A DNA stretch of 64,000 nucleotides, from positions 352,001-416,000 of the forward strand of contig CAXXVO010000008.1 in NCBI GenBank assembly GCA_963422645.2. The letters are read 5' to 3'. The position numbers were made by a program, and so were the translations under genes. Source of the stretch: Alphaproteobacteria bacterium (lineage in GTDB: Bacteria > Pseudomonadota > Alphaproteobacteria > UBA828). The stretch's first letter is position 1. Every line of letters starts with the position of its first letter. The notes under the pieces were generated by a model. The model worked only from the letters and a program-made list of their open reading frames with translations, was not told the DNA's origin and made no database searches. Below are positions 1 to 64,000 of the stretch, piece after piece.

Positions 1-658
1 CAACGGCATCTCTGCCCTGCAGCTCCAGAAACAGCTCGGTATCGGCTCTTACCGCAGCGCTTGGCTGCTCGCCCACAAGCTGCGCGCCAGCATGGTCGAC
101 CCCGAGCGCAACCCGTTGTCGGGCCTGGTGGAAATCGACGAGGCCAGCCTTCCATTCCGGACCAAAGACGATCCTCCCACCGGAGGGCAAGGACGCAGCC
201 ACGACGGCAAGATGCTCATCGTCGGCGCCATCGAACTGGGGGATGGAACCATCCCGGGCCGCCTGCGGCTGGCCGAAATCTCCTCCTACGGCGCCGCCGA
301 CCTCGGACACTTCGTCGAAACCGCCGCCGATCCCGACGCCATCGCGAAAACCGACGGCTGGTCCGGCTACGCTGCGGTCCCCGCCGATCGCCACAATGTC
401 CATGTCGTCGGGAAGACCGCCGCTCACCTCGTCCTGCCGTGGATCCACCAAGTCTTCTCCAACCTCAAAGGATGGGCGCGAGGCGTCTACCACGGGCTGC
501 GCCGCAAGCATCTGCAGGCCTATCTCGATGAGTTCGCCTTTCGCTTCAACCGCCGCAAAACCCGCCACGCTGCTTTCCGCTCGCTCTTCCGCATCGCCAC
601 CAATGCAAAACCCCTTACCTACAGCATGTTGATCGAACCGGAGCCATGTGCATAAGCG
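1..658 (+). mobile_element. Right part of an IS1595-family insertion sequence
   Basis: The transposase stop lies in the putative terminal sequence ...ATGTGCATAAGC, and unrelated enolase coding sequence resumes immediately after. The exact end is approximate. Confidence 0.7.
2..655 (+). CDS. IS1595-family (ISXO2-like) DDE transposase, 5' part outside window
   Basis: Open frame from base 2 (NGISALQLQKQLGIGSYRSAW...) with VEIDE, TDGWSGY, NLKGW-RGVYHG and YLDEFAFRFNRR motifs typical of IS1595 transposases. Confidence 0.92.
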   Translation, partial: NGISALQLQKQLGIGSYRSAWLLAHKLRASMVDPERNPLSGLVEIDEASLPFRTKDDPPTGGQGRSHDGKMLIVGAIELGDGTIPGRLRLAEISSYGAADLGHFVETAADPDAIAKTDGWSGYAAVPADRHNVHVVGKTAAHLVLPWIHQVFSNLKGWARGVYHGLRRKHLQAYLDEFAFRFNRRKTRHAAFRSLFRIATNAKPLTYSMLIEPEPCA

Positions 659-1312
659 GTTCGGGCGATTAAAATCCATCCCTACTGCGTGTTCGATGAC
701 GATATGCGTTTGATCAACGCGCTCGTCGAAGAATTCGCGGGATGGGATGTCGATTGGAGCCTGGACGTGGACGGAATGTACTCGGTCGACCAATCGCTTT
801 GTATGGGAAAAATCCTGGATGAAGCGGGTTGGAACTTCTTCGAGGCACCGCTTCCCGACGGCGATTTGGATGGATACAAGACGCTGGCGGACGCGCTCCA
901 GCTCGATGTGATCTGCGGCGGAAACAGTCTCCCTAACCAGCATCTGATAGAGTTCGCGTTGAAGATAGGTGCGTGGGATCGAAGCCGTTTCGACGTGACC
1001 GGTATCGGCGGCTTCAGCGGTGCCGGCGAGGTCGTGGCGGCCACGCGCGCCCACGCTAAGACCTGCGAAGTGCAGAGCTGGGGCTACACGCTGACGCAGG
1101 CGGCGAACCTGCACCACATGCTCACGCATTCGATCTGCGACTACTTCGAACAGGCGACTCCGGCAGAAAAATACGAATTCGGCGCGAGACAGGCCATTCG
1201 CCCGGACACAGACGGCCTCGTCCGCCCGAGCGATCTGCCTGGACTGGGGGTCGAGATGGACTGGGAGCGGATCGAGCCCTTCGTCTACGCCCGGCGAGTC
1301 TTCTCGACATGA
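659..1312 (+). pseudogene. C-terminal part of a mandelate racemase/muconate lactonizing (enolase superfamily) enzyme, interrupted by IS1595
   Basis: The frame is open from the IS end: VRAIKIHPYC...LDVDG..FEAPLP..GG.S...PGLGVEMDW. The N-terminal capping domain is missing. Confidence 0.8.
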
Positions 1313-2466
1313 CCGTGACGATCGAGCGGGTGGAGGTCCTCTGCCTGCAGGATCCGCAAGCTGCCTATTACCGCTTCGAGGGCAGCTATCGGAACGTCGT
1401 CGTGCTGGTGCATGGCGACAACGGGCTCGTGGGCATTGGCGAGAGCGACGCGCCGCCCGAGATCGTCAAGGCCGCGATCGAGATGGCGCCCTACAACCAC
1501 CTGGCGGAGGGGCTCGCTGGCATCGTCACCGGGCGGGCGGTGGACGATCCGCGCCGCCTGTGGGACCAGATGTATGCGCGCACTCAGTGGCATGGCCGGC
1601 GCGGCGCGACGCTTCACGCGATCAGCGCGCTCGATATTGCCGTCTGGGACCTGTTCGCGCAGTCAAGGAGCATACCGGTCTGCGAGGCGCTTGGCGGCTC
1701 TCATCACGACCGTCTCCCTGCCTACGCGACCATCTATCCCCTCGAAGACACGCCCACGCGCATCGACGCACAAGTCGTGCCGCTGCTGGGGCGGGGTTTC
1801 CGCCACCTCAAGATCTGCGTCGAGCCGTGGTGGAGCGAGCCGGACCGAGTGCGGCGAAACCTGTCTCACCTGCGCGACCTGGTGGGGTCGGAGCGCAGCC
1901 TGATGCTCGACGTCACTCAGGAGTTCACGTGCCTCGATCAACTGGCGCCTTTCCTCGAGCTGCTGGCGGAATTGGACTTCGCCTGGATCGAGGCGCCCTT
2001 CCCGCTCGATGAGGTAGAGGAGCACGCGCGGCTGCGCGCCACGACGCGCATCCCTATCGGCGTCGGTGATTTAGGACTCACCACCTGCAAGGAGTTCGAG
2101 CCCTTCCTCGCGGCCGATGCCTTCGACGTCGCACAGCCAGATCTCAGCATGTTCGGCGGCTTCACCGAGGCGCTGCGCCTCGCGCAGATGTTGGAAAACA
2201 CCGGCCGGCGGATCGTCCCCCACGCCTACAACACTGACATCACGATCGCGGCCAATCTTCACTTCCTGTCCACGCAGCCGGAGATAGAAATTGTCGAGTA
2301 TTCGACAAGCCCGTCGCGCCTGCGGCAGGGTCTGGTACGAGGCCTCGCGCCGATCGACGCCGATGGGATGATCGCGGTCCCCACCGCCCCCGGACTCGGC
2401 GTCACGCTGAACGACGATGCGGTCGCGGAGTTCGGGCTCAGTCGCGCCGCTGAAGCATGCCGTTGA
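1309..2466 (+). CDS. Mandelate racemase/muconate lactonizing enzyme family protein
   Basis: GLVGIGE, AISALDIAVWDL, LMLDV, WIEAPF, QPD..MFGGFTE, VPH and PGLGV motifs. ATGA overlap with the upstream gene. Confidence 0.92.
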   Translation: MTVTIERVEVLCLQDPQAAYYRFEGSYRNVVVLVHGDNGLVGIGESDAPPEIVKAAIEMAPYNHLAEGLAGIVTGRAVDDPRRLWDQMYARTQWHGRRGATLHAISALDIAVWDLFAQSRSIPVCEALGGSHHDRLPAYATIYPLEDTPTRIDAQVVPLLGRGFRHLKICVEPWWSEPDRVRRNLSHLRDLVGSERSLMLDVTQEFTCLDQLAPFLELLAELDFAWIEAPFPLDEVEEHARLRATTRIPIGVGDLGLTTCKEFEPFLAADAFDVAQPDLSMFGGFTEALRLAQMLENTGRRIVPHAYNTDITIAANLHFLSTQPEIEIVEYSTSPSRLRQGLVRGLAPIDADGMIAVPTAPGLGVTLNDDAVAEFGLSRAAEACR

Positions 2467-3235
2467 TGGTGAGCCCCACCGCCAGGATGATCCCGCCCAG
2501 CACCACCGTAATCAACCCGACTGCTGGCACCATGGGCGTGTAGCCGCCGATCATCTTGCCGTAGAGCCATTCGGGCACGGTGACATCGGCCCCGCTGGTG
2601 AAATAGGCGAGCGGGAAGTTGCCCCACGAGAGCAGCACCGCAAACAGAAATCCGGCGAAGATGCCGGGCCCGAGCAGGGGCAGCGTAATGGTTCGGAAAA
2701 TCTGCCAGCGCGAGGCGCCGAGGTCGTAGGCCGCCTCTTCCACCGCCGAATCGTAGCCATAGGCCTGGATCGCGATCACCAGTGTCACGATCGGCACGAT
2801 CCAGACGAGCTGGGCGAACACCGTCGACTGCCAGGACATCTGGATGCCGAAGGAGTTGAACCAGAGCTGCAGCGCGAGCCCCAGCACCGCCTGTGGGAAA
2901 AAGATCGGGATCAGCAGTACCTGCTGAAAGAGCCTGCGCCCTCGCCAGTCGTAGCGGGCGTAGGCGAGCGCACCGAAGAAGGCCAGGATTACCGAGATCA
3001 GCGCCACGCAGACGGCGATCGTCAGCGACGTGAGAAAGCTCTCGTGCACCTGCAGCGAATCCCACGTCATCTCGTACCACTTCGACGAGGTTCGCCGCAT
3101 GGGGAAGAGGAAGAAGCGCGACTTGGAGATCGACGCCAGCCCGACGATCACCATCGGGATGTACATGATCACCAGGATGACGGCGATGTAAGCAGCCAGC
3201 AGTCGGCGGGTGAGCAGCCTGTCGATGGTGCCCAC
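2438..3235 (-). CDS. ABC transporter permease (PotC-like)
   Basis: Six hydrophobic segments and the EAA motif EEAAYDLGASRWQIFRTITLP. Confidence 0.92.
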   Translation of the reverse strand: MGTIDRLLTRRLLAAYIAVILVIMYIPMVIVGLASISKSRFFLFPMRRTSSKWYEMTWDSLQVHESFLTSLTIAVCVALISVILAFFGALAYARYDWRGRRLFQQVLLIPIFFPQAVLGLALQLWFNSFGIQMSWQSTVFAQLVWIVPIVTLVIAIQAYGYDSAVEEAAYDLGASRWQIFRTITLPLLGPGIFAGFLFAVLLSWGNFPLAYFTSGADVTVPEWLYGKMIGGYTPMVPAVGLITVVLGGIILAVGLTINGMLQRRD

Positions 3236-3238
3236 GGC

Positions 3239-4147
3239 CTAGCGTCTTCCCAGCATGCGGTCGAGGTTCACCCGCCGCATCGCGAGCCACACGGCGGACC
3301 CCGCCAGCACGATCATCAGCACCGATAGCGCGGAGCCGCGCGGCCAGTTCTGCCCGAAGGTAAATGCGGATTCGATGTCCTGCGCGACGGTGACGATGAC
3401 GCCCTTGCCGAGGAACTTGGCCTCGTTAAAGGCGCCGAGCGAGATCACGAAGCAGAGCAGCGAGCCAATCAGGATTCCAGGCATCGCCAGCGGCAGCTCG
3501 ATGTCCCGAAAAACCCGCCAGCGCGATCCGCCCAGGTCGTAGGCCGCCTCGCGCGCCTCCCTGGGCACATTGCTGAGCCCCAGCAGGATGGGGAACAGCA
3601 TAAAGGGCAGGTAGATGTAGCAAATGCCGAAGACGATGGCCGGCACGTTGTTGACCAGACTCCCGGTCTCCAGACCCGTCACCACCTTGAGCGCACCGTC
3701 GAGGAAGCCGCTCTTGTCGAAGAAGAGCACCCAGCCCTGCAGCCGAATGTTCTCGGCGACGAAAAGTGGCGCCACGATCAGGAGAGTGAGCAGGTGCGCC
3801 CGGCGCCCCTTGATTCGCCTCAACGCGACCGCCAGCGGATAGCAGACGACGAGCAGGATCACGACGCTGATGAACGCAAGGAAGAGCGACCAGACGAAGG
3901 AGATGTAGAAGTCCTGCTCGACGATATCGATGTAGTTCTCGAGCGACAGCGGACCCGGTATGGAGAAGCTGCCGCGCTCCATGAAGCTGTAGATCAGCAC
4001 CAGTGCCATCGGTCCGATGAAGCCGATGAACAGAAGGATGATGATCGGCAGTGCCGCGACGAAACCTTCGGAAAGCTTCCACGGCAGAATCCTGCGCCAG
4101 GGGCGCTCCGGCTCTTCCGTCAGAGACTCGATCACCGCCTCGGTCAT
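3239..4147 (-). CDS. ABC transporter permease (PotB-like)
   Basis: EAAYDLGGSRWRVFRDIELP and C-terminal NWPRGSALS. ATG at 4147 overlaps the ATPase stop. Confidence 0.92.
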   Translation of the reverse strand: MTEAVIESLTEEPERPWRRILPWKLSEGFVAALPIIILLFIGFIGPMALVLIYSFMERGSFSIPGPLSLENYIDIVEQDFYISFVWSLFLAFISVVILLVVCYPLAVALRRIKGRRAHLLTLLIVAPLFVAENIRLQGWVLFFDKSGFLDGALKVVTGLETGSLVNNVPAIVFGICYIYLPFMLFPILLGLSNVPREAREAAYDLGGSRWRVFRDIELPLAMPGILIGSLLCFVISLGAFNEAKFLGKGVIVTVAQDIESAFTFGQNWPRGSALSVLMIVLAGSAVWLAMRRVNLDRMLGRR

Positions 4148-5220
4148 TCCGGAAAGACCATCGAATCGCCCGGCTGCCACGAGAGCGTCACCTCCGCGCC
4201 CGGCAGGCGGGCGACGGCATCGGCGCGCAACTCCTCGATGAGGAACACCATCGCGCCGCTTCTCACTTGGTATTGGATGCGGGAGCCGAGCAAATATTCG
4301 TTGAAGAGCTCGCCCCGGACCAGGTTTCCGCCAGCCGCCGGCGGGGCATCGTCGGAAATTGCGACGTTCTCCGGCCGGACGATCAGGACGCCACGGCTGA
4401 AGCCGCGCGGCATTCCGGCGGGCGGATCGAAGCTGGCTTCGAGCGCCTCGCAGTGGAGTTTTCCGTCATCGGCGAGACGCACAGGGAGCGAGTTCACCTC
4501 GCCCATGAATTCGGTGACGAAGCGGTTCTCGGGCCTCGTGTAAATCGTCGCGGGGCTTCCAACCTGGGAGAGCTTGCCCTCGCGCATCACGCCGATGCGG
4601 TCGGACATCACCATCGCCTCCTCGAGGCTGTGGGTGATGTAGACGAAGGTCTTGCCCGTCTCGCGCTGGATATCCTTGAGCTCCTTCTCCAGCGTCTTGC
4701 GGAGCCGGTAATCGATGGCGGAGAGCGGTTCGTCGAAGAACAAGATCTCAGGATTGAAGGCCAAGGCTCTGGCCAGCGCCACGCGCTGGCGCTCGCCGCC
4801 CGAGCACTGCGTGACCGCCTTGTCGTAGTAGCTCTGCGGCAGGTGAGAGAGCTTCAGGCACTCGGCGGCACGCTCCCGTCGCTCCTTCCTTCCGATACCC
4901 TTGCACTTGGCCGAATACTCGACGTTCTCGCCGACGCTCATATGGGGGAAGAGCGCCAGAGACTGGAACACCATGCAGGTCGGGCGTTTGTTGGCGGGCA
5001 CTTCGTTGATCCGCTTGCCCCTGAGCAGGATGTCGCCGGAGGTCGGCTTGTCCATGCCGACCAGCAGGCGGATGAGCGTCGTCTTGCCCGAGCCCGAGGG
5101 GCCGACGATGGTGAAGAGCTCGCCCTCCACGATGTCGAGGCTCACGCCGTCGACCGCGTTCAGGCTGCCGAAGCTCTTGACGATGTCCCTGAGTTGCAAG
5201 ATGGGCGTGGCTGCGGCCAT
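4144..5220 (-). CDS. ABC transporter ATP-binding protein (PotA-like)
   Basis: Walker A GPSGSGKTT, signature CSGGERQRVALARAL, Walker B FFDEP, and a TOBE-like C-terminus. Confidence 0.95.
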   Translation of the reverse strand: MAAATPILQLRDIVKSFGSLNAVDGVSLDIVEGELFTIVGPSGSGKTTLIRLLVGMDKPTSGDILLRGKRINEVPANKRPTCMVFQSLALFPHMSVGENVEYSAKCKGIGRKERRERAAECLKLSHLPQSYYDKAVTQCSGGERQRVALARALAFNPEILFFDEPLSAIDYRLRKTLEKELKDIQRETGKTFVYITHSLEEAMVMSDRIGVMREGKLSQVGSPATIYTRPENRFVTEFMGEVNSLPVRLADDGKLHCEALEASFDPPAGMPRGFSRGVLIVRPENVAISDDAPPAAGGNLVRGELFNEYLLGSRIQYQVRSGAMVFLIEELRADAVARLPGAEVTLSWQPGDSMVFPE

Positions 5221-5290
5221 CGCGCCTTGTGCTCCCGGTATGCACGAGCGCCGGAGCGGGCGGCGGGCCACCCACTCCGGCTGGTAGGGA

Positions 5291-6580
5291 TCAGGCGCCG
5301 CGCGCGCGCTTCGCCTGGGTGTAGAGGTCGTGCATCGCGTCGTAGTCGGGGTTGATGTCGAAATCGATGCAGCGATCGACCAGCGAGGCCAGCCAGCTGC
5401 CCTCTTCGCCCCAATGCACGGCTTCGAGCTCGTCCTGGGAGAACTGGCTCAACACCTCAGGAGCGCCCATCTGCACCACCGGGTTCAGCGTGCCCGGCGC
5501 CCTGGCTGCCACCTTGTAGGAGGCTTCCGCCGTGTGGCAATAGATCAGGAACGCCTCTGCGAGCGGCGTCGGGTCTGGGTTGTTGACTAGTGAGGTGATC
5601 TCGATCCAGATAATCCCGGCCTGACCGTTGGGCCGCTCGGCGGTCTTGGTTTCCTCCGGGCCTTCCGCCGGCACGACGTTCACGAGCTGGGTCTCGCCTT
5701 CAAGTCTGGCGGCAGAGACGGTGTAGACCGAGCCGGGGAAGGTCCCCATGATCTCGCCGGTGATCATGTCGCGGGCCAGCGCCGCCTGGTCGTCCGAGAC
5801 CTTCTTGGCGTTCTCGAAGATCTTGAAGATGGTCTCTTCGAACTTCGCCATCTCGTCGGCGGTGTGCTGGCGGAAGGGGATGAAGCCCGACGCCAGGCAC
5901 GCATGCATGATCACCCAATTCTCGTAGTCGAGAATGCCGTACTGGCCCTTGGCGCCCTCGATCATCTCCGCATAGCCGCCGCTCTCGATGGTCGCCGGGT
6001 CGACAGCGTCGGAACTGACCGCCATGGCCGAAGGGCCGTAGCGCTGCAGCATTCCCAGCAGATGATCGCCGCTCTCGTCGAGCGCCCAGTGATAAGGCCA
6101 CTCGAAGCTCGTCACGTTCATGTCGTAGAGTGGCGCGAACTTGTCCTTGTTCAGCGGCGTGATCAGCCCCTCGGGGAAGAGCTGCTTGCGCTGCCAGGCA
6201 TTGTTGAGGTTAATCACGTCCCAGGTGGACGTGCCGCCGCCGCGCAGGTTGTTCACCGCCGCGGGGTCCGAGATCAGCATCTGCGGGTTGACGTTGGCGC
6301 CGGTCTGGCGGCTGAAGGGGTCGAGCACCGGCTCTTCGGTGTAGCCTTCCCACGAGTGCAGGTTGAGGTCCATGCGGATATCGCTCATGCCGGCGAGCTC
6401 GGCCTTGGTCTTTTCCCAAAGCTCGTCCGCATAGGCCGCGCCGGCTGCCGCGTTCGCGCTGCTCGATCCTGCGCCGAGAACCGCCGGCGCCACGCCGACC
6501 GCTGCAGCCAGCGCCGCCGACTGCTTGAGGAATTGTCGGCGCGAAGAGCTGAAGCTTCGGTAAATGTTACCACCGTACAT
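5291..6580 (-). CDS. Periplasmic substrate-binding protein (PotD/PotF-like) with Tat signal
   Basis: SRRQFLK twin-arginine motif and LHSWEGY motif; RBS GGAGG; first gene of the ABC operon. Confidence 0.85.
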   Translation of the reverse strand: MYGGNIYRSFSSSRRQFLKQSAALAAAVGVAPAVLGAGSSSANAAAGAAYADELWEKTKAELAGMSDIRMDLNLHSWEGYTEEPVLDPFSRQTGANVNPQMLISDPAAVNNLRGGGTSTWDVINLNNAWQRKQLFPEGLITPLNKDKFAPLYDMNVTSFEWPYHWALDESGDHLLGMLQRYGPSAMAVSSDAVDPATIESGGYAEMIEGAKGQYGILDYENWVIMHACLASGFIPFRQHTADEMAKFEETIFKIFENAKKVSDDQAALARDMITGEIMGTFPGSVYTVSAARLEGETQLVNVVPAEGPEETKTAERPNGQAGIIWIEITSLVNNPDPTPLAEAFLIYCHTAEASYKVAARAPGTLNPVVQMGAPEVLSQFSQDELEAVHWGEEGSWLASLVDRCIDFDINPDYDAMHDLYTQAKRARGA

Positions 6581-6867
6581 GTTGTCCTCCCGGATTGCCG
6601 TTTCGTCTCACGCAATGTAGTCCGTACACATGCTAATTGATGCTAGGAGCTGTCTCTAGTGCGTCCGAGCAGGATATCGAAACGAACACGCCACCGACTC
6701 CCGGGCACAGGCCGACTTCGGCGCCCCGAGGCGCCCAGACGGACGCCGTCGGTCGACGTCGCGATCCCGACAATTTGTTGCGGATTCGCAGTAGTGGCGA
6801 CGGTCCGCGCCACGGTATCCTGATCTGGCGGCGGGAGCGGCCGCAGGCTGATGTGGAGAACACAGCC

Positions 6868-8070
6868 ATGACTGACCACTGGTGGGAGAGCACGGCGAGT
6901 GTGCGCGCCACTCTCGCCAATGTCATGCGCCCCATCGAAGAATGGGCAAGCGGGCTGCCGAACGAGGCCTATACATCCGACGCCTTCGCCGAGTGGGAAC
7001 AGGATGTACTCTTGGCCAGCACCTGGGCCTGCATCGGCACTGGCAGGCGCGTTCCGGAGGTGGGCGATGCGATGCCGCTCGAATTCACCGGCCTGCCGCT
7101 CTTCATGCTGCGCGGGCGCGACGGCGAGGTTCGCGTCTTCCACAACGTGTGCAGCCACCGCGGCATGATGCTGATGGAGAAGCCCACGCGGACGCACGGC
7201 GCGATCCGCTGCCCCTACCATTCCTGGACCTACAACCTCGACGGCTCGCTTCGCTCGACGCCCATGATCGGCGGAACCGACATCAATACGTGCGAAGGGT
7301 TCGAGGGGGCGAAGCATGGTCTGAAGCCGGTGCGGACGGCCACGTGGTTCGACGCCATATTCGTCAACTTGAGCAGCGATGCGCCGCCCTTTGAGTCCTT
7401 CATCGCGCCGGTGGCCAAGCGCTGGAAGGATTTTGACGGCGCCGACCTGCATTATGAGAAGAGCGACTCGTCCTTCACGCTGGATGTCGCCTGCAACTGG
7501 AAGCTCGCAGTGGAGAACTTCTGCGAGGCTTATCACCTGCCCTGGATCCACCCCAGCCTCAACAGCTACTCGCGGCTCGAGGACCACTACCAGATCGCAG
7601 AAGAGGAGCACGGCTACGCCGGCCAGGGCAGCACCGCCTACCGGCCGCAGCTCGCCGGAAACGGCAACGGCTTTCCGACCATGCCGGGCCTGCCCGCGCG
7701 CTGGCATGGGACGGCAGAATATGTCGCGCTGTTCCCGACTGCGTTGTTTGGCGTCCACGCCGACCATTGCTTCGTCGGCACGCTGATGCCGGCGGGCAAC
7801 GCGCGAACCATCGAGCATCTCGACATCTACTACTTCGCCGACGAGGCCGTGGGCGAGGGCTGCGCCGAGCTCAGAGAGGCCAACACGCGACAGTGGCGCG
7901 GTATCTTCGAGGAGGACCGCTTCGTCGTCGAAGGGATGCAGCGCGGCCGGGCCTCACCGGCCTACAAGGGCGGCGTGCTCTCGCCGGCGCTGGAGCGCAC
8001 CACCCACTGCTTCTACCGCTGGGTGGCGCGGAAGATGCTGGAGGCGAACGGGACTGAAAGCGCCGCGTGA
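6868..8070 (+). CDS. Rieske non-heme iron oxygenase alpha subunit (choline monooxygenase/betaine N-demethylase-like)
   Basis: Rieske motif CSH...CPYH, mononuclear iron motif NWK..VENFCEAYHLPWIHP, EED...E.MQRG; RBS GGAGA before ATG 6868. Confidence 0.9.
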   Translation: MTDHWWESTASVRATLANVMRPIEEWASGLPNEAYTSDAFAEWEQDVLLASTWACIGTGRRVPEVGDAMPLEFTGLPLFMLRGRDGEVRVFHNVCSHRGMMLMEKPTRTHGAIRCPYHSWTYNLDGSLRSTPMIGGTDINTCEGFEGAKHGLKPVRTATWFDAIFVNLSSDAPPFESFIAPVAKRWKDFDGADLHYEKSDSSFTLDVACNWKLAVENFCEAYHLPWIHPSLNSYSRLEDHYQIAEEEHGYAGQGSTAYRPQLAGNGNGFPTMPGLPARWHGTAEYVALFPTALFGVHADHCFVGTLMPAGNARTIEHLDIYYFADEAVGEGCAELREANTRQWRGIFEEDRFVVEGMQRGRASPAYKGGVLSPALERTTHCFYRWVARKMLEANGTESAA

Positions 8071-8298
8071 GCTATCGGACTCCTGACTATCCCTTCCTAT
8101 TGCCAGCTCCAACTTCCTAGAGGGGGCGACTTCGACTTGCATTCCTTTCCCTTGTTCGTATAGTCGCTTTACGACACCTTCCACGATCCACTAAGAACGC
8201 GTGTTTCACTGACTCAGTTTGACGGACATTTTCCCGCCTACCCGCCAATCCTGACCAGTTCCCTACTCCTGACGTTCGTGAATCGTGTAGGATGCTCT

Positions 8299-8460
8299 AT
8301 GGATTTTCCATCCTTAATCAGATCGTGGACATTTTGGATAATCCTAGGGGCGCTTCTCCTTTTACTTGGCGCCAGTGTTGCATATCTACAGTATTGGGAT
8401 TGGCTTTCCGAAGGTGAATCCAGAAGTGATGTAGTCCGTAATATCATTCTTGCGATGTAA
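8299..8460 (+). pseudogene. N-terminal fragment of a membrane-anchored protein truncated by IS-A1
   Basis: A TM helix followed by WDWLSEGESRSDVVRNIILA; the stop codon is supplied by the IS terminus GTAA. It resembles N-termini of some pentapeptide-repeat proteins (recall, unverified). Confidence 0.5.
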
Positions 8461-10345
8461 CTGCCCAGGTCGTCTGATTTGTCATTTTGGGCCAGTGGAT
8501 TGATGCGTTTCTCGTTCGGAGTTGGTGGAAAGGGCTTGACGGGAATTTCGGGAAATGACTCAACAACGACATGAGCAATCCCGAGTCGCCGCGCGGCCCT
8601 TCGACGGGAGCAGCGCCCGAAACGCCCGCGCAGAAGATCGCCCGCCTGGAGGAGGAGAACGCCCGGCTTCGGGAGGAAAATGCCTGGCTTCGGCAGCAGA
8701 ACGCGCGGCTGGAAGAGCAAGTCGCGCGTCTCGTCGAGCGCATCGAGGAGTTGGAGCGCCGTCTCGGCCTCAACAGCGGCAACAGCGGCAAGCCGCCTTC
8801 GAGCGATGGGCTGAGGAAGCCGAATTCGAAGCGGCGAACCCGAAGCCTGCGCGGCAAATCGGGCCGCAAGCCCGGTGGCCAGCCCGGCCACAAGGGCAAG
8901 ACGCTGCGCCGCGCCGATCACCCGGATCGGGTGAAGGATCACGTCCCGGCTTCCTGCAAGGGATGCGGTTCGCCGCTTTCGGACGCGGCCAGGGCGGGAA
9001 CGCCCGTCGCCCGCCAGGTGTTCGATCTGCCCGAGCCGAGCCCCCTGGAGGTGACCGAGCACCGGGCGCATGCCAAGTGCTGCGGGCATTGCGGGACGGT
9101 GACCCGGGCGGCGTTCCCCGACGGGGTGTCGGCGCCGGTGCAGTACGGCCCGCGCATTGCCGGGGTGGCGGTCTACCTTCAGCACGCTCACTTCCTGCCG
9201 GAGGATCGGCTGTCGCAGGTGATGGCCGAGCTCTTCGGCGCGCCGGTGACGGCTGCGACGTTGGCGACGATGAGCGAGAGGGCGGCCGAGCGGCTTGCGG
9301 GACGCGGCCTTGCACATACAGGACCTGGCGGCGGGCACGGCGCGGGTGAAACACATGGACGAGACCGGCTTGCGGATCGGCGGTCAGACGCAGTGGCTTC
9401 ATGTGATCTGCACGCCGCTGCTGGCGGCGTACCGGGTCAGCGGCAAGCGCGGCGCCCTGCTCTCGGGTGTCTCCGGCATCGTCGTGCACGATCACTGGAA
9501 GCCGTACTTCGCGATGGAAGGGGTGGAGCACGGCCTGTGCAACGCCCATCACCTGCGGGAGTTGCAGGCGCTGGTGGACATCGAAGGGGAGGCTTGGGCC
9601 CGGCGGATGCAGCAGCTCCTGCGCCGAGCCAATCGCGCCGCCCGCATCGCGCTGGACAAGGATATCGCCGTTCCGGCGAGGCTTGTGGCGCTGATCGAGC
9701 GCCGATACGACGAGATCATCGCCGATGCGCTGGCCTTTCACGAGAGCCAACCACCGTTCTCGCCTGGCAAGAGGAAGAAGCGCCGGAAGCGAAGGATCGG
9801 TCACAATCTGGCCTTGAGGCTGCGCGACCACAAATGCGCGGTGCTCCGGTTCCTGATCGACCTCGAGGTCGGGTTCACGAACAACGAGGCCGAGCGCGAC
9901 CTTCGGATGATGAAGCTGCGCCAGAAGATCTCCGGGGGCTTCCGGTCCGCGCAGGGGGCCGAGAACTTCGCCATCCTGCGCAGCGTCATCACCACCGCCA
10001 GAAAGCAGGGCTGGAATATCATCGAAGCCCTGACCAGCCCATCGGATCGGCTCATCGCCACCGTCAAGTGCGCGTAAGCTCACCTGGCACGGGTTCTCCA
10101 ACAGCGGAGCCATTCTCATAAACGATCATGGTCGACGCCGTGCTGGACCACCCCATAGAATGAAAATCGGTGCCCGTCGCGCGGGCGGACTTCGGGCCAC
10201 ATCGGGGTAGCTTACCGGTCGCAGTCCGCAAGAGGGGCATCGTGAGCTGTGAAACCCGGCGACCACAGAGGAGCACACGGGCGTCGCGTGGGTAGCGTTG
10301 TGCCGAATCCCAGAGAATTTTCACAGCAAGAACCTGGGCAGTTAC
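8457..10345 (+). mobile_element. IS66-family single-ORF element IS-A, copy 1 (frameshifted, no TSD)
   Basis: TIRs GTAACTGCCCAGGT...ACCTGGGCAGTTAC; 1889 bp. The flanks CTTGCGAT and CATTTGTT do not match. Confidence 0.95.
8571..10077 (+). pseudogene. IS66 transposase with +1 frameshift at ~9295
   Basis: CGGCTTGCGG here versus CGGCTGCGG in intact copies; the two halves match the 501-aa transposase. Confidence 0.9.
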
Positions 10346-10443
10346 CATTTGTTGCAGCGGAGGTGCCGCCTTCGGATGAGCCGGTCGTGACCGCCGCGGC
10401 CGCCGATGGTTGCAACCGCCGCCGGCGCCGATAGGATGAGCGC

Positions 10444-10704
10444 ATGTCAGTGGCGTTCGACACATTGAGGGCCGCGCGCAAGCTGCGCGACGAAGGCGGC
10501 TTCGACGAAAGGCAGGCCGCGATCCTGGTCGACACCTTCGCCGAGGGCATGACCGAGACCCTCGCCACCAAAGCCGACCTGAAGAGCACCGAAGAGTCGT
10601 TGCGGGGCGAGATGCGCGAACTCGAGCAGCGCATGACCATTCGCCTAGGCGCGATGATGGTGGGCGCCGTGGCGCTCATCGTCGCGCTCATCAAGCTGGT
10701 ATAG
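10444..10704 (+). CDS. DUF1640/CCDC90-like small coiled-coil membrane protein
   Basis: FDTL.AA..L...GF...QA..LV, LATKADL and a C-terminal TM helix. Possible leaderless promoter TTGCAA(10410)-16-TAGGAT(10432). Confidence 0.8.
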   Translation: MSVAFDTLRAARKLRDEGGFDERQAAILVDTFAEGMTETLATKADLKSTEESLRGEMRELEQRMTIRLGAMMVGAVALIVALIKLV

Positions 10705-10967
10705 CCGCTCCGCACTCGTCTGGCGGCGAGCCGCAAACCCCATCTGCCGCCTGCGTGGCCCCTGACGCCGCTCATGCTGCCGTCCCGGGGAAGGGCCGTA
10801 CCGGCCTACCGGGTGAAGGTGGCGACGCATGCGCGCATCCATGGCCGCGACGCTCGCCCGCAGGCCGCGCTCCGGTGCACCCAGGTACCTCCGTGCACCG
10901 CGGCAACACCCTGCCTGCGGTGATCGCGTCGATGACTACGAAGCCCTCGCCCCGGCCGCTGGCGCCG

Positions 10968-11078
10968 GTCATCCCCTGCCTCGCTTCGGCCTGCCGATGA
11001 CGGTCTCCACCTGCGCGCGGGAGAGCCGCAACTGTCGCGCGATGGCCGCCGGCTTCACGCCGGCCTCGTAAGCGGCTC
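10968..11078 (-). pseudogene. C-terminal helix-turn-helix fragment of a hypothetical protein
   Basis: The minus strand reads AAYEAGVKPAAIARQLRLSRAQVETVIG..*; no start is visible. Confidence 0.35.
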
Positions 11079-11410
11079 GGCGGGCCTGACCTCGCCCGCG
11101 CGGCCGGAATCAAATCGCCCCGCTGTGGGGCGATTTTCGATCCCGTCGGCGCGGCGGAACAGGCCGGTGACGGTCTACGCCGGGTGCGCCCGGTAGCCGC
11201 CTGACCGACTTCGGCAGGACCGGTCGCGATCGCCGACACGGCCACGGCCGCCAGCATGGTTCCAGGCTTCGGCGGCGGTGACAGAATGAACGCCATGACG
11301 GTGGCCTTCCACGCTCTCAGCTCGGCATGGCTGCTGCGGGGGATTTCAGCCGGCCCATTTGAAGCCTCCAGCGTGTCTCGAGTCCGGAAGGTCATTGCTG
11401 TCAGCTACGC

Positions 11411-11438
11411 TTGACGTACATCGTCAATGGGCTATCTT
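11411..11438 (+). promoter_or_regulatory. higBA promoter with palindromic operator
   Basis: TTGACG-TACAT-CGTCAA perfect inverted repeat on the -35; -10 TATCTT at 11433-11438; ATG 8 nt downstream with no RBS. Confidence 0.7.
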
Positions 11439-11446
11439 GTCCGCCG

Positions 11447-11734
11447 ATGATCCTCGGCTACAGGGACAGGAAGACGGAGAGATTCGCCGCCGGCCGAGCG
11501 GTCCGGGATTTTCGCGGCTTCGAGCGGCAGGCGTCGAGGCGTCTCGCGATCCTCAACGCGGCGCCGTCGCTCGGCACACTGCGAAACTTGCCCAGCAATC
11601 GGTTGGAGGCCCTTGGGGGAGACCGGAAGGGACAGTATTCCATTCGCGTCAACAGACAGTGGCGCATCTGTTTCGAGTGGCCGGAGGGTCAGCCGGGACC
11701 GAGCAATATCGAGATTGTGGACTATCACTCGTGA
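11447..11734 (+). CDS. higB: HigB toxin (RelE/ParE family)
   Basis: PSNRLEALGGDRKGQYSIRVNRQWRICFEW..IVDYH; toxin-first gene order. Confidence 0.93.
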   Translation: MILGYRDRKTERFAAGRAVRDFRGFERQASRRLAILNAAPSLGTLRNLPSNRLEALGGDRKGQYSIRVNRQWRICFEWPEGQPGPSNIEIVDYHS

Positions 11735-11747
11735 GAGGGGGGTTGCC

Positions 11748-12065
11748 GTGCTGAGACGCGCCATTCATCCCGGCCTGATACTGAAGGAAGAGCTGGCGGA
11801 GGCCGGCATCACGCCGACGGAGTTCGCGCGCCAGATCGACGTGCCCGCCAACCGGGTCAGCCAGATCGTCAACGGCAGGCGCTCGATCACCGGCGACACA
11901 GCGCTCCGCTTCGGCCACTGGTTCGGTGTCGAGCCCGAATTCTGGCTCAACCTCCAGGCACACTACGATCTCGTCCACGCCGACAACGCGAGGGGCGACA
12001 CAATCCGCCTTCTGCCGACGCGGGCCGATCTCGCCCCTCGACCCGGGCTGCGGGACGCGGTGTAG
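11748..12065 (+). CDS. higA: HigA antitoxin (HTH XRE)
   Basis: IHPGLILKEEL...VPANRVSQIVNGRRSITGDTALRF...FWLNLQ.HYDL. Confidence 0.93.
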   Translation: MLRRAIHPGLILKEELAEAGITPTEFARQIDVPANRVSQIVNGRRSITGDTALRFGHWFGVEPEFWLNLQAHYDLVHADNARGDTIRLLPTRADLAPRPGLRDAV

Positions 12066-12109
12066 GCGACTGGCGCCGGACCCCATGGCGCGTATCCCCT
12101 CGCCCGGCG

Positions 12110-15100
12110 TCAGCTTGATGGTGCGGCGGGCGTGGCGCCGAAGAGCGCATCGATGTCATCGCCGGTGAGTGTCAGAGGACCCTGGCCGGTTCCTTCGAAG
12201 AGCGCGTCCGCCAGAGCCTGCTTGCGTTGTTGCATCTTCTGGATTGCGGTCTCCACGGTGTGCTCGGCGATCAGGCGGTGAACGAAGACCGGCTTGTCCT
12301 GGCCGATGCGGTGCGCCTGTCCATGGCTTGCCGTTCCACCGCCGGGTTCCACCACGGATCGCAGAGGATCACGGTGTCGGCTGCGGTCAGGTTGAGGCCC
12401 GTGCCTCCGGCCTTGAGGCTGATCAGGAAGAGCGGCAAGGCTCCCGACTGGAAGTTCGCTATCTGGGTGTCCCGGTCCTTCGTTTCGCCGTGCAGCATCG
12501 CGTACTCCCAGCCGCGGGCCGCGACGTCGGCCTCCACCAGGCGCAGCATCTCGACGAACTGCGAGAAGATCAGCACCTTCCGCTCCTCAGCGACGAGCTC
12601 CTCCAGGAGCGCGAGAAGCCGCGCCCGCTTGGCACTCTCCGTCACCTTGCGCGCCGCCTCCAGCTTGACCAGGCGCGGGTCGCAGCAGACCTGCCGCAGC
12701 TTCAGCAGGGCGTCCAGGATCGCGATGCGCGAAGCATCCAGGCCTCTCCTGGCGATTGCCTCGCGGATCCGCGCATCCATTGCCGCCCTGATGCTCTCGT
12801 AGAGCGCGGCCTGTTCCTCTTCGAGCGGGACGAGCTCGTCGATCACCGTCTTCGCCGGCAGCTCGGCGGCAACCTCCTCCTTGGTGCGCCGCATGAGAAA
12901 GGGTTTGATCCGCCTCGACAGCAGGCGCTGCCTTGCGCCATCGCCCTCCTTCTCGATCGGCGTGCGATAGCCGCTCGCGAAGGCCTTGCGGTTTCCCAGC
13001 AGTCCGGGGATCAGCCAGTCGTACAGCGACCACAACTCCTGCAGATTGTTCTCGATCGGCGTCCCGGTCAGCGCCAGGCGCTGGCGGGTCCGGATTCCCC
13101 GGATGCGCTTGGTGACCCCGGCCGCAGGGTTCTTGACCGTCTGCGCCTCGTCCAGCACGGCGGTGTCGTACTCATAGCGGAACAGCGCCTCGTGATCGCG
13201 ATTGACCAGCGGATAGGTGGTGACCACGAGATGATGGTCAGGGATTGCGCCGAAGTGCCGCAGCCGGCCCGGCCCGTGAAGGACCAGGAGCTTCAGGTCC
13301 GGCGTGAAGCGCGCGGCCTCCCGCCGCCAGTTGCCCACCAGGCTCGTCGGCACCACGAGAAGGCTGGGGCGGTCGGTCTTTACCTCCAGATGCCTGTGCG
13401 CCAGCAGGGCCAGCGTCTGCACGGTCTTGCCGAGCCCCATGTCGTCGGCGAGCACGCCGCCGAAGCCGCACTCCGAGAGCGACTTGAGCCAGCCGTAGCC
13501 TGCGCGCTGATAGGGACGCAACTCGCCGTGCAGCGCGGCGGGCGACGGCACTTCCGGGTTCTCCGCAAGGGAGCAGAGGCGGGCGCCAAGATCGAGCAGC
13601 GCGCGGCTGCCCGTCCACGGCGCGCCGCAGCCCTCCAGCGCCTCGGCCAGCTCGTATAGCCGGCCGGCCTCGGCGCCATGGAAGCCGATCAGCCCCTGCG
13701 TCTCCAGAAACGCCTCGGCAAAGCGCGCAAACCGCGCGCCTTCGAGCGCGAGATACGATCCGTCTTCGAACCGGGCATGGAATATCCGGCCCGCGAGATG
13801 CCTCTCGACGTCGAAGCCTTCCTCCAGCCGCCCCAACCCGTCGACCGGCAGCGTTTCCACAAGCTCGAGGACGATCGGTGCGATGGCGAAGGTGCGGCCG
13901 TTTGCCTCCATCGACAGGCGAAGCGAGAACCACTCGGAGTCCGACGGTTCCAGGGAGGTCGTGAACGCGACCGGCCCCTCGTAGATGCGAAATGGCCATG
14001 TCCCGTCGATCTCGACGCGCCAGCCCTCGGCGCGGAGCGCGGGAACCGCCTGCGCAGCGAAGCCGAGGCCGGCTGCGGCCTCGTCATCGTTTCCGGCCCG
14101 GATCGGGGGGAAGACGATATCGGCATCGCGCACTTCGGAAGGCGGCGAGACGTCGTAGCGCGGCGCGTCCGGATTCCTGCCGTCGTGGCGCATGGCCTCG
14201 TCCACGAAGCGCTGCCGGTACTTTGCCTCCAGCTCGGCATCGCGCCGGATGACCACCAGGCGCTCGCCGTCCCCGGCCTGAAGGTCGCCGGTCTCGCGCG
14301 GACGCAATCTCCGCTCGGCGCCCTCGTAGGCCATCTCCACGCGGGCGCAGGGATAAAGGGCGGAAAGGTCGGTGCCCGGTCCGCTGCGGTCTTCGCCGGG
14401 ACCGTAATGCCTGACGTTCCGCTCGCGGCCATAGAGGATCAGGACAGGTTGGAGCGCCACATCAGTGCGCTCCTCGATCCGGTGCAGCGGGGGCACCGGC
14501 GCGCCTTTGCCCAGGCGCGACAACTTCGAGGCGACCTCGGCGGTCGCGGCGCGCGGCACCGCCGGGGCGGCAGCGAGCCAGGACGCCAACTCCGGCGCCA
14601 GCGCCATTTCCGCGACGCCGCTCTCGCCGGTCTCGGGATCGAGAAAGAAGGGGGTCGGAAACGGCAGCAGCGTCAGAGTGGACCCCGCGGCGTCGCGAAC
14701 CGCGAAGCGCTGCTCGCCGCTCGCGCCGACCTCCCACACCGGCTCGCACCGTCGCGGCGGCGACCAGGAAAGCGCGATGCCGTGGATGTCGTGGGCCCTG
14801 GCGCGGCCCGTCCCGACGATCTCAGCGACGAGTTCGATCAGGACCTCGCCCTCCGGCCAGTCGTAGCTCGGCTGAAAGCCCTCATCGGCGAAGAAGTCGA
14901 GCTTCCCGATCAGCCCGGCGTCCTGCAGGGTCAGGTTCCGCCGCGTCCAGGTCGAGTTCCTGTCGAACTCCCGAAAGTTGCTGCCGATCATGCCGTCCTG
15001 CTTCAGGTACGCCCTGTAGGGCGAGATGCACATGCGGCCCACCGAGTTCCGATGAATGACGTAGAAGAGGTGGTCCCGCCCCGGCGCCGCGGGGCCCGCG

Positions 15101-15495
15101 GCCCGCACCTCTGCGACGGTGCCGCCCTTTGCGGGCCAGCAATCGAGCCAGCGGCGGACTTCGTGCGAAACCGCCTCGCGCGACCTCCCTCCCCGCTCGC
15201 CCGTCCCATCCCACGTCATACCCTCCGCAGCAAGCAGCACCGCCACCACATGCTTGCAATTGAAGCCCACCGGACAAGAGCAATGCCCCTCGAACCAGAA
15301 GCGGTTTCCATCCGACACCAGTTCGGCCGACACCGAGTAGACTTGCGCGCCGCTGCCCGACACCACGCCAAGCATTTCGGAGGGCGTCTCGAACTCGACG
15401 CTCCGCACCATGCCGCGTTCGAAGTAATCCCGCCCCCTCGAGAAATGGGGCTCGCCGATTGCGCGCAGGATATGGCGCGCTGTGATCCTTTCCAA
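12110..15495 (-). pseudogene. SWIM zinc-finger SNF2-family helicase, frameshifted in motif VI
   Basis: SWIM CSCPVGFNCKH; LADDMGLGKT, DEAQ, LTGTPIEN, SLKAGGTGLNL, DPWWNP. One base is missing at ~12317 and AHRIGQDKPVFVHRL continues in another frame to 12110. Confidence 0.88.
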
Positions 15496-15579
15496 TCCGA
15501 CCTGTCCTTCCCGCTACAAGGCTCGATGCCCAGCTCGCACCGGGCCCGTGGTCGACAATCCGCTCGATCTCCCCGGCGG

Positions 15580-16025
15580 AGAGGCCAGGACCTCCTCGAA
15601 TGCCGGGGCCTCCCCGAAGATCATGGCCCTGGTGTTGGCGTAGTCGCGGGCGAGGGCGTCAATCATCGCGCTCTTGGGCGCGCCGGCAAGGGTTCCGGGG
15701 ACGGCCGGGGCGAGATCGTAGCCGGGTCGACCGAAGAACATACCGTGCCAATCCGGTTGGCGCGGACAGCCACTACATGTAGGAGAATTCCGCTCATGTC
15801 CATGCTGCCCCACATCCGTCCCTGTGGGTGTGTGTGACTAGCGGATAGGCACGGAACATACGGGCGTGCCGGACGCAGTCGATGCCGAGACCGCGATCCG
15901 CAAGCGCCGCCTTGCCCGCCTCCCGGCGGAGCAGGCAATCCAGGTCGTAGTAGTGGCGCGACACGCGCCGTTCCTCCTGCCGCAAGACCCCGCGCCGTTC
16001 GTGCCAGCGGCGCAGGCCATGAGCG
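15580..16025 (-). pseudogene. AbiEii/AbiGii nucleotidyltransferase toxin C-terminal remnant, split by a MITE
   Basis: SRHYYDL..L, CVRHARMF|FGRPGYDLA..PGTL, LARDYANTRAMIFGEAPAFEEVL. Removing the MITE restores the frame. Confidence 0.75.
15744..15853. mobile_element. 110-bp MITE-like element with 8-bp target duplication
   Basis: TIRs CGTGCCAATCCG / CGGATAGGCACG (11/12 match); GAACATAC on both sides (15736-15743, 15854-15861). Confidence 0.85.
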
Positions 16026-16313
16026 ATCGGCGCAAATGCGAACGCGGGCTCCCGCACCGCGCCCTCCCTGTGCCGCAGCAGCGGAGCGACAAAGGCAGCC
16101 GGGAGCACCGGCCCGGCAGCCGATGCCGCCCCGAGCGCCATCGGCAGCTGCGAGGCCGGCAGGCCCTTCGACAGCACGATCCGCTTCAACGCCGCCCGCG
16201 CGGGCCCGCAGTCCAGACGCGCCAGTGTGTTCAGGACGGCGCGCTGCTCCACAAGGGGCTTCACCGACACCAAACCCGGCGAACCGGCGCCACAGCCGCT
16301 CCAGCGCCGGCAC
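16026..16313 (-). pseudogene. Fragment of a helical (HEAT-like) hypothetical protein joined to the AbiEii remnant
   Basis: EQRAVLNTLARLD..ARAALKRIV...LLRHREGAVREPAFA; frameshifted and without a clear start. Confidence 0.35.
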
Positions 16314-16548
16314 GGCCCCTTCCAGGAAGCGCGGTACAACCGCCGCGCAGAGCCGCTCCGCGTTCGCCGGCGTGGCGTGTGTTGATGACGCCTGCCGCGC
16401 GGCAAGGTCAACACGGCGAGGTCAACACGCGGGGCGGGGCAAGCCGGGGCTCCTGTTCCGGAGCACGGTGTCGGCGACTGCGCAAGGTCGCGAAGCTGAA
16501 GCCCTCGAACGCCTGCAGCAGCGCCGCGTACACCCCTTTGGGCTGCGA

Positions 16549-17045
16549 TCAGACGAGCTCTATGTCCGTCGCCTGGGGGCCGCGCGTTCCCTGCTCCACC
16601 ATGACGCTCACGCGCTGGCCTGCCTCCAGGCCGCCGATGCCCGCGCGGTTGAGCATACTGCCGTGCAGGAACACGTCCGGGCCGCCGTCGTCCGGGACCA
16701 CAAAGCCGTAGCTCATGGCGGCGTTGTAGAACTTCACGCCGCCGCGGCACTCCTCGGTAAGCGCGTCCGGCCCCTCGCGGTCGCGCTGGCGTCCCCGACG
16801 CTCACGCCAGCGGTCCTCACGGATTTCACCATCGGCCGAGGCTGTCGAGACATCGACGGTCAGGATCGACGCCACCACCGGACCGCGCCGGCCTTCCGTC
16901 ACCTCGCAGGTGGCCGTCGCGCCCGAAGGCAGCGTGCTGTAGTAGTCCGCGCCTTCGACCGCCGAGACATGGCAGAACACGTCGGGAGAGCCGTCGTCGG
17001 GAACCAGGAACCCGAAGCCTCTCGACGGAACAAACCACTTTACCT
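16549..17045 (-). pseudogene. Tandem two-domain cold-shock protein, start removed by IS-A2
   Basis: CSD1 VKWFVPSRGFGFLVPDDGSPDVFCHVS and CSD2 VKFYNAAMSYGFVVPDDGGPDVFLHGS; the IS terminus abuts the first VKWF. Confidence 0.85.
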
Positions 17046-18359
17046 GTAACTGCCCAGGTCGTCTGATTTGTCATTTTGGGCCAGTGGATTGAGGCGTTTC
17101 TCGTTCGGAGTTGGTGGAAAGGGCTTGACGGGAATTTCGGGAAATGACTCAACAACGACATGAGCAATCCCGAGTCGCCGCGCGGCCCTTCGACGGGAGC
17201 AGCGCCCGAAACGCCCGCGCAGAAGATCGCCCGCCTGGAGGAGGAGAACGCCCGGCTTCGGGAGGAAAATGCCTGGCTTCGGCAGCAGAACGCGCGGCTG
17301 GAAGAGCAAGTCGCGCGTCTCGTCGAGCGCATCGAGGAGTTGGAGCGCCGTCTCGGCCTCAACAGCGGCAACAGCGGCAAGCCGCCTTCGAGCGATGGGC
17401 TGAGGAAGCCGAATTCGAAGCGGCGAACCCGAAGCCTGCGCGGCAAATCGGGCCGCAAGCCCGGTGGCCAGCCCGGCCACAAGGGCAAGACGCTGCGCCG
17501 CGCCGATCACCCGGATCGGGTGAAGGATCACGTCCCGGCTTCCTGCAAGGGATGCGGTTCGCCGCTTTCGGACGCGGCCAGGGCGGGAACGCCCGTCGCC
17601 CGCCAGGTGTTCGATCTGCCCGAGCCGAGCCCCCTGGAGGTGACCGAGCACCGGGCGCATGCCAAGTGCTGCGGGCATTGCGGGACGGTGACCCGGGCGG
17701 CGTTCCCCGACGGGGTGTCGGCGCCGGTGCAGTACGGCCCGCGCATTGCCGGGGTGGCGGTCTACCTTCAGCACGCTCACTTCCTGCCGGAGGATCGGCT
17801 GTCGCAGGTGATGGCCGAGCTCTTCGGCGCGCCGGTGACGGCTGCGACGTTGGCGACGATGAGCGAGAGGGCGGCCGAGCGGCTGCGGGACGCGGCCTTG
17901 CACATACAGGACCTGGCGGCGGGCACGGCGCGGGTGAAACACATGGACGAGACCGGCTTGCGGATCGGCGGTCAGACGCAGTGGCTTCATGTGATCTGCA
18001 CGCCGCTGCTGGCGGCGTACCGGGTCAGCGGCAAGCGCGGCGCCCTGCTCTCGGGTGTCTCCGGCATCGTCGTGCACGATCACTGGAAGCCGTACTTCGC
18101 GATGGAAGGGGTGGAGCACGGCCTGTGCAACGCCCATCACCTGCGGGAGTTGCAGGCGCTGGTGGACATCGAAGGGGAGGCTTGGGCCCGGCGGATGCAG
18201 CAGCTCCTGCGCCGAGCCAATCGCGCCGCCCGCATCGCGCTGGACAAGGATATCGCCGTTCCGGCGAGGCTTGTGGCGCTGATCGAGCGCCGATACGACG
18301 AGATCATCGCCGATGCGCTGGCCTTTCACGAGAGCCAACCACCGTTCTCGCCTGGCAAG
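17046..18359 (+). mobile_element. IS-A copy 2, left 1314 bp only
   Basis: Matches IS-A from the IRL to ...TTCTCGCCTGGCAAG, then unrelated integrase sequence follows. Confidence 0.92.
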
Positions 18360-19424
18360 GTCTACGTCCTCCAGGCGCGCATCGAGGGCCGCACCAGGCG
18401 CATGGTCATCGCCCGCCACGGCGAGATGGACCTCGACGAGGCGCGCCGGCGCGCCCGCGCGCTCATCGCCCGCATCCAGGCGGGCGAGAACCCGGTCGAG
18501 GAGGCGCGCAGGGCCAGGACGGCCCCGGACACCCTCAAGACCTTCGCAGACGAGTACCTGCGGCGCTCTGAGCCGCACTGGAAGCCGTCGGGGCGCAAGA
18601 CCGTGCGCGTCTACCTCAAGGCGCGCATCCTGCCCGCCTTCGGCGCGATGGCGCTCGACGCGATCGCGCCCGCGGACGTCGCCGCGTGGTTCGACGAGGC
18701 CAGCCGCGACTACCCCGGCGCCGCCAACCGCGCCTTCGAGATCCTGCGCGCGATGATGTTCCGCGCCGAGGACTGGGGATGGCGCGCGCGCGACACCAAC
18801 CCCTGCCTCGGCATCCGCAAGAACCCCCGCCGCAAAGTCGCCCGCTTCCTCGACACCGGCGAGCTCGAACGCCTCGGCCGCGCCCTCGATACCCATGAGC
18901 GGCGATGGCCCAACGCCGTCGCCGCCATTCGCCTGCTCGCGCTTACCGGGTGCCGGCGCTCCGAGGTCCTCGACCTGCGCTGGGGTGGTATCGGAGATGA
19001 CGCCATCCGCTTGGCCGATAGCAAGACGGGACCGCGCGACGTGCCGCTCGGCAACGCCGCGCGCAAGCTCATCGACGCGCTCCCCGGCGAGCGCTGTGCC
19101 GATGTCCTGCTGTTCCCGCTCTACGCTCATGGACAGCACCAGGATCTTCTCCGCCTGATCTGGTGCACGGTCTGCGACGATGCCGGGCTCGGCGCACTGC
19201 GGCTCCACGACCTGCGACATACCGTGGCGAGCCACGCCGTGATGTCCGGCGAGAACCTGCCCCTGGTCGGCAAGCTGCTCGGCCATCGCCGGCACCAGAC
19301 CACCGCCGGCTATGCGCACCTCGCCGACGACCATCTGGTCGAGGCCGCCGAGCGTGTCGGCGCCGTCATCGCCGCCGCGATGGCAGACGGTCATGACGCC
19401 CATCGGATCACGGCACGACCATGA
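17160..19424 (+). CDS. In-frame fusion: IS66 transposase N-terminal 400 aa + tyrosine recombinase/integrase
   Basis: Single 754-aa ORF. The C-terminal part has LLALTGCRRSE, DSKTG, HDLRH, LLGH and TTAGYAH (R-K-H-R-H-Y intact). Confidence 0.85.
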   Translation: MSNPESPRGPSTGAAPETPAQKIARLEEENARLREENAWLRQQNARLEEQVARLVERIEELERRLGLNSGNSGKPPSSDGLRKPNSKRRTRSLRGKSGRKPGGQPGHKGKTLRRADHPDRVKDHVPASCKGCGSPLSDAARAGTPVARQVFDLPEPSPLEVTEHRAHAKCCGHCGTVTRAAFPDGVSAPVQYGPRIAGVAVYLQHAHFLPEDRLSQVMAELFGAPVTAATLATMSERAAERLRDAALHIQDLAAGTARVKHMDETGLRIGGQTQWLHVICTPLLAAYRVSGKRGALLSGVSGIVVHDHWKPYFAMEGVEHGLCNAHHLRELQALVDIEGEAWARRMQQLLRRANRAARIALDKDIAVPARLVALIERRYDEIIADALAFHESQPPFSPGKVYVLQARIEGRTRRMVIARHGEMDLDEARRRARALIARIQAGENPVEEARRARTAPDTLKTFADEYLRRSEPHWKPSGRKTVRVYLKARILPAFGAMALDAIAPADVAAWFDEASRDYPGAANRAFEILRAMMFRAEDWGWRARDTNPCLGIRKNPRRKVARFLDTGELERLGRALDTHERRWPNAVAAIRLLALTGCRRSEVLDLRWGGIGDDAIRLADSKTGPRDVPLGNAARKLIDALPGERCADVLLFPLYAHGQHQDLLRLIWCTVCDDAGLGALRLHDLRHTVASHAVMSGENLPLVGKLLGHRRHQTTAGYAHLADDHLVEAAERVGAVIAAAMADGHDAHRITARP

Positions 19425-19864
19425 AGACCTCGCACGACCGACCGTTGTCCATCCGCTCGACGAAACATTGTGTTGTTCTGACTGCTTCCTATAATTGCGA
19501 CTCGAAGCCGCGCGACGGGTCCGGAACCGTCTCAGCAGAAGCGCGGCGAGCGTTGCCGCAAAGGCATCGATCAGGCCAACCGTTTGTGCTTCAACGGGTT
19601 GGGGGCCTGAGCGCTACAGGTGTGACCGATGGCCAGCTTTACGCCATTCGGCGGATTGATCTCACACCCCACGCATCGATGATGCAGGGGCCGTCTTGGC
19701 GGTCAGGAGTGCGCTGGACTACGCTTTGGCCCTCAGCAGCACGCGGATGTATGACGGGAAGGTGTCCCTGTCTCGGGTGACGGCGCAACCGTCTGATATC
19801 GTGCGCCAATTAGGCCATGTGCCCATTGCGTCGCATCGCTCTTTCGCTATCGTGCCGGACGCTA

Positions 19865-20285
19865 CTGAACCTGCTCTGGCATCTCGGCTGCCGGTGAAGG
19901 TGTAGCCCGAAACGGTTATCGTCTCATCGGCGTTGGTCGTGACGGTACAAGTCGCCCCAGCAGCACAGGTTGGGCTCCCGGAAAAGCCAAAGCCCCAATC
20001 CTCGGTATCCGCTCCCGCCTCGAAGAGGGTAACACCCGTGTAGTTGTCGACGTCGTCTCCGGTGCCCTCTGTACCTGGGACAGTAACGGTTCCGCCAGAA
20101 GCTCGGGCATTCACCAAGGACTTGGCCGTCACCGCTGGGACTGCTGCCGTAGCGTGGGTGCCCTGCTGCTTGTTGGTGAAGGCGATCACGCGGGCGCGGT
20201 CCGTGTTGGTGGTCGCGTCCCCGTCATCTTCCCAGATGTCGAAGCCCTGGAAGGCACCGAGATCGTCATCAACAGGCAAACCAAG
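19865..20285 (-). pseudogene. Internal fragment of a third acidic surface lipoprotein
   Basis: T/D/G/A-rich frame with CAAGATCTVTT..SGYTFTG, resembling CNATAACTVTV..WIFIP of the 38008 lipoprotein; no start or signal peptide. Confidence 0.55.
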
Positions 20286-20313
20286 GGGGGCAATGTTCCA
20301 CGCCGAACAACGA

Positions 20314-21795
20314 TCAGAACGCCCGGCGCAGCGAGAGCTCGGCCCGGTTGCGCTTGTAGTCGAAGAGGTCGGCGATGTTGGAGTCGCGGCGCTCATGGAC
20401 CAGGGACAGCGCCGGGACGAAGCCGAACAGCTCCAGATTGTCGTTGAAGAGCGTCAGCCGGGAGATCGACAGCCGGTCCCGGCGCGCGTCCGGGCTGATC
20501 AGCGTATGGCCCGGCTCGTCGTAGTCGGTGAACAGAACGTCATGGGAGAGTTGGAGGCCGAACCCCGCGACGCCGAGCACCGGCGGCAGGTCGGCACCGG
20601 CGAACGCGCCGAGCCTGCGGGTGCTGCTGCGCAGGGTGGGGCCCTCCGCGCGGGTTCTCTGCCAGCCGCCGCGCACGCCGAGCGCGATCGCCGGCGTCAC
20701 CGCATAGGCCAGGTCGAGGTCGAGGTCGAGCCTGGGGCCGTCGTTGGCGGGGGCATTGCGGTGGCGCCGTTCCATGCGCTCGCCGCCGGCGCCGAGCCAC
20801 AGGCGCTCGCCGAGGCGCAGGCCGCCTTCGAGGCGCAGGCCGAGACCATCGCTGACCGGGTCGTTGGCGTACCAGCGCCGGTCCGCCCTGGCTAGCAGGG
20901 AGGCGCGGCCGCGCCGGAACAGCACCTCCGGGCCTGCGTGCAGCGACAGCGTCATGTCGTCGAAGCGGCTGCCGCCATGCTCGCGCCGCCAGACGCCGGC
21001 GCCGATCCGCAGCCGGGTCGCCGTCTCCTCGAAGGGTTGAAACGCCAGGGGATGGCGGTACTCGCCCGAGGCCGAGACCACGACCCCGACGCCCGAGGTC
21101 GCGCGGGTCCTCTCGTCGATCTCGAACTCCAGCGGCAGGAAGCGGAGGCGGAAGGTCCGCGCCTCGGTGCCGGCATTGACGTTGCTGTCGGGCGCAAGCG
21201 CCATGCGGAACTGTCCGGAAACCCGCCGGCGCGCCTGGATGGCGGCGAGGAAGCGGGAGACCGCCCCGGCGACCGTCTCCGGGAGGTCGCCCGCCAGGGC
21301 ACGCCGGAAGTGGTGTGCCGCCGCGTCGCAGTCGTCGCCCAGCAGATGCTCCAGCAGGTCCTCCGGCGGCGCCAGGCAGCGCCCGCGCTCGAACAGCGCC
21401 CGGGCCAGCTCGAGCCGCGCCCCGCCGAGGGCCGGGCGCCGTTGCAGGATATGGCGGTAGCTCGCCACCGCCTCGTCCCGCAGCGCCTTGCGGGCCTCGT
21501 CGGTCGCGGGCGCGCCGGGTTGGTCCTCCGGCAGGCGGGCCGCGTTCAAGGCCGCCATGCCGCGGAAGAACCAGGCGTCAGTGTCGTCGGCATCGCTTTC
21601 GGCCAGGGGCCGCAGCAGGTCAAGCGCCTCGGCCGGCTCGCCGGCGAAGATCAGCGCCTCGGCCCGCGCCAGCGCGGCCGCCGGGTCTTTCGGCAGGTCG
21701 TCGGCGTCGTCGGCGAAGCCCGGTGCGTGCAGGAGAAGCGTCAGCGCGACGATCGCGGCGACGCGGAAGGCCCTACGAATCGTCATCGATCGCAA
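20314..21795 (-). CDS. Slam-like surface lipoprotein assembly modifier (TPR + DUF560 beta-barrel, T11SS)
   Basis: Signal peptide, TPR RLELARALF, LAPDSNVNAG, and terminal strands SNIADLFDYKRNRAELSLRRAF ending in Phe. The start may be ATG 21786. Confidence 0.88.
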   Translation of the reverse strand: MRSMTIRRAFRVAAIVALTLLLHAPGFADDADDLPKDPAAALARAEALIFAGEPAEALDLLRPLAESDADDTDAWFFRGMAALNAARLPEDQPGAPATDEARKALRDEAVASYRHILQRRPALGGARLELARALFERGRCLAPPEDLLEHLLGDDCDAAAHHFRRALAGDLPETVAGAVSRFLAAIQARRRVSGQFRMALAPDSNVNAGTEARTFRLRFLPLEFEIDERTRATSGVGVVVSASGEYRHPLAFQPFEETATRLRIGAGVWRREHGGSRFDDMTLSLHAGPEVLFRRGRASLLARADRRWYANDPVSDGLGLRLEGGLRLGERLWLGAGGERMERRHRNAPANDGPRLDLDLDLAYAVTPAIALGVRGGWQRTRAEGPTLRSSTRRLGAFAGADLPPVLGVAGFGLQLSHDVLFTDYDEPGHTLISPDARRDRLSISRLTLFNDNLELFGFVPALSLVHERRDSNIADLFDYKRNRAELSLRRAF

Positions 21796-21849
21796 TCCGC
21801 ATGAAAAACCCCGATGCCGACGGTCGCAGTATCGGAGGGTGTGAACGGG

Positions 21850-21890
21850 AAAAGGAGCCCGCCGCGCCCCGAAGGAACGCGGCGGGCCTT
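21850..21890 (-). terminator. Rho-independent terminator between lipoprotein 1 and Slam 1
   Basis: Minus strand GCCCGCCGCG..TTCG..CGCGGCGGGC-TCCTTTT; a second hairpin TTCTCCCC..GGGGAGAA lies at 21899-21921. Confidence 0.7.
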
Positions 21891-21932
21891 GATGACCATT
21901 CTCCCCTGGCGGCCGGGGAGAACCGCTACCGG

Positions 21933-23907
21933 CTATTCAGCCGCGCAGCCCTTGGTGCACACCGCGCCGAAGGCGCCGCCGACCGCCAAGAACACGTCTC
22001 TATTGTCGCCCATCGCCGGGAGCATCCAGTGGCCGCCGGTTTCCAGTCCGGTGACCGGGCCGTAGAAGGTTCCTCCGTAGGTGCCTGTATCCCAGTTCTC
22101 CGTGTCTGTCGCGTCTGCCGTTATGGCTTCACCGGAATAGGCGCCGCCAGCCTCGATACCGCCCAACTTCAATTCAACGCCTTCACTGAGAGGAGCGAAG
22201 TTATACCACCCCAACCCTTGAGCTGCCTGCAAGTTCTCGATGGATCCGGAGATCTTGTTGGCAGTGGCGCCTTCGCCGCCGATCGTCGCCTTGAGCATGA
22301 CATCGCCCCGCACGCGGGTGAGATCGCCCATCCCCTTGGAACCGGTAGCGGCGGGGTGCACGATGTGGCCAATGGTCGTGCCCTTGAACTCGCCGGAGAT
22401 CGCCTCGTCGGGAAGCTCGTCGAACGCGTCGTAGCCGAAGTGGAACGCCTGCCAGCGGCCGGGTACGATCTGGTCATCGTGGGTGGTATAGTCCCAGTAG
22501 ACGAACAGGCCGTAGGCCGCGTAGGACAGGTAGCGGTGCTCGTCGTCATCGGCCGCCGTGCCCTGATCCGCGAGTTTGTTGTTCTCGCCGTCCGTCAATA
22601 CATTGCCCTCGTCGAAGACGCCGTAGTTCGACAGCCAGAGATTGTACTCGCCACTGGCGCCCCGGTCGGCAATCTTCACTCCGTCGCCCTCGGGATCGTC
22701 GAGATCGGGCGTGGGTTGGTCGGCATGAACCGGTAGTCTCGCCGACCAGTAGTGAACGGCCTCGCCGACGTTGGGGGACCGCGAAGGCTCGCCGAAGGTG
22801 ATCGTCAGGTCGTCGCGGTTGAAGTCGTTGCAGTTGAGAACCTCCCAGCAGTCGTCGGCCTTGGCGTCTTCAAGCGCCGTCACGTGGGCAGCCGTAAAGC
22901 CACCGGGGGTCGTTGCGGCCAGCGTCGGAAGGTCGTCCTCTTCTACTCCCAGCGCCTTCAAGCTGTCGATGTGCTTCTGCTCTACTTCGGTAGTTGCCGC
23001 CACCACCGTGAACCCACGGACTAGGTCCTGGCCATCACCCGACGACACGTCGAGGTCGTGCTTCATGTCGCCGTAGAGGATGCCCGACCCCCCCGGTTTT
23101 CCAGACCAGCCCGTCATACGTCAACTCGATCGAACTGTGCAGCGCCGCGGACTGAGCGTTGAGCGTGGCGGGGTCGTCGTCGGTGTCCACGCCTTGAACC
23201 TGAGCACGATCGCGCAGGGTGAGCGCCCGCAGAGGCAACTCGGCCGTCTTGCCTGCGCCGCCCGCCTTGATCACCGTCGTCTCTTCCGTGTCGTCGCCGG
23301 CCGCGGCATAGGGGACGGCCTCCATCCCGATCTTGAGCGCGCCGGACGCATCATAGGTGCCGTCGGACTTCTTGACCTCGCGCGGGGTCCGCACGATGGC
23401 GATATCGGAGGATGGTCCGACAGTGCCCAGCGTGTCCAAGTCGCTTGGCGCCAACGCCGGCCCCGCGGCCCAGCTCAAGGCCCCTTGCGCGGCCGTCAGA
23501 GCCGCCGCCGCATCCCCGTCCCGGTACTCCTGCGCGGCTGCCAGCGCCGCCGCCGCTTCCTCGTCGGCCGTCTCCACCTCGTCGTCGTCGTCGTCCGCCA
23601 CCTCGACGGTCTCCTCCGCCGCCGTCACGGCGGCCGCCAGGGCCGTCCGCGCCGCCGCCAGGGCCGTCCGCGCCGCCGCCCTCTCCTCCGGCGACTCGGC
23701 CGCCTCCGCGTCCGCCTCGGCCTTCATCACCGCCGCCTCCGCGGCGGTCAGGGCCGTCTCCGCCGCCGCCAGGGCAGTCTCCGCCGGCGTCGGCATCGAC
23801 ACGGCCGGAGCATCGTCGTCGTCATGTACGCAGCCGTACATGACCGCCGAGAGCACGACCACCGAACAGGCCGCCATCAGTGTGCGAGTCAGCTTCGTCT
23901 TCTTCAT
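21933..23907 (-). pseudogene. Surface lipoprotein 1 (Ala-rich stalk + TbpB-like C-terminal barrel), frameshifted at a G7 run
   Basis: Signal MKKTKLTRTLMAACSVVVLSAVMYG-C; C-terminal GTFYGP...GGAFGA. The C7 at 23088-23094 shifts the frame, and G6 would give WKTGGSGILYGDM. Confidence 0.85.
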
Positions 23908-25471
23908 GGCTCGAGGCTCTCCTCTGGTTGAAGAGGCCTCGCCCGGAGGCCTCGCTGGTGTTATGAGCTTTGCAGCCGTCAGCGTACTCGACGACTCCGT
24001 TCTTAATCCGTAACTGCCCAGGTCGTCTGATTTGTCATTTTGGGCCAGTGGATTGAGGCGTTTCTCGTTCGGAGTTGGTGGAAAGGGCTTGACGGGAATT
24101 TCGGGAAATGACTCAACAACGACATGAGCAATCCCGAGTCGCCGCGCGGCCCTTCGACGGGAGCAGCGCCCGAAACGCCCGCGCAGAAGATCGCCCGCCT
24201 GGAGGAGGAGAACGCCCGGCTTCGGGAGGAAAATGCCTGGCTTCGGCAGCAGAACGCGCGGCTGGAAGAGCAAGTCGCGCGTCTCGTCGAGCGCATCGAG
24301 GAGTTGGAGCGCCGTCTCGGCCTCAACAGCGGCAACAGCGGCAAGCCGCCTTCGAGCGATGGGCTGAGGAAGCCGAATTCGAAGCGGCGAACCCGAAGCC
24401 TGCGCGGCAAATCGGGCCGCAAGCCCGGTGGCCAGCCCGGCCACAAGGGCAAGACGCTGCGCCGCGCCGATCACCCGGATCGGGTGAAGGATCACGTCCC
24501 GGCTTCCTGCAAGGGATGCGGTTCGCCGCTTTCGGACGCGGCCAGGGCGGGAACGCCCGTCGCCCGCCAGGTGTTCGATCTGCCCGAGCCGAGCCCCCTG
24601 GAGGTGACCGAGCACCGAGCGCATGCCAAGTGCTGCGGGCATTGCGGGACGGTGACCCGGGCGGCGTTCCCCGACGGGGTGTCGGCGCCGGTGCAGTACG
24701 GCCCGCGCATTGCCGGGGTGGCGGTCTACCTTCAGCACGCTCACTTCCTGCCGGAGGATCGGCTGTCGCAGGTGATGGCCGAGCTCTTCGGCGCGCCGGT
24801 GACGGCTGCGACGTTGGCGACGATGAGCGAGAGGGCGGCCGAGCGGCTGCGGGACGCGGCCTTGCACATACAGGACCTGGCGGCGGGCACGGCGCGGGTG
24901 AAACACATGGACGAGACCGGCTTGCGGATCGGCGGTCAGACGCAGTGGCTTCATGTGATCTGCACGCCGCTGCTGGCGGCGTACCGGGTCAGCGGCAAGC
25001 GCGGCGCCCTGCTCTCGGGTGTCTCCGGCATCGTCGTGCACGATCACTGGAAGCCGTACTTCGCGATGGAAGGGGTGGAGCACGGCCTGTGCAACGCCCA
25101 TCACCTGCGGGAGTTGCAGGCGCTGGTGGACATCGAAGGGGAGGCTTGGGCCCGGCGGATGCAGCAGCTCCTGCGCCGAGCCAATCGCGCCGCCCGCATC
25201 GCGCTGGACAAGGATATCGCCGTTCCGGCGAGGCTTGTGGCGCTGATCGAGCGCCGATACGACGAGATCATCGCCGATGCGCTGGCCTTTCACGAGAGCC
25301 AACCACCGTTCTCGCCTGGCAAGAGGAAGGTAACTACCCAGGTACCCCAATCCTGAGTTGAGGACGGTGATTATGGCGGCGGCCGCGGCCTGGTTCTGCC
25401 ACCGCGATTGGTTCTTGACCTCATAGAGTTGCGGGACTATGGACTGCTCTCTCGCGTGACGGGAGCGGTCC

Positions 25472-26137
25472 ATGGGGTATTTCGGCTCGAAGGCGACAGC
25501 AGGTCTGTGCCAAGCGCTGATTGCGCTGATGCCGCCGCACTCCGTCTACATCGAAAGCCACCTTGGGGGCGGGGCGCTGATGAAGCGCAAGCCGCCGGCC
25601 GTGCGTTCGATCGGCATCGACCGCGATGCGCAGGCGCTCGAGGCCTTCGTCTGCGACTACCCGGTCGATCTGGTTCACGGCTGTGCCCATGACTTCCTGG
25701 CCTCGTTCCCGTTCCTGGGCCCGGAGCTGGTTTACAGCGATCCGCCCTATCTGCACGCGACCCGCCGCTCGGCGCAGCGCTACCGCTTCGAGTACGAGGA
25801 GGCCGGCCACGTCGCGCTTCTCGCGCTGCTCAAGGCTCTGCCCTGCCAGGTCATGATCTCGGGCCATCCGTCGGCGCTCTATGACGAGGTGCTGGCGGGA
25901 TGGCGCCGGCTGGCGCTGCAGGTCACGACCCAGGGTCTGGTGCGAACCGAGGTCGTCTGGTTCAACTACGCCCCCGACCGGATGCATTGGGCCAGCCACG
26001 CAGGCCGGAACTTCACCGACCGCCAGCGCATCAAGCGCAAGGCAGCCAACTGGGGCCGGCGCTACCAGGCCTTGCCGCCGGGCGAACGCCTCGCCGTGCT
26101 CGCCGCCATGATGGCCGTCGAGGCCGAAGACACGTGA
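25472..26137 (+). CDS. DNA adenine methyltransferase, Dam/D12-like, compact
   Basis: GYFGSK, YIESHLGGGA (SAM-binding motif I), IGID, VYSDPPY (motif IV), MISG. Confidence 0.88.
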   Translation: MGYFGSKATAGLCQALIALMPPHSVYIESHLGGGALMKRKPPAVRSIGIDRDAQALEAFVCDYPVDLVHGCAHDFLASFPFLGPELVYSDPPYLHATRRSAQRYRFEYEEAGHVALLALLKALPCQVMISGHPSALYDEVLAGWRRLALQVTTQGLVRTEVVWFNYAPDRMHWASHAGRNFTDRQRIKRKAANWGRRYQALPPGERLAVLAAMMAVEAEDT

Positions 26138-27672
26138 CGGTGTCGCACTGGCACGAAGACCTCGCCGCCCGTAACGAGGCCTTCTGCTGCCTGAAGGAGC
26201 TTCTCGAGCCATCATCCCTCGCAACCACTGTCGTCGTTGCCGTCCGGGAATGGGGGCAGGGGCTGCTGCGATCAGCCACCGCGCTCGCCCGGGAAAATGC
26301 CGCACTCGAGCAGGAGAACGCGGCCCTGCGCGAGCGCATCGCCGAACTCGAGCGCAGCGCGGCCCTCAACAGCACCACAAGCAGCAAGCCCCCCGCCAGC
26401 GACGGGCTCAAGAAGAAAAGCGGAGCCCAGAGGCGCACCCAAAGCCAGCGCGGAAAGTCCGGCGGGCCCAGTGGCGGCCAGCCCGGCCACAAGGGAACCA
26501 CCCTCGCGCGGAGCGACAGCCCGGACCGTGTCGTCGATCACCACCCCTCCACCTGTTCCGGCTGTGGCGTCGAGCTCTCGGACGCCGACCGGCAAGGCGC
26601 GCCCGCCTGTCGGCAGGTCTTCGACGTACCCGAGCCGCAGCCTCTCGAGGTCACCGAACACCGCGCCCATCGCTGCCTCTGCGGCGCATGCGGCACGCTG
26701 ACACGAGCCGCCTTCCCGCCGGGCGTCACCGCCCCGGTCCAGTACGGCCCTCGCATCACCGCTTGGGTGAGTTACCTGCTGTACGCCCAGTTCGTGCCCG
26801 AGAAGCGTCTGGCCGAACTCATGAGCGACATCTTCGCGGTGTCCATCTCCACTGCCACGATCGCCGCCATGGGCCGGCGCACAGCGCAGCGCTTCGAGGG
26901 CTTCCTCGACCATGTCGCCGATCTGATCCGCACGCAGGCGCCGGTCAAGCACCTCGACGAGACCGGCCTGCGTATCGCCGCCCGTACCCGCTGGCTCCAT
27001 GTGCTGTGCACCCCGTTGCTCACCGTCCTGCGCATCGGCGAGGGACGCGGCGATGTCGAAAAGAACCTGAAAGGCATCCTCGTCCACGACGACTTCGCCC
27101 CCTACTTCACCATCAAGGGCGTCCGCCACGGCGCCTGCAACGCACATCACCTGCGCGAACTCCAGGCCCTGATCGACATCGAGAAGGAGGAATGGGCGGC
27201 GAGCATGCACCGCCTGCTTCAGCGCGCGCGCAGGGCCGCCCGCTTCGCCCGTGAGAAAGACCGTCAAGTCCCCGCCTCCCTGGTGGCCCGCATCTCAAGG
27301 GCATGGGACCGTATCCTCGAAGAAGCCATCGCCTTCCATGAGGCCCAACCGCCGCTCCAGATCGCAAAGCGAGGGCGAAAGAAACGCCGCATCGGCCACA
27401 ACCTCGCGCGCCGCCTTCAAAAGCATAAGGAGGGCTGCCTGCGCTTCCTCACCGACCTGCGCACGCCGTTCACGAATAACGAGGCGGAGCGTGACATCCG
27501 TATGAACAAAGTGCATGAGAAGATCTCAGGCGGCTTCCGCTCCCTGCAAGGCGCCTGCAACTTCGCCGGAATGCGCAGCGTCATCGTCACCGCTCGAAAG
27601 CAAGGCTGGAACATCCTGCAAATCCTGGCGCACCCGGAACCGATGCAGCTGATCCCTATACTGCGCTCCTGA
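26134..27672 (+). CDS. IS66-family transposase of IS-B
   Basis: GTG start overlapping the MTase stop (GTGA); NSTTSSKPPASD, CSGC/CLCGAC zinc finger, HLDETG, VHDD, CNAHHLREL, FTNNEAERDIR. Confidence 0.92.
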   Translation: MTVSHWHEDLAARNEAFCCLKELLEPSSLATTVVVAVREWGQGLLRSATALARENAALEQENAALRERIAELERSAALNSTTSSKPPASDGLKKKSGAQRRTQSQRGKSGGPSGGQPGHKGTTLARSDSPDRVVDHHPSTCSGCGVELSDADRQGAPACRQVFDVPEPQPLEVTEHRAHRCLCGACGTLTRAAFPPGVTAPVQYGPRITAWVSYLLYAQFVPEKRLAELMSDIFAVSISTATIAAMGRRTAQRFEGFLDHVADLIRTQAPVKHLDETGLRIAARTRWLHVLCTPLLTVLRIGEGRGDVEKNLKGILVHDDFAPYFTIKGVRHGACNAHHLRELQALIDIEKEEWAASMHRLLQRARRAARFAREKDRQVPASLVARISRAWDRILEEAIAFHEAQPPLQIAKRGRKKRRIGHNLARRLQKHKEGCLRFLTDLRTPFTNNEAERDIRMNKVHEKISGGFRSLQGACNFAGMRSVIVTARKQGWNILQILAHPEPMQLIPILRS

Positions 27673-28390
27673 ACTTCTCCGGCTCATCCTGAGTATCGCT
27701 GTCCTCTCATCTTGTTCGCGACGCGGCGTTCATCATCCTCTCGCGCTCAAGAGAGTAGGCACCCCCGCGGCGTGGGGGCGTTGACGCAAAAGGAACTGGC
27801 TTGTTCCATAAGAGAGAGGGGGTACCTGGGCAGTTACAGAGGAAGAAGCGCCGGAAGCGAAGGATCGGTCACAATCTGGCCTTGAGGCTGCGCGACCACA
27901 AATGCGCGGTGCTCCGGTTCCTGATCGACCTCGAGGTCGGGTTCACGAACAACGAGGCCGAGCGCGACCTTCGGATGATGAAGCTGCGCCAGAAGATCTC
28001 CGGGGGCTTCCGGTCCGCGCAGGGGGCCGAGAACTTCGCCATCCTGCGCAGCGTCATCACCACCGCCAGAAAGCAGGGCTGGAATATCATCGAAGCCCTG
28101 ACCAGCCCATCGGATCGGCTCATCGCCACCGTCAAGTGCGCGTAAGCTCACCTGGCACGGGTTCTCCAACAGCGGAGCCATTCTCATAAACGATCATGGT
28201 CGACGCCGTGCTGGACCACCCCATAGAATGAAAATCGGTGCCCGTCGCGCGGACGGACTTCGGGCCACATCGGGGTAGCTTACCGGTCGCAGTCCGCAAG
28301 AGGGGCATCGTGAGCTGTGAAACCCGGCGACCACAGAGGAGCACACGGGCGTCGCGTGGGTAGCGTTGTGCCGAATCCCAGAGAATTTTT

Positions 28391-30279
28391 GTAACTGCCC
28401 AGGTCGTCTGATTTGTCATTTTGGGCCAGTGGATTGAGGCGTTTCTCGTTCGGAGTTGGTGGAAAGGGCTTGACGGGAATTTCGGGAAATGACTCAACAA
28501 CGACATGAGCAATCCCGAGTCGCCGCGCGGCCCTTCGACGGGAGCAGCGCCCGAAACGCCCGCGCAGAAGATCGCCCGCCTGGAGGAGGAGAACGCCCGG
28601 CTTCGGGAGGAAAATGCCTGGCTTCGGCAGCAGAACGCGCGGCTGGAAGAGCAAGTCGCGCGTCTCGTCGAGCGCATCGAGGAGTTGGAGCGCCGTCTCG
28701 GCCTCAACAGCGGCAACAGCGTCAAGCCGCCTTCGAGCGATGGGCTGAGGAAGCCGAATTCGAAGCGGCGAACCCGAAGCCTGCGCGGCAAATCGGGCCG
28801 CAAGCCCGGTGGCCAGCCCGGCCACAAGGGCAAGACGCTGCGCCGCGCCGATCACCCGGATCGGGTGAAGGATCACGTCCCGGCTTCCTGCAAGGGATGC
28901 GGTTCGCCGCTTTCGGACGCGGCCAGGGCGGGAACGCCCGTCGCCCGCCAGGTGTTCGATCTGCCCGAGCCGAGCCCCTTGGAGGTGACCGAGCACCGGG
29001 CGCATGCCAAGTGCTGCGGGCATTGCGGGACGGTGACCCGGGCGGCGTTCCCCGACGGGGTGTCGGCGCCGGTGCAGTACGGCCCGCGCATTGCCGGGGT
29101 GGCGGTCTACCTTCAGCACGCTCACTTCCTGCCGGAGGATCGGCTGTCGCAGGTGATGGCCGAGCTCTTCGGCGCGCCGGTGACGGCTGCGACGTTGGCG
29201 ACGATGAGCGAGAGGGCGGCCGAGCGGCTTGCGGGACGCGGCCTTGCACATACAGGACCTGGCGGCGGGCACGGCGCGGGTGAAACACATGGACGAGACC
29301 GGCTTGCGGATCGGCGGTCAGACGCAGTGGCTTCATGTGATCTGCACGCCGCTGCTGGCGGCGTACCGGGTCAGCGGCAAGCGCGGCGCCCTGCTCTCGG
29401 GTGTCTCCGGCATCGTCGTGCACGATCACTGGAAGCCGTACTTCGCGATGGAAGGGGTGGAGCACGGCCTGTGCAACGCCCATCACCTGCGGGAGTTGCA
29501 GGCGCTGGTGGACATCGAAGGGGAGGCTTGGGCCCGGCGGATGCAGCAGCTCCTGCGCCGAGCCAATCGCGCCGCCCGCATCGCGCTGGACAAGGATATC
29601 GCCGTTCCGGCGAGGCTTGTGGCGCTGATCGAGCGCCGATACGACGAGATCATCGCCGATGCGCTGGCCTTTCACGAGAGCCAACCACCGTTCTCGCCTG
29701 GCAAGAGGAAGAAGCGCCGGAAGCGAAGGATCGGTCACAATCCGGCCTTGAGGCTGCGCGACCACAAATGCGCGGTGCTCCGGTTCCTGATCGACCTCGA
29801 GGTCGGGTTCACGAACAACGAGGCCGAGCGCGACCTTCGGATGATGAAGCTGCGCCAGAAGATCTCCGGGGGCTTCCGGTCCGCGCAGGGGGCCGAGAAC
29901 TTCGCCATCCTGCGCAGCGTCATCACCACCGCCAGAAAGCAGGGCTGGAATATCATCGAAGCCCTGACCAGCCCATCGGATCGGCTCATCGCCACCGTCA
30001 AGTGCGCGTAAGCTCACCTGGCACGGGTTCTCCAACAGCGGAGCCATTCTCATAAACGATCATGGTCGACGCCGTGCTGGACCACCCCATAGAATGAAAA
30101 TCGGTGCCCGTCGCGCGGGCGGACTTCGGGCCACATCGGGGTAGCTTACCGGTCGCAGTCCGCAAGAGGGGCATCGTGAGCTGTGAAACCCGGCGACCAC
30201 AGAGGAGCACACGGGCGTCGCGTGGGTAGCGTTGTGCCGAATCCCAGAGAATTTTCACAGCAAGAACCTGGGCAGTTAC
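28391..30279 (+). mobile_element. IS-A copy 4 (frameshifted transposase 28505-30011)
   Basis: Complete TIRs, 1889 bp, the same +T as copy 1 (29229-29230); followed by CTTAATCC matching the left flank of copy 3. Confidence 0.95.
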
Positions 30280-30741
30280 CTTAATCCATACTCTAGCACC
30301 TCAACAGATCATCGCCAAGTTGTCTACTTGCCGATGATCACCACTCCGAAAGGCCCCGATACCAGGACCATCCCGACGGCGAAACCCTTGCGATCCCCAG
30401 CATTTCCAAGGCCTCCGCCCCGTCCCGCCGAATACCGCCTGCACATCCTCGCGGCGTCCCTCCTGCCGTCACGGGCGTGCCGTACCCGAATCACGCCACA
30501 TTCCTGCCGTCTTTGCAAGCGTCAAATTTGCCACGCGGCAGGAAATTCGGAACAGCCAAATCCCCTGCCCGACGGCGCCCGGCAGAGCCAGTCCCGTCGC
30601 CCTGCTTCCGCAGTGATGCCGGTGAATTCCGCCGAACCGGGGGTCGCGGCGGACCGAGGCGAACGGACGGCGGCACGGCAACGGCCGCCGTCCGCAGAGC
30701 AATGGAGACTGCCCGTGGGATGGGTGTCCGGTGGGTGGCGC

Positions 30742-31153
30742 TCAGCCTTCATCGGTGTCCGCATTACGGCGGCCGTCGACTGACGGCGGCCGTAATGCGG
30801 ACACCATCAAGTCGGCATCCAGCTTCGGCTCGTCCCATCTCCGGATGGCGCGCTGCCACAACCCCAGCATGGCCTGAAAACCCGGATCGTCGAAGTGAAT
30901 GAACATGGAACGTATAGAGCCGGTTGACGACCTGCCGCATCAGGTCGCGCATCGCGTCGTCGTCGAAGTGCGACACCCGAGGCCAGGGAATGCGGTTGCC
31001 GTCCGCGCCGACCACGACCACATCGGAATAGTCCCCGGTGCGGCTGACCGGGACGATGCCCGCGTGGATATCCTCGAGCTTTGTGTTGCGCACGCACGTC
31101 ACGGCCATCAGCTTGGACAGGGCAGCAAGGGTCTCGCGCTTTTCCTCATCCAT
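30742..31153 (-). pseudogene. Conserved hypothetical protein, frameshifted by a TTCA tandem duplication (~30895-30902)
   Basis: MDEEKRETLAALSKLMAVTCVRNTKLEDIHAG...YTFHVH, continuing as FDDPGFQAM..WDEPKLD in another frame. Confidence 0.6.
30754..30805. repeat. 52-bp near-perfect inverted repeat
   Basis: GGTGTCCGCATTACGGCGGCCGTC-GACT-GACGGCGGCCGTAATGCGGACACC: 24-bp arms with 1 mismatch. Confidence 0.85.
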
Positions 31154-31417
31154 GGCCCGGTCTCCTCCGCAATGTCCCGGCCGTCGCCGTCGCGCAGCGT
31201 TCGCTGGCCGCACGCTCCCGGTCATCCCAGCGGCGTGCTCGCGCTTGACGCGGCATCCCGCAGACGAGTTCCCGTTTCCCACGCCGCCGCTGCTGCCGCA
31301 AGCGCCGCGCCAAGGTGGGCAGGTGGGCTTCTGGCCCCGCCCTCTGCCCTCTGCCCTCGGCTACGATCGCAGCCGACGGTTGCACCGCCAGCGCGGCCGC
31401 ACGGGGAGCACGCGGCC

Positions 31418-32461
31418 ATGCGCCACGACCAGATATACAAGTCGATATTTTCGCACCGCGTGTCCGTCGAGCATCTGCTCCACTTCATCGCCGGCATGGT
31501 CGACGACGGCCCCGAGTGGCTCGCGGCCTTCGACCCGGAGACCCTGGAGCCGGTGCCGACCGAGCGCATCGACGAGACCCTTCACCGCCACCTCAGCGAT
31601 CTGATCTGGCGCGTTCGCCTGCGGGGCGGCGGCGAGGAGGACTGGGCCTACCTGTTCGTGCTGATCGAGTTCCAGTCTTCCGTGGACCATCTGATGGCGC
31701 TGCGGGTCAACACCTACGTCAATCTGCTGTACCGGGGCCTCTGGGCGGGCCGGCACTTCGGCGCTTCGGACCGCCTGCCGCCGGTGCTTCCGGTGGTGCT
31801 CTACAACGGCGCCTCGCCGTGGACGGCGGCGGCGAGCGTTGAGGCCCTGGTCTCGCCGGAGGGGCGGCCCTCCGGGCTTGCGGGTCCTGCGCCGGTCTAT
31901 GCGGGCTCGGCCTACGTGACGCTTGACGTCGGCCGGGTTGGGGGCGGACACTCCCCGCCGGACGATGTGGTTTCTCTTGTGATCGGCATCGAGCGGATGT
32001 CGTCGCTTGGGGAGGGATACGCGACGCTGCTTGAGGCATTCTCCGTACTTCGCGGTTCCGAGCACCGTGCGCTGCGTCGAATATTTCATGAGTGGTTCAG
32101 CTTGCTTGTCGGACAAGGCGCCGGCGGCGCCTTGATCGAGGGGTTCGAGGAGATGGAGCGACTTGAGGAAGCGGGCGAGTTGCGGACGCCGGTCCAGGAC
32201 CGGGTGCGCGCATGGCAGGAGGCGGAACGCGAGCAGGGCCGCGCGGAGGGCGTCGAGCAGGGCCGCGCGGAAGGTGTCGAGCAGGAGCGCGCGCTGCTGC
32301 TGCGCCAGACCGAACGGAAGTTCGGCGCGGACACTGCCGGCCGCGCTGCGCCCCTGCTGGCCGGGATCGGCGAGCCGGAGCGGCTGGCGGACGTCGGCGA
32401 CTGGATCATCGACTGCGCCACAGGCGACGTGCTGATCGCGCGGCTGGAGGGCGCAGCCTAG
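31418..32461 (+). CDS. Rpn/YhgA-like recombination-promoting nuclease (PD-(D/E)XK) with DUF4351-like tail
   Basis: HDQIYKSIFS, SDLIWRV, LIEFQSSVD.LMALR, LPPVLPVVLYNG..PW, EQGRAEGV repeats, RKFG. Confidence 0.88.
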   Translation: MRHDQIYKSIFSHRVSVEHLLHFIAGMVDDGPEWLAAFDPETLEPVPTERIDETLHRHLSDLIWRVRLRGGGEEDWAYLFVLIEFQSSVDHLMALRVNTYVNLLYRGLWAGRHFGASDRLPPVLPVVLYNGASPWTAAASVEALVSPEGRPSGLAGPAPVYAGSAYVTLDVGRVGGGHSPPDDVVSLVIGIERMSSLGEGYATLLEAFSVLRGSEHRALRRIFHEWFSLLVGQGAGGALIEGFEEMERLEEAGELRTPVQDRVRAWQEAEREQGRAEGVEQGRAEGVEQERALLLRQTERKFGADTAGRAAPLLAGIGEPERLADVGDWIIDCATGDVLIARLEGAA

Positions 32462-32512
32462 CCGGGGCGTGCCGCGCGCCCTTCGCAGATTAGCGCGAGG
32501 GGCCGCGACGCT

Positions 32513-34366
32513 TCAGCCCGTCCGCAGACCGAAGCCGAGATCGCGAACGGCCTTGCGGAACGCCGCCTCGGACCTCGTCCGAACCGCCAGATGCCGTTTC
32601 CCCGCGCGCAGGCAGAGCCTGGCCGTGCGCTCGTCGCCTGCGATCCTGGCGGCGACATCCTCGTCGGCGCATTCGATCAACAGCGCCGCCCCTTGCGCCC
32701 TGAGCGCGCCCGCCCCACGCTCCACGTTGCGCAGGAAGCCCTCGACCGTCTCGGGCAGAGGCTGGTCGTCCCGTGCCGCCAGGAATGCGCGCAACTCGTC
32801 GGCATCGTGCCCGCTCTCGAAGGCCGCCAGGGTCCTGTCGCGCGCCAGCCGCCAGACGCCCTCCGCCTCGGCCTCCGCAAACGTCTCCAGCATCAGCCTC
32901 TCGTCCGCCGACAAGGCCTCGCCGGTACACACTCGCAGGTCGGGAAAGACGGTCAGCGAGGTGCGCTCCGCCGGCGCGCCCGGCTCGTAAGTGTCGGCGA
33001 GTCCCAGGCAGTACGCGCCGAGCGGGTTCAGCCGGAAGAATTGCAGCCCGTCGTAGCGGCTGAGCCAGGCCAGCTCGTCACTCCCCGGCAGCCCCGTGAA
33101 ATCGAGCCGCGCTCCCTTCGGATGGATATAGGCGACATCGATCAGGCCCAACGTCGCGGCGTACTCGAACAGCACACACAGAAGGTAACGGTCCTGCAGG
33201 ATGCTCCAGCCGTGACAGCCGGCATAGCCCAGGCTGTCGTAGTGCGGATCGAAGAGGTAGAGCTTCCACGGGTCGCGCGTGATGCCGAACGCGAAGGACG
33301 CCGCCTGCATGAAGCGCGAGAACTCGTCGAAGCGCACCCAGCGGCCCAAAGGACAGTGCTCCAGCGCCTCGGCGATCACCGGGCGGCGCGCCGACACCGC
33401 AATCATCGCGCGCCTGCCCTTGCCGCGTTGCTGGCCCTTGATGGCGTCGATGCGGCTGAACTCGTCGAGCAGGCCGTTCCCGATCCAGCGTTGCCAGAGA
33501 TGGCGCAGCGTCTCCGCTGCGGGCGCGCCCAGGGCCGCATGACCCGTCTTCGTCAGCGCCAGCTTCGAGCCCCGGGGCTCGGCCAGCTTGCCGGCCTGCA
33601 CCAGCAACGGCCAGGCGAACGCCCTGACGGGGCCGATCGCCTGCTCCCCGCGCTGCCGCTTCTCCGCGAGCTCGAAGAAATCGCCCGCGTCCAGCTCCCC
33701 GGCGATGGCCGCCGCCGCAGCCACCGAAGCCCGCCGCGTCTTCGCGCTCACCGCGACCCGGCCCAGGTCGATCAGGCGCAGCACGGCGACGAGGTCCCTC
33801 TGCGCCGCGCGCTCCATGTCGCGGCGAACCAGCTGGACGCGGTCGAACGCCGGCTCCTCGCCCTCGGGCACGTAGCCGCGCCGCCGCCGGTCGACCGCCT
33901 CCGGCAGCTCGTCCTCAGCGGCGAGCGCCGCCTCGGGCGGCGCGGGCACGAACGCATGCAGACGCTGCGCCAGGTCCGGCGGAATGAACGGCCTCTCGCC
34001 CACGCCCACGTGGCTGCCGCTGAAATGGAGGAAGAAGCGCAGGGGCAACGCGTCGGGAGCCCCGCGCCGGTCGAAGCCTTCGGGCAGCGCGCCGTACCTG
34101 GCCTCGAACCGCTCGGGCTCGAAGCCCTCCGCATCGTGCAGCGCCTCGTCTACCGCCAGTCGTTGAAGCTCGTCGAGACCGTCCCACAGGCGGCGGAGCG
34201 AGGCGCCGGCGAGACGGCCCTCGATGGCCGCGACCATGTCGGCCTTGCGGGTGGGCTGCGGCTTCGGCACCGAGAGCCAGTTCACCATGACCCGGAGGTC
34301 GTGGTTGCTCAGCGCGGCGAGAGCCTTCGCCAGGGTAGGGGTCCAGTCATCGGCGACACGGGCCAT
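32513..34366 (-). CDS. Hypothetical protein with C-terminal helicase-associated (XPB-N-like) domain
   Basis: 617-aa ORF with high-GC codon bias; C-terminal LTVFPDL...WRLARDRTLAA..G...L.AFL...QPLPETV. Confidence 0.7.
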   Translation of the reverse strand: MARVADDWTPTLAKALAALSNHDLRVMVNWLSVPKPQPTRKADMVAAIEGRLAGASLRRLWDGLDELQRLAVDEALHDAEGFEPERFEARYGALPEGFDRRGAPDALPLRFFLHFSGSHVGVGERPFIPPDLAQRLHAFVPAPPEAALAAEDELPEAVDRRRRGYVPEGEEPAFDRVQLVRRDMERAAQRDLVAVLRLIDLGRVAVSAKTRRASVAAAAAIAGELDAGDFFELAEKRQRGEQAIGPVRAFAWPLLVQAGKLAEPRGSKLALTKTGHAALGAPAAETLRHLWQRWIGNGLLDEFSRIDAIKGQQRGKGRRAMIAVSARRPVIAEALEHCPLGRWVRFDEFSRFMQAASFAFGITRDPWKLYLFDPHYDSLGYAGCHGWSILQDRYLLCVLFEYAATLGLIDVAYIHPKGARLDFTGLPGSDELAWLSRYDGLQFFRLNPLGAYCLGLADTYEPGAPAERTSLTVFPDLRVCTGEALSADERLMLETFAEAEAEGVWRLARDRTLAAFESGHDADELRAFLAARDDQPLPETVEGFLRNVERGAGALRAQGAALLIECADEDVAARIAGDERTARLCLRAGKRHLAVRTRSEAAFRKAVRDLGFGLRTG

Positions 34367-34511
34367 CGTTCAATCCCCTCCCGCGTGCGGATACGGTCGT
34401 GACGGCATGAGAAGTGGGCCAGCCAGGTCCCCGCGTCGCGCACTCCCCGCAGTTGCGCACGGCGCATGGCGGGTGCCGCCGACAGGTCGAGCACAGGAAG
34501 CGCCCGGGCTG

Positions 34512-34937
34512 CTAGCGCTCACCGACGGCCCTGTCGTCGCCATCCGAGCCCATGACGCGCGTAATCAGGTCATCGGTGACGTCCTCGAAGTAGCTCTCCA
34601 GCTCGGAGTGAAGCCGCTCGAACTCCGGCCACACCACGCCGTCGAAGTCGCGCTCGCGGGCGCGCACCATGACCGTCGTCCGCCGTTGCCGCGCATAGCG
34701 GTAGGGCTTGATCCCGTGCTTGCGGCAGACCGCGGCGAGCAGGCTGACCGACCACACGTCGGGCAGCGTCAGCTTCAGCTCCACCTCCGGTTCGCGCTTC
34801 CCGTCCCGGCTGCCCAGCCGGGCGCGCAGCCGGTCCATCGCCGCCCCTGCGGCCGCCCGCTCCCCCGGACCGCCGGCACGCCGGAAGAGCGCCTCCACCT
34901 TGGCGAGTTTCGCCCTGAGCGCTTCCTCGCCGGCCAT
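34512..34937 (-). CDS. Conserved hypothetical protein
   Basis: KLAKVEALF..AG.PGERAAA.AA, YRYARQRRTTVMV; RBS AAGGGG. Confidence 0.7.
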   Translation of the reverse strand: MAGEEALRAKLAKVEALFRRAGGPGERAAAGAAMDRLRARLGSRDGKREPEVELKLTLPDVWSVSLLAAVCRKHGIKPYRYARQRRTTVMVRARERDFDGVVWPEFERLHSELESYFEDVTDDLITRVMGSDGDDRAVGER

Positions 34938-35330
34938 CGCAAGACCCCTTGACGAACTGCATCCCCGACACGGCGATCGCCCCCGCGTCTCGCCGTCTAT
35001 GCCAGCAACGCGGCGAGCCCGGCAAGCACCTCGTCAACGATCGCCGCCGAAACGGAGTCCAGGCGTCTGCCGTTCCGGGCAGCAAGGTCGAGGACGCGGG
35101 GCCGATCGCAGCGGATTGCCCCGGTGGTCCGGGCGCTTCCTCGTCGGCCGACAGGGTCTCGCCGGTACACACCCGCCGGTCGGGTCTGCCGTGTGTCCTC
35201 TGTCCTCAGGCCGTTCCCGGCGGGATAAGCGTGCCCCCCGTCCTCTCCTCCGCGCCTGCAATCATGAGACGCGCCACGGATGTCTTCTCCGTTTTCGAGC
35301 GCGGCGCGGGACACGACGCCAAGGCCACGC

Positions 35331-36494
35331 TTACGGCATGATGTCGGCGGCGATGCTGTCCGCCACAAGGGCCGCAGCCTCTTTCACCGAGTCCCGAGCC
35401 AGGTGGGCGTACCGCGCTGTCGTCTGCAATTTCCGGTGGCCGAGTAGCTTTCCGATCATCGTGAGATCCTCGCCCAGCGCCAAAGCCCGCGAGGCAAAGC
35501 TGTGGCGAAGGTCGTGAAGCCGCACGTCTTCCAGCCCGGCGCGCTCCCTGACCGGGTACCAGTAGTAGGCGAGGTGCGTCAGCCGCTCGCCCGGCTCACG
35601 GCCCGCGATCACCCAGGGATTGCCGGCAAGACGCGGCACGTTCGCCAATACCCGCGCCGCCGCCGGCGACAGCGGAACCACGCGCGGGCCGGTCTTGCTC
35701 TCGCGCAACCGAACCTCGTTCCGCTCCAGCGCAACGTCCTCCCACCGAAGCCCCACCACTTCGCCCGAGCGGCACCCGGTCAGCATCAGAAGCCGGATCG
35801 CCGCCGCCGCGTGAGCCGGTAGCCAGCCCTCGGCCTCCATGTCGTCCAGAGCCCGGCCCAGGCGCCCGAACTCCTCCTCCGTCAGGAAGCGTTCCGGGCG
35901 CCGCGTCCGGTAGCGCGTCACGAAGCGGCAGGGGTTGCTGCCCGCCGGAACCAGTCCCCACGCCTCCGCCCGGTTCAGCATCCGCGACAGCGCCCCCACC
36001 GCCTCGTTCGCCGCCACCGGCGTCTTGCGCAGGCGGTAGTGAAGCTCGGCCACGTGCTCGCGGCCCAGCGCCGACAGCGGCACCTTGCCCAGCGGCGGCA
36101 GGACATGCTTGCCGATCACCAGACGGTAGCCGGCGATCGTGCTCGCCCTGCAGCGAACCTCCACGTGCTCGCGCATGTACCGCTCGGCCAGATCGGCCAC
36201 CGTCGGCCCGCTCCCCTCGCCCGCCCCCGGCTCTTCACCGGCCTTGATGCGGGCCAGGAGCGAAGTTCCCTGACTGCGCGCCTCGTCCGCAGAGATGGTG
36301 CCGTGACGGCCCACCGCGATCCGCTTCGACCCTCTGGGGCCGCGGCCCTGCACGAGGTACGTCTTCACGCCGTTGGGGTAGACCCGCACCCCGAAGCCGC
36401 GCAGGTCCCGGTCCCAGTAGATCACCTCCTTGTCGCGGGCCCGCAGGCCGTCCACCACCCGGTTCGACAGCGACTTCCGTTCAAGTCTCGCCAT
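35331..36494 (-). CDS. Tyrosine recombinase/integrase with arm-DNA-binding domain (2nd of tandem)
   Basis: WDRDLRGFGVRVYPNG arm domain; LMLTGCRSGE, ESKTG, HDLRHSFAS, LLGH, TTARYAH. Confidence 0.93.
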   Translation of the reverse strand: MARLERKSLSNRVVDGLRARDKEVIYWDRDLRGFGVRVYPNGVKTYLVQGRGPRGSKRIAVGRHGTISADEARSQGTSLLARIKAGEEPGAGEGSGPTVADLAERYMREHVEVRCRASTIAGYRLVIGKHVLPPLGKVPLSALGREHVAELHYRLRKTPVAANEAVGALSRMLNRAEAWGLVPAGSNPCRFVTRYRTRRPERFLTEEEFGRLGRALDDMEAEGWLPAHAAAAIRLLMLTGCRSGEVVGLRWEDVALERNEVRLRESKTGPRVVPLSPAAARVLANVPRLAGNPWVIAGREPGERLTHLAYYWYPVRERAGLEDVRLHDLRHSFASRALALGEDLTMIGKLLGHRKLQTTARYAHLARDSVKEAAALVADSIAADIMP

Positions 36495-36504
36495 GTCTCG
36501 ACCC

Positions 36505-37743
36505 CTACCGTCCCTGAGCCGGCGCGCCCGGCGACGATCCGTGTCCGCGGGCATGGGCCGCGGCGGCCTCGGCGCGCACAACGTCGTCCTCGATGCTGCC
36601 TCCCACCCGCGCCGCCGCGATCTTCTCCGCGTCCCGCGACAGGTGCGCGTAGCGCGCCGTGCTGCCGATGTCCGTGTGGCCCAGAAGACGGCCGATCATC
36701 GGAAGCGCAAGACCTACAGCCAGAGCCCGCGACGCAAAGCTGTGCCGCAGGTCGTGGATCCTCACATCCTCGACTTCCGCCTGCTCCCGAACCCGATGCC
36801 AGTACTTGGTCAGAGTCGACAGGTGGCGATCCGGCTTGCGCGCCGGGAACACCCACGGGCTCCGCCGCACACGCTTGATCCCGGCCAGCACCTCCAGCGC
36901 TGGCGGCGGCAGCGGCACCATCCGCGCACCCGTCTTCGCGTCGCGAAGCCGGAGCTCGCCTGCCTTGCGGTCGACGTCGCTCCACCGCAGCGTCAGTACC
37001 TCCCCCGCGCGGCAACCCGTCAGCATGATCAGCCGCAACGCCGCAGCGGCCCGCGCCTGCAGCGGGCCGCCGGCCTCCAGCTCCCGCAGTGCAAGACCCA
37101 GCCTGCGGTACTCGTCTTCCGTGAGAAAGCGCTCCCGCCGGCCCTCCTTGTAGCGCAGCACGTGCCGGCACGGGTTGCCCCCGGGCGGCGCCAGTCCCCA
37201 CGCCTCCGCCAATTTGAACATCTTCGAGAGCACCATCAGCGCCCGGTTCGCCGCACGCGGCGTCTCGCGCATCCCGTAGTGCAGCGCCGCCACTTCCTCC
37301 CGGCCCACGGAAGTAACCTCCTTCGCGCCCAGCGCCGGCAGGATGTGGTTCCTCAGCGAGCCCGCGTAGATCCACTGGGTGTGCGCGTTGCAGTGCACCT
37401 TGACGTGGCCCTCCATGTAGCGCTCGGCCAGGGCGGCGACGGTGAACGTGCTCATGCCTTCAGACGGTCTCGGCTCCGGGTCCTCGCCCTGCTTGATGCG
37501 GGCGATTGCGGCGGCGGCCTTCTTGCGCGCCTCCTCGGCGGTGGTCTCGCCGTGCCGGCCGAGCGAGACCCGCCTGATGCCGGCCGGCCCCCGGCTCTGG
37601 GCCACGTAGATCTTGCTGCCGGAGGGGTAGACCCTGACGCCGAAGCCGGGCAGTTCCCGGTCCCAGAAGACGGCTTCCCCGTTCTCGACGGAGAGCCCGT
37701 CGACGGTGCGCTTTGAAATGGTGAGCTCGCCTCGTCTTGGCAT
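36505..37743 (-). CDS. Tyrosine recombinase/integrase with arm-DNA-binding domain (1st of tandem)
   Basis: WDRELPGFGVRVYPSG; IMLTGCRAGE, DAKTG, HDLRHSFAS, LLGH, STARYAH. Confidence 0.93.
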   Translation of the reverse strand: MPRRGELTISKRTVDGLSVENGEAVFWDRELPGFGVRVYPSGSKIYVAQSRGPAGIRRVSLGRHGETTAEEARKKAAAAIARIKQGEDPEPRPSEGMSTFTVAALAERYMEGHVKVHCNAHTQWIYAGSLRNHILPALGAKEVTSVGREEVAALHYGMRETPRAANRALMVLSKMFKLAEAWGLAPPGGNPCRHVLRYKEGRRERFLTEDEYRRLGLALRELEAGGPLQARAAAALRLIMLTGCRAGEVLTLRWSDVDRKAGELRLRDAKTGARMVPLPPPALEVLAGIKRVRRSPWVFPARKPDRHLSTLTKYWHRVREQAEVEDVRIHDLRHSFASRALAVGLALPMIGRLLGHTDIGSTARYAHLSRDAEKIAAARVGGSIEDDVVRAEAAAAHARGHGSSPGAPAQGR

Positions 37744-37891
37744 CGGGATTCCTCGAGTCGCGGCGGGTCTGGATCGCCGTAACAGCCGTAATCACTTCGT
37801 AAGCCGGTGAAATCAAACTCCAGCGTATTGGAGCGTAGGATTGACACAACGTCAAGCGGCATGTGGAGGTATGAGAATGAAACGAAGTAAC

Positions 37892-37900
37892 TGTTATAAT
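37892..37900 (+). promoter_or_regulatory. Extended -10 promoter for lipoprotein 2
   Basis: TG-T-TATAAT perfect consensus 107 bp upstream of ATG 38008 in an AT-rich intergenic region. Confidence 0.55.
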
Positions 37901-38007
37901 GCCGTTAATCGTACTCCAGCGTGCCGCAGCGTACCAGAGCGTAGCTCGGCGTAGACATTTTCACGATTCGCCAAACTCCGGATATTAAAAAGGAGAGCCT
38001 CGGAGCC

Positions 38008-39894
38008 ATGAAAAAGACGAAGCTGACTCGCAGTTTGATGGCGGCGTGCTCGATCGTCGCCCTCACCGCCGTCATGTACGGCTGTGTCCACAGTGGTGGG
38101 GACGGCGCAAGTACGGGCGGCGACACGGCCATGGAAGACATGATGCAGACGCCGGCCGAGCAACTGGCGGCCGCCCAGACGGCGGTTTCGGATGCAGAAG
38201 CGGCAGTGGCGGCTGCGACCAACGCAACTGAGCGTGCGGCCGCCTATGGCCAACTGGCGGCAGCGGAGCAGATGCTCGCGGATGCCGAGGCCATTCCTGA
38301 GAATGTGCTCGCGGCTTTGCGGCAGAGGCTCGCCGACGCGGAAGACGACCTTGACGACGCCGAAGCTCTCAGGACTGCCATTGATGCCGTGAACGCGGCC
38401 GAGATGGCAGCGGGCGCCTTGGACGCCGATTCGGACCAGGCTGCCATAACCGCGGCTATGGCTCTCGTGACGGCGGCCCAGACGGCGGTTGACGCCCTGG
38501 GTGCGGATGACCAGGCCCGGCTTCAGGGTCAGGTCGACGGCGCCGACTACATGGTCATGGCGGCTCAGACCAGGTTGAACAACGCGGTGCAGGTCGCGGC
38601 GGATACCAAGGCGGCCGGCACCAAGGCGGAGGCCATCGCCGCGGAGGCTGAGGTGGCAGCGGGGGACGATGAGGGTCTCGGTGGCACTGGTGAGCCCACG
38701 GATTCGCAGGTGGCCGGTGAATACAACTTGGCCATCGAGTACGGCGAGACCTCCATCACAGTCGAAGGCACGACCGAAGACGACGACGAGGAGTTCATGC
38801 TGGCCATGGACCTCGGCGGCGGCCGCACCATGCATACCCGCACGATGGACGCGGATGACGACGGCAACGTGGTGACGGAAGTCGCGATCGTCGCCACCGA
38901 CATCGAGGCGCCGACGGCGACGGCGTTCGGGATGGTTCATACGTTGGACATCAGGGTGGATGGAGAGGATGCGACCGAGGCGATGCCGGATGACGCCCTG
39001 AACGTGGTGGCCGATAATCTTGCTCATGTGAAAGCGGACGCATTCAAAGCGCCCGCCGGAACAGTCGGAACCACCGATCTTTCCTTCCAGCAAGCGGTGG
39101 AAGACAACGATCAGACGGACGAAGATGAGTCCATGGATGCCGCCGAAATTATGGGCACATACCAAGGCGCCATGGGCACTTTCAAGTGCAACGCGACCGC
39201 CGCGTGCACAGTCACGGTCGACACCATGGGCGTGGTGAGCGCCGTTTCGAATGCCGATGACTGGATTTTCATCCCCGCTTCGGGCGCCACGGTCGACGTG
39301 GATGACACCGACTACCTGCACTACGGCTTCTGGCTGCAGAAGACGACGGACAAGGACGGCGTGGTTACCTACGACGAGGTCCAGACCTTCGCCGATTCGT
39401 CCGTTGATGCCACCGGTAGCGTTGCTCAGGTTACAGGCAGCGCGACCTACGACGGCGGTGCCACGGGCGTGTATGTGCATAGCGTGACCAACTCGGATGG
39501 CACTGAAGCATCGGCCACCTCCGGCCAGTTCTCGGCCGACGCAAGCCTGACGGCGACGTTCGGCCAGGTGAACAACGACGCCACTCCGCCTGAGGGCACC
39601 ATCGCGCCTGCCTTGCTGAACACCGTCAGCGGGACAATCGACAACTTCGTCCTGGAAAATGACGAGCAGCAGGCTTGGGCGGTGAACTTGCAAGGCGACA
39701 TCACCGAGAACGATGGCACCGCGGCCGGCACTGCCAATGGCGGTGGCGCTGCAGGCACGTTCAACGCCACCTTCCATGGTCCGAACGTGGATGCTGACAA
39801 CGATCCAATCCAGCCCCATAGCGTGGTTGGCGAGTTCGACGCCAACTTCAGCAACGGCTCTGTGGCCGGCGCCTTCGGGGCGAGGAAGGACTAG
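38008..39894 (+). CDS. Surface lipoprotein 2 (Ala-rich helical stalk + acidic TbpB-like beta domains), predicted Slam cargo
   Basis: RBS AGGAG; signal MKKTKLTRSLMAACSIVALTAVMYG-C; YLHYGFWL, GSATYDGGATGVY, FSADASLTATFG, ATFHGP..GEFDANFSNGSVAGAFGA. Confidence 0.88.
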   Translation: MKKTKLTRSLMAACSIVALTAVMYGCVHSGGDGASTGGDTAMEDMMQTPAEQLAAAQTAVSDAEAAVAAATNATERAAAYGQLAAAEQMLADAEAIPENVLAALRQRLADAEDDLDDAEALRTAIDAVNAAEMAAGALDADSDQAAITAAMALVTAAQTAVDALGADDQARLQGQVDGADYMVMAAQTRLNNAVQVAADTKAAGTKAEAIAAEAEVAAGDDEGLGGTGEPTDSQVAGEYNLAIEYGETSITVEGTTEDDDEEFMLAMDLGGGRTMHTRTMDADDDGNVVTEVAIVATDIEAPTATAFGMVHTLDIRVDGEDATEAMPDDALNVVADNLAHVKADAFKAPAGTVGTTDLSFQQAVEDNDQTDEDESMDAAEIMGTYQGAMGTFKCNATAACTVTVDTMGVVSAVSNADDWIFIPASGATVDVDDTDYLHYGFWLQKTTDKDGVVTYDEVQTFADSSVDATGSVAQVTGSATYDGGATGVYVHSVTNSDGTEASATSGQFSADASLTATFGQVNNDATPPEGTIAPALLNTVSGTIDNFVLENDEQQAWAVNLQGDITENDGTAAGTANGGGAAGTFNATFHGPNVDADNDPIQPHSVVGEFDANFSNGSVAGAFGARKD

Positions 39895-39957
39895 TACACG
39901 CCAGCAGCTTCGGGGTTCTTCGACAAGAACCTGACTTTTTGGCACAGACTACAGTAT

Positions 39958-39986
39958 GGGGGTGGCAGATTTGCCACCCCCTTTTT
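39958..39986 (+). terminator. Rho-independent terminator between lipoprotein 2 and Slam 2
   Basis: GGGGGTGGCA-GATT-TGCCACCCCC-TTTTT, preceded by GGTTCTT-CGAC-AAGAACC-TGACTTTTT at 39914-39940. Confidence 0.8.
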
Positions 39987-40018
39987 CTGTCCACCGAACA
40001 CCGATCCGAGTATCGCAC

Positions 40019-41722
40019 TTGACCATCAGCCCTCTTCTCCGCGCGCCGGCAGTGACGACCCGGCTTCTCCTCCGCACGCTTGCCATCGCCGCCTGCCTCG
40101 CGCTCGCCGCGCCGGCCTGGGGCGCGGCGGACGAGGAGCCCGTGCCGTTGCCGCCCACCGCCCCCACCGCCGAGGCGCCTGCCGCGGCCGGCGAGGCCGG
40201 CGAGGCCGAGGCGAAGGCGCTGATCGATGCCGGCCGCTTCGCCGACGCGCTGGCCATTCTGCGGCCGCTGCTCGGCGAGGAGGCGGTCGAGGCCAACGCG
40301 CTCTTCCTCTACGGCCTTGCGGCGGTCGGTGCCTCGCGGCATCCCGACGTTGACGAGGACACCCGCGAGGCGCTGCTGAACGAGGCCATCGGCGCCTTCC
40401 ACGCCATGCTGGTCGAGGCGCCGGGGCTGGTGCGGGTGCGGCTGGAACTGGCGCGGGCGTTCTATCTCAAAGGCGAGGACGACCTCGCGCGGCGCCATTT
40501 CGAGGCGGTGCTGGCCGGCGGCGTGCCGCAGCAGGTGGCCGCCAATGTCCGCGACTTCCTCACCGCGATGCGGGCCCGCGATCGCTGGAGCTTCAGCGTC
40601 GGCGCGGCGCTGGCGCCGGACACCAACATCGGCGCGGCTTCCGAAGAGCGCACCATCTATATCCATGTCTTCGGCGAGCCCCTGCCCTTCGAGCGGAATG
40701 CGGACGAGCTGACGACCTCGGGCATCGGCGTCTCGGTCTGGGGCGGCGCGGAGTACCAGGTGCCGCTGGCGGAGCGCTGGCGGCTGCGCGCAGGCGGCGA
40801 GGCGGCGCGGCGGGAGTACTCGGGCTCGAAGTACGATCAGCTCTTCCTCGCCACCCACCTCGGCCCGCGCTGGCTGGTGGACCGCGACACGGCGGCGAGC
40901 CTGCTGGCGAGCGCGCGGCAGCGCTGGGTCGGCACGGTGCCGGACAACCGCGCGTTCGGCGCGCGGCTCGAGGTGGGGCGCCGGCTGAGCCCGCGAGTCA
41001 CGGTCTCGGGTCGTGCCTCCTGGCACGACCGGCGCTACCGGACGGAGAGTTTTCGGGACGGCCCCATCATGGATGCGTCGCTCAGGGGCTCCTGGGTGGT
41101 GACGCCGACAGTGCGGGCGGAGCTTTCCGCCGGCTACGCGCAGGAGCGGCCCGAGAGCGTGGCCTATCGCAACAGCAGCCGGTGGCTGGGCGCGGGGGTC
41201 TCGGTGATCCTGCCGCTGGGCTTCACCGTGGGTGGCGGTGCCGAGATGCGCTGGACCGACTTCGAGGACGAATGGCCCCCGTACACGCCGCCCGGCGAGG
41301 ACCGGGCGGACCGGACGCGGAGCCTGCGGCTCTCGGTCCACAACCGGGCGCTCACGCTGTTCGCCCTGAAGCTGGTCGCCGGCATCGCCGGCGCGGTGAC
41401 GCTGATGTCCATGCTGTCGTGCGCGGTGGACCGCATCGGCTCCCGCGCGGCGGCCGAGGCGGAGCTCGCGATGACCCGCGCGGCGGCGGCCGAGGAGCGG
41501 CGCGTCGCCGGGATTGCCGACCGGGCGAGGATCGAGGCCGAGGCCGCGCACCGCGATGCGCTCGTGCAACGGGAGCGCGACAGGACGGCGTCCGGGGCGG
41601 CGCTTGCGGCTGTCCGCGCCGCCGTCGATATCCCGCGCGCGCCCGGCGAGTGCCCGGCGCGCTGCCGCCTGCCCGAGGCGCTGATCGAGGCTCTGGAGAC
41701 GCAGGCGGAGACGGATCGATGA
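40019..41722 (+). pseudogene. Slam-like protein 2, C-terminal strands replaced in frame by a phage i-spanin-like fragment (junction ~41363)
   Basis: Collinear with Slam 1 (RLELARAF, LAPDTNIGA, TSGIGV, GPRWL) up to HNRALTLF, followed by an unrelated TM + coiled coil + CPARC segment. Start uncertain (40019 or 40052). Confidence 0.8.
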
Positions 41723-42081
41723 GGCGCATCGTGTGCGCGTGCGCGTGGACGCGCCGCATCGTGCGCCCGCGCGCGTGGACGCGCGACGCCGGGGCCATGC
41801 TCATCGCCTATATCGGGCTCGCACTCGCCGGCTGCGGCTGGACCGGCGATCCCGGCCCGCCGCCCGCGCCGGTGTCCGTGACGCGCATCGTGCCCTGCCC
41901 GGAGCCTGTGCCGCCTCCCATCTGCACAGGCCCGCCGGAAGCGGCGGCCGGGACCCTCGAGGCACTGGTCGAGAGCGCGATAGCGACCCGGGCCTGGGGC
42001 AAGGGCTGCCGCACGGAAGCGCAGGCGTGGCGCGAGGGCGCCGCCGCCTGCCGCGCGGCGCTCGCCGGGGGCGCGCCATGA
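41719..42081 (+). CDS. Proline-rich lipoprotein, Rz1/o-spanin-like
   Basis: Lipobox LAGC, Pro-rich segment with Cys residues, C-terminal helix; ATGA overlap with the upstream gene; a 30-bp tandem duplication near the start. Confidence 0.55.
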   Translation: MRRIVCACAWTRRIVRPRAWTRDAGAMLIAYIGLALAGCGWTGDPGPPPAPVSVTRIVPCPEPVPPPICTGPPEAAAGTLEALVESAIATRAWGKGCRTEAQAWREGAAACRAALAGGAP

Positions 42082-42265
42082 CGGGACCGGAATCGAGAGG
42101 AACCCGGGAGGCCGCCGTCGAGGCGGACGCGGGCGATGTATGAGCTGATCAGACCTCGGGCGCGACACCCAGCGAAAAACCGCCTGAAACAACCGAAATG
42201 TATCAGAATTCAAGGAGTTCCCGGCACGCTGCCCAGAACAGCCAGCATCACGAGGTCAGGAAGTC

Positions 42266-43890
42266 TGAGCTTACGCGCACTTGACGGTGGCGATGAGCCG
42301 ATCCGATGGGCTGGTCAGGGCTTCGATGATATTCCAGCCCTGCTTTCTGGCGGTGGTGATGACGCTGCGCAGGATGGCGAAGTTCTCGGCCCCCTGCGCG
42401 GACCGGAAGCCCCCGGAGATCTTCTGGCGCAGCTTCATCATCCGAAGGTCGCGCTCGGCCTCGTTGTTCGTGAACCCGACCTCGAGGTCGATCAGGAACC
42501 GGAGCACCGCGCATTTGTGGTCGCGCAGCCTCAAGGCCAGATTGTGACCGATCCTTCGCTTCCGGCGCTTCTTCCTCTTGCCAGGCGAGAACGGTGGTTG
42601 GCTCTCGTGAAAGGCCAGCGCATCGGCGATGATCTCGTCGTATCGGCGCTCGATCAGCGCCACAAGCCTCGCCGGAACGGCGATATCCTTGTCCAGCGCG
42701 ATGCGGGCGGCGCGATTGGCTCGGCGCAGGAGCTGCTGCATCCGCCGGGCCCAAGCCTCCCCTTCGATGTCCACCAGCGCCTGCAACTCCCGCAGGTGAT
42801 GGGCGTTGCACAGGCCGTGCTCCACCCCTTCCATCGCGAAGTACGGCTTCCAGTGATCGTGCACGACGATGCCGGAGACACCCGAGAGCAGGGCGCCGCG
42901 CTTGCCGCTGACCCGGTACGCCGCCAGCAGCGGCGTGCAGATCACATGAAGCCACTGCGTCTGACCGCCGATCCGCAAGCCGGTCTCGTCCATGTGTTTC
43001 ACCCGCGCCGTGCCCGCCGCCAGGTCCTGTATGTGCAAGGCCGCGTCCCGCAGCCGCTCGGCCGCCCTCTCGCTCATCGTCGCCAACGTCGCAGCCGTCA
43101 CCGGCGCGCCGAAGAGCTCGGCCATCACCTGCGACAGCCGATCCTCCGGCAGGAAGTGAGCGTGCTGAAGGTAGACCGCCACCCCGGCAATGCGCGGGCC
43201 GTACTGCACCGGCGCCGACACCCCGTCGGGGAACGCCGCCCGGGTCACCGTCCCGCAATGCCCGCAGCACTTGGCATGCGCCCGGTGCTCGGTCACCTCC
43301 AGGGGGCTCGGCTCGGGCAGATCGAACACCTGGCGGGCGACGGGCGTTCCCGCCCTGGCCGCGTCCGAAAGCGGCGAACCGCATCCCTTGCAGGAAGCCG
43401 GGACGTGATCCTTCACCCGATCCGGGTGATCGGCGCGGCGCAGCGTCTTGCCCTTGTGGCCGGGCTGGCCACCGGGCTTGCGGCCCGATTTGCCGCGCAG
43501 GCTTCGGGTTCGCCGCTTCGAATTCGGCTTCCTCAGCCCATCGCTCGAAGGCGGCTTGCCGCTGTTGCCGCTGTTGAGGCCGAGACGGCGCTCCAACTCC
43601 TCGATGCGCTCGACGAGACGCGCGACTTGCTCTTCCAGCCGCGCGTTCTGCTGCCGAAGCCAGGCATTTTCCTCCCGAAGCCGGGCGTTCTCCTCCTCCA
43701 GGCGGGCGATCTTCTGCGCGGGCGTTTCGGGCGCTGCTCCCGTCGAAGGGCCGCGCGGCGACTCGGGATTGCTCATGTCGTTGTTGAGTCATTTCCCGAA
43801 ATTCCCGTCAAGCCCTTTCCACCAACTCCGAACGAGAAACGCCTCAATCCACTGGCCCAAAATGACAAATCAGACGACCTGGGCAGTTAC
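42266..43890 (-). mobile_element. IS-A copy 5, right end missing
   Basis: IRL at 43890; identity to IS-A stops 5 bp after the transposase stop codon. Confidence 0.92.
42271..43776 (-). CDS. IS66 transposase (intact, 501 aa)
   Basis: Leucine zipper, NSGKPPSSD, zinc finger, HMDETG, VHDHW, FTNNEAERDLR. Confidence 0.95.
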   Translation of the reverse strand: MSNPESPRGPSTGAAPETPAQKIARLEEENARLREENAWLRQQNARLEEQVARLVERIEELERRLGLNSGNSGKPPSSDGLRKPNSKRRTRSLRGKSGRKPGGQPGHKGKTLRRADHPDRVKDHVPASCKGCGSPLSDAARAGTPVARQVFDLPEPSPLEVTEHRAHAKCCGHCGTVTRAAFPDGVSAPVQYGPRIAGVAVYLQHAHFLPEDRLSQVMAELFGAPVTAATLATMSERAAERLRDAALHIQDLAAGTARVKHMDETGLRIGGQTQWLHVICTPLLAAYRVSGKRGALLSGVSGIVVHDHWKPYFAMEGVEHGLCNAHHLRELQALVDIEGEAWARRMQQLLRRANRAARIALDKDIAVPARLVALIERRYDEIIADALAFHESQPPFSPGKRKKRRKRRIGHNLALRLRDHKCAVLRFLIDLEVGFTNNEAERDLRMMKLRQKISGGFRSAQGAENFAILRSVITTARKQGWNIIEALTSPSDRLIATVKCA

Positions 43891-44371
43891 CCTTACTGTT
43901 TGCTGGAATCCGTCATGAGGTTGATTTTGCTTATGTAGATAGTGTACATGCATGTTTAATATATCGTAATTGATATGTCAAGTCGCCTCTCGGCATTTCA
44001 ATCGGTGAGAGACGCATGTTTTCAAGGGGATAGCGGGGAGGGAGAGTTCCTCTCTGCAGTGGGCGGATGGGAGAGGGAGTTAGGGCTTGGCGTTATCCGT
44101 CAGCACGAGGGCTGAGAACCGACTGCCCGCCGTCTGCGCCACGGCTGGGCCGTCCAGGCTGACCGCAAGCACGCGAGGCTCGCCGGTTCATCACATCCTG
44201 TCGACGGGCGCCGCGCCGCGCTGCAGGGGAAGCGTTCCAGGCGGCGCTCGCGCAGGCCCCGCCGTCTTATGTCCAGGACGAGGACAAGAGTTGGACATGG
44301 CCGGTTGAAGCGGCTAATCTCCCGGCCCGTCGGCTTCCGACGATCCGTTTGAATCCACGCCCGCGGGCGCA

Positions 44372-44935
44372 ATGAACACCTACGAGCTGAACAAGATCTT
44401 CGGCGCGGTCCTCTTCGCGGGCCTGACCGCGATGACCGCGTGGCTCATCTCGCTCGCGGCCTTCGGCAATCTGGAGCATGGCCACCACGAGCGGGTGATC
44501 CACTACCAGGTCGCCGGCCTGGAGCAGGATGACGCCATGCACGAAGAGGCGGCCGAAGAGCCCGCGATGCCCGCGATGTCCACGGCGGAGCTGCTGGCCG
44601 ATGCCGACCCTGCCAAGGGCCAGAAGACGTTCAAGAAATGCGCCGCCTGCCACACCGTCGACGACGGCGGCAAGAACAAGGTCGGCCCCAATCTCTGGAA
44701 CATCGTCAACCGGCCGATCGCGAGCCACGAAGGCTTCAGCTACTCCGACGCCATGGCGGAGTTGGAGGGCGCTTGGGACTTCGAGCGCCTGAGCGCATTC
44801 ATCGCCGCCCCCAAGGGCAACGTGCCGGGCACGAAGATGGCCTTCAAGGGGGTCTCCAAGGAGGGCGATCGCGGCAATGTGCTCGCCTATCTCCGATCGC
44901 TCAGCGCCGAACCGGCAGAGCTGCCGACCGAATAA
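44372..44935 (+). CDS. Membrane-anchored cytochrome c (CycM/cy-like)
   Basis: [12 protein letters not shown] + TM helix, heme motif CAACH, VGPNLW, PGTKMAF. Confidence 0.95.
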
Positions 44936-44972
44936 GCTGCACTGCGCGGCCCCCTGCCCCGCAGCCGACCCT

Positions 44973-45755
44973 TCACGCGGTCTGAATCAGGCGGTAGCGG
45001 TCCGCCTCCAGCACGAGGCAGGTCAGCACGTTCGTCGTGAACGCGCCCGTGTCGATGCCGATGCGGTTGGGGCAGACTTGCGCCTCGTTCGCGATCGTGT
45101 GGCCGTGCACCACGACACGGCCGTGCTCCGAGGTCGAGAGCAGGAAGGCGTCGCGAATCCAGTAGAAGTCATCGGTCGATTGCTCGCCGAGCGGAATGCC
45201 CGGTCGGATGCCGGCATGGACGAAGAGATAGCCGCCGATCTCGCGATAGGGTTCGAGGCCGCGCAGAAAGGCGCGGTGCGCCGCGGGCAGTGCCGCCGCG
45301 AGGTCCGCCTGCAGCACGCGCAGCCGCATCGGGTCGTCCTCGCCAAGCGCCGCGCGCACGCCGTAGCTCGCGAGCGTCTGCACCCCGCCGCAGTAGAGCC
45401 AGCTCGGCCCGACCGCGATATCGCCGCCCAGAAAGTCCTCGAACCATTGCTCGTGGTTGCCGCGCAGATGCACGCGCTCGAAATCGGGCAACGGCCGCTG
45501 GCAGAGCCAGTCGATCACGCCGAACGAGTCCGGGCCCCGGTCCACGTAGTCGCCGACGAACACGATGGTCGGGCGCGCGGGCGGCAGCAGGCGCTGCTCC
45601 TCCTCGACCGCCGCGGCCAGCAACTGCAGCAGGTCGAGCCGGCCATGGATGTCGCCGATGGCGTAGATGCGCGCGCCCTCGGGCACCCGCGCCGGCGCAG
45701 CGGACCATTCCGAGCGCCGGATGGCCGGCTCCCGCTGCCTCATGAAGAGGCGCAT
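44973..45755 (-). CDS. Metallophosphoesterase (PPP-like Ser/Thr phosphatase)
   Basis: GDIHG, GDYVDRG, GNHE, HAG, HGHT, IDTGA. Confidence 0.93.
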   Translation of the reverse strand: MRLFMRQREPAIRRSEWSAAPARVPEGARIYAIGDIHGRLDLLQLLAAAVEEEQRLLPPARPTIVFVGDYVDRGPDSFGVIDWLCQRPLPDFERVHLRGNHEQWFEDFLGGDIAVGPSWLYCGGVQTLASYGVRAALGEDDPMRLRVLQADLAAALPAAHRAFLRGLEPYREIGGYLFVHAGIRPGIPLGEQSTDDFYWIRDAFLLSTSEHGRVVVHGHTIANEAQVCPNRIGIDTGAFTTNVLTCLVLEADRYRLIQTA

Positions 45756-45789
45756 GGGTCCTCCGCTCCAATGCGTGCCATGACAACGC

Positions 45790-46356
45790 TCATTGCGCCT
45801 CGAGCCATCCCCGCTCCCGATAGTAGCGCGCGGCGCCTACGTGAAGAGGTGCCGAGAGGCCCTGCAGCATTGCGGCGGCATCGAGGCCGCGTAGCGCCGG
45901 GTGGGTCTCCCTCAGCGCATCGAGAGTCTCGAAGACGGCCGTCGTCAAATCGTAGACGAGAGCCTCGGCGACGTCGGCGCTGGAGACCATCTCCGCCCTC
46001 TCCGGTCCAAGGCTGAAGACGCTCCGCAGCCTCGCCGCCGGGCTGCCCTCCCAGGCGCCTGATCCGCTGACGGCCTCTCGCGCCGGGTCGGATTGTGCCA
46101 GGCCGAACTCCATCAGGCCGATTTCGACCGCCCGGATGTTGAAGGCGGAGCCCGGCGCCGAGCGGGCGATGCAGCCGTATTCATCGCCGGCACGCTCCTC
46201 CACCGATATACAGATTTGGCGCGCCGCCTGCATGTGAACGCTGCCCTCCACGCCGCCGCCGATCAGGACGATCTGCGTCGCCTTGGCGCATGACGGCGTG
46301 CTCGCCAGCAGCACCGCCGCAGTCGCCGCACCGAGCATCGCACGGCGCGTCAGCAC
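45790..46356 (-). CDS. Shortened TAXI-family TRAP solute receptor-like protein
   Basis: GSAFNI..V..G..EFGLAQSD, LRSVFSL and C-terminal PLHVGAARYYRERG; only 188 aa. Confidence 0.7.
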   Translation of the reverse strand: MLTRRAMLGAATAAVLLASTPSCAKATQIVLIGGGVEGSVHMQAARQICISVEERAGDEYGCIARSAPGSAFNIRAVEIGLMEFGLAQSDPAREAVSGSGAWEGSPAARLRSVFSLGPERAEMVSSADVAEALVYDLTTAVFETLDALRETHPALRGLDAAAMLQGLSAPLHVGAARYYRERGWLEAQ

Positions 46357-46398
46357 CCTCCCCTCCCCGCCCCTGCGCCCTCGGCGCTCTCGCGCGGC

Positions 46399-46974
46399 CT
46401 ACTTGATGAGGCGAGAGACAGCCTTGAACTCCGCCGTGCCGGCGGCCTCCAGCCACTCGAAGAGCGCCATCTCGGTGGTCACCCGCGAGATCCCCAGCGC
46501 CCCGAAGCGCGCCAGCGCGGCATCCTTGCTGGCAGGCGCGCGCGAGCCGCAGGCGTCGACGACGATGTGAAGGGTATGGCCCTGCGCGTCGAGATCGGCG
46601 GCTGTCTGCATGACGCAGACATGGCTCTCCACGCCGCAGACCACGATGTGATCGCGCCCCCCGGCCTTGAAAGCGTCGATCCGCGAGGCGAAGTCGTGAT
46701 TGCGCGCGGCGCTGAAGGTCATCTTCTCGACCACCGCCGCGTCATTGGGGAGCCGGCTGGCGATGGCGTCGACAGTGTGGCCGAGACCCTTGGGGTATTG
46801 CTCGGTGACCGCCACCGGCACCTCTAGGTGCCGCGCCGCCTCGATCAGGATGCCGGCCGCGTGGGTCACCGCGTCGCCCTCTGCGATCGCGGGCATCAGC
46901 CGCTCCTGCATGTCGATGACGACCAGGGCCGAACGATCCCGCCGCAGCAGGGCAGGGCTGAATTGTCGTGCCAT
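46399..46974 (-). CDS. Isochorismatase-family hydrolase
   Basis: LVVIDMQERL, TEQYPKGLG, KMTFS, GVESHVCVMQT, EMALFEW. Confidence 0.92.
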   Translation of the reverse strand: MARQFSPALLRRDRSALVVIDMQERLMPAIAEGDAVTHAAGILIEAARHLEVPVAVTEQYPKGLGHTVDAIASRLPNDAAVVEKMTFSAARNHDFASRIDAFKAGGRDHIVVCGVESHVCVMQTAADLDAQGHTLHIVVDACGSRAPASKDAALARFGALGISRVTTEMALFEWLEAAGTAEFKAVSRLIK

Positions 46975-47115
46975 GTCGAACCGTCCCGTCGCTTTATCGA
47001 CGCCCGGCACGGTGGCCCAAGCGAACGCCGGTCGCAACCCCGCGCGCTTTGTGGGGTGCTGGCGTGTCGCCCGTTCGCGGTGATAGGGTCCGCGCACCGG
47101 TGAGGAACGAAGACG

Positions 47116-48282
47116 ATGCCGAAGAAGCACGGGATAGCAGCGCGAAGCAGAGGCGCCGGCTGGGTGTTGCTCGCGATCCTGACGCTTCTCTTCGGTGCGG
47201 CTGGCCAGCTCGCGGCGGCCGAGCGGCTGGGCACGTACGCGACAGACAAGCAACGCTTCCATCTGGTCAAGGTGACGGAGGGGCTCGAGCACCCCTGGGG
47301 CCTCGCCTTCCTGCCCGACGGGCGGATGCTGGTGACCGAGCGCCCTGGCAGGCTCCGCATCGTTGCCGACGGCTGGCTCGTGCCGGAGCCGGTCGCTGGC
47401 GTGCCCGAGGTGTGGGACGACGGCCAGGGCGGGCTGCTCGACGTGGCCTTGCATCCTGGGTTCGCCGAGAACGGCCTGGTCTATCTCTCCTACTCAAGCC
47501 CGGACGACGACGATGACGCCGCCACCGCGGTCGCCCGCGGCCGGCTCGTCGGCGGCCGCCTGAAAGATGTGGAGGAGATCTACGTCGCCCTGCCGCGCGA
47601 TGACAACGGCCGCCACTTCGGCTCGCGCCTGGTCTTCGCCGACGGTTACCTTTTCGTCACCGCCGGCGATCGGGGCGATTCCGACCGCGCCCAGGAGCTG
47701 GACGACCCGGCGGGCAGCATTGTCCGCCTGCACGACGACGGGCGCGTGCCTGAGGACAACCCCTTCGTCGGGACCGCCGGCGCGCGGCCCGAGCTCTACT
47801 CCGTCGGCCACCGCAATCCCCAGGGCATGACTCTGGAGACGGCAACAGGGCGGATCTACGCCATCGAGCACGGGCCCAAGGGCGGCGACGAGCTGAACCT
47901 GATCGAGCCGGGGGTGAACTACGGCTGGCCGGTGATCACCCACGGCAAGAGCTACATGGGCCTCAAGATCGGCGAAGGCACCCGCAAGGAGGGCATGGCC
48001 CAGCCGGTGCATTACTGGGTGCCGTCCATCTCGCCGTCGGGGCTCATGATCTACGATGCAGACCGCTTCCCCGCTTGGCAGGGGAGCTTCTTCGCCGGCG
48101 CGCTCTCGGGCGAGCTCCTGGTGCGCCTGGAAGTCGCGCGCGGCAAGGTCGTGGTCGAGGAGCGCATGCTCGAGGACCTTGAAGAGCGCTTCCGCGACGT
48201 GCGCCAGGGGCCGGACGGCCTCATCTACCTGCTCACCGACCACCCGGAGGGGATGCTGCTCAGGCTGGAGCCGGCGGACTAG
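47116..48282 (+). CDS. PQQ-dependent sugar dehydrogenase (YliI/GdhB-like)
   Basis: LEHPWGLAFLPDG, GQGGLLDV, HFGSRL, GHRNPQG, EHGPKGGDELN, NYGWP. Confidence 0.93.
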   Translation: MPKKHGIAARSRGAGWVLLAILTLLFGAAGQLAAAERLGTYATDKQRFHLVKVTEGLEHPWGLAFLPDGRMLVTERPGRLRIVADGWLVPEPVAGVPEVWDDGQGGLLDVALHPGFAENGLVYLSYSSPDDDDDAATAVARGRLVGGRLKDVEEIYVALPRDDNGRHFGSRLVFADGYLFVTAGDRGDSDRAQELDDPAGSIVRLHDDGRVPEDNPFVGTAGARPELYSVGHRNPQGMTLETATGRIYAIEHGPKGGDELNLIEPGVNYGWPVITHGKSYMGLKIGEGTRKEGMAQPVHYWVPSISPSGLMIYDADRFPAWQGSFFAGALSGELLVRLEVARGKVVVEERMLEDLEERFRDVRQGPDGLIYLLTDHPEGMLLRLEPAD

Positions 48283-48290
48283 GCCCCAGG

Positions 48291-49466
48291 ATGTCTCAAC
48301 CCATGAAGATCACCGCAGTCAGGCCGGTCTCGATCGGCCAGTTCCTCTTCGTACGTGTCGAGACCGACGCCGGCATCGCCGGGCTCGGGGAATCGGGCAC
48401 CTGGGGGCATCTCGTGGCCTCGCGCGCCGCCATCGAAACCTTCGCCGAGCATCTGGTGGGCGAGGACCCGGGGCCGATCGAGCGCCACTGGAACCTGATG
48501 CACCGCTTCAGCCACTTCCAGGGTGCGGCCATTAACGGCGCTATCGCGGCGATCGACATCGCGCTCTGGGACATCAAGGGCAAGGCGCTGGGCGTGCCCG
48601 TCCACTTCCTTCTCGGCGGGCCGTGCCGAACCCATGCCAGGGTTTACGGTCACGCCTACGGCAAGACCACCGACGAGCTGGTGGAGAACTGCGTCGCCCT
48701 CAAGGAGGCGGGCTTCAACGCGGTGGGCCATATCAATCCCTTCCTCGACGAGCGCGAGGACGAGCCCTTCTTCGCGTCCCACGTGGCCCACATGAGCCGC
48801 GCGGTCGAGACCGTGCGCCGGGTGCGCGAGGCGCTCGGCGGCGAGGTCGACATGCTGCTGGAGTTGCACCGGCGGCTCACGCCGGCCGAGGCGATCGATT
48901 TCATCCCGCGCATCGAGCCCTATCTTCCCTACTGGTGCGAGGACCCGATCCGGCCGGAGAACCCCGACGCCATGGCCGAGGTCGCGCGCCGCGTGCATGC
49001 GCCCATTGCAACCGGAGAGCGCTACGCCTCGCTCCACGATTTCCGCGCCCTCTTCGCACGAGACGGCGCGGGCTTCGCGCGGGTCGATGTCGCGCTCTGC
49101 GGCGGCATCACCGGCGCGCGCAAGGTGGCTGCGATGGCCGAGGCCCATCATGTGCTGGTGGCGCCCCACAACCCGCTCTCGCCCCTTGGCCTCGCCGCCT
49201 GCCTCCATCTCGCCGCGGCGATCCCCAACTTCGCGATCCAGGAATACACGACCGGTTTCGAGGCGCTGAAGATGGAGACCAGCCTGAAACTTCTCGGGTC
49301 GGACGTGGTCATTGGCGTGCCGCCGATGGAGGACGGCTTCGTCGCCATTCCGAACGAGCCCGGCCTCGGCGTGTCGATCGCGCCCGGCGCGGCGGAGGGC
49401 CGCCCGCCGATCCAACGCCCGGTCACCATGCGTCCGCACCGCGACGGCTTTGTCGTCGACCAATAG
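48291..49466 (+). CDS. Galactonate dehydratase-like enolase-superfamily enzyme
   Basis: IDIALWDIKGK, ELHRRL, EDP, IATGER, APHNP, IQEY. Confidence 0.88.
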   Translation: MSQPMKITAVRPVSIGQFLFVRVETDAGIAGLGESGTWGHLVASRAAIETFAEHLVGEDPGPIERHWNLMHRFSHFQGAAINGAIAAIDIALWDIKGKALGVPVHFLLGGPCRTHARVYGHAYGKTTDELVENCVALKEAGFNAVGHINPFLDEREDEPFFASHVAHMSRAVETVRRVREALGGEVDMLLELHRRLTPAEAIDFIPRIEPYLPYWCEDPIRPENPDAMAEVARRVHAPIATGERYASLHDFRALFARDGAGFARVDVALCGGITGARKVAAMAEAHHVLVAPHNPLSPLGLAACLHLAAAIPNFAIQEYTTGFEALKMETSLKLLGSDVVIGVPPMEDGFVAIPNEPGLGVSIAPGAAEGRPPIQRPVTMRPHRDGFVVDQ

Positions 49467-50763
49467 CCCGCCGAGCAACGCGCGCGCAGTCGCAGCCCAT
49501 GCCTTGGGCGCGATCCTGCGCCGGGGCCGCACCCTGGACCAGGCGCTCGCTGCCGCGCCGGGGCTGGACTCGCTTGCCTCGCGCGACGCAGCCTTTGCGC
49601 GGCTGCTGCTGCTCACCACGCTCCGCCGGCACGGCCAGATCGACGCCTTTCTGGCGGGGCTCATGGACCGCCCCTTGCCGGCGCGGCGAGGGGCGGTGCA
49701 GGACCTGCTGCGCCTCGGGGTCTGCCAGCTGGCCTTCCTGGAAACGCCTGCCCATGCGGCAGTGGCGAGCACCGTCGCGCTCGCGCAAGGATCGCGTCTC
49801 TCGCCCTATCGCGGGCTCGTCAATGCGGTGCTTCGCCGCGCCAGCCGCGAGCACGGCACCATCGCAGCGCTTGACGCACCCCGCCTCAACACCCCGGACT
49901 GGCTCTGGAATAGCTGGACCGAAGCCTACGGCGAGGCAACCTGCCGGGCCATCGCGGAGGCCCATCCGGGTGAGCCGCCGCTCGACCTCTCGCCGGTCTC
50001 CGACGCGGAGGACCGTATCGAGGCGTTGCGCGCCACGCTTGGTGCGCAACGTCTGCCCGGAGGCACGCTCCGGCTGCGCGGCGCCGGCGAGGTGACGCGC
50101 CTTGCGGGCTACGACGCGGGTGAGTGGTGGGTGCAGGATGCGGCCGCAGCGCTGCCGGCCCGCCTGCTCGGCACTGTCGCGGGCAAACGCGTGCTGGAGA
50201 TCGGCGCCGCCCCCGGTGGAAAAAGCGCGCAGCTCGCTGCGGCCGGCGCGCGGGTCGTCGCCCTCGACCGCTCCGGCTCTCGCCTCGGCCGGCTCAGGGA
50301 GAACCTCGCCAGGCTCCGCCTCGAGGCCGAGATCGTCGAAGCCGATGCCCTGGAATGGAGCCCACCGGCGCAGGCCGACACGGTGCTTCTCGATGCGCCC
50401 TGCACCGCGACGGGAACGATTCGGCGCCATCCCGATATTCCGCACCTCCGCGGCCCCGCCGACGTGAGCCGCCTCGCCGCACTACAGGGCCGGCTGCTTG
50501 CCCGCACCGCCGCCATGGTGGCGCCGGGGGGCCTTCTGGTCTACGTGAGCTGCTCGCTCCAGCCCGAAGAATGCGAGCGCCGGGTAGACGCATTTCTCGC
50601 GGCCTCGCCCAACTTCGCGCGCATTCCAGTGCTGGCGGACGAGCTTCCGGGTCTCCACGAGGCCGTCACGGCGGTCGGCGATCTGCGCACCTTGCCGTGC
50701 CATTGGGCGGAGCATGGCGGAATGGACGGCTTCTATGCCGCACGCTTGCAGCACCACCCCTAA
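49450..50763 (+). CDS. rsmB: RsmB/NOP family RNA m5C methyltransferase with NusB-like domain
   Basis: VNAVLR, WWVQDAAA, AAPGGKS, LLDAPCTATGTIRRHPD, CSL.PEE, MDGFYAARL. Start approximate. Confidence 0.9.
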   Translation: MSSTNSPPSNARAVAAHALGAILRRGRTLDQALAAAPGLDSLASRDAAFARLLLLTTLRRHGQIDAFLAGLMDRPLPARRGAVQDLLRLGVCQLAFLETPAHAAVASTVALAQGSRLSPYRGLVNAVLRRASREHGTIAALDAPRLNTPDWLWNSWTEAYGEATCRAIAEAHPGEPPLDLSPVSDAEDRIEALRATLGAQRLPGGTLRLRGAGEVTRLAGYDAGEWWVQDAAAALPARLLGTVAGKRVLEIGAAPGGKSAQLAAAGARVVALDRSGSRLGRLRENLARLRLEAEIVEADALEWSPPAQADTVLLDAPCTATGTIRRHPDIPHLRGPADVSRLAALQGRLLARTAAMVAPGGLLVYVSCSLQPEECERRVDAFLAASPNFARIPVLADELPGLHEAVTAVGDLRTLPCHWAEHGGMDGFYAARLQHHP

Positions 50764-50782
50764 GCTGGTACCAGACCTCGCC

Positions 50783-51514
50783 ATGCAGCAGGGGCTTCGG
50801 ATCGCAGCGTCCGTTCTGGCGGCGGACTTTTCGCGCCTCGGCGAGGAGGTGCGGGCGGTCTCGGACGCGGGTGCGGACTGGCTGCACGTCGATGTGATGG
50901 ATGGCCACTTCGTGCCCAACCTGACCATCGGCGCGAGTGTCGTGGCAGCCCTCCGGCCCCACAGCACACGGCCCTTCGACGTGCATCTGATGGTCTCGCC
51001 GGTCGACCCCTATATCGAGTCTTTCGCCGAGGCCGGTGCCGACGCCATAACCGTCCACGTCGAAGCAGGCGCGCACCTGCACCGCACTCTCCAGCGCATC
51101 AAGAGCACGGGCAAGCGGGCGGGGGTCGCGCTCAACCCGGCGACGCCGATCCACGCCGTCGAACCGGTCTTGGGCGACATCGATCTGGTACTGGTGATGA
51201 GCGTCAACCCGGGATTCGGCGGCCAGCGCTTCATCCCGAGCCAGTTCGGCAAGATCGAGGCGCTTAGGGGGCTGATCGACGCCAGCGGGCGCACCGTCGA
51301 TCTCTCCGTCGATGGCGGGATCGACGAGCACACGGCCGGCCTTGCCACGAGCGCGGGCGCCGATGTCTTGGTGGCAGGCTCGGCGAGCTTCGCCGGGGGA
51401 CAGGCCGAGTATTCCGCTAACATCGCGCGACTGAGGGCAGCCGGGGAGGCGGGGCGCACGGCTCCGCACGGCGCCCGAACGCGGCCGCGCGCGATTGGCG
51501 CGTCGGCCTCCTAA
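50783..51514 (+). CDS. rpe: Ribulose-phosphate 3-epimerase
   Basis: HVDVMDGHFVPNLTIG, DVHLM, MSVNPGFGGQ, VDGG. Confidence 0.97.
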   Translation: MQQGLRIAASVLAADFSRLGEEVRAVSDAGADWLHVDVMDGHFVPNLTIGASVVAALRPHSTRPFDVHLMVSPVDPYIESFAEAGADAITVHVEAGAHLHRTLQRIKSTGKRAGVALNPATPIHAVEPVLGDIDLVLVMSVNPGFGGQRFIPSQFGKIEALRGLIDASGRTVDLSVDGGIDEHTAGLATSAGADVLVAGSASFAGGQAEYSANIARLRAAGEAGRTAPHGARTRPRAIGASAS

Positions 51515-51531
51515 CTCCTAACTCCGACCCC

Positions 51532-53196
51532 ATGGGCTCGCGGGACGAGCAGGCCTCGGAGGGCTTTCTCGGCGCCCTGCGACGGTTCCGCAGCCGCGCC
51601 TCAGGGCGAGGGGCGCAGGAGGAAGCGCCGGAACTTCTACACCTGCCGGTCGATCTCGTGCCGGGGGTGGCCGGGCGTGGCGAAGCGCTGGTCGGCGGGC
51701 ACTATGAGTTCGGCGGCCAAACGCTCCGCGCCGGCGAGGTCGGCGAGCGCGGCGAAGCGCCCTGGCGTCACCAGGGTGCCGGCGAATACTGGCTCGGCGA
51801 GCTCCACAGCTTCGCCTGGCTGCGCGACCTGCGCGCGGTGGGCACCGCCTCGGCAGCGGAGCGCGCCCGCTCGCTGGTGCTCGACTGGCTACAGCAGCAT
51901 CGCACGATCGCAAACGCGGTACCGGCGTGGAGGCCAGAGCCCCTCGCGCGGCGCCTCTCCGCCTGGCTCGCCCACAGCGAGTTCCTGTTGCAGGGCGCCG
52001 ACGACGAGTTCTCCCAGCGCTTTCATCGGGCGCTTGAGCTCCAGGCCAACCACCTGGCGCGCATGGCGCGCAATGGGACCGAGGGGCTGACGCAACTGAT
52101 CGCTTGCAGGGGATTGATCGAGACCGGGCTTTGCCTTTCCGACGGCGAGCGCCGCGTCACCCAGGGCTTCAAGCTCCTCGAAGCGGCGCTGGTTCAGCAG
52201 GTGCTGGGCGACGGTTGCTATGTCCAGAGAAACCCGGCGGCGCAACTCGAGGCACTATGGTGCCTCGCGGGGCTGCACGCGACCCTCGACGGGAGTGAGC
52301 GCCCGGCCGGACAAACCCTCTCGGAAGCGATCGCCCGGCTCGCATCGACGCTGCGCCTGTTCCGCCACGGCGACGGCGGGCTCGCGCTCTTCAACGGCGC
52401 CGTCGAAGAGGAGCGAGGCCTGATCGACCTCGCTCTCAGCCGGGCAGCGGCAAGCGTCGGTGCTACTCCGCTCAATGCGCCCCACACCGGGTTCCGGCGC
52501 ATCGAGGGCAGGCACGCAATTCTGATCGCGGACACCGGCGCGCCGGCGGCCATCGGGAGCTGGGCTCATGCCGGTACGCTGAGCTTCGAGATGAGCGCAG
52601 GGCGAGAGCGCCTGATCGTCAACTGCGGCGGCTGGCGCGGGCCGGACGACGGCTGGCGCGAAGCGCTGCGTGGCACGGCGGCCCACAGCACGCTCGTTGT
52701 GGACGACACCAATTCCACCGCCCTCGGCGCGGACGGCGGCATTTCGGAAGGCCCAAAGTCGGTGAGGGTGGAGCGGCGCGATCAGGACGGCGCGACCTGG
52801 ATCGACACCGACCACGACGGCTACCTCGACACGCTCGGCCTGGTTCACAAGCGCAGACTCTACGCGGGCGCCGAGGGCGGCGATGTGCGCGGCGAGGACA
52901 CGCTCACACACTTGCGGCAACGACGGCGGCGAGGGCGCCAATTCGCCGTGCGCTTCCACCTGCATCCCGACGTGCGCTGCGCGATGACCGAGGACCGGCG
53001 CGCCGCCCTCCTGCGGCTCCAAAGCGGCGCGGTCTGGCAGATGCGCGCCGCCGGCGCGTCGATGAGCATCGACGAGAGCGTTTATGCCGGGGACGGAGCG
53101 ACTCGGCGGCGCACGTCTCAGGTCGCGCTGATCGGCCCGGTCGAGGACACCACCACGGTCAAGTGGGCGCTCAAGCTCCTGCCCAAGGGCAACTGA
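51532..53196 (+). CDS. Heparinase II/III family protein
   Basis: LHSFAWLRDL, FRHGDGGLALFNG, HAGTLSFE, TAAHSTL, HDGY, RFHLHP; usual neighbour of rsmB-rpe. Confidence 0.88.
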   Translation: MGSRDEQASEGFLGALRRFRSRASGRGAQEEAPELLHLPVDLVPGVAGRGEALVGGHYEFGGQTLRAGEVGERGEAPWRHQGAGEYWLGELHSFAWLRDLRAVGTASAAERARSLVLDWLQQHRTIANAVPAWRPEPLARRLSAWLAHSEFLLQGADDEFSQRFHRALELQANHLARMARNGTEGLTQLIACRGLIETGLCLSDGERRVTQGFKLLEAALVQQVLGDGCYVQRNPAAQLEALWCLAGLHATLDGSERPAGQTLSEAIARLASTLRLFRHGDGGLALFNGAVEEERGLIDLALSRAAASVGATPLNAPHTGFRRIEGRHAILIADTGAPAAIGSWAHAGTLSFEMSAGRERLIVNCGGWRGPDDGWREALRGTAAHSTLVVDDTNSTALGADGGISEGPKSVRVERRDQDGATWIDTDHDGYLDTLGLVHKRRLYAGAEGGDVRGEDTLTHLRQRRRRGRQFAVRFHLHPDVRCAMTEDRRAALLRLQSGAVWQMRAAGASMSIDESVYAGDGATRRRTSQVALIGPVEDTTTVKWALKLLPKGN

Positions 53197-53408
53197 GGGA
53201 GTTCCCGACGCGCCTGGGCAAGACACGAAACCACTTGCAAAGCGAGCCACAATGGACCAACAAGGGTCCGTCGGTAGCACGTGACCTTGATGTATCTTCG
53301 CTGACTGGCTCCAGCCGGGCCAAGCTACTCTAGAGACACGGTGCGCCCTGTACACCCGCGATGCCGCCATGCGCGGCGCGGGCGCTAAACTTTGCGAAAG
53401 GAGTAGTC

Positions 53409-53618
53409 ATGGCAACTGGTACGGTGAAGTGGTTCAACTCGGTCAAAGGCTACGGCTTCATTCAGCCGAGCGACGGGTCCAAGGACGCGTTCGTCCACAT
53501 TTCCGCTGTCGAGCAGGCGGGGCTTACCAACCTGCGCGAAGGCCAGAAGGTCGAGTACGAACTGACGCCCGGGCGGGACGGCAGAGCGTCGGCGGAGAAC
53601 CTGGGCGTTCTGGACTAA
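53409..53618 (+). CDS. cspA: Cold-shock protein
   Basis: MATGTVKWFNSVKGYGFI..DAFVHISAVE; RBS AAGGAG. Confidence 0.95.
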   Translation: MATGTVKWFNSVKGYGFIQPSDGSKDAFVHISAVEQAGLTNLREGQKVEYELTPGRDGRASAENLGVLD

Positions 53619-53790
53619 GTCCCGAGAGACCTTCCCCATCAAACGCCGGCGGCAGGCGCCGCCGGCGTTTTGATATCGCCCGCACGTGGGCGACACGGGG
53701 TCGCTCGCGCGGGCGTCGTGACGTAACCGGCGGCACGTCGGCGGGTGGGGCGAGCCCTGCCGGCACCGCTGCCAAGCCAAAAGGAATCGA

Positions 53791-54027
53791 ATGGCACGCA
53801 AGCCCAACTACCGTTTCGCCCGCCTCGAGCGGGAGCGCAACAAGGCCGCGAGAAAGGCCGAGCGCGCCAAGCTGAAGGCCGAGCGCGCAGAACTGAGGCG
53901 GCGGGAGAAAACCGGCGAGCCGGCCGACGGCGAGACGGGCGAAGCCGTCGATGATGCTGCGGACCTGCCCGATGGCGCCTCGGACGAGTCCGCTACCGCC
54001 ACGGCGCAGGATGGGAAGCCCGCCTGA
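53791..54027 (+). CDS. Small hypothetical protein
   Basis: MARKPNYRFARLERERNKAA..; RBS AAGGA. Confidence 0.65.
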   Translation: MARKPNYRFARLERERNKAARKAERAKLKAERAELRRREKTGEPADGETGEAVDDAADLPDGASDESATATAQDGKPA

Positions 54028-54119
54028 TCGAGGCCCAGTTCAGGGAATAGCGTTGGCCGCAGGAACCAAACACCCCTGAACGATTTCCGGATGGGTCGGG
54101 CGTCGAATTCTCGTGCGCA

Positions 54120-54446
54120 TCAACGGACTTCGACCAGGACGTCGCCTTCCTTGAGAGCGGATTCAATGGCCCGCAGATGCGGGGACAGCTTGTTCCGAAG
54201 CGAGGCATTGGCCGTATTGCCGAAGCGCAGCCAGACCACCTGCAATCCTCGAGTGCGCCGTGCTCGCTCAGCAAAGTCGGCATCCTTCGACCAGATCACC
54301 GCCCCCAACTCTCGTGCCTTGGCTTCGATCACGTCATCGGTAGCGGCGCGCAAGCCGAGAGCGTCGATGTGCCGAGACGGATAGCCGTTCTCGGAAAGCC
54401 CCCGTGCCAAGCCGGGGGGCAACTGCGCGTCGATCAAGAATAGCAC
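54120..54446 (-). CDS. DUF5615/VapC45-like PIN toxin
   Basis: VLFLIDAQLP, ATDDVI, SKDADF, VVWLRFGN. Confidence 0.85.
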   Translation of the reverse strand: MLFLIDAQLPPGLARGLSENGYPSRHIDALGLRAATDDVIEAKARELGAVIWSKDADFAERARRTRGLQVVWLRFGNTANASLRNKLSPHLRAIESALKEGDVLVEVR

Positions 54447-54465
54447 TGTCAGGCGGCGAGAATGA

Positions 54466-56353
54466 GTAACTGCCCAGGTCGTCTGATTTGTCATTTTGGG
54501 CCAGTGGATTGAGGCGTTTCTCGTTCGGAGTTGGTGGAAAGGGCTTGACGGGAATTTCGGGAAATGACTCAACAACGACATGAGCAATCCCGAGTCGCCG
54601 CGCGGCCCTTCGACGGGAGCAGCGCCCGAAACGCCCGCGCAGAAGATCGCCCGCCTGGAGGAGGAGAACGCCCGGCTTCGGGAGGAAAATGCCTGGCTTC
54701 GGCAGCAGAACGCGCGGCTGGAAGAGCAAGTCGCGCGTCTCGTCGAGCGCATCGAGGAGTTGGAGCGCCGTCTCGGCCTCAACAGCGGCAACAGCGGCAA
54801 GCCGCCTTCGAGCGATGGGCTGAGGAAGCCGAATTCGAAGCGGCGAACCCGAAGCCTGCGCGGCAAATCGGGCCGCAAGCCCGGTGGCCAGCCCGGCCAC
54901 AAGGGCAAGACGCTGCGCCGCGCCGATCACCCGGATCGGGTGAAGGATCACGTCCCGGCTTCCTGCAAGGGATGCGGTTCGCCGCTTTCGGACGCGGCCA
55001 GGGCGGGAACGCCCGTCGCCCGCCAGGTGTTCGATCTGCCCGAGCCGAGCCCCCTGGAGGTGACCGAGCACCGGGCGCATGCCAAGTGCTGCGGGCATTG
55101 CGGGACGGTGACCCGGGCGGCGTTCCCCGACGGGGTGTCGGCGCCGGTGCAGTACGGCCCGCGCATTGCCGGGGTGGCGGTCTACCTTCAGCACGCTCAC
55201 TTCCTGCCGGAGGATCGGCTGTCGCAGGTGATGGCCGAGCTCTTCGGCGCGCCGGTGACGGCTGCGACGTTGGCGACGATGAGCGAGAGGGCGGCCGAGC
55301 GGCTGCGGGACGCGGCCTTGCACATACAGGACCTGGCGGCGGGCACGGCGCGGGTGAAACACATGGACGAGACCGGCTTGCGGATCGGCGGTCAGACGCA
55401 GTGGCTTCATGTGATCTGCACGCCGCTGCTGGCGGCGTACCGGGTCAGCGGCAAGCGCGGCGCCCTGCTCTCGGGTGTCTCCGGCATCGTCGTGCACGAT
55501 CACTGGAAGCCGTACTTCGCGATGGAAGGGGTGGAGCACGGCCTGTGCAACGCCCATCACCTGCGGGAGTTGCAGGCGCTGGTGGACATCGAAGGGGAGG
55601 CTTGGGCCCGGCGGATGCAGCAGCTCCTGCGCCGAGCCAATCGCGCCGCCCGCATCGCGCTGGACAAGGATATCGCCGTTCCGGCGAGGCTTGTGGCGCT
55701 GATCGAGCGCCGATACGACGAGATCATCGCCGATGCGCTGGCCTTTCACGAGAGCCAACCACCGTTCTCGCCTGGCAAGAGGAAGAAGCGCCGGAAGCGA
55801 AGGATCGGTCACAATCCGGCCTTGAGGCTGCGCGACCACAAATGCGCGGTGCTCCGGTTCCTGATCGACCTCGAGGTCGGGTTCACGAACAACGAGGCCG
55901 AGCGCGACCTTCGGATGATGAAGCTGCGCCAGAAGATCTCCGGGGGCTTCCGGTCCGCGCAGGGGGCCGAGAACTTCGCCATCCTGCGCAGCGTCATCAC
56001 CACCGCCAGAAAGCAGGGCTGGAATATCATCGAAGCCCTGACCAGCCCATCGGATCGGCTCATCGCCACCGTCAAGTGCGCGTAAGCTCACCTGGCACGG
56101 GTTCTCCAACAGCGGAGCCATTCTCATAAACGATCATGGTCGACGCCGTGCTGGACCACCCCATAGAATGAAAATCGGTGCCCGTCGCGCGGGCGGACTT
56201 CGGGCCACATCGGGGTAGCTTACCGGTCGCAGTCCGCAAGAGGGGCATCGTGAGCTGTGAAACCCGGCGACCACAGAGGAGCACACGGGCGTCGCGTGGG
56301 TAGCGTTGTGCCGAATCCCAGAGAATTTTCACAGCAAGAACCTGGGCAGTTAC
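54466..56353 (+). mobile_element. IS-A copy 6 (intact, transposase 54580-56085)
   Basis: 1888 bp, both TIRs, flanked by GAGAATGA on both sides. Confidence 0.96.
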
Positions 56354-56361
56354 GAGAATGA

Positions 56362-58249
56362 GTAACTGCCCAGGTCGTCTGATTTGTCATTTTGGGCCAG
56401 TGGATTGAGGCGTTTCTCGTTCGGAGTTGGTGGAAAGGGCTTGACGGGAATTTCGGGAAATGACTCAACAACGACATGAGCAATCCCGAGTCGCCGCGCG
56501 GCCCTTCGACGGGAGCAGCGCCCGAAACGCCCGCGCAGAAGATCGCCCGCCTGGAGGAGGAGAACGCCCGGCTTCGGGAGGAAAATGCCTGGCTTCGGCA
56601 GCAGAACGCGCGGCTGGAAGAGCAAGTCGCGCGTCTCGTCGAGCGCATCGAGGAGTTGGAGCGCCGTCTCGGCCTCAACAGCGGCAACAGCGGCAAGCCG
56701 CCTTCGAGCGATGGGCTGAGGAAGCCGAATTCGAAGCGGCGAACCCGAAGCCTGCGCGGCAAATCGGGCCGCAAGCCCGGTGGCCAGCCCGGCCACAAGG
56801 GCAAGACGCTGCGCCGCGCCGATCACCCGGATCGGGTGAAGGATCACGTCCCGGCTTCCTGCAAGGGATGCGGTTCGCCGCTTTCGGACGCGGCCAGGGC
56901 GGGAACGCCCGTCGCCCGCCAGGTGTTCGATCTGCCCGAGCCGAGCCCCCTGGAGGTGACCGAGCACCGGGCGCATGCCAAGTGCTGCGGGCATTGCGGG
57001 ACGGTGACCCGGGCGGCGTTCCCCGACGGGGTGTCGGCGCCGGTGCAGTACGGCCCGCGCATTGCCGGGGTGGCGGTCTACCTTCAGCACGCTCACTTCC
57101 TGCCGGAGGATCGGCTGTCGCAGGTGATGGCCGAGCTCTTCGGCGCGCCGGTGACGGCTGCGACGTTGGCGACGATGAGCGAGAGGGCGGCCGAGCGGCT
57201 GCGGGACGCGGCCTTGCACATACAGGACCTGGCGGCGGGCACGGCGCGGGTGAAACACATGGACGAGACCGGCTTGCGGATCGGCGGTCAGACGCAGTGG
57301 CTTCATGTGATCTGCACGCCGCTGCTGGCGGCGTACCGGGTCAGCGGCAAGCGCGGCGCCCTGCTCTCGGGTGTCTCCGGCATCGTCGTGCACGATCACT
57401 GGAAGCCGTACTTCGCGATGGAAGGGGTGGAGCACGGCCTGTGCAACGCCCATCACCTGCGGGAGTTGCAGGCGCTGGTGGACATCGAAGGGGAGGCTTG
57501 GGCCCGGCGGATGCAGCAGCTCCTGCGCCGAGCCAATCGCGCCGCCCGCATCGCGCTGGACAAGGATATCGCCGTTCCGGCGAGGCTTGTGGCGCTGATC
57601 GAGCGCCGATACGACGAGATCATCGCCGATGCGCTGGCCTTTCACGAGAGCCAACCACCGTTCTCGCCTGGCAAGAGGAAGAAGCGCCGGAAGCGAAGGA
57701 TCGGTCACAATCTGGCCTTGAGGCTGCGCGACCACAAATGCGCGGTGCTCCGGTTCCTGATCGACCTCGAGGTCGGGTTCACGAACAACGAGGCCGAGCG
57801 CGACCTTCGGATGATGAAGCTGCGCCAGAAGATCTCCGGGGGCTTCCGGTCCGCGCAGGGGGCCGAGAACTTCGCCATCCTGCGCAGCGTCATCACCACC
57901 GCCAGAAAGCAGGGCTGGAATATCATCGAAGCCCTGACCAGCCCATCGGATCGGCTCATCGCCACCGTCAAGTGCGCGTAAGCTCACCTGGCACGGGTTC
58001 TCCAACAGCGGAGCCATTCTCATAAACGATCATGGTCGACGCCGTGCTGGACCACCCCATAGAATGAAAATCGGTGCCCGTCGCGCGGGCGGACTTCGGG
58101 CCACATCGGGGTAGCTTACCGGTCGCAGTCCGCAAGAGGGGCATCGTGAGCTGTGAAACCCGGCGACCCCAGAGGAGCACACGGGCGTCGCGTGGGTAGC
58201 GTTGTGCCGAATCCCAGAGAATTTTCACAGCAAGAACCTGGGCAGTTAC
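56362..58249 (+). mobile_element. IS-A copy 7 (intact, transposase 56476-57981)
   Basis: 1888 bp, both TIRs, flanked by GAGAATGA on both sides. Confidence 0.96.
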
Positions 58250-58483
58250 GAGAATGATGCGATGCGCACTTGCAGCCGCGCCAAAGGCCAGGGCCGCCCT
58301 CAGGTCCGCTTCACTGAGGTAGGGATAGTCGGCGAGGATGTCTTCCTGTGACACGCCTTCGGCCAACAGCTCCAGGATGTCAGCCACCCTGACGCGTGTG
58401 CCACGTATATGCGGCCGCCCGCCGCAAATCGAAGCATCGATCTGTATGCGCTCGCGGACCTCCGGGTCGTCTACCGTGGCCAT
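57968..58483 (-). CDS. DUF433 antitoxin; native 80 aa, now 78 aa + 93 aa read-through into IS-A7
   Basis: ICGGRPHIRGTRVRVADILELLAEG...DYPYLSEADLRAAL; the native end GCC GCC TGA is stranded at 54457-54449. Confidence 0.88.
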   Translation of the reverse strand: MATVDDPEVRERIQIDASICGGRPHIRGTRVRVADILELLAEGVSQEDILADYPYLSEADLRAALAFGAAASAHRIILVTAQVLAVKILWDSAQRYPRDARVLLWGRRVSQLTMPLLRTATGKLPRCGPKSARATGTDFHSMGWSSTASTMIVYENGSAVGEPVPGELTRT

Positions 58484-58599
58484 GCTGGGCTCCTAGAGCA
58501 GGGTCGTAAGGAACCGGCAGAATACTGGACCAAGACGATCGCGTGTAGTTCGCAGTGTTGCATCCGCAACACAGGTTCCTATCTCTCCGCTCCCCCTCG

Positions 58600-59313
58600 T
58601 CAAGCCCCGGCCCGGTGCGCCTTCGAGAGCTTGTCCGCGAGGCGTGTGGGCTCGGGGAGCCGATAGCGCGTGGCACAGCCAAGGGTCAGCGCCACCGCAG
58701 TTCTGAGCGAGACCCGGTGGCCGGCCGAAACATAGACCGGCTTCACCCGCTCACGCGTTCGCAGGACGGCGCCAAGCCGCTCGCCGGGCCGCACGCCCTT
58801 GTCGGCAAGCAGCCACGCGACATCGCCCTTCGCCGGGCCGGGCTCATCGTGGGAGCCCGTGAGCCTCGACTTTGCGACGCCGATGGCGGGTATGTCCAGC
58901 CAGACCCCGAGGTGGCAGGCGAGCCCGAAGCGGCGGGGGTGGGCATAGCCGTGGCCGTCGCAGAGGATCAGGTCGGGCATCGTGGGGAGTTGGCGGAGAG
59001 CCTCCAGCAAGGCCGGCACCTCGCGGAAGGAGAGCAGCCCCGGCACGTAGGGAAACGTCGTCGGGCGCTCGATCAGCGCTGCGCCCGTCTGCACCGGTCC
59101 GGGATAGTCCAGCATCACCGCTGCGGCCCGAATCACCCGCCCGCCATCGGCAAAGGCGGCATCGACCCCAGCCACCCGCTTGACCGCCCGACGCCCGCCG
59201 GGGCCAAAGCGGTCCGAGCGGACCACCGTGCCGGCGAGCGCCTTCTGCAGTGCGATGGCGTCCTTGGGCGACAGGTTCCACGCGTGGAGCGGCGCGGCAG
59301 CCTTTGCCCTCAC
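58600..59313 (-). CDS. nfi: Endonuclease V
   Basis: VAGVD, FPYVPGLLSFREVP, DGHGYAHPRRFGLACHLG, IGVAKS, PEPTRLAD. Confidence 0.96.
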   Translation of the reverse strand: MRAKAAAPLHAWNLSPKDAIALQKALAGTVVRSDRFGPGGRRAVKRVAGVDAAFADGGRVIRAAAVMLDYPGPVQTGAALIERPTTFPYVPGLLSFREVPALLEALRQLPTMPDLILCDGHGYAHPRRFGLACHLGVWLDIPAIGVAKSRLTGSHDEPGPAKGDVAWLLADKGVRPGERLGAVLRTRERVKPVYVSAGHRVSLRTAVALTLGCATRYRLPEPTRLADKLSKAHRAGA

Positions 59314-62300
59314 TCCGCGCTGGTCCCGCGGGGTGCGGGTTCGTCCAGAGCCGTGCTCAGCCGTTCGCGCTTGCGCTGCTGACGGGTCGCTACAATCGCC
59401 AGCAGCGGCGGGACGATCAGCAGCGTGAGCACGGCGGAGAGTGCCAGACCACCGATGACCACCGAACCGAGGCCGCGGTAGAGCTCGGAGCCCGCGCCGG
59501 GGAACAACACCAGCGGCAGCATGCCGAACACACTGGTGAGCGTCGACATGAAGATCGGTCGAATCCGATTCCTGGTTGCGGAGACGATCGCGTCCGCGAC
59601 CGCCATCTGCTCCTCCCGCATGTGAAACAGGGTCTGGTGAACGAGCAGGATAGCGTTGTTGACGACAATGCCGACCAGGATGACGAAGCCAAGGAGCGTC
59701 AGCATGTCGAGCGGCTGGAAGGTATAGGTGTTGACCGCCGCAAGCCCCAACAGGCCGCCTGCGGCGGCGAGCGGCACCGAGAGCATGATGACGAAGGGGT
59801 AGACGAAGCTCTCAAAGAGCACGGCCATGATCAGGTAGACGATCGCGATAGCGACCAATAGATTGATCGCCATCGCATCCCACGTGGCCTCGAGGTCGTC
59901 GGCGGTGCCGGACAGCCTGATTTTCACCCCCGGCGGCAGCCCGCGCCCCTCCAACGCCTGCACCACGCCCGTCTCCAGCCTTTCCAGCGCGACCTCGAGC
60001 GGTATGTCCCCGGCAGGGCGGACTTCCAGGGTGATGGTGCGCTCGCGTTCGACGTGGCGAATCTTGGTCGGCCCCGCCGTGACGACGATATCGGCGAGCG
60101 AACTGGCCGGCACGATGGAGCCCGCCCTGGTCACCACCGGCAGGCTCTCGATGCCCTGCGTGCGATCGACGTTGGCGTCCGGCCCCGCCAGAATCAGGTC
60201 GAAGCGCTTGGCGTCGATGGTCACCTCATCCACCTTGAGGCCGTCGTTGTAAGCCTCGATCGTAGCGCCGAACTCACGCGTGGAGACTCCGTTGTCAGCG
60301 AGCTTGACGGGGTCGGGCAACAGGCGCACCTCGGGCGCGCCGAGCTCCAGGCCCGGTTTGGGTCGGAACTGGTTGCCTTGATCGAAGGGTAGCGCCTGGG
60401 CCAGGAGGCCGGTCGCCTGCAGCGCGATACCGAGCACGGTCTCCAGGTCGGGACCCGAGATATCCACATCGATCTTGCGTCCGCCGCCGATCCCGCGGCC
60501 GAACAAGGATGCCTGGCTGACGAAGCCGAAGGTGCCTGGCTCGAAGAACACCGGGGTGCGAATCGGGTCGATCAACTCGCCGGCCCGGTCGGCCTCGACC
60601 GCGACCGCGCCCACGAAGGCCTGATCGCGGAATGTCACGAAGAAGAAGCGCTCCATCTTCGGCGGCTGGCCGGGCTGGGCGTCCGGCCCGGTCTCGGATC
60701 GCCAGAGAGGACGCACCGCGTCCTCGACCGAGCGCGCGATGCCCATGGTGGTCTCGAGATTGTAGCCGGGTGGCGGCAGGAGGACGCCGAACACAAGGTT
60801 GCGGTTGCCGGTCGGCAGGTAGTCGAGCCGGGGCAGCAGCAGCCACGAGACGAAGAGCGCGCCGCCGCAGACCACGACCGCCACCGCGGCCGCACGCAAT
60901 CGGCGGCGCACGACCCATCCGGTGAAGGCCAGCACGACGCGGACGAAGAGCGCGGCCAAGTCGTCGATGATGGGCAAACGAAGCCGGTAGGGCGCTTCCT
61001 CCGCAACCGCATGCGACGCGGAGACATCGCGGTCTCTCCTTCGCCTGCGCCCGAGGATCCGGCTCGCGAGCGACGGGATCACGGTGCTCGCCACGATCAG
61101 CGAAAGCACGACCGAGACCGAGATCGCCACGGCGATGTCGCGGAAGAGCTGGCCGGCCTCCAGCTCCATCACCAGAATTGGCACGAAGACGAGCACCGTG
61201 GTCGCAGCCGAGACGAACACCGCGCCCCAGACCTGCCGCGCGCCGTGATAAGCGGCCTGCAGGCGCCCGTAGCCGTTCTGCCTGAGCCGATAAATGTTCT
61301 CCAGCACCACGATTGCGGCGTCCACCACCATGCCGACGGCGAAGGCGAGGCCCGCGAGCGAGATCACGTTGATCGAACGACCGAGAATCGCCATCGCCAC
61401 GAACGAGCCCACGACCGAGACCGGAATTGCGATGGAGACGATCAGGGTCGCGGAGAAGGAGCGCAGGAAGAGCAGCAGGATCAGCGCGGCCAGCGCGCCG
61501 CCGACGAAAATGTTCTGCTGTACGAGATCGATGGCGGAATTGATGTAGACGGTTTCGTCATAGACCTGATCGAAGACGAGCCCGGCCTGCGGAATCGCCG
61601 CGGCGTTGAGCCCCGCCACGGCCTCCTTGATGCGCGCCATGGTCTCGATCACGTTTGCGCCGGTCTCGCGCACCACGTTGACGGCGAGCGCCGGCTGGCC
61701 GAGCTGGCGAATGCGGGCGACGGGATCCTTGTGACGGTAGGCGACCGTCGCGATATCGCCCATGGTGACCCGGCCGAGCCGGCCCGAGAGCGGGTCGCTC
61801 TCTGAGCGCAGCACGACGCTGGCGATCCGTTCCGGCGTGTTGAGCTCACCGTCGGTGCGCACCACGTAGCGGCGCTTGCCCTCCTCGACATCGCCGGCGG
61901 AGATCGAAGCGTTAGACCGCCGCAGCGCGTCTGCGATCTCGGTCACGGTGAGGCCGTAGCGCGCCATCCGGTCGGGATCGGCGGTGATGCGAAGCTCCCG
62001 TTGGGTGCCGCCGAAAACGTTGACGCGCGCCACACCTTGTACACGCTCCAGGCGCTCCTGAATCACGTCCTCGACGAAGTCGCCGTAGGTGTGGATCGGG
62101 CGCTCGTTGCCCGGTTTTCGCGAGAGGATGAACCAGGCAATCGGCTGGTCTTCCGAGCCGGCAGCGTTGATGATCGGCTCGGCGGCATCGTTTGGCTGGT
62201 CGGGCACCCGGTCCAGCCTGTTGGCAACCAGCACGAGCGCCCGGTCCATGTCGGTGCCGACGGCGAACTCCAGTTCGATCTGACCAACGCCATCGTCGGC

Positions 62301-62549
62301 TGAGCCGATCATGCGGTTCAGCCCTTCGAGACCTTTGAACACCTCCTCCTGCTGAGTGACGATCTCGCGCTCGACCTCGGCGGGGGCTGCGCCAGGCCAG
62401 TAAGTCTCGACGTTGAGGACCGGCTTGCGGACATCGGGCGTGAGCTGGATCGGGATCGTCTGCAGCGCGACGAGGCCGAACATGACCACCATCAGAATCG
62501 CCGCGACGACCGCGATCGGACGGTCGATGGCCAGCCTGATCAGGTTCAT
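59310..62549 (-). CDS. RND efflux permease (AcrB/AcrD/AcrF family)
   Basis: 1079 aa; GMVVDAAIVVLENI, GIVVNNAILLV, RIRPIFMSTLT. Confidence 0.95.
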   Translation of the reverse strand: MNLIRLAIDRPIAVVAAILMVVMFGLVALQTIPIQLTPDVRKPVLNVETYWPGAAPAEVEREIVTQQEEVFKGLEGLNRMIGSADDGVGQIELEFAVGTDMDRALVLVANRLDRVPDQPNDAAEPIINAAGSEDQPIAWFILSRKPGNERPIHTYGDFVEDVIQERLERVQGVARVNVFGGTQRELRITADPDRMARYGLTVTEIADALRRSNASISAGDVEEGKRRYVVRTDGELNTPERIASVVLRSESDPLSGRLGRVTMGDIATVAYRHKDPVARIRQLGQPALAVNVVRETGANVIETMARIKEAVAGLNAAAIPQAGLVFDQVYDETVYINSAIDLVQQNIFVGGALAALILLLFLRSFSATLIVSIAIPVSVVGSFVAMAILGRSINVISLAGLAFAVGMVVDAAIVVLENIYRLRQNGYGRLQAAYHGARQVWGAVFVSAATTVLVFVPILVMELEAGQLFRDIAVAISVSVVLSLIVASTVIPSLASRILGRRRRRDRDVSASHAVAEEAPYRLRLPIIDDLAALFVRVVLAFTGWVVRRRLRAAAVAVVVCGGALFVSWLLLPRLDYLPTGNRNLVFGVLLPPPGYNLETTMGIARSVEDAVRPLWRSETGPDAQPGQPPKMERFFFVTFRDQAFVGAVAVEADRAGELIDPIRTPVFFEPGTFGFVSQASLFGRGIGGGRKIDVDISGPDLETVLGIALQATGLLAQALPFDQGNQFRPKPGLELGAPEVRLLPDPVKLADNGVSTREFGATIEAYNDGLKVDEVTIDAKRFDLILAGPDANVDRTQGIESLPVVTRAGSIVPASSLADIVVTAGPTKIRHVERERTITLEVRPAGDIPLEVALERLETGVVQALEGRGLPPGVKIRLSGTADDLEATWDAMAINLLVAIAIVYLIMAVLFESFVYPFVIMLSVPLAAAGGLLGLAAVNTYTFQPLDMLTLLGFVILVGIVVNNAILLVHQTLFHMREEQMAVADAIVSATRNRIRPIFMSTLTSVFGMLPLVLFPGAGSELYRGLGSVVIGGLALSAVLTLLIVPPLLAIVATRQQRKRERLSTALDEPAPRGTSAE

Positions 62550-62573
62550 CGCTCGGGCACGCCCCTAGCCCGG

Positions 62574-63707
62574 CTAGCCGGCGCCGCCGACGGTGATCGC
62601 CTGACCGGGACGGAGGCGCTCGTTGCCGCGCACCACGACCGGCTCGCCGGGGCCGACACCGCCCATTACCTCGAAGCGGCCGCCGACAGCGACGCCCAGC
62701 TGCACCGGGCGGATTTGTGCCTGCCCGTCCTTGGCGACGTAGACGAAGGCCTGGCCCTGCCTGCGCACGATGGCGTCCTTGTGCACCGTCAGCACGTCGC
62801 GCCCACCCCCGGTCGGCAGCTCCACCGTCGCCGACTGGTTGATCGCGAGCGGCTTGCGCAGCGTCGAGAAGCGCGGCGTGAAGCGAACCTGGCGGGTGCG
62901 CGTGAGAGCGTTCTCCTCGGGCACGACCGTGCGCACGATTGCCGTGTGTTCGGTCCCGTCGTCGAGGACGACCGAGACCTGCGCGCCGGCTTGCAGTGCC
63001 TCAATTCGGCTCGACGGCACATCGGCCTCGACCTCGAGATCCTGGTCATTGACCATGGCCACCACCCGCTCGCCGACACCGAGCCAGGCGCCCACCTCGG
63101 TGTAAACGAGGGTGATGACGCCGGGATAGGGCGCCGTGACCGTGGCCCACTCGAGGTCGATCTCGGCAAGCCTGAGGCTCGCCGACGCGCTGAGCCGAGC
63201 GGCGTCGGCCGTGCCGATCGCGCTCTCGGCGATGATGACCTGCTGCCGAGCGTCCTCGAAGCGGCTCTGACTGAACGCGGCCGATTCCCGCAGCCCCTCG
63301 AAGCGGCGCAACTCCTGTCGGTGCAGCGCCGACTGGGCTGTCAGCCGCTCCACCTGAGCCTGAGCCTCATTGACGATCGCCGCCAGGCGGTTGCGCTCGG
63401 CCCGAAGACGGACCGTGTCGAGTTCGGCGATGGGATCGCCCGTCTCCACGCGATCGCCGACGGCGACGTGGAGCTGGGCCACCGGGCCTGCGGTACGTGC
63501 AGCGACCTCGCCCGCCCGGCGCGCGACCAGGCGCCCGATCACCGGCACGGTCTGAGCCATCGCCTCCATGCGCACCTGGTCGACGGAGACCACGGCCGGC
63601 GGCTGCTGCGCCGCCCCCTCGGGCGCGCCCGCACCGAGCCAGAGCGCCGCGGCGACGGCGGCGGCAGCAAGACCACGAAAGCGGCTCCGTCTCTGGCGCT
63701 CGCTCAC
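62574..63707 (-). CDS. RND efflux periplasmic adaptor (MFP)
   Basis: Signal/anchor, V.VGDRV..G, APYPGVI, coiled-coil hairpin, VVVRGNERLRPG. Confidence 0.93.
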   Translation of the reverse strand: MSERQRRSRFRGLAAAAVAAALWLGAGAPEGAAQQPPAVVSVDQVRMEAMAQTVPVIGRLVARRAGEVAARTAGPVAQLHVAVGDRVETGDPIAELDTVRLRAERNRLAAIVNEAQAQVERLTAQSALHRQELRRFEGLRESAAFSQSRFEDARQQVIIAESAIGTADAARLSASASLRLAEIDLEWATVTAPYPGVITLVYTEVGAWLGVGERVVAMVNDQDLEVEADVPSSRIEALQAGAQVSVVLDDGTEHTAIVRTVVPEENALTRTRQVRFTPRFSTLRKPLAINQSATVELPTGGGRDVLTVHKDAIVRRQGQAFVYVAKDGQAQIRPVQLGVAVGGRFEVMGGVGPGEPVVVRGNERLRPGQAITVGGAG

Positions 63708-64000
63708 CGAATGTCTCCCCTGCCCGGTCCCCTCTTCCGCGATCGAGCGACCACCCCCGCGCGGTTCAGGGCGATGATCTCCGGCGCCGCCATGCGCCCG
63801 CTCCCGATTGCGTCGTCGGGCTCCATGAAGAGCAGCTCGACCGGCTCATCCGGCGGCGTCACCGGCTCGCCGCCTCCCCGAACCTCGTAGAACATGGGCG
63901 TGTAGAGCCCGTGAATCCAGTGACTGTAAAGGGTTCCCGGCGCATGGAGCAGGCGAATGGGCTCGATCTCGAGGTTCCCCTCCTCCATGAACTCGCGCCT
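63704..64000 (-). CDS. NUDIX hydrolase, 5' part outside window
   Basis: The frame from the window end reads RREFMEEGNL (end of a Nudix box). Confidence 0.6.
   Translation of the reverse strand, partial: RREFMEEGNLEIEPIRLLHAPGTLYSHWIHGLYTPMFYEVRGGGEPVTPPDEPVELLFMEPDDAIGSGRMAAPEIIALNRAGVVARSRKRGPGRGDIR

Follow-up and report, generated by a model that had tools for sequence, protein, structure and literature searches.

The window, the whole 64,000-nucleotide stretch of alphaproteobacterial DNA analysed here, contains two cassettes of a lipoprotein gene and a gene encoding a Slam translocon, located close to genes encoding tyrosine recombinases. The question raised by this locus is whether the 5' leader common to both lipoprotein genes is the place where different surface proteins are joined to the recombinase genes, and by which enzymes. 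The sponge-associated genus to which this bacterium belongs carries many copies of a module formed by recombinase genes, leader and lipoprotein/Slam genes, and the window contains one partly decayed copy of this genus-wide module.

Organization of the locus

Cassette 1 is on the - strand (lipo1, then Slam1) and cassette 2 on the + strand (lipo2, then an ORF of 39956-41722, in which Slam homology extends only to ~41362); both of the lipoprotein, two hairpins and Slam layouts of the original prediction are present (Table 1). In this unit, lipo2 and Slam1 alone are apparently intact. A frameshift at a G7 run (23089-23095) divides lipo1 into two frames, and the assembled contig of run X1 shows 0 differences from the window across 22508-23533, frameshift included. 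Slam2 has lost the last ~37 residues of the barrel and shows instead an unrelated sequence, which resembles contig C6 from 357812 onward. Copies of an IS66-family element, of which the genome has >100, occupy 6.3 kb (24005-30284), begin 97 nt upstream of lipo1 and truncate the far-side flank of its leader at 24005. The lipo1 frameshift, the Slam2 3' loss and this IS66 block are all absent from the original prediction. Run contigs covering the locus agree with the window; they are assembled contigs, so minority orientations are invisible in them.

Table 1. Features of the recombinase and lipoprotein/Slam locus (positions in the window; leader positions counted from the ATG).
Feature	Position	Strand	Evidence or remark
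IS66-family transposase fragment	17160..18359	+	Pfam DDE_Tnp_IS66 residues 191-383; repeat boundary 18359
int_a, 5'-truncated arm-type tyrosine integrase, other clade	18360..19424	+	outside conserved module
Third passenger fragment, leaderless, truncated, handle-like region	19884..20264	-	tblastn with relatives' passengers
Slam1, T11SS outer-membrane protein (predicted)	20314..21795	-	PF04575 + TPR hits
Two hairpins, lipo1-Slam1 spacer	21840..21935	-	-54.3 kcal/mol, z -4.38
lipo1, leader-bearing lipoprotein: Ala-rich stalk, TbpB-like C-domain	21933..23907	-	two frames
Leader 1, far-side copy, -20 to +97 around ATG 23907	23810..23927	-	
Far-side flank remnant	23928..24004	-	alignment of 10 far-side flanks
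IS66-family copies/fragments block, inside far-side flank	24005..30284	.	
YhgA/Rpn-like (Transposase_31) gene	30899..32461	+	PF04754, E 1.1e-17
orfY617, Helicase_C_3 domain	32513..34366	-	PF13625
orfX141	34512..34937	-	orthologue in G004
int_b, second of tandem pair	35331..36581	-	Pfam Arm-DNA-bind_3 + Phage_integrase
int_c, first of tandem pair, divergent from leader 2	36505..37743	-	
Near-side flank with GCGTA[CG] repeats	37744..37987	.	
Leader 2, near-side copy, -20 to +97	37988..38104	+	
lipo2, intact 628-aa lipoprotein: Ala-rich stalk, TbpB-like handle + barrel (predicted)	38008..39894	+	
Two terminator-like hairpins, lipo2-Slam2 spacer	39895..39995	+	z -5.05
Slam2, 3' end missing	39956..41362	+	PF04575 profile positions 1-254 of 288
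Full IS66-family copy, locus boundary	42266..43890	-	

Lipoproteins and Slam proteins

Slam1 matches PF04575 with an E-value of 2.3e-16 (profile positions 13-288 of 288), shows TPR hits and is apparently intact, with the C-terminus ...LSLRRAF; Slam2 matches the same profile with an E-value of 5.8e-17, within the range given in Table 1 only. With N-terminal TPR repeats and a C-terminal DUF560 (PF04575) barrel, both are predicted to be T11SS proteins. The two lipoprotein-Slam spacers show two strong hairpins each (z -4.4 and -5.1), and 0 of 200 shuffles equal them.

lipo2 is predicted to be a TbpB-like cargo, with a lipobox signal peptide and a C-terminal handle and 8-stranded barrel. The model of its C-domain has a pLDDT of 80.6 and the top Foldseek matches are the TbpB C-lobe, HpuA, NHBA, hemophilin and fHbp (probability 1.00 each) and PmSLP (0.97), and the TbpB-like barrel proposed from the sequence is thus borne out by structure prediction; the Pfam model TbpB_B_D gives no significant match with the passenger (E 2.6). 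The C-domain of lipo1 matches the C-domain HMM with an E-value of 3.2e-55. A third allele fragment, likewise expected, is found: in tblastn it is 40-42% identical to passengers of relatives, its DNA is 81-83% identical to leader-adjoining passengers in metagenome contigs L089 and L091, and it shows neither leader nor barrel.

The leader and its flanks

The leader, from -20 to about +97, contains the ribosome-binding site and the lipoprotein signal peptide (MKKTKLTRTLMAACSVVVLSAVMYGC in leader 1), and ends in ...AVMYGC, the last residue being the lipobox cysteine. As the original prediction had it, the two leaders of the window are nearly alike in DNA (84% identity over ~100 nt), and nothing can be aligned on either side. 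A third copy, in contig C10, is 100% identical to leader 2 over 116 nt (37989-38104) and has unrelated flanks. Four-fold synonymous sites are conserved in the leader (identity 0.84-0.88, versus 0.56 in int_c). Leaders show an identity of 0.946 when they are partners in a unit (n=8), 0.908 in the remaining pairs from the same genome (n=56) and 0.872 when the genomes differ (n=971), and the variants follow the genome and neither flank; these values indicate homogenisation of the leaders, strongest for the two belonging to a single unit. A core site of clear dyad symmetry could not be defined within the leader, and the copies differ too little for the crossover point to be located.

Each side of the segment shows its own flank. 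The far-side remnant next to leader 1 has a hairpin, CGAGGCCTC-n5-CGAGGCCTC, and the motif GTCGTCGAGTACGCTGACGGC, and its homology with other far-side flanks extends to -90. In near flanks of one integrase clade, GCGTA[CG] is repeated on the same strand at -59, -69 and -79, and is found 36 times in 7832 bp (4.6 per kb, versus 0.74 per kb genome-wide); in the window it is at 37833, 37929, 37939 and 37949 (-175, -79, -69 and -59). A promoter consensus scan gives one promoter-like match in the window near flank (37871-37900); in two other units no match points towards the leader.

Recombinase genes

The window contains three arm-type integrase genes (int_a, int_b and int_c), with the Pfam domains PF13356, PF14659/PF22022 and PF00589. 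The catalytic residues R, K, HxxR, H and Y are complete in IntC and IntB and do not vary when IntC, IntB and int_a are aligned. By these domains and residues the three integrases are assigned, as predicted proteins, to the arm-binding (P4/lambda-like) tyrosine recombinases. The likely start of int_b is the ATG at 36494. The idea that both cassettes lie beside three integrases of one family stands for the number of genes and fails for int_a, which is only 38-40% identical to int_b and int_c, is without about the first 43 residues in the alignment and is fused in frame to the IS66 transposase fragment. The relevant recombinases are only those of the tandem int_c/int_b pair, int_a being a truncated, distant bystander of another clade. 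The integrase link claimed for cassette 1 holds in another form: this cassette is the far end of the int_c/int_b segment and is not connected via int_a.

The segment often includes the YhgA/Rpn-like gene, which has the same location in the units of G004, G005, G011, G014, G017 and G020, and orfY617, whose orthologues in G004, G011, G017 and G020 are 83-85% identical. The G004 orthologue of orfX141 shows 93% identity, and orfX141 has no match in Pfam, NCBIfam, PHROGs or PADLOC. Integrases of this family are very numerous in the genus (16-114 matches in each of five genomes), the genome of the window has ~66 integrase-like loci, and 12 of its 14 integrase pairs are away from leaders. Since most pairs are not at leaders, integrases of the int_c/int_b type also resemble those of ordinary mobile elements.

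Distribution in the genus

The catalogue contains 46 leaders from 16 of the 21 genomes of the genus, this one included; 15 of the 20 others show one to six matches each, clustered within ~100 kb, and none was found in 16 genomes of other genera of the family. Forty-one leaders are at an end of an int_c/int_b segment, 31 of them beside the start of the divergent int_c and 10 on the far side. A full int_c-like gene starts 226-794 bp upstream, in divergent orientation, of 24 leaders, and at seven further ones a contig end truncates this gene, or an insertion lies inside it or between it and the leader. Four leaders show no integrase within 10 kb and one more is at a contig end. Eight units, including that of the window, have inverted leaders at both segment ends, and in many modules just one end carries a leader. 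Among seven independent leader-bearing metagenome contigs, three show int_c adjoining, and in two more the near flank continues until the contig ends; in L091, one of the three, a TbpB-like gene also points outward past YhgA at the far end. The genome-wide association of leader and integrase, which the original prediction had named as a check, is thus present in 16 genomes. Relatives with neither integrase association nor allele turnover, which it had named as evidence against itself, are not the pattern observed.

Breakpoints and reassortment

In a breakpoint comparison of 1024 module pairs, homology begins on the left between -20 and -11 in 521 pairs (563 when the range is extended to -1), and its right ends concentrate at +60 to +100. 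G000 C10 and G004 1621040 share 97.7% identity between -3000 and +98, with unrelated passengers beyond, and G004 1621040, a near-side copy, and G013 3099430, a far-side copy, are similar only from -33 to +2967. Related cassettes are found at the near side in one genome and at the far side in another. Across 16 modules, IntC identity follows that of IntB (r 0.92, Mantel p 0.0002) and does not follow that of the adjoining Slam (r -0.12, p 0.87); IntB likewise does not track Slam. The leader is thus shown to be the joint where recombinase segments and lipoprotein/Slam cassettes reassort, within and between genomes. The shuffled surface-antigen repertoire that had been proposed takes this form, with reassortment of passengers and Slams against the recombinase pair precisely at the leader.

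In comparison with five relatives, a neighbouring 8.3-kb block shows 82-84% identity, versus 95-98% between species for some recombinase segments, which therefore move horizontally; their homology stops at +83 to +98 of the leader. Both cassettes of a single G017 unit show 100% identity to each other from -17 to at least +2999, and in G011 passengers are mosaic also inside their coding parts.

Proposed mechanism and alternative explanations

The segment contains co-transcribed int_c and int_b, often together with orfX141, orfY617 and the YhgA/Rpn-like gene, and is bounded at one or both ends by the ~115-bp leader, reading outward into a hypervariable TbpB-like lipoprotein gene and then its own Slam. 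In the proposed mechanism, IntC and IntB together would use leader copies as recombination sites: between the inverted leaders of a unit the segment would flip, swapping which cassette adjoins the int_c-side control region, and between leaders of different modules cassettes would be exchanged. The outcome would be a variable, Slam-exported surface coat of a host-associated bacterium. Catalysis of inversion or cassette exchange at the leader by IntC/IntB has about even odds. A further-reaching reading, with a probability of roughly 40%, is that the segment is a horizontally exchangeable recombinase switch, which docks at a coding-sequence leader common to dozens of otherwise unrelated lipoprotein/Slam cassettes, and that heteromeric IntC/IntB cut and rejoin DNA inside signal-peptide codons, inverting the segment or exchanging cassettes. 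Such a switch would re-couple a constant export leader and control region to different surface proteins with their matched translocons, and would operate in an uncultured animal symbiont.

Homologous recombination alone, with a leader kept uniform for export and translation that serves as a portable RecA homology patch and an int_c/int_b segment that is a passive mobile element, is a rather doubtful explanation. The same breakpoints, reassortment and homogenisation are expected from RecA-dependent exchange or gene conversion, because ~100 bp of 85-100% identity suffices; the perfect patch in the window and C10 with unrelated flanks resembles a short gene-conversion tract, the identical cassettes of the G017 unit are not producible by simple inversion, and the mosaic passengers of G011 and the many integrases without leaders also agree with it. 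However, it does not explain why the divergent int_c start is kept at 226-794 bp from the leader in 24 of the 46 copies, in integrase clades only 56-64% identical, nor the distinct conserved flanks abutting inverted leaders at both segment ends, nor the phased clade-specific repeats beside the leader, and cross-species synonymous conservation would require constant conversion or a function at the DNA level.

That the segment is an integrative element, inserting into leaders or taking the place of its counterpart between them, with the leader as attachment site or att remnant and passenger diversity as a by-product of element turnover between species, is improbable. The segments highly similar across species, the end of their homology within the leader and the usual location of arm-type integrases beside their own att site favour it, but a single attP x attB event gives direct repeats, whereas the leaders are inverted in 8 of 8 double-ended units, each heading a complete outward gene; many modules have a single leader, and among 21 integrase loci checked in the genome of the window, 20 have no tRNA within 6 kb. 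An ordinary paralogous lipoprotein family with a common signal peptide, near integrases and IS by chance, is very improbable, even in a genome so rich in both and with T11SS co-occurrence with transposases and mobile islands already mentioned in the accessible text of a preprint (10.1101/2024.09.26.615229). The same oriented arrangement is found in the 41 linked leaders and in at least five of the seven metagenome contigs. Coincidence is already contradicted by these linkage counts, the breakpoints at the leader edges, the IntC/Slam reassortment and the conserved synonymous sites.

Comparison with known systems

The E. coli fim switch, which gives phase variation of a surface structure, has tandem tyrosine recombinase genes, FimB/FimE, beside inverted DNA, and the module likewise shows two tandem genes beside putatively invertible DNA. 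With a length of 314 bp, the fim switch has 9-bp inverted repeats and only a promoter inside, and its recombinases are without arm-binding domains; the putative invertible segment here is 4-14 kb, contains the recombinase genes themselves and has ~115-bp inverted repeats inside coding sequence, with one cassette facing each end. In integrons, a tyrosine recombinase gene is divergent from the site joining promoterless cassettes to a fixed expression signal, and the recombinase gene here is also divergent from the cassette-joining site, but there are two recombinases and the cassettes are whole gene pairs joined inside the signal peptide. The window integrases do not qualify as IntI, with 48-49 bits against NCBIfam integron-integrase models whose cut-off is 265, and the cassette ends are leaders, with no attC-like sites.

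Slam/T11SS systems likewise show a DUF560/PF04575 protein with N-terminal TPR adjoining a handle and barrel lipoprotein (PMC5449769; 10.1101/2024.09.26.615229, as far as their accessible text goes). In the accessible text, 'integrase', 'transpos' and 'signal peptide' have 0 occurrences in PMC5449769, and 'integrase' and 'recombinase' have 0 in 10.1101/2024.09.26.615229; for these terms, neither shows a constant DNA leader or a dedicated recombinase pair. If the portable switch is real, it would be the first recombinase-driven system of antigenic or host-interaction variation built on Slam (T11SS).

Among known systems, those that invert variable lipoprotein genes in Mycoplasma, vpma/Xer1 and vsp/Mbr, come closest, and vsa with HvsR is of the same kind. 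The likeness consists of a multigene lipoprotein family with a conserved 5' part, a variable mature part and an adjoining tyrosine recombinase, and here a conserved 5' block with a neighbouring recombinase is found for 41 of the 46 leaders. In the accessible text of PMC2268961, mycoplasma surface lipoprotein families show conserved 5' untranslated and signal-peptide regions and variable mature parts, with an adjoining tyrosine recombinase gene and recombination sites in the conserved 5' region. The combination had been thought undescribed, which holds only as regards Slam; in these mycoplasmas, families of variable lipoproteins with conserved 5' ends and a linked recombinase are known (PMC2268961, same text). 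Mycoplasma systems have wall-less hosts, one Xer-type recombinase, one locus and one promoter, whereas the genus studied here, in which inversion is putative, has an outer membrane, a Slam translocon for each cassette, a tandem recombinase pair with arm-binding domains, as many as six modules in a genome, every module having a pair to itself, and a conserved block reaching ~97 nt into the coding region.

Organization of the cassettes and the recombinase segment

The window contains two cassettes, one on each strand, with a lipoprotein gene, two hairpins and a Slam gene. Each lipoprotein gene starts with a leader of about 115 bp (-20 to about +97 around the ATG), which includes the RBS and the lipoprotein signal peptide, and is followed by a variable remainder, the passenger. 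Because the genome has 67% G+C, gene calling relied on third-position G+C together with Pfam matches. The original prediction of two cassettes with hairpins and a shared leader was correct: both lipoprotein-Slam spacers show two strong hairpins each (fold against shuffles, z -4.4 and -5.1), and leaders 1 and 2 share 84% identity along about 100 nt, and their flanks cannot be aligned. The C-domain of lipo2 is modelled with a pLDDT of 80.6, and its best structural matches are the TbpB C-lobe, HpuA, NHBA, hemophilin, fHbp and PmSLP. Between the cassettes lies a segment with the tandem recombinase genes int_c and int_b; its genes orfX141 and orfY617 show no family in Pfam, NCBIfam, PHROGs or PADLOC, except Helicase_C_3. 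The end where a leader lies beside the divergent start of int_c is the near side, and the other end is the far side.

Features of the window (positions in nt of the window)
Feature	Coordinates	Strand	Remarks
IS66 copy or fragment	9274-10077		
SNF2 helicase with SWIM zinc finger	12271-15495	-	1074 aa
IS66 copy or fragment	17038-18359		
IS66-family transposase fragment, in frame into arm-type integrase int_a	17160-19424		int_a 5'-truncated
Passenger fragment	19884-20264	-	leaderless
Slam1	20314-21795	-	
Two hairpins			between Slam1 and lipo1
lipo1	23907->21933	-	
Pile of IS66 copies	24005-30284		6.3 kb; 97 nt of lipo1 upstream flank left
YhgA/Rpn-like gene	30899-32461	+	
orfY617	32513-34366	-	
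orfX141	34512-34937	-	
int_b	35331-36581	-	tandem with int_c
int_c	36505-37743	-	tandem with int_b
Spacer int_c to lipo2			264 bp
lipo2	38008-39894	+	
Two hairpins			after lipo2
Slam2 ORF	39956-41722	+	Slam homology ends at about 41362
IS66 copy	42266-43890		
IS66 copy	54568-56085		full
IS66 copy	56464-57981		full; nearly back to back with preceding copy (54.5-58 kb)

The copy in the window is partly decayed. A G7 run at 23089-23095 splits the gene lipo1 over two frames; a contig of public run X1 spans 22508-23533 with no differences but is no independent proof, as the run may be the assembly's own data. Slam2 is without its last 37 or so residues, including terminal strands present in an intact homologue; in their place, 41362-42131 encodes a hydrophobic stretch and an Ala/Arg/Glu-rich coiled-coil-like tail, and is 79% identical to positions 357812-358514 of contig C6 of the same genome. 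Slam1 and lipo2 look intact. Homopolymer phase variation was rejected as a family trait: a G/C run of at least 7 is found in 2 of 46 passengers (first 2.2 kb), and these two runs are non-homologous.

The 5.9-Mb genome contains over 100 nearly identical copies of the 1.9-kb IS66-family element. The SNF2 helicase matches the defence-system models DpdE (E 1e-153) and ZorD (E 5e-101).

Distribution of the leader

The 116-nt leader was searched against 60 relatives. Of the 20 other genomes in the genus, 15 contain it, each with 1-6 matches that cluster inside about 100 kb, and it is present in 0 of 16 genomes from other genera of the family; one weak partial match was found elsewhere among the 60. 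From fetched 20-kb stretches, 46 copies were catalogued in 16 genomes. All of them head lipoprotein genes starting MKKTKLTRSL(L/M)AA(C/V)SIVAL(S/T)AVMYGC, with mature parts of 500-1400 aa that are mostly less than 60% identical to their nearest relative, or unalignable. A third copy in the genome of the window, on contig C10, is identical to leader 2 over 116 nt, has both flanks unrelated, and adjoins a pair of tandem integrases that share 64% identity with IntC and 60% with IntB, respectively. A far-side flank remnant with the hairpin and SD block, and without the leader coding part, sits beyond this pair (C10 189766-189842), therefore C10 was probably once a unit with a leader at each end.

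The housekeeping block beside the window locus is about 100 kb from the leader clusters in relatives G004 (1448250-1456534) and G013 (C2 3201196-3209491), so the clusters may sit in a variable region that is syntenic. The leader or a related lipoprotein gene is present on three contigs (L060, L065, L073) that are in Chloroflexota-labelled bins, probably by mis-binning of this alphaproteobacterial lineage. A second signal-peptide type (..LARGSAIAL..AAC) is found in L081 (5479, +) and L076 (7575, -). The L081 gene, located beside int_c, opens with MKKTKL and continues with this second type, so its leader looks like a chimera formed within the first 38 nt or so. At C1 8247-12559 of the genome of the window, an Ala-rich lipoprotein of 890 aa with a different signal peptide (MARKNWITALACCALLALGAC) precedes a third Slam, which is 74% identical to Slam1; no integrase is present on this 28-kb contig.

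Linkage of the leader to int_c and int_b

A full int_c-like gene starts 226-794 bp upstream of 24 of the 46 leaders, in divergent orientation; at seven others a contig end truncates it, or an insertion interrupts it or separates it from the leader. Ten leaders form the opposite end of an int_c/int_b segment and read outward, four have no integrase within 10 kb, and one lies at a contig end. In eight units, inverted leaders occupy both segment ends; the window is one of them, with lipo1 on the far side and lipo2 on the near side. Near flanks are conserved among units, and far flanks likewise. Seven metagenome contigs found by a 22-nt leader word served as independent material: three show the leader with int_c beside it, and two more contain the near flank up to the contig end. 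In gene content, the far end of one of the three (L091) shows orfY617, YhgA and an outward TbpB-like gene. These counts exclude a coincidence of leaders and recombinases. The original prediction tied all three integrases to the cassettes; int_a was set aside as irrelevant, since it is 38-40% identical to int_b and int_c and its N-terminus is missing.

The genome of the window contains about 14 tandem arm-type integrase pairs, in the order int_c-like to int_b-like (C3, C5, C6, C8, C9, C10, C12, C13, C16), and leaders adjoin only two of them. IntC matches number 16-114 in each of five relatives; such a paired-integrase load is unusual in itself.

Both IntC and IntB retain the catalytic R, K, HxxR, H and Y; with a start of int_b at the 30th codon, the gap between the genes in the window would be about 10 nt. 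In the integrase clade of the window, the near flanks contain GCGTA[CG] repeats on the same strand, at -59, -69 and -79 and then near -145 to -175; 36 of them occur in 7832 bp, compared with a genome rate of 0.74 per kb. Their 10-bp phasing suggests protein binding, and they are putative arm sites. Far flanks bear GTCGTCAnGTACGyTGACGGC, which resembles GCCGTCATGTACGGCTGC of the leader. The comparison of leader and flanks defined no clear core dyad, and promoter scans were too weak to tell which side is expressed.

The leader as the joint between segments and cassettes

Across 1024 module pairs, homology that includes the leader stops on the left between -20 and -11 in 521 pairs (563 for -20 to -1); on the right, most stops fall at +60 to +100. 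Between species, some recombinase segments keep 95-98% identity as far as +83 to +98, with unrelated passengers beyond; the C10 copy and G004 1621040 are 97.7% identical from -3000 to +98. For comparison, the neighbouring housekeeping block (8.3 kb) shows 82-84% identity with these relatives. In related cassettes the likeness starts only at -17 to -47, and such cassettes take the near-side position in one genome and the far-side position in another. Among 16 modules, IntC identity follows IntB identity (r 0.92, Mantel p 0.0002) but has no predictive value for Slam identity (r -0.12, p 0.87). These data show a conserved module whose recombinase segments and cassettes reassort at the leader, and horizontal movement of the segments. 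Upstream of two other integrase pairs, a nearly identical patch of 134 bp was considered as a second kind of joint and dropped, since this patch is the 3' end of a gene present in multiple copies.

Four-fold synonymous sites are 0.84-0.88 identical in the leader, against 0.56 in int_c of the same modules, and rare codons such as AGT and TTG are kept. An RNA explanation of this conservation was rejected: the leader has no Rfam match (best E 0.93) and folds no better than shuffles (z -0.5). Unit partners share a leader identity of 0.946 (n 8, with the window pair an outlier at 0.82), other within-genome pairs 0.908 (n 56) and pairs between genomes 0.872 (n 971). Judged by these values, the leader is constrained or homogenised as DNA, and its copies are homogenised. 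No crossover or switch point can be placed from the leader polymorphisms, because the variants follow the genome and neither class of flank.

Origin of the reassortment

The original prediction proposed a shuffled surface-antigen repertoire moved by the recombinases. It is partly supported: the cassettes do associate with integrases and do shuffle at the leader, more strongly than the window alone could reveal, while the role of the enzymes is the conditional part. IntC and IntB would catalyse recombination between leaders, by which the segment would flip between two cassettes, or the cassettes would swap, and the expressed pair of surface lipoprotein and Slam would change. The main rival is homologous exchange with gene conversion at the leader, which explains at least as well the 116-nt identical patch shared by leader 2 and C10, and also the inverted cassettes that flank one recombinase segment in relative G017 (contig C8; L035 2654-14466) and show 100% identity between -17 and at least +2999. 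The latter could be a recent whole-cassette conversion or an assembly effect. However, homologous exchange leaves unexplained the fixed geometry of recombinase genes and leader across clades 56-64% identical. The leader as the att site of an integrative element fails on the repeat orientation, the leaders being inverted. A tRNA-linked island was rejected, with a tRNA within 6 kb of one of the 21 integrase loci in the genome of the window.

Contigs of four public runs agree with the window; they were already assembled, so minority forms are invisible in them. X1 contigs break inside leader 2, at the place where the leader is repeated, and one contig of run X2 bridges 34659-40721 in the window arrangement. 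Joints listed in the runs are taken for paralogue or other-organism matches and not for rearrangements, because their sides are short (20-34 letters) or their depths are far from local. Some low-share runs are labelled sponge metagenome.

Significance and relation to known systems

In this genus of uncultured sponge-associated alphaproteobacteria, with up to six modules per genome, each module ties a dedicated recombinase gene pair to a DNA-conserved signal-peptide leader that is the exchange point of the cassettes. If the recombinases do perform the exchange, outer-membrane bacteria would have a new route to programmed surface variation, and the modules would supply a natural example of in-frame recombination within a signal peptide and a candidate recombinase pair with a long, defined target. 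Even if exchange is purely homologous, a hypervariable surface-protein family and its recombination joint are defined in a symbiont lineage, which gives a handle on its dealings with host recognition or phages.

Slam (T11SS) cargo is best known as host-interaction, vaccine-relevant proteins of pathogens, and its diversity is usually credited to horizontal transfer and homologous recombination. The pairing of Slam with a neighbouring TbpB-like lipoprotein is already known. No paper pairing Slam with tyrosine recombinases was found in a literature search covering texts without supplementary files. The available portion of a T11SS cargo preprint describes co-occurrence with transposases and mobile islands and contains neither "integrase" nor "recombinase" (10.1101/2024.09.26.615229), and "integrase", "transpos" and "signal peptide" are absent from the 2017 Slam-family paper (PMC5449769). 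The closest mechanism on record is that of the mycoplasma vpma/vsp/vsa kind, in which, according to the accessible part of PMC2268961, conservation covers the 5' untranslated region and the signal peptide, this block contains the recombination sites, and switching needs an adjacent tyrosine recombinase. Both show a conserved gene-start block beside tyrosine recombinase genes. In contrast to the mycoplasma systems, the host envelope here has an outer membrane, each cassette brings its own translocon (Slam), the recombinase genes form a tandem pair of the arm type, many modules occur per genome, and the conserved block extends into the coding sequence.

Follow-up and report, generated by a model that had tools for sequence, protein, structure and literature searches.

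An IS66-family insertion sequence with a Dam-like gene of the Upf31 family, a candidate regulator, ahead of its transposase

Insertion sequences (ISs) of the IS66 family have terminal inverted repeats (TIRs) starting with GTAA and an 8-bp target duplication (TSD), and the classical form carries accessory tnpA and tnpB genes upstream of the transposase. The single-transposase subgroup, to which the element described here (IS-B) belongs, is presumably the ISBst12-like one. Self-control of ISs usually works through weak promoters, frameshifting, host Dam and truncated transposases. Several described systems come close to IS-B in one respect or another. In IS10, IS50 and IS903, host Dam acts at GATC, as set out in the accessible part of PMC9296519. 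As we read IS-B, it resembles these elements in that a Dam-type protein would be tied to control of the transposase promoter and a fold-back structure may block read-through transcripts. However, their methylase is that of the host, whereas the Dam-like protein of IS-B is element-encoded and its methylation only putative. ISs with a passenger gene (tIS) are said to be confined to the IS1595 and IS66 families in the accessible part of 10.1101/2021.05.26.445724. Like IS-B, the tIS of ISfinder and TnCentral, known here by their category description, are of IS size and have an additional gene between the inverted repeats, but in IS-B this gene is a single conserved cassette that is coupled to the transposase and recurs with several transposase families.

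For the protein itself, the nearest described case is plasmid Upf31 (upf31.0; pBP136, R751, pB3). The accessible portion of the preprint (bioRxiv 10.1101/2024.02.05.579024) reports that Upf31 represses upf31p about 50-fold (from 4.76 to 0.09 XylE units), that this repression requires residues 173–225 and that the likely operator consists of inverted CAGCATCG repeats. In the same portion, neither GATC digestion nor SMRT revealed methylation by Upf31, a result that the authors confine to their conditions, and Upf31 is proposed to act through KorB, which has no counterpart in an IS. In the plasmid backbone, upf31 stands alone behind trbP and upf30.5; the IS form, in contrast, is the first gene of a transposase operon.

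The window is the whole stretch of 64,000 nucleotides that was analysed, and the features of IS-B and its surroundings in it are listed in Table 1. IS-B is a real, active and bounded IS66-family IS of the single-transposase type. The earlier note had set its boundaries by 19-bp TIRs and an 8-bp TSD and had seen no restriction gene in it. Both readings are upheld, with 18 of 19 TIR positions matching, AGAGGAAG on both sides, and only the methylase-like gene and the transposase inside the ends. The ORF list and Pfam show no restriction-endonuclease-like ORF within IS-B, which holds two genes only, and no tnpA or tnpB. The Dam-like gene is the sole other ORF with homologues, and IS-B is therefore grouped with the IS66 forms that lack tnpA and tnpB. 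The transposase is of IS66 type (PF03050, E 4.4e-41; NF033517, E 3.6e-86), and TIRs beginning with GTAACT together with the 8-bp TSD fit the family rule given above. Thirty-six full-length copies, ≥99.7% identical, are present in the genome, and a perfect 8-bp TSD flanks 22 of them. All 36 copies have an intact first ORF, and 28 have an intact transposase. In other genomes, related elements form repeat units of 2.25–2.45 kb with only the two genes. The GTAACT.. termini recur on them, and perfect 8-bp duplications were found at six of the seven IS66-type representatives from other genomes when the end sequences were re-read. IS-B shares DDE_Tnp_IS66, zf-IS66 and DUF6444 domains, GTAA ends and an 8-bp TSD with the presumed ISBst12-like elements, of which the neighbouring IS-A is an example. 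What sets it apart from them is the Dam-like gene, under its own promoter, that separates the left end from the transposase. An Rfam scan of positions 23000–31000 at gathering thresholds matched nothing.

Table 1. Features of IS-B and the adjoining IS-A copies (window positions)
Feature	Position	Strand	Basis
IS-A copy 1, left part, IS66-type, single ORF, broken by IS-B	24010..25329	+	
TSD AGAGGAAG, left copy	25322..25329	.	
IS-B, IS66-family insertion sequence, complete, 2508 bp	25330..27837	+	TIRs, TSD, genome copies
IS-B left TIR GTAACTACCCAGGTACCCC, 19 nt	25330..25348	+	
Promoter-like region: TTGACC 25415-25420, 17-nt spacer, TATGGA 25438-25443	25415..25443	+	
Palindrome CATAG-N10-CTATG, proposed operator, overlapping the promoter	25422..25441	+	conserved upstream
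Leader inverted repeat: -10 region and right half-site paired with SD-like GGGAG and ATG	25437..25475	+	RNAfold
Upf31-type Dam-like 'methyltransferase' gene, 221 aa (MGYFGSK...SDPPY...)	25472..26137	+	
IS66-family DDE transposase, 512 aa, GTG start within GTGA	26134..27672	+	Pfam, NF033517
IS-B right TIR, 19 nt	27819..27837	-	18/19 positions match left TIR (95% complementary)
TSD AGAGGAAG, right copy	27838..27845	.	
IS-A copy 1, right part, without last ~23 nt, adjoins IS-A copy 2	27846..28390	+	
IS-A copy 2, 1889 bp, transposase frameshifted	28391..30279	+	

The two genes of IS-B are closely coupled. The transposase frame begins at GTG 26134, so that the stop of the first gene overlaps the transposase start as GTGA. 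This overlap had been noticed before from the sequence; the ORF coordinates agree with it, and a 4-nt stop/start overlap recurs in 27 loci of the IS-B transposase clade. The transposase has PF03050, DUF6444 and zf-IS66 domains, and its relatives align from residue 1 with 76–91% identity. No slippery heptamer for a frameshift fusion of both ORFs was seen on reading positions 26100–26137. Among four runs, one that is tentatively taken as RNA gave a 166-nt contig over a portion of the transposase, which says nothing on expression.

The 221-aa protein consists of a Rossmann core (residues 1–165) and a helical hairpin (residues 181–219). HLGGGA spans residues 30–35 and SDPPY residues 89–93. Across 46 diverse relatives (38–51% identity) only 10 columns are invariant, G32, D90, P91 and P92 among them. 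The folds closest to the structure model (pLDDT 80) are those of E. coli Dam and DpnM, with TM of ~0.55. The profile of the relatives aligns to residues 18–79 and 184–267 of DpnM (E-value 2.8e-10) and to residues 19–70 and 157–238 of E. coli Dam (4.6e-6), and the recognition domain is skipped. The wider profile (A4) was required in the PDB search, where the narrow alignment (A1) gave chance TPR matches and a weak DpnM match. The protein is thus like the D12-class enzymes Dam and DpnM in fold and in motifs I and IV, but their recognition domain of ~100 residues is absent and a C-terminal helical hairpin is added, which bears out the compact methyltransferase of the earlier note. The protein itself has no Pfam match at E ≤0.01 and scores 22 bits with TIGR00571 against a cut-off of 115; 15 of 16 scanned relatives pass PF02086, and relatives match phrog_56 'DNA methyltransferase'. 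The dN/dS ratio is 0.12–0.33 for the Dam-like gene and 0.24–0.40 for the transposase. The Dam-like gene is therefore under purifying selection at least as strong as that on the transposase.

Identity of the IS-B protein is 45% to Upf31 of pB3 over the full length and 56% to a Xanthomonas plasmid homologue. Upf31 and the IS-B protein have the GGG, DPPY and C-terminal RIKRK...ER motifs in common, and no change is seen between Upf31 and the IS proteins at the C-terminal residues R184, K188-R189-K190, W194 and E205-R206. By its full-length homology and these shared residues, the IS-B protein belongs with the Upf31 family, C-terminal repression region included, although in the protein tree the IS-borne proteins form a clade separate from Upf31.

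The likeness extends to the DNA upstream of the gene. The motif TTGAC-n-CATAG-N10-CTATG is kept in 66 of 74 distinct upstream sequences, always with a 10-nt spacer, and 8 of the 74 miss the loose operator pattern. The half-sites covary (CATAG/CTATG vs CGTAG/CTACG). Strict operator sites number 59 in the genome, all within IS-B copies, where ~1.5 would be expected. A simple sigma-70 scanner called no promoter in IS-B, because its -10 is TATGGA. Plasmid relatives 45–56% identical to the IS-B protein, IncP-1beta Upf31 included, share its promoter layout. A palindrome with a 10-nt spacer lies ~50–60 nt upstream in three of the five plasmid homologues examined, and both the upf31 promoter of pB3 and the Xanthomonas plasmid promoter are laid out as in IS-B. 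The Upf31 promoter has TTGACA and then a palindrome with a 10-nt spacer, the same design as in IS-B, but its half-site is GCATCG while that of IS-B is CATAG. The leader of the IS-B copy in the window folds with -27.1 kcal/mol (RNAfold). Single-sequence folds of 32 non-redundant leaders average -16.2 (z -2.0), with pairing of the start codon in 27 of them. RNAalifold gave no consensus structure on a MAFFT alignment of 23 leaders, because MAFFT leaves two leader types out of register.

Linkage was counted in 80 loci with relatives of the gene in other genomes, a match being a hit that covers at least 60% of the transposase query. A transposase lies directly downstream on the same strand in 73 of the 80 loci and a truncated remnant in 4 more, so that the single accidental capture allowed for in the earlier note does not apply. 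The remaining three loci have no match to the transposase queries, and one of them is DDE_5 by Pfam. The best query in the 77 loci is IS66 (68), DDE_5 (6), ISAs1-like (2) or DDE_Tnp_1 (1), and the IS66 partners make up two deep clades. Stop and start are spaced by a 4-nt overlap or by a gap of 3–36 nt. Nucleotide similarity of IS-B to elements with unrelated transposases covers only IS-B 86–811, a stretch that starts at the -35 box and ends with the stop codon. The IS-borne genes are one clade of the protein tree (98/97 support), within which the transposase type switches at least 10 times. The promoter, leader and Dam-like gene are a portable cassette that precedes DDE transposases of at least four kinds. 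The wider protein family comprises at least 5660 clusters at 50% identity and is named 'DNA adenine methylase' in the sources. In the plasmid collection, relatives occur in 196 records, 134 of them on conjugative plasmids; all are <60% identical, and no IS-type copy of the gene was found among these 196 records. An extra gene in an IS66-family IS is a recognised category, but a regulator cassette common to several transposase families would be new. A literature search found no paper describing this IS architecture, with ISfinder standing outside the comparison.

On the whole, our analysis tips towards the first gene of IS-B encoding an operator-binding autoregulator of the transposase operon. 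The palindrome in its promoter shares homology with the one at plasmid upf31, an indication that transposase expression is what it regulates. IS-B would have acquired the portable cassette (promoter/operator, leader hairpin and Upf31-family protein) between its left end and the transposase. The protein, probably a dimer, would use the conserved helices of its C-terminal region to bind the palindrome and would repress its own promoter; the homodimer prediction (score 0.23 against a mark of 0.42) speaks neither for nor against a dimer. Since one mRNA would carry both genes, with the transposase translated directly downstream, repression would put negative feedback on the transposase supply. The feedback may act in trans on all IS-B copies as a copy-number governor, and the leader hairpin would block translation of read-through transcripts entering from outside the element. 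This role is transferred from Upf31, the one member for which autorepression is shown and a relative of 45% identity, and some findings weigh against it: KorB is without a counterpart in an IS, the sigma-70 scanner called no promoter, 8 of the 74 upstream sequences miss the operator pattern and RNAalifold gave no consensus for the leader.

Repression may be only part of the function. The active-site residues are the best conserved in the family, which a pure repressor would not require, and the main task of the protein may thus be methylation. With GGG and DPPY intact, the site may still methylate an adenine, for example within the operator. According to the accessible portion of the Upf31 preprint, the SMRT host was without the operator, and methylation of a rare site is therefore compatible with the negative result. 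A fuller version, which we regard as doubtful, makes the cassette a self-contained epigenetic governor, with a Dam-derived protein that has an operator-binding dimeric tail and both represses and methylates its own palindrome. Production of transposase would then be limited to a brief period following replication or arrival in a naive cell, and unrelated IS families would repeatedly recruit the module because it allows high copy number without killing the host. If true, regulation of this kind would be a widespread new layer of IS self-control, serving elements of the IS66, DDE_5, ISAs1-like and DDE_Tnp_1 types in several phyla, and would illustrate how regulatory modules pass between transposon families. 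It would also give a function to a large family annotated 'DNA adenine methylase', with a bearing on methylome and R-M surveys. The cassette links to the recent puzzle of plasmid Upf31, and IS-B offers a simple test system with one promoter, one protein and one transposase.

An unlikely alternative to the autoregulator is a working orphan adenine methyltransferase with many sites, used for restriction protection, for setting end activity in a way comparable to host Dam in IS10/IS50, or for a change of the host methylome. HLGGGA and SDPPY are intact, with G32, D90, P91 and P92 invariant in 46 relatives, the relatives match PF02086 and phrog_56, and the best folds are Dam and DpnM. The wider family is also found mostly on conjugative plasmids (134 of 196 records), on which protective methylases are common. 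However, the protein is without a recognition domain, and for Upf31, which shares these motifs and is the only relative found to have been assayed, the accessible portion of its report (bioRxiv 10.1101/2024.02.05.579024) gives neither GATC methylation nor an SMRT signal. Proteins 82–85% identical occur in IS66-type and DDE_5-type elements, whose ends are GTAACT.. and AGCTCGACTTTGT.., respectively. The ends are unrelated and the protein is shared, so it is not tuned to the ends, which speaks against the earlier suggestion that it controls end activity. Protection of intermediates from restriction, suggested as well, would be an odd need for a chromosomal IS that is already host-modified and sits in modified host DNA. 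What stands of the self-methylating transposon first proposed is the methyltransferase-like gene inside the ends and its coupling to the transposase; methylation of the element, its intermediates or the host genome by the protein is only putative.

A transposition co-factor, acting on DNA by bending, base flipping or target choice at the transpososome in the place of TnpA/TnpB, seems improbable to us. A specific contact in the transpososome is hard to reconcile with one protein shared by four unrelated transposase types whose ends differ, and the only conserved DNA site found is at its own promoter, one per element. In favour of a co-factor are the upstream placement of the gene, the stronger conservation of the protein compared with the transposase, and the marked target bias of IS-B (IS-A proximity, AT-rich octamers). 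A passenger cassette without a role for the element, selfish or host-directed as in tIS, is very improbable, since position, orientation and transposase coupling are fixed in 77 of 80 loci, different transposases have recruited the cassette repeatedly and purifying selection on it is at least that on the transposase, even though the plasmid relatives are solitary, without transposases, and ISs that carry passenger genes are recognised as a category within the IS66 family in the accessible part of 10.1101/2021.05.26.445724.

The surroundings of IS-B record its insertion into IS-A, as the earlier note had proposed. The IS-A transposase frame is split by IS-B, with 24124..25329 resuming at 27838..28145, and the octamer AGAGGAAG is single in the uninterrupted IS-A, where 29704–29711 aligns with both TSD copies (repeat registers). 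The outer 14 bp of IS-A are GTAACTGCCCAGGT; on re-reading, the reported agreement with IS-B holds, the right end being identical and the left end having one mismatch. The two transposases are 58% identical across 363 aa. IS-A accounts for 3.5% of the genome, and 15 of the 36 full IS-B copies lie ≤80 nt from it; the octamers duplicated by IS-B are AT-rich in a genome of 67% GC.

IS-B, a 2508-bp element of the IS66 family, is bounded by 19-nt inverted repeats that match at 18 of 19 positions, and the octamer AGAGGAAG is present on either side. The element contains two genes only: a first gene encoding a Dam-like protein of the Upf31 type, and a transposase matching NF033517 (E 3.6e-86) as well as PF03050, DUF6444 and zf-IS66. 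The stop of the first gene and the start of the second share GTGA. IS-B is inserted within IS-A, another IS66-type element, whose transposase frame is split. The transposases of IS-A and IS-B are 58% identical, and over the outer 14 bp the ends of the two elements show 0 or 1 mismatch. The earlier note had described this architecture, from the 8-bp duplication and the GTGA coupling to the nesting in IS-A, and these observations are all confirmed. Its interpretation as a self-methylating transposon carrying a DPPY methyltransferase is supported in part only. The surrounding block 24010-30279 (region 24002-30287) has the octamer CTTAATCC at both flanks. IS-A copy 1, the host of IS-B, is without its final ~23 nt and is joined directly to the left end of IS-A copy 2. 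This second copy is complete, with a one-base frameshift in its transposase relative to copy 1. The tandem looks as though one IS-A had inserted close to the right end of a second, after which a deletion occurred between their repeated tails.

Coordinates of IS-B, its genes and a small ORF of related elements (L040 and L051 are loci in other genomes)
Feature	Coordinates	Strand	Basis
IS-B, mobile element with defined ends	25330-27837		inverted repeats and flanking octamer
IS-B first gene (Dam-like)	25472..26137	same strand as transposase	221-aa ORF
IS-B transposase, IS66-type	GTG start at 26134	same strand as first gene	ORF and domain matches
Small ORF, DDE_5-type elements	L040 3472-4002; L051 3611-3955	(-)	weak DUF3024 match, E 0.0012, below cut-off

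The Dam-like protein is widespread. A word-indexed search returns 3706 relatives, the closest of about 220 aa with 70-92% identity, and an exhaustive search returns 5660 clusters at 50% identity (E 0.001 or better). With each species represented by a single genome, a scan returns 362 stretches that encode relatives. The best 80 of these loci, which were kept, come from alpha-, beta- and gammaproteobacterial, Tectimicrobiota, Binatia, Planctomycetota, Bacillota, Chloroflexota and Acidobacteriota assemblies, commonly with several loci per genome. Of the 80, 73 have a transposase immediately downstream in the same orientation, counting matches to five transposase queries that cover at least 60% of the query, and 4 more have a truncated remnant. 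The three loci without a match to these queries are explained by a contig end, by interruption by another transposase and by a DDE_5 transposase recognized by Pfam. The pairing is thus no single accidental capture. The top query in the 77 loci is IS66 in 68 (two deep clades of 28 and 40, ~30% identical to one another), DDE_5 in 6, ISAs1-like in 2 and DDE_Tnp_1 in 1. The Dam-like gene either overlaps the transposase start by 4 nt (GTGA or ATGA) or stops 3-36 nt before it. The repeated unit in other genomes is 2.25-2.45 kb and holds these two genes only, with ends GTAACT[AG]C.. in the IS66 types and AGCTCGACTTTGT.. in the DDE_5 type; perfect 8-bp duplications flank 6 of 7 IS66-type representatives. 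The DDE_5-type elements also show a conserved small opposite-strand ORF upstream of the Dam-like gene, within the element ends.

The Dam-like protein is still 66-72% identical where the IS66 transposases drop to about 30%, and 82-85% identical beside DDE_5 transposases. When IS-B is compared with elements whose transposases are unrelated, nucleotide similarity is seen only at IS-B positions 86-811, which start at the -35 box and end with the stop codon. A maximum-likelihood tree of 52 proteins groups the IS-borne genes in a single clade (98/97 support) separate from the two plasmid homologues included. At least 10 changes of transposase type map on this tree; for DDE_5, no fewer than 3 are required by well-supported branches. 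The dN/dS ratio is 0.12-0.33 for the Dam-like gene and 0.24-0.40 for the transposase. Judged from such comparisons, the Dam-like gene moves as a cassette together with its promoter and leader.

The cassette promoter carries cTTGAC-n-CATAG-N10-CTATGg in every element type, ~50 nt before the start codon. A loose form of this palindrome fits 66 of 74 distinct upstream sequences, always with a 10-nt spacer, and the half-sites covary (CATAG/CTATG versus CGTAG/CTACG). All 59 exact sites in the source genome lie within IS-B copies, with ~1.5 expected from composition. A simple promoter scanner run on IS-B did not call the site. The stretch of leader that begins at the right half-site and ends at the ATG forms a hairpin (-27.1 kcal/mol in the window copy of IS-B). 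The mean energy for a set of 32 non-redundant leaders is -16.2 (z -2.0); 17 of them fall below z -2, and 27 have a paired start codon. IS10 and IS50 use a fold-back block on read-through transcripts, which this hairpin resembles; the fold from the cassette's own transcript start, an assumed one, is weak (-5.5). In gammaproteobacterial leaders (loci L047, L061, L071, L072, L077, L086 and L090) the hairpin arms are TTGATCC...GGATCAA, with two GATC sites in the stem, and therefore host Dam could act there. Alphaproteobacterial leaders, including the window copy, have a different stem, GCTCTC...GGGAGC. Control of IS10, IS50 and IS903 by host Dam is textbook knowledge, restated in PMC9296519.

A Pfam scan of the 221-aa protein gives no match, and TIGR00571 Dam gives a 22-bit match only. 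The protein matches phrog_56 'DNA methyltransferase', and 15 of 16 scanned relatives (38-51% identity to it) pass PF02086. A profile of 46 diverse relatives matches both DpnM (E 2.8e-10) and E. coli Dam (E 4.6e-6); either match is split into two pieces and passes over ~100 residues of the DNA-recognition domain of these enzymes. In the AlphaFold model (pLDDT 80, pTM 0.73), a Rossmann core extends to ~residue 165 and residues 181-219 form a C-terminal helical hairpin. The closest folds to this model are Dam and DpnM (TM about 0.55). Only ten columns are invariant among the 46 relatives, including G32, D90, P91 and P92. Profile, model and conserved columns agree with the compact DPPY protein proposed earlier, with its short segment between motifs I and IV and basic C-terminal extension.

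Relatives with 45-56% identity are found on plasmids (196 records, 134 conjugative, all <60% identity) as solitary genes, for example upf31.0 of IncP-1beta pB3, after trbP and upf30.5. Upf31 retains the GGG, DPPY and C-terminal RIKRK...ER motifs. The palindrome promoter design occurs in 3 of 5 plasmid homologues examined: TTGACAGCATCG-N10-CGATGCTG at the pB3 upf31 promoter, CAACATAG-N10-CTATGCTG for a Xanthomonas plasmid homologue, and two CATAG-type sites on an IncP Photobacterium plasmid. Motifs and promoter design are common to Upf31 and the IS cassette, but the IS gene is coupled to a transposase. The authors of a preprint on pBP136 Upf31 report that the protein produced no Dam-type methylation when tested in a dam- strain, and no kinetic signal by SMRT in methylase-free ER2796 'under our experimental conditions' (bioRxiv 10.1101/2024.02.05.579024). 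They also report autorepression (4.76 down to 0.09 XylE units) that requires residues 173-225, with inverted CAGCATCG repeats as the likely operator and a C-terminal dimerisation domain contacting KorB suggested by AlphaFold (bioRxiv 10.1101/2024.02.05.579024). In the literature searched, with ISfinder and the main IS reviews outside it, we found no description of the cassette, no link to Upf31 and no spread across transposase families, and the novelty of all three is limited to that literature.

Because both protein and operator are homologous to this one tested relative, the IS gene is, on balance, probably a Upf31-type regulator of its own operon. The Dam-like protein would bind the palindrome over its own promoter, and this binding would limit the protein and the coupled transposase alike, acting in trans on all copies of the element. 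That the catalytic residues are so strictly conserved speaks for the persistence of some SAM- or adenine-dependent chemistry. As the boldest reading left, the protein may methylate only rare sites such as the operator, since the host used for Upf31 SMRT was without one.

IS-B is active, not a relic. The source genome (5.9 Mb, 23 contigs, 67% GC) has 104 segments matching IS-B, 36 of them full-length with at least 99.7% identity, and a perfect 8-bp duplication surrounds 22 of the 36. All 36 full copies retain an intact first ORF; the transposase is intact in 28 and broken in 8. Distribution is patchy: with a cut-off of E 1e-40, the element is matched in only 4 of 401 sampled genomes of the class, one of them the window's own, and in 0 of 3 of the same family. 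The octamers duplicated at IS-B insertions are rich in A and T. IS-A has 66 full copies and makes up only 3.5% of the genome, yet 15 of the 36 full IS-B copies are found no more than 80 nt from it. A small set of AT-rich sites in the non-coding ends of IS-A is occupied repeatedly by IS-B, with flanks such as GAAATGAC, GATTTGTC and GAATTTTC. Many IS-B copies are interrupted at shared internal points (2071-2076, about 2093-2100 and 2329-2333) by a third element with ends CAGACTTCCTGA; about ten right-hand fragments begin at position 2071 and four left-hand ones stop at 2076. These breakpoints reflect either a hot spot for the third element or copying of the composite itself. A second IS-B-like lineage is located at C3:188097-190078 in the source genome, 82% identical over positions 108-2076, with a full IS-B ~100 bp away.
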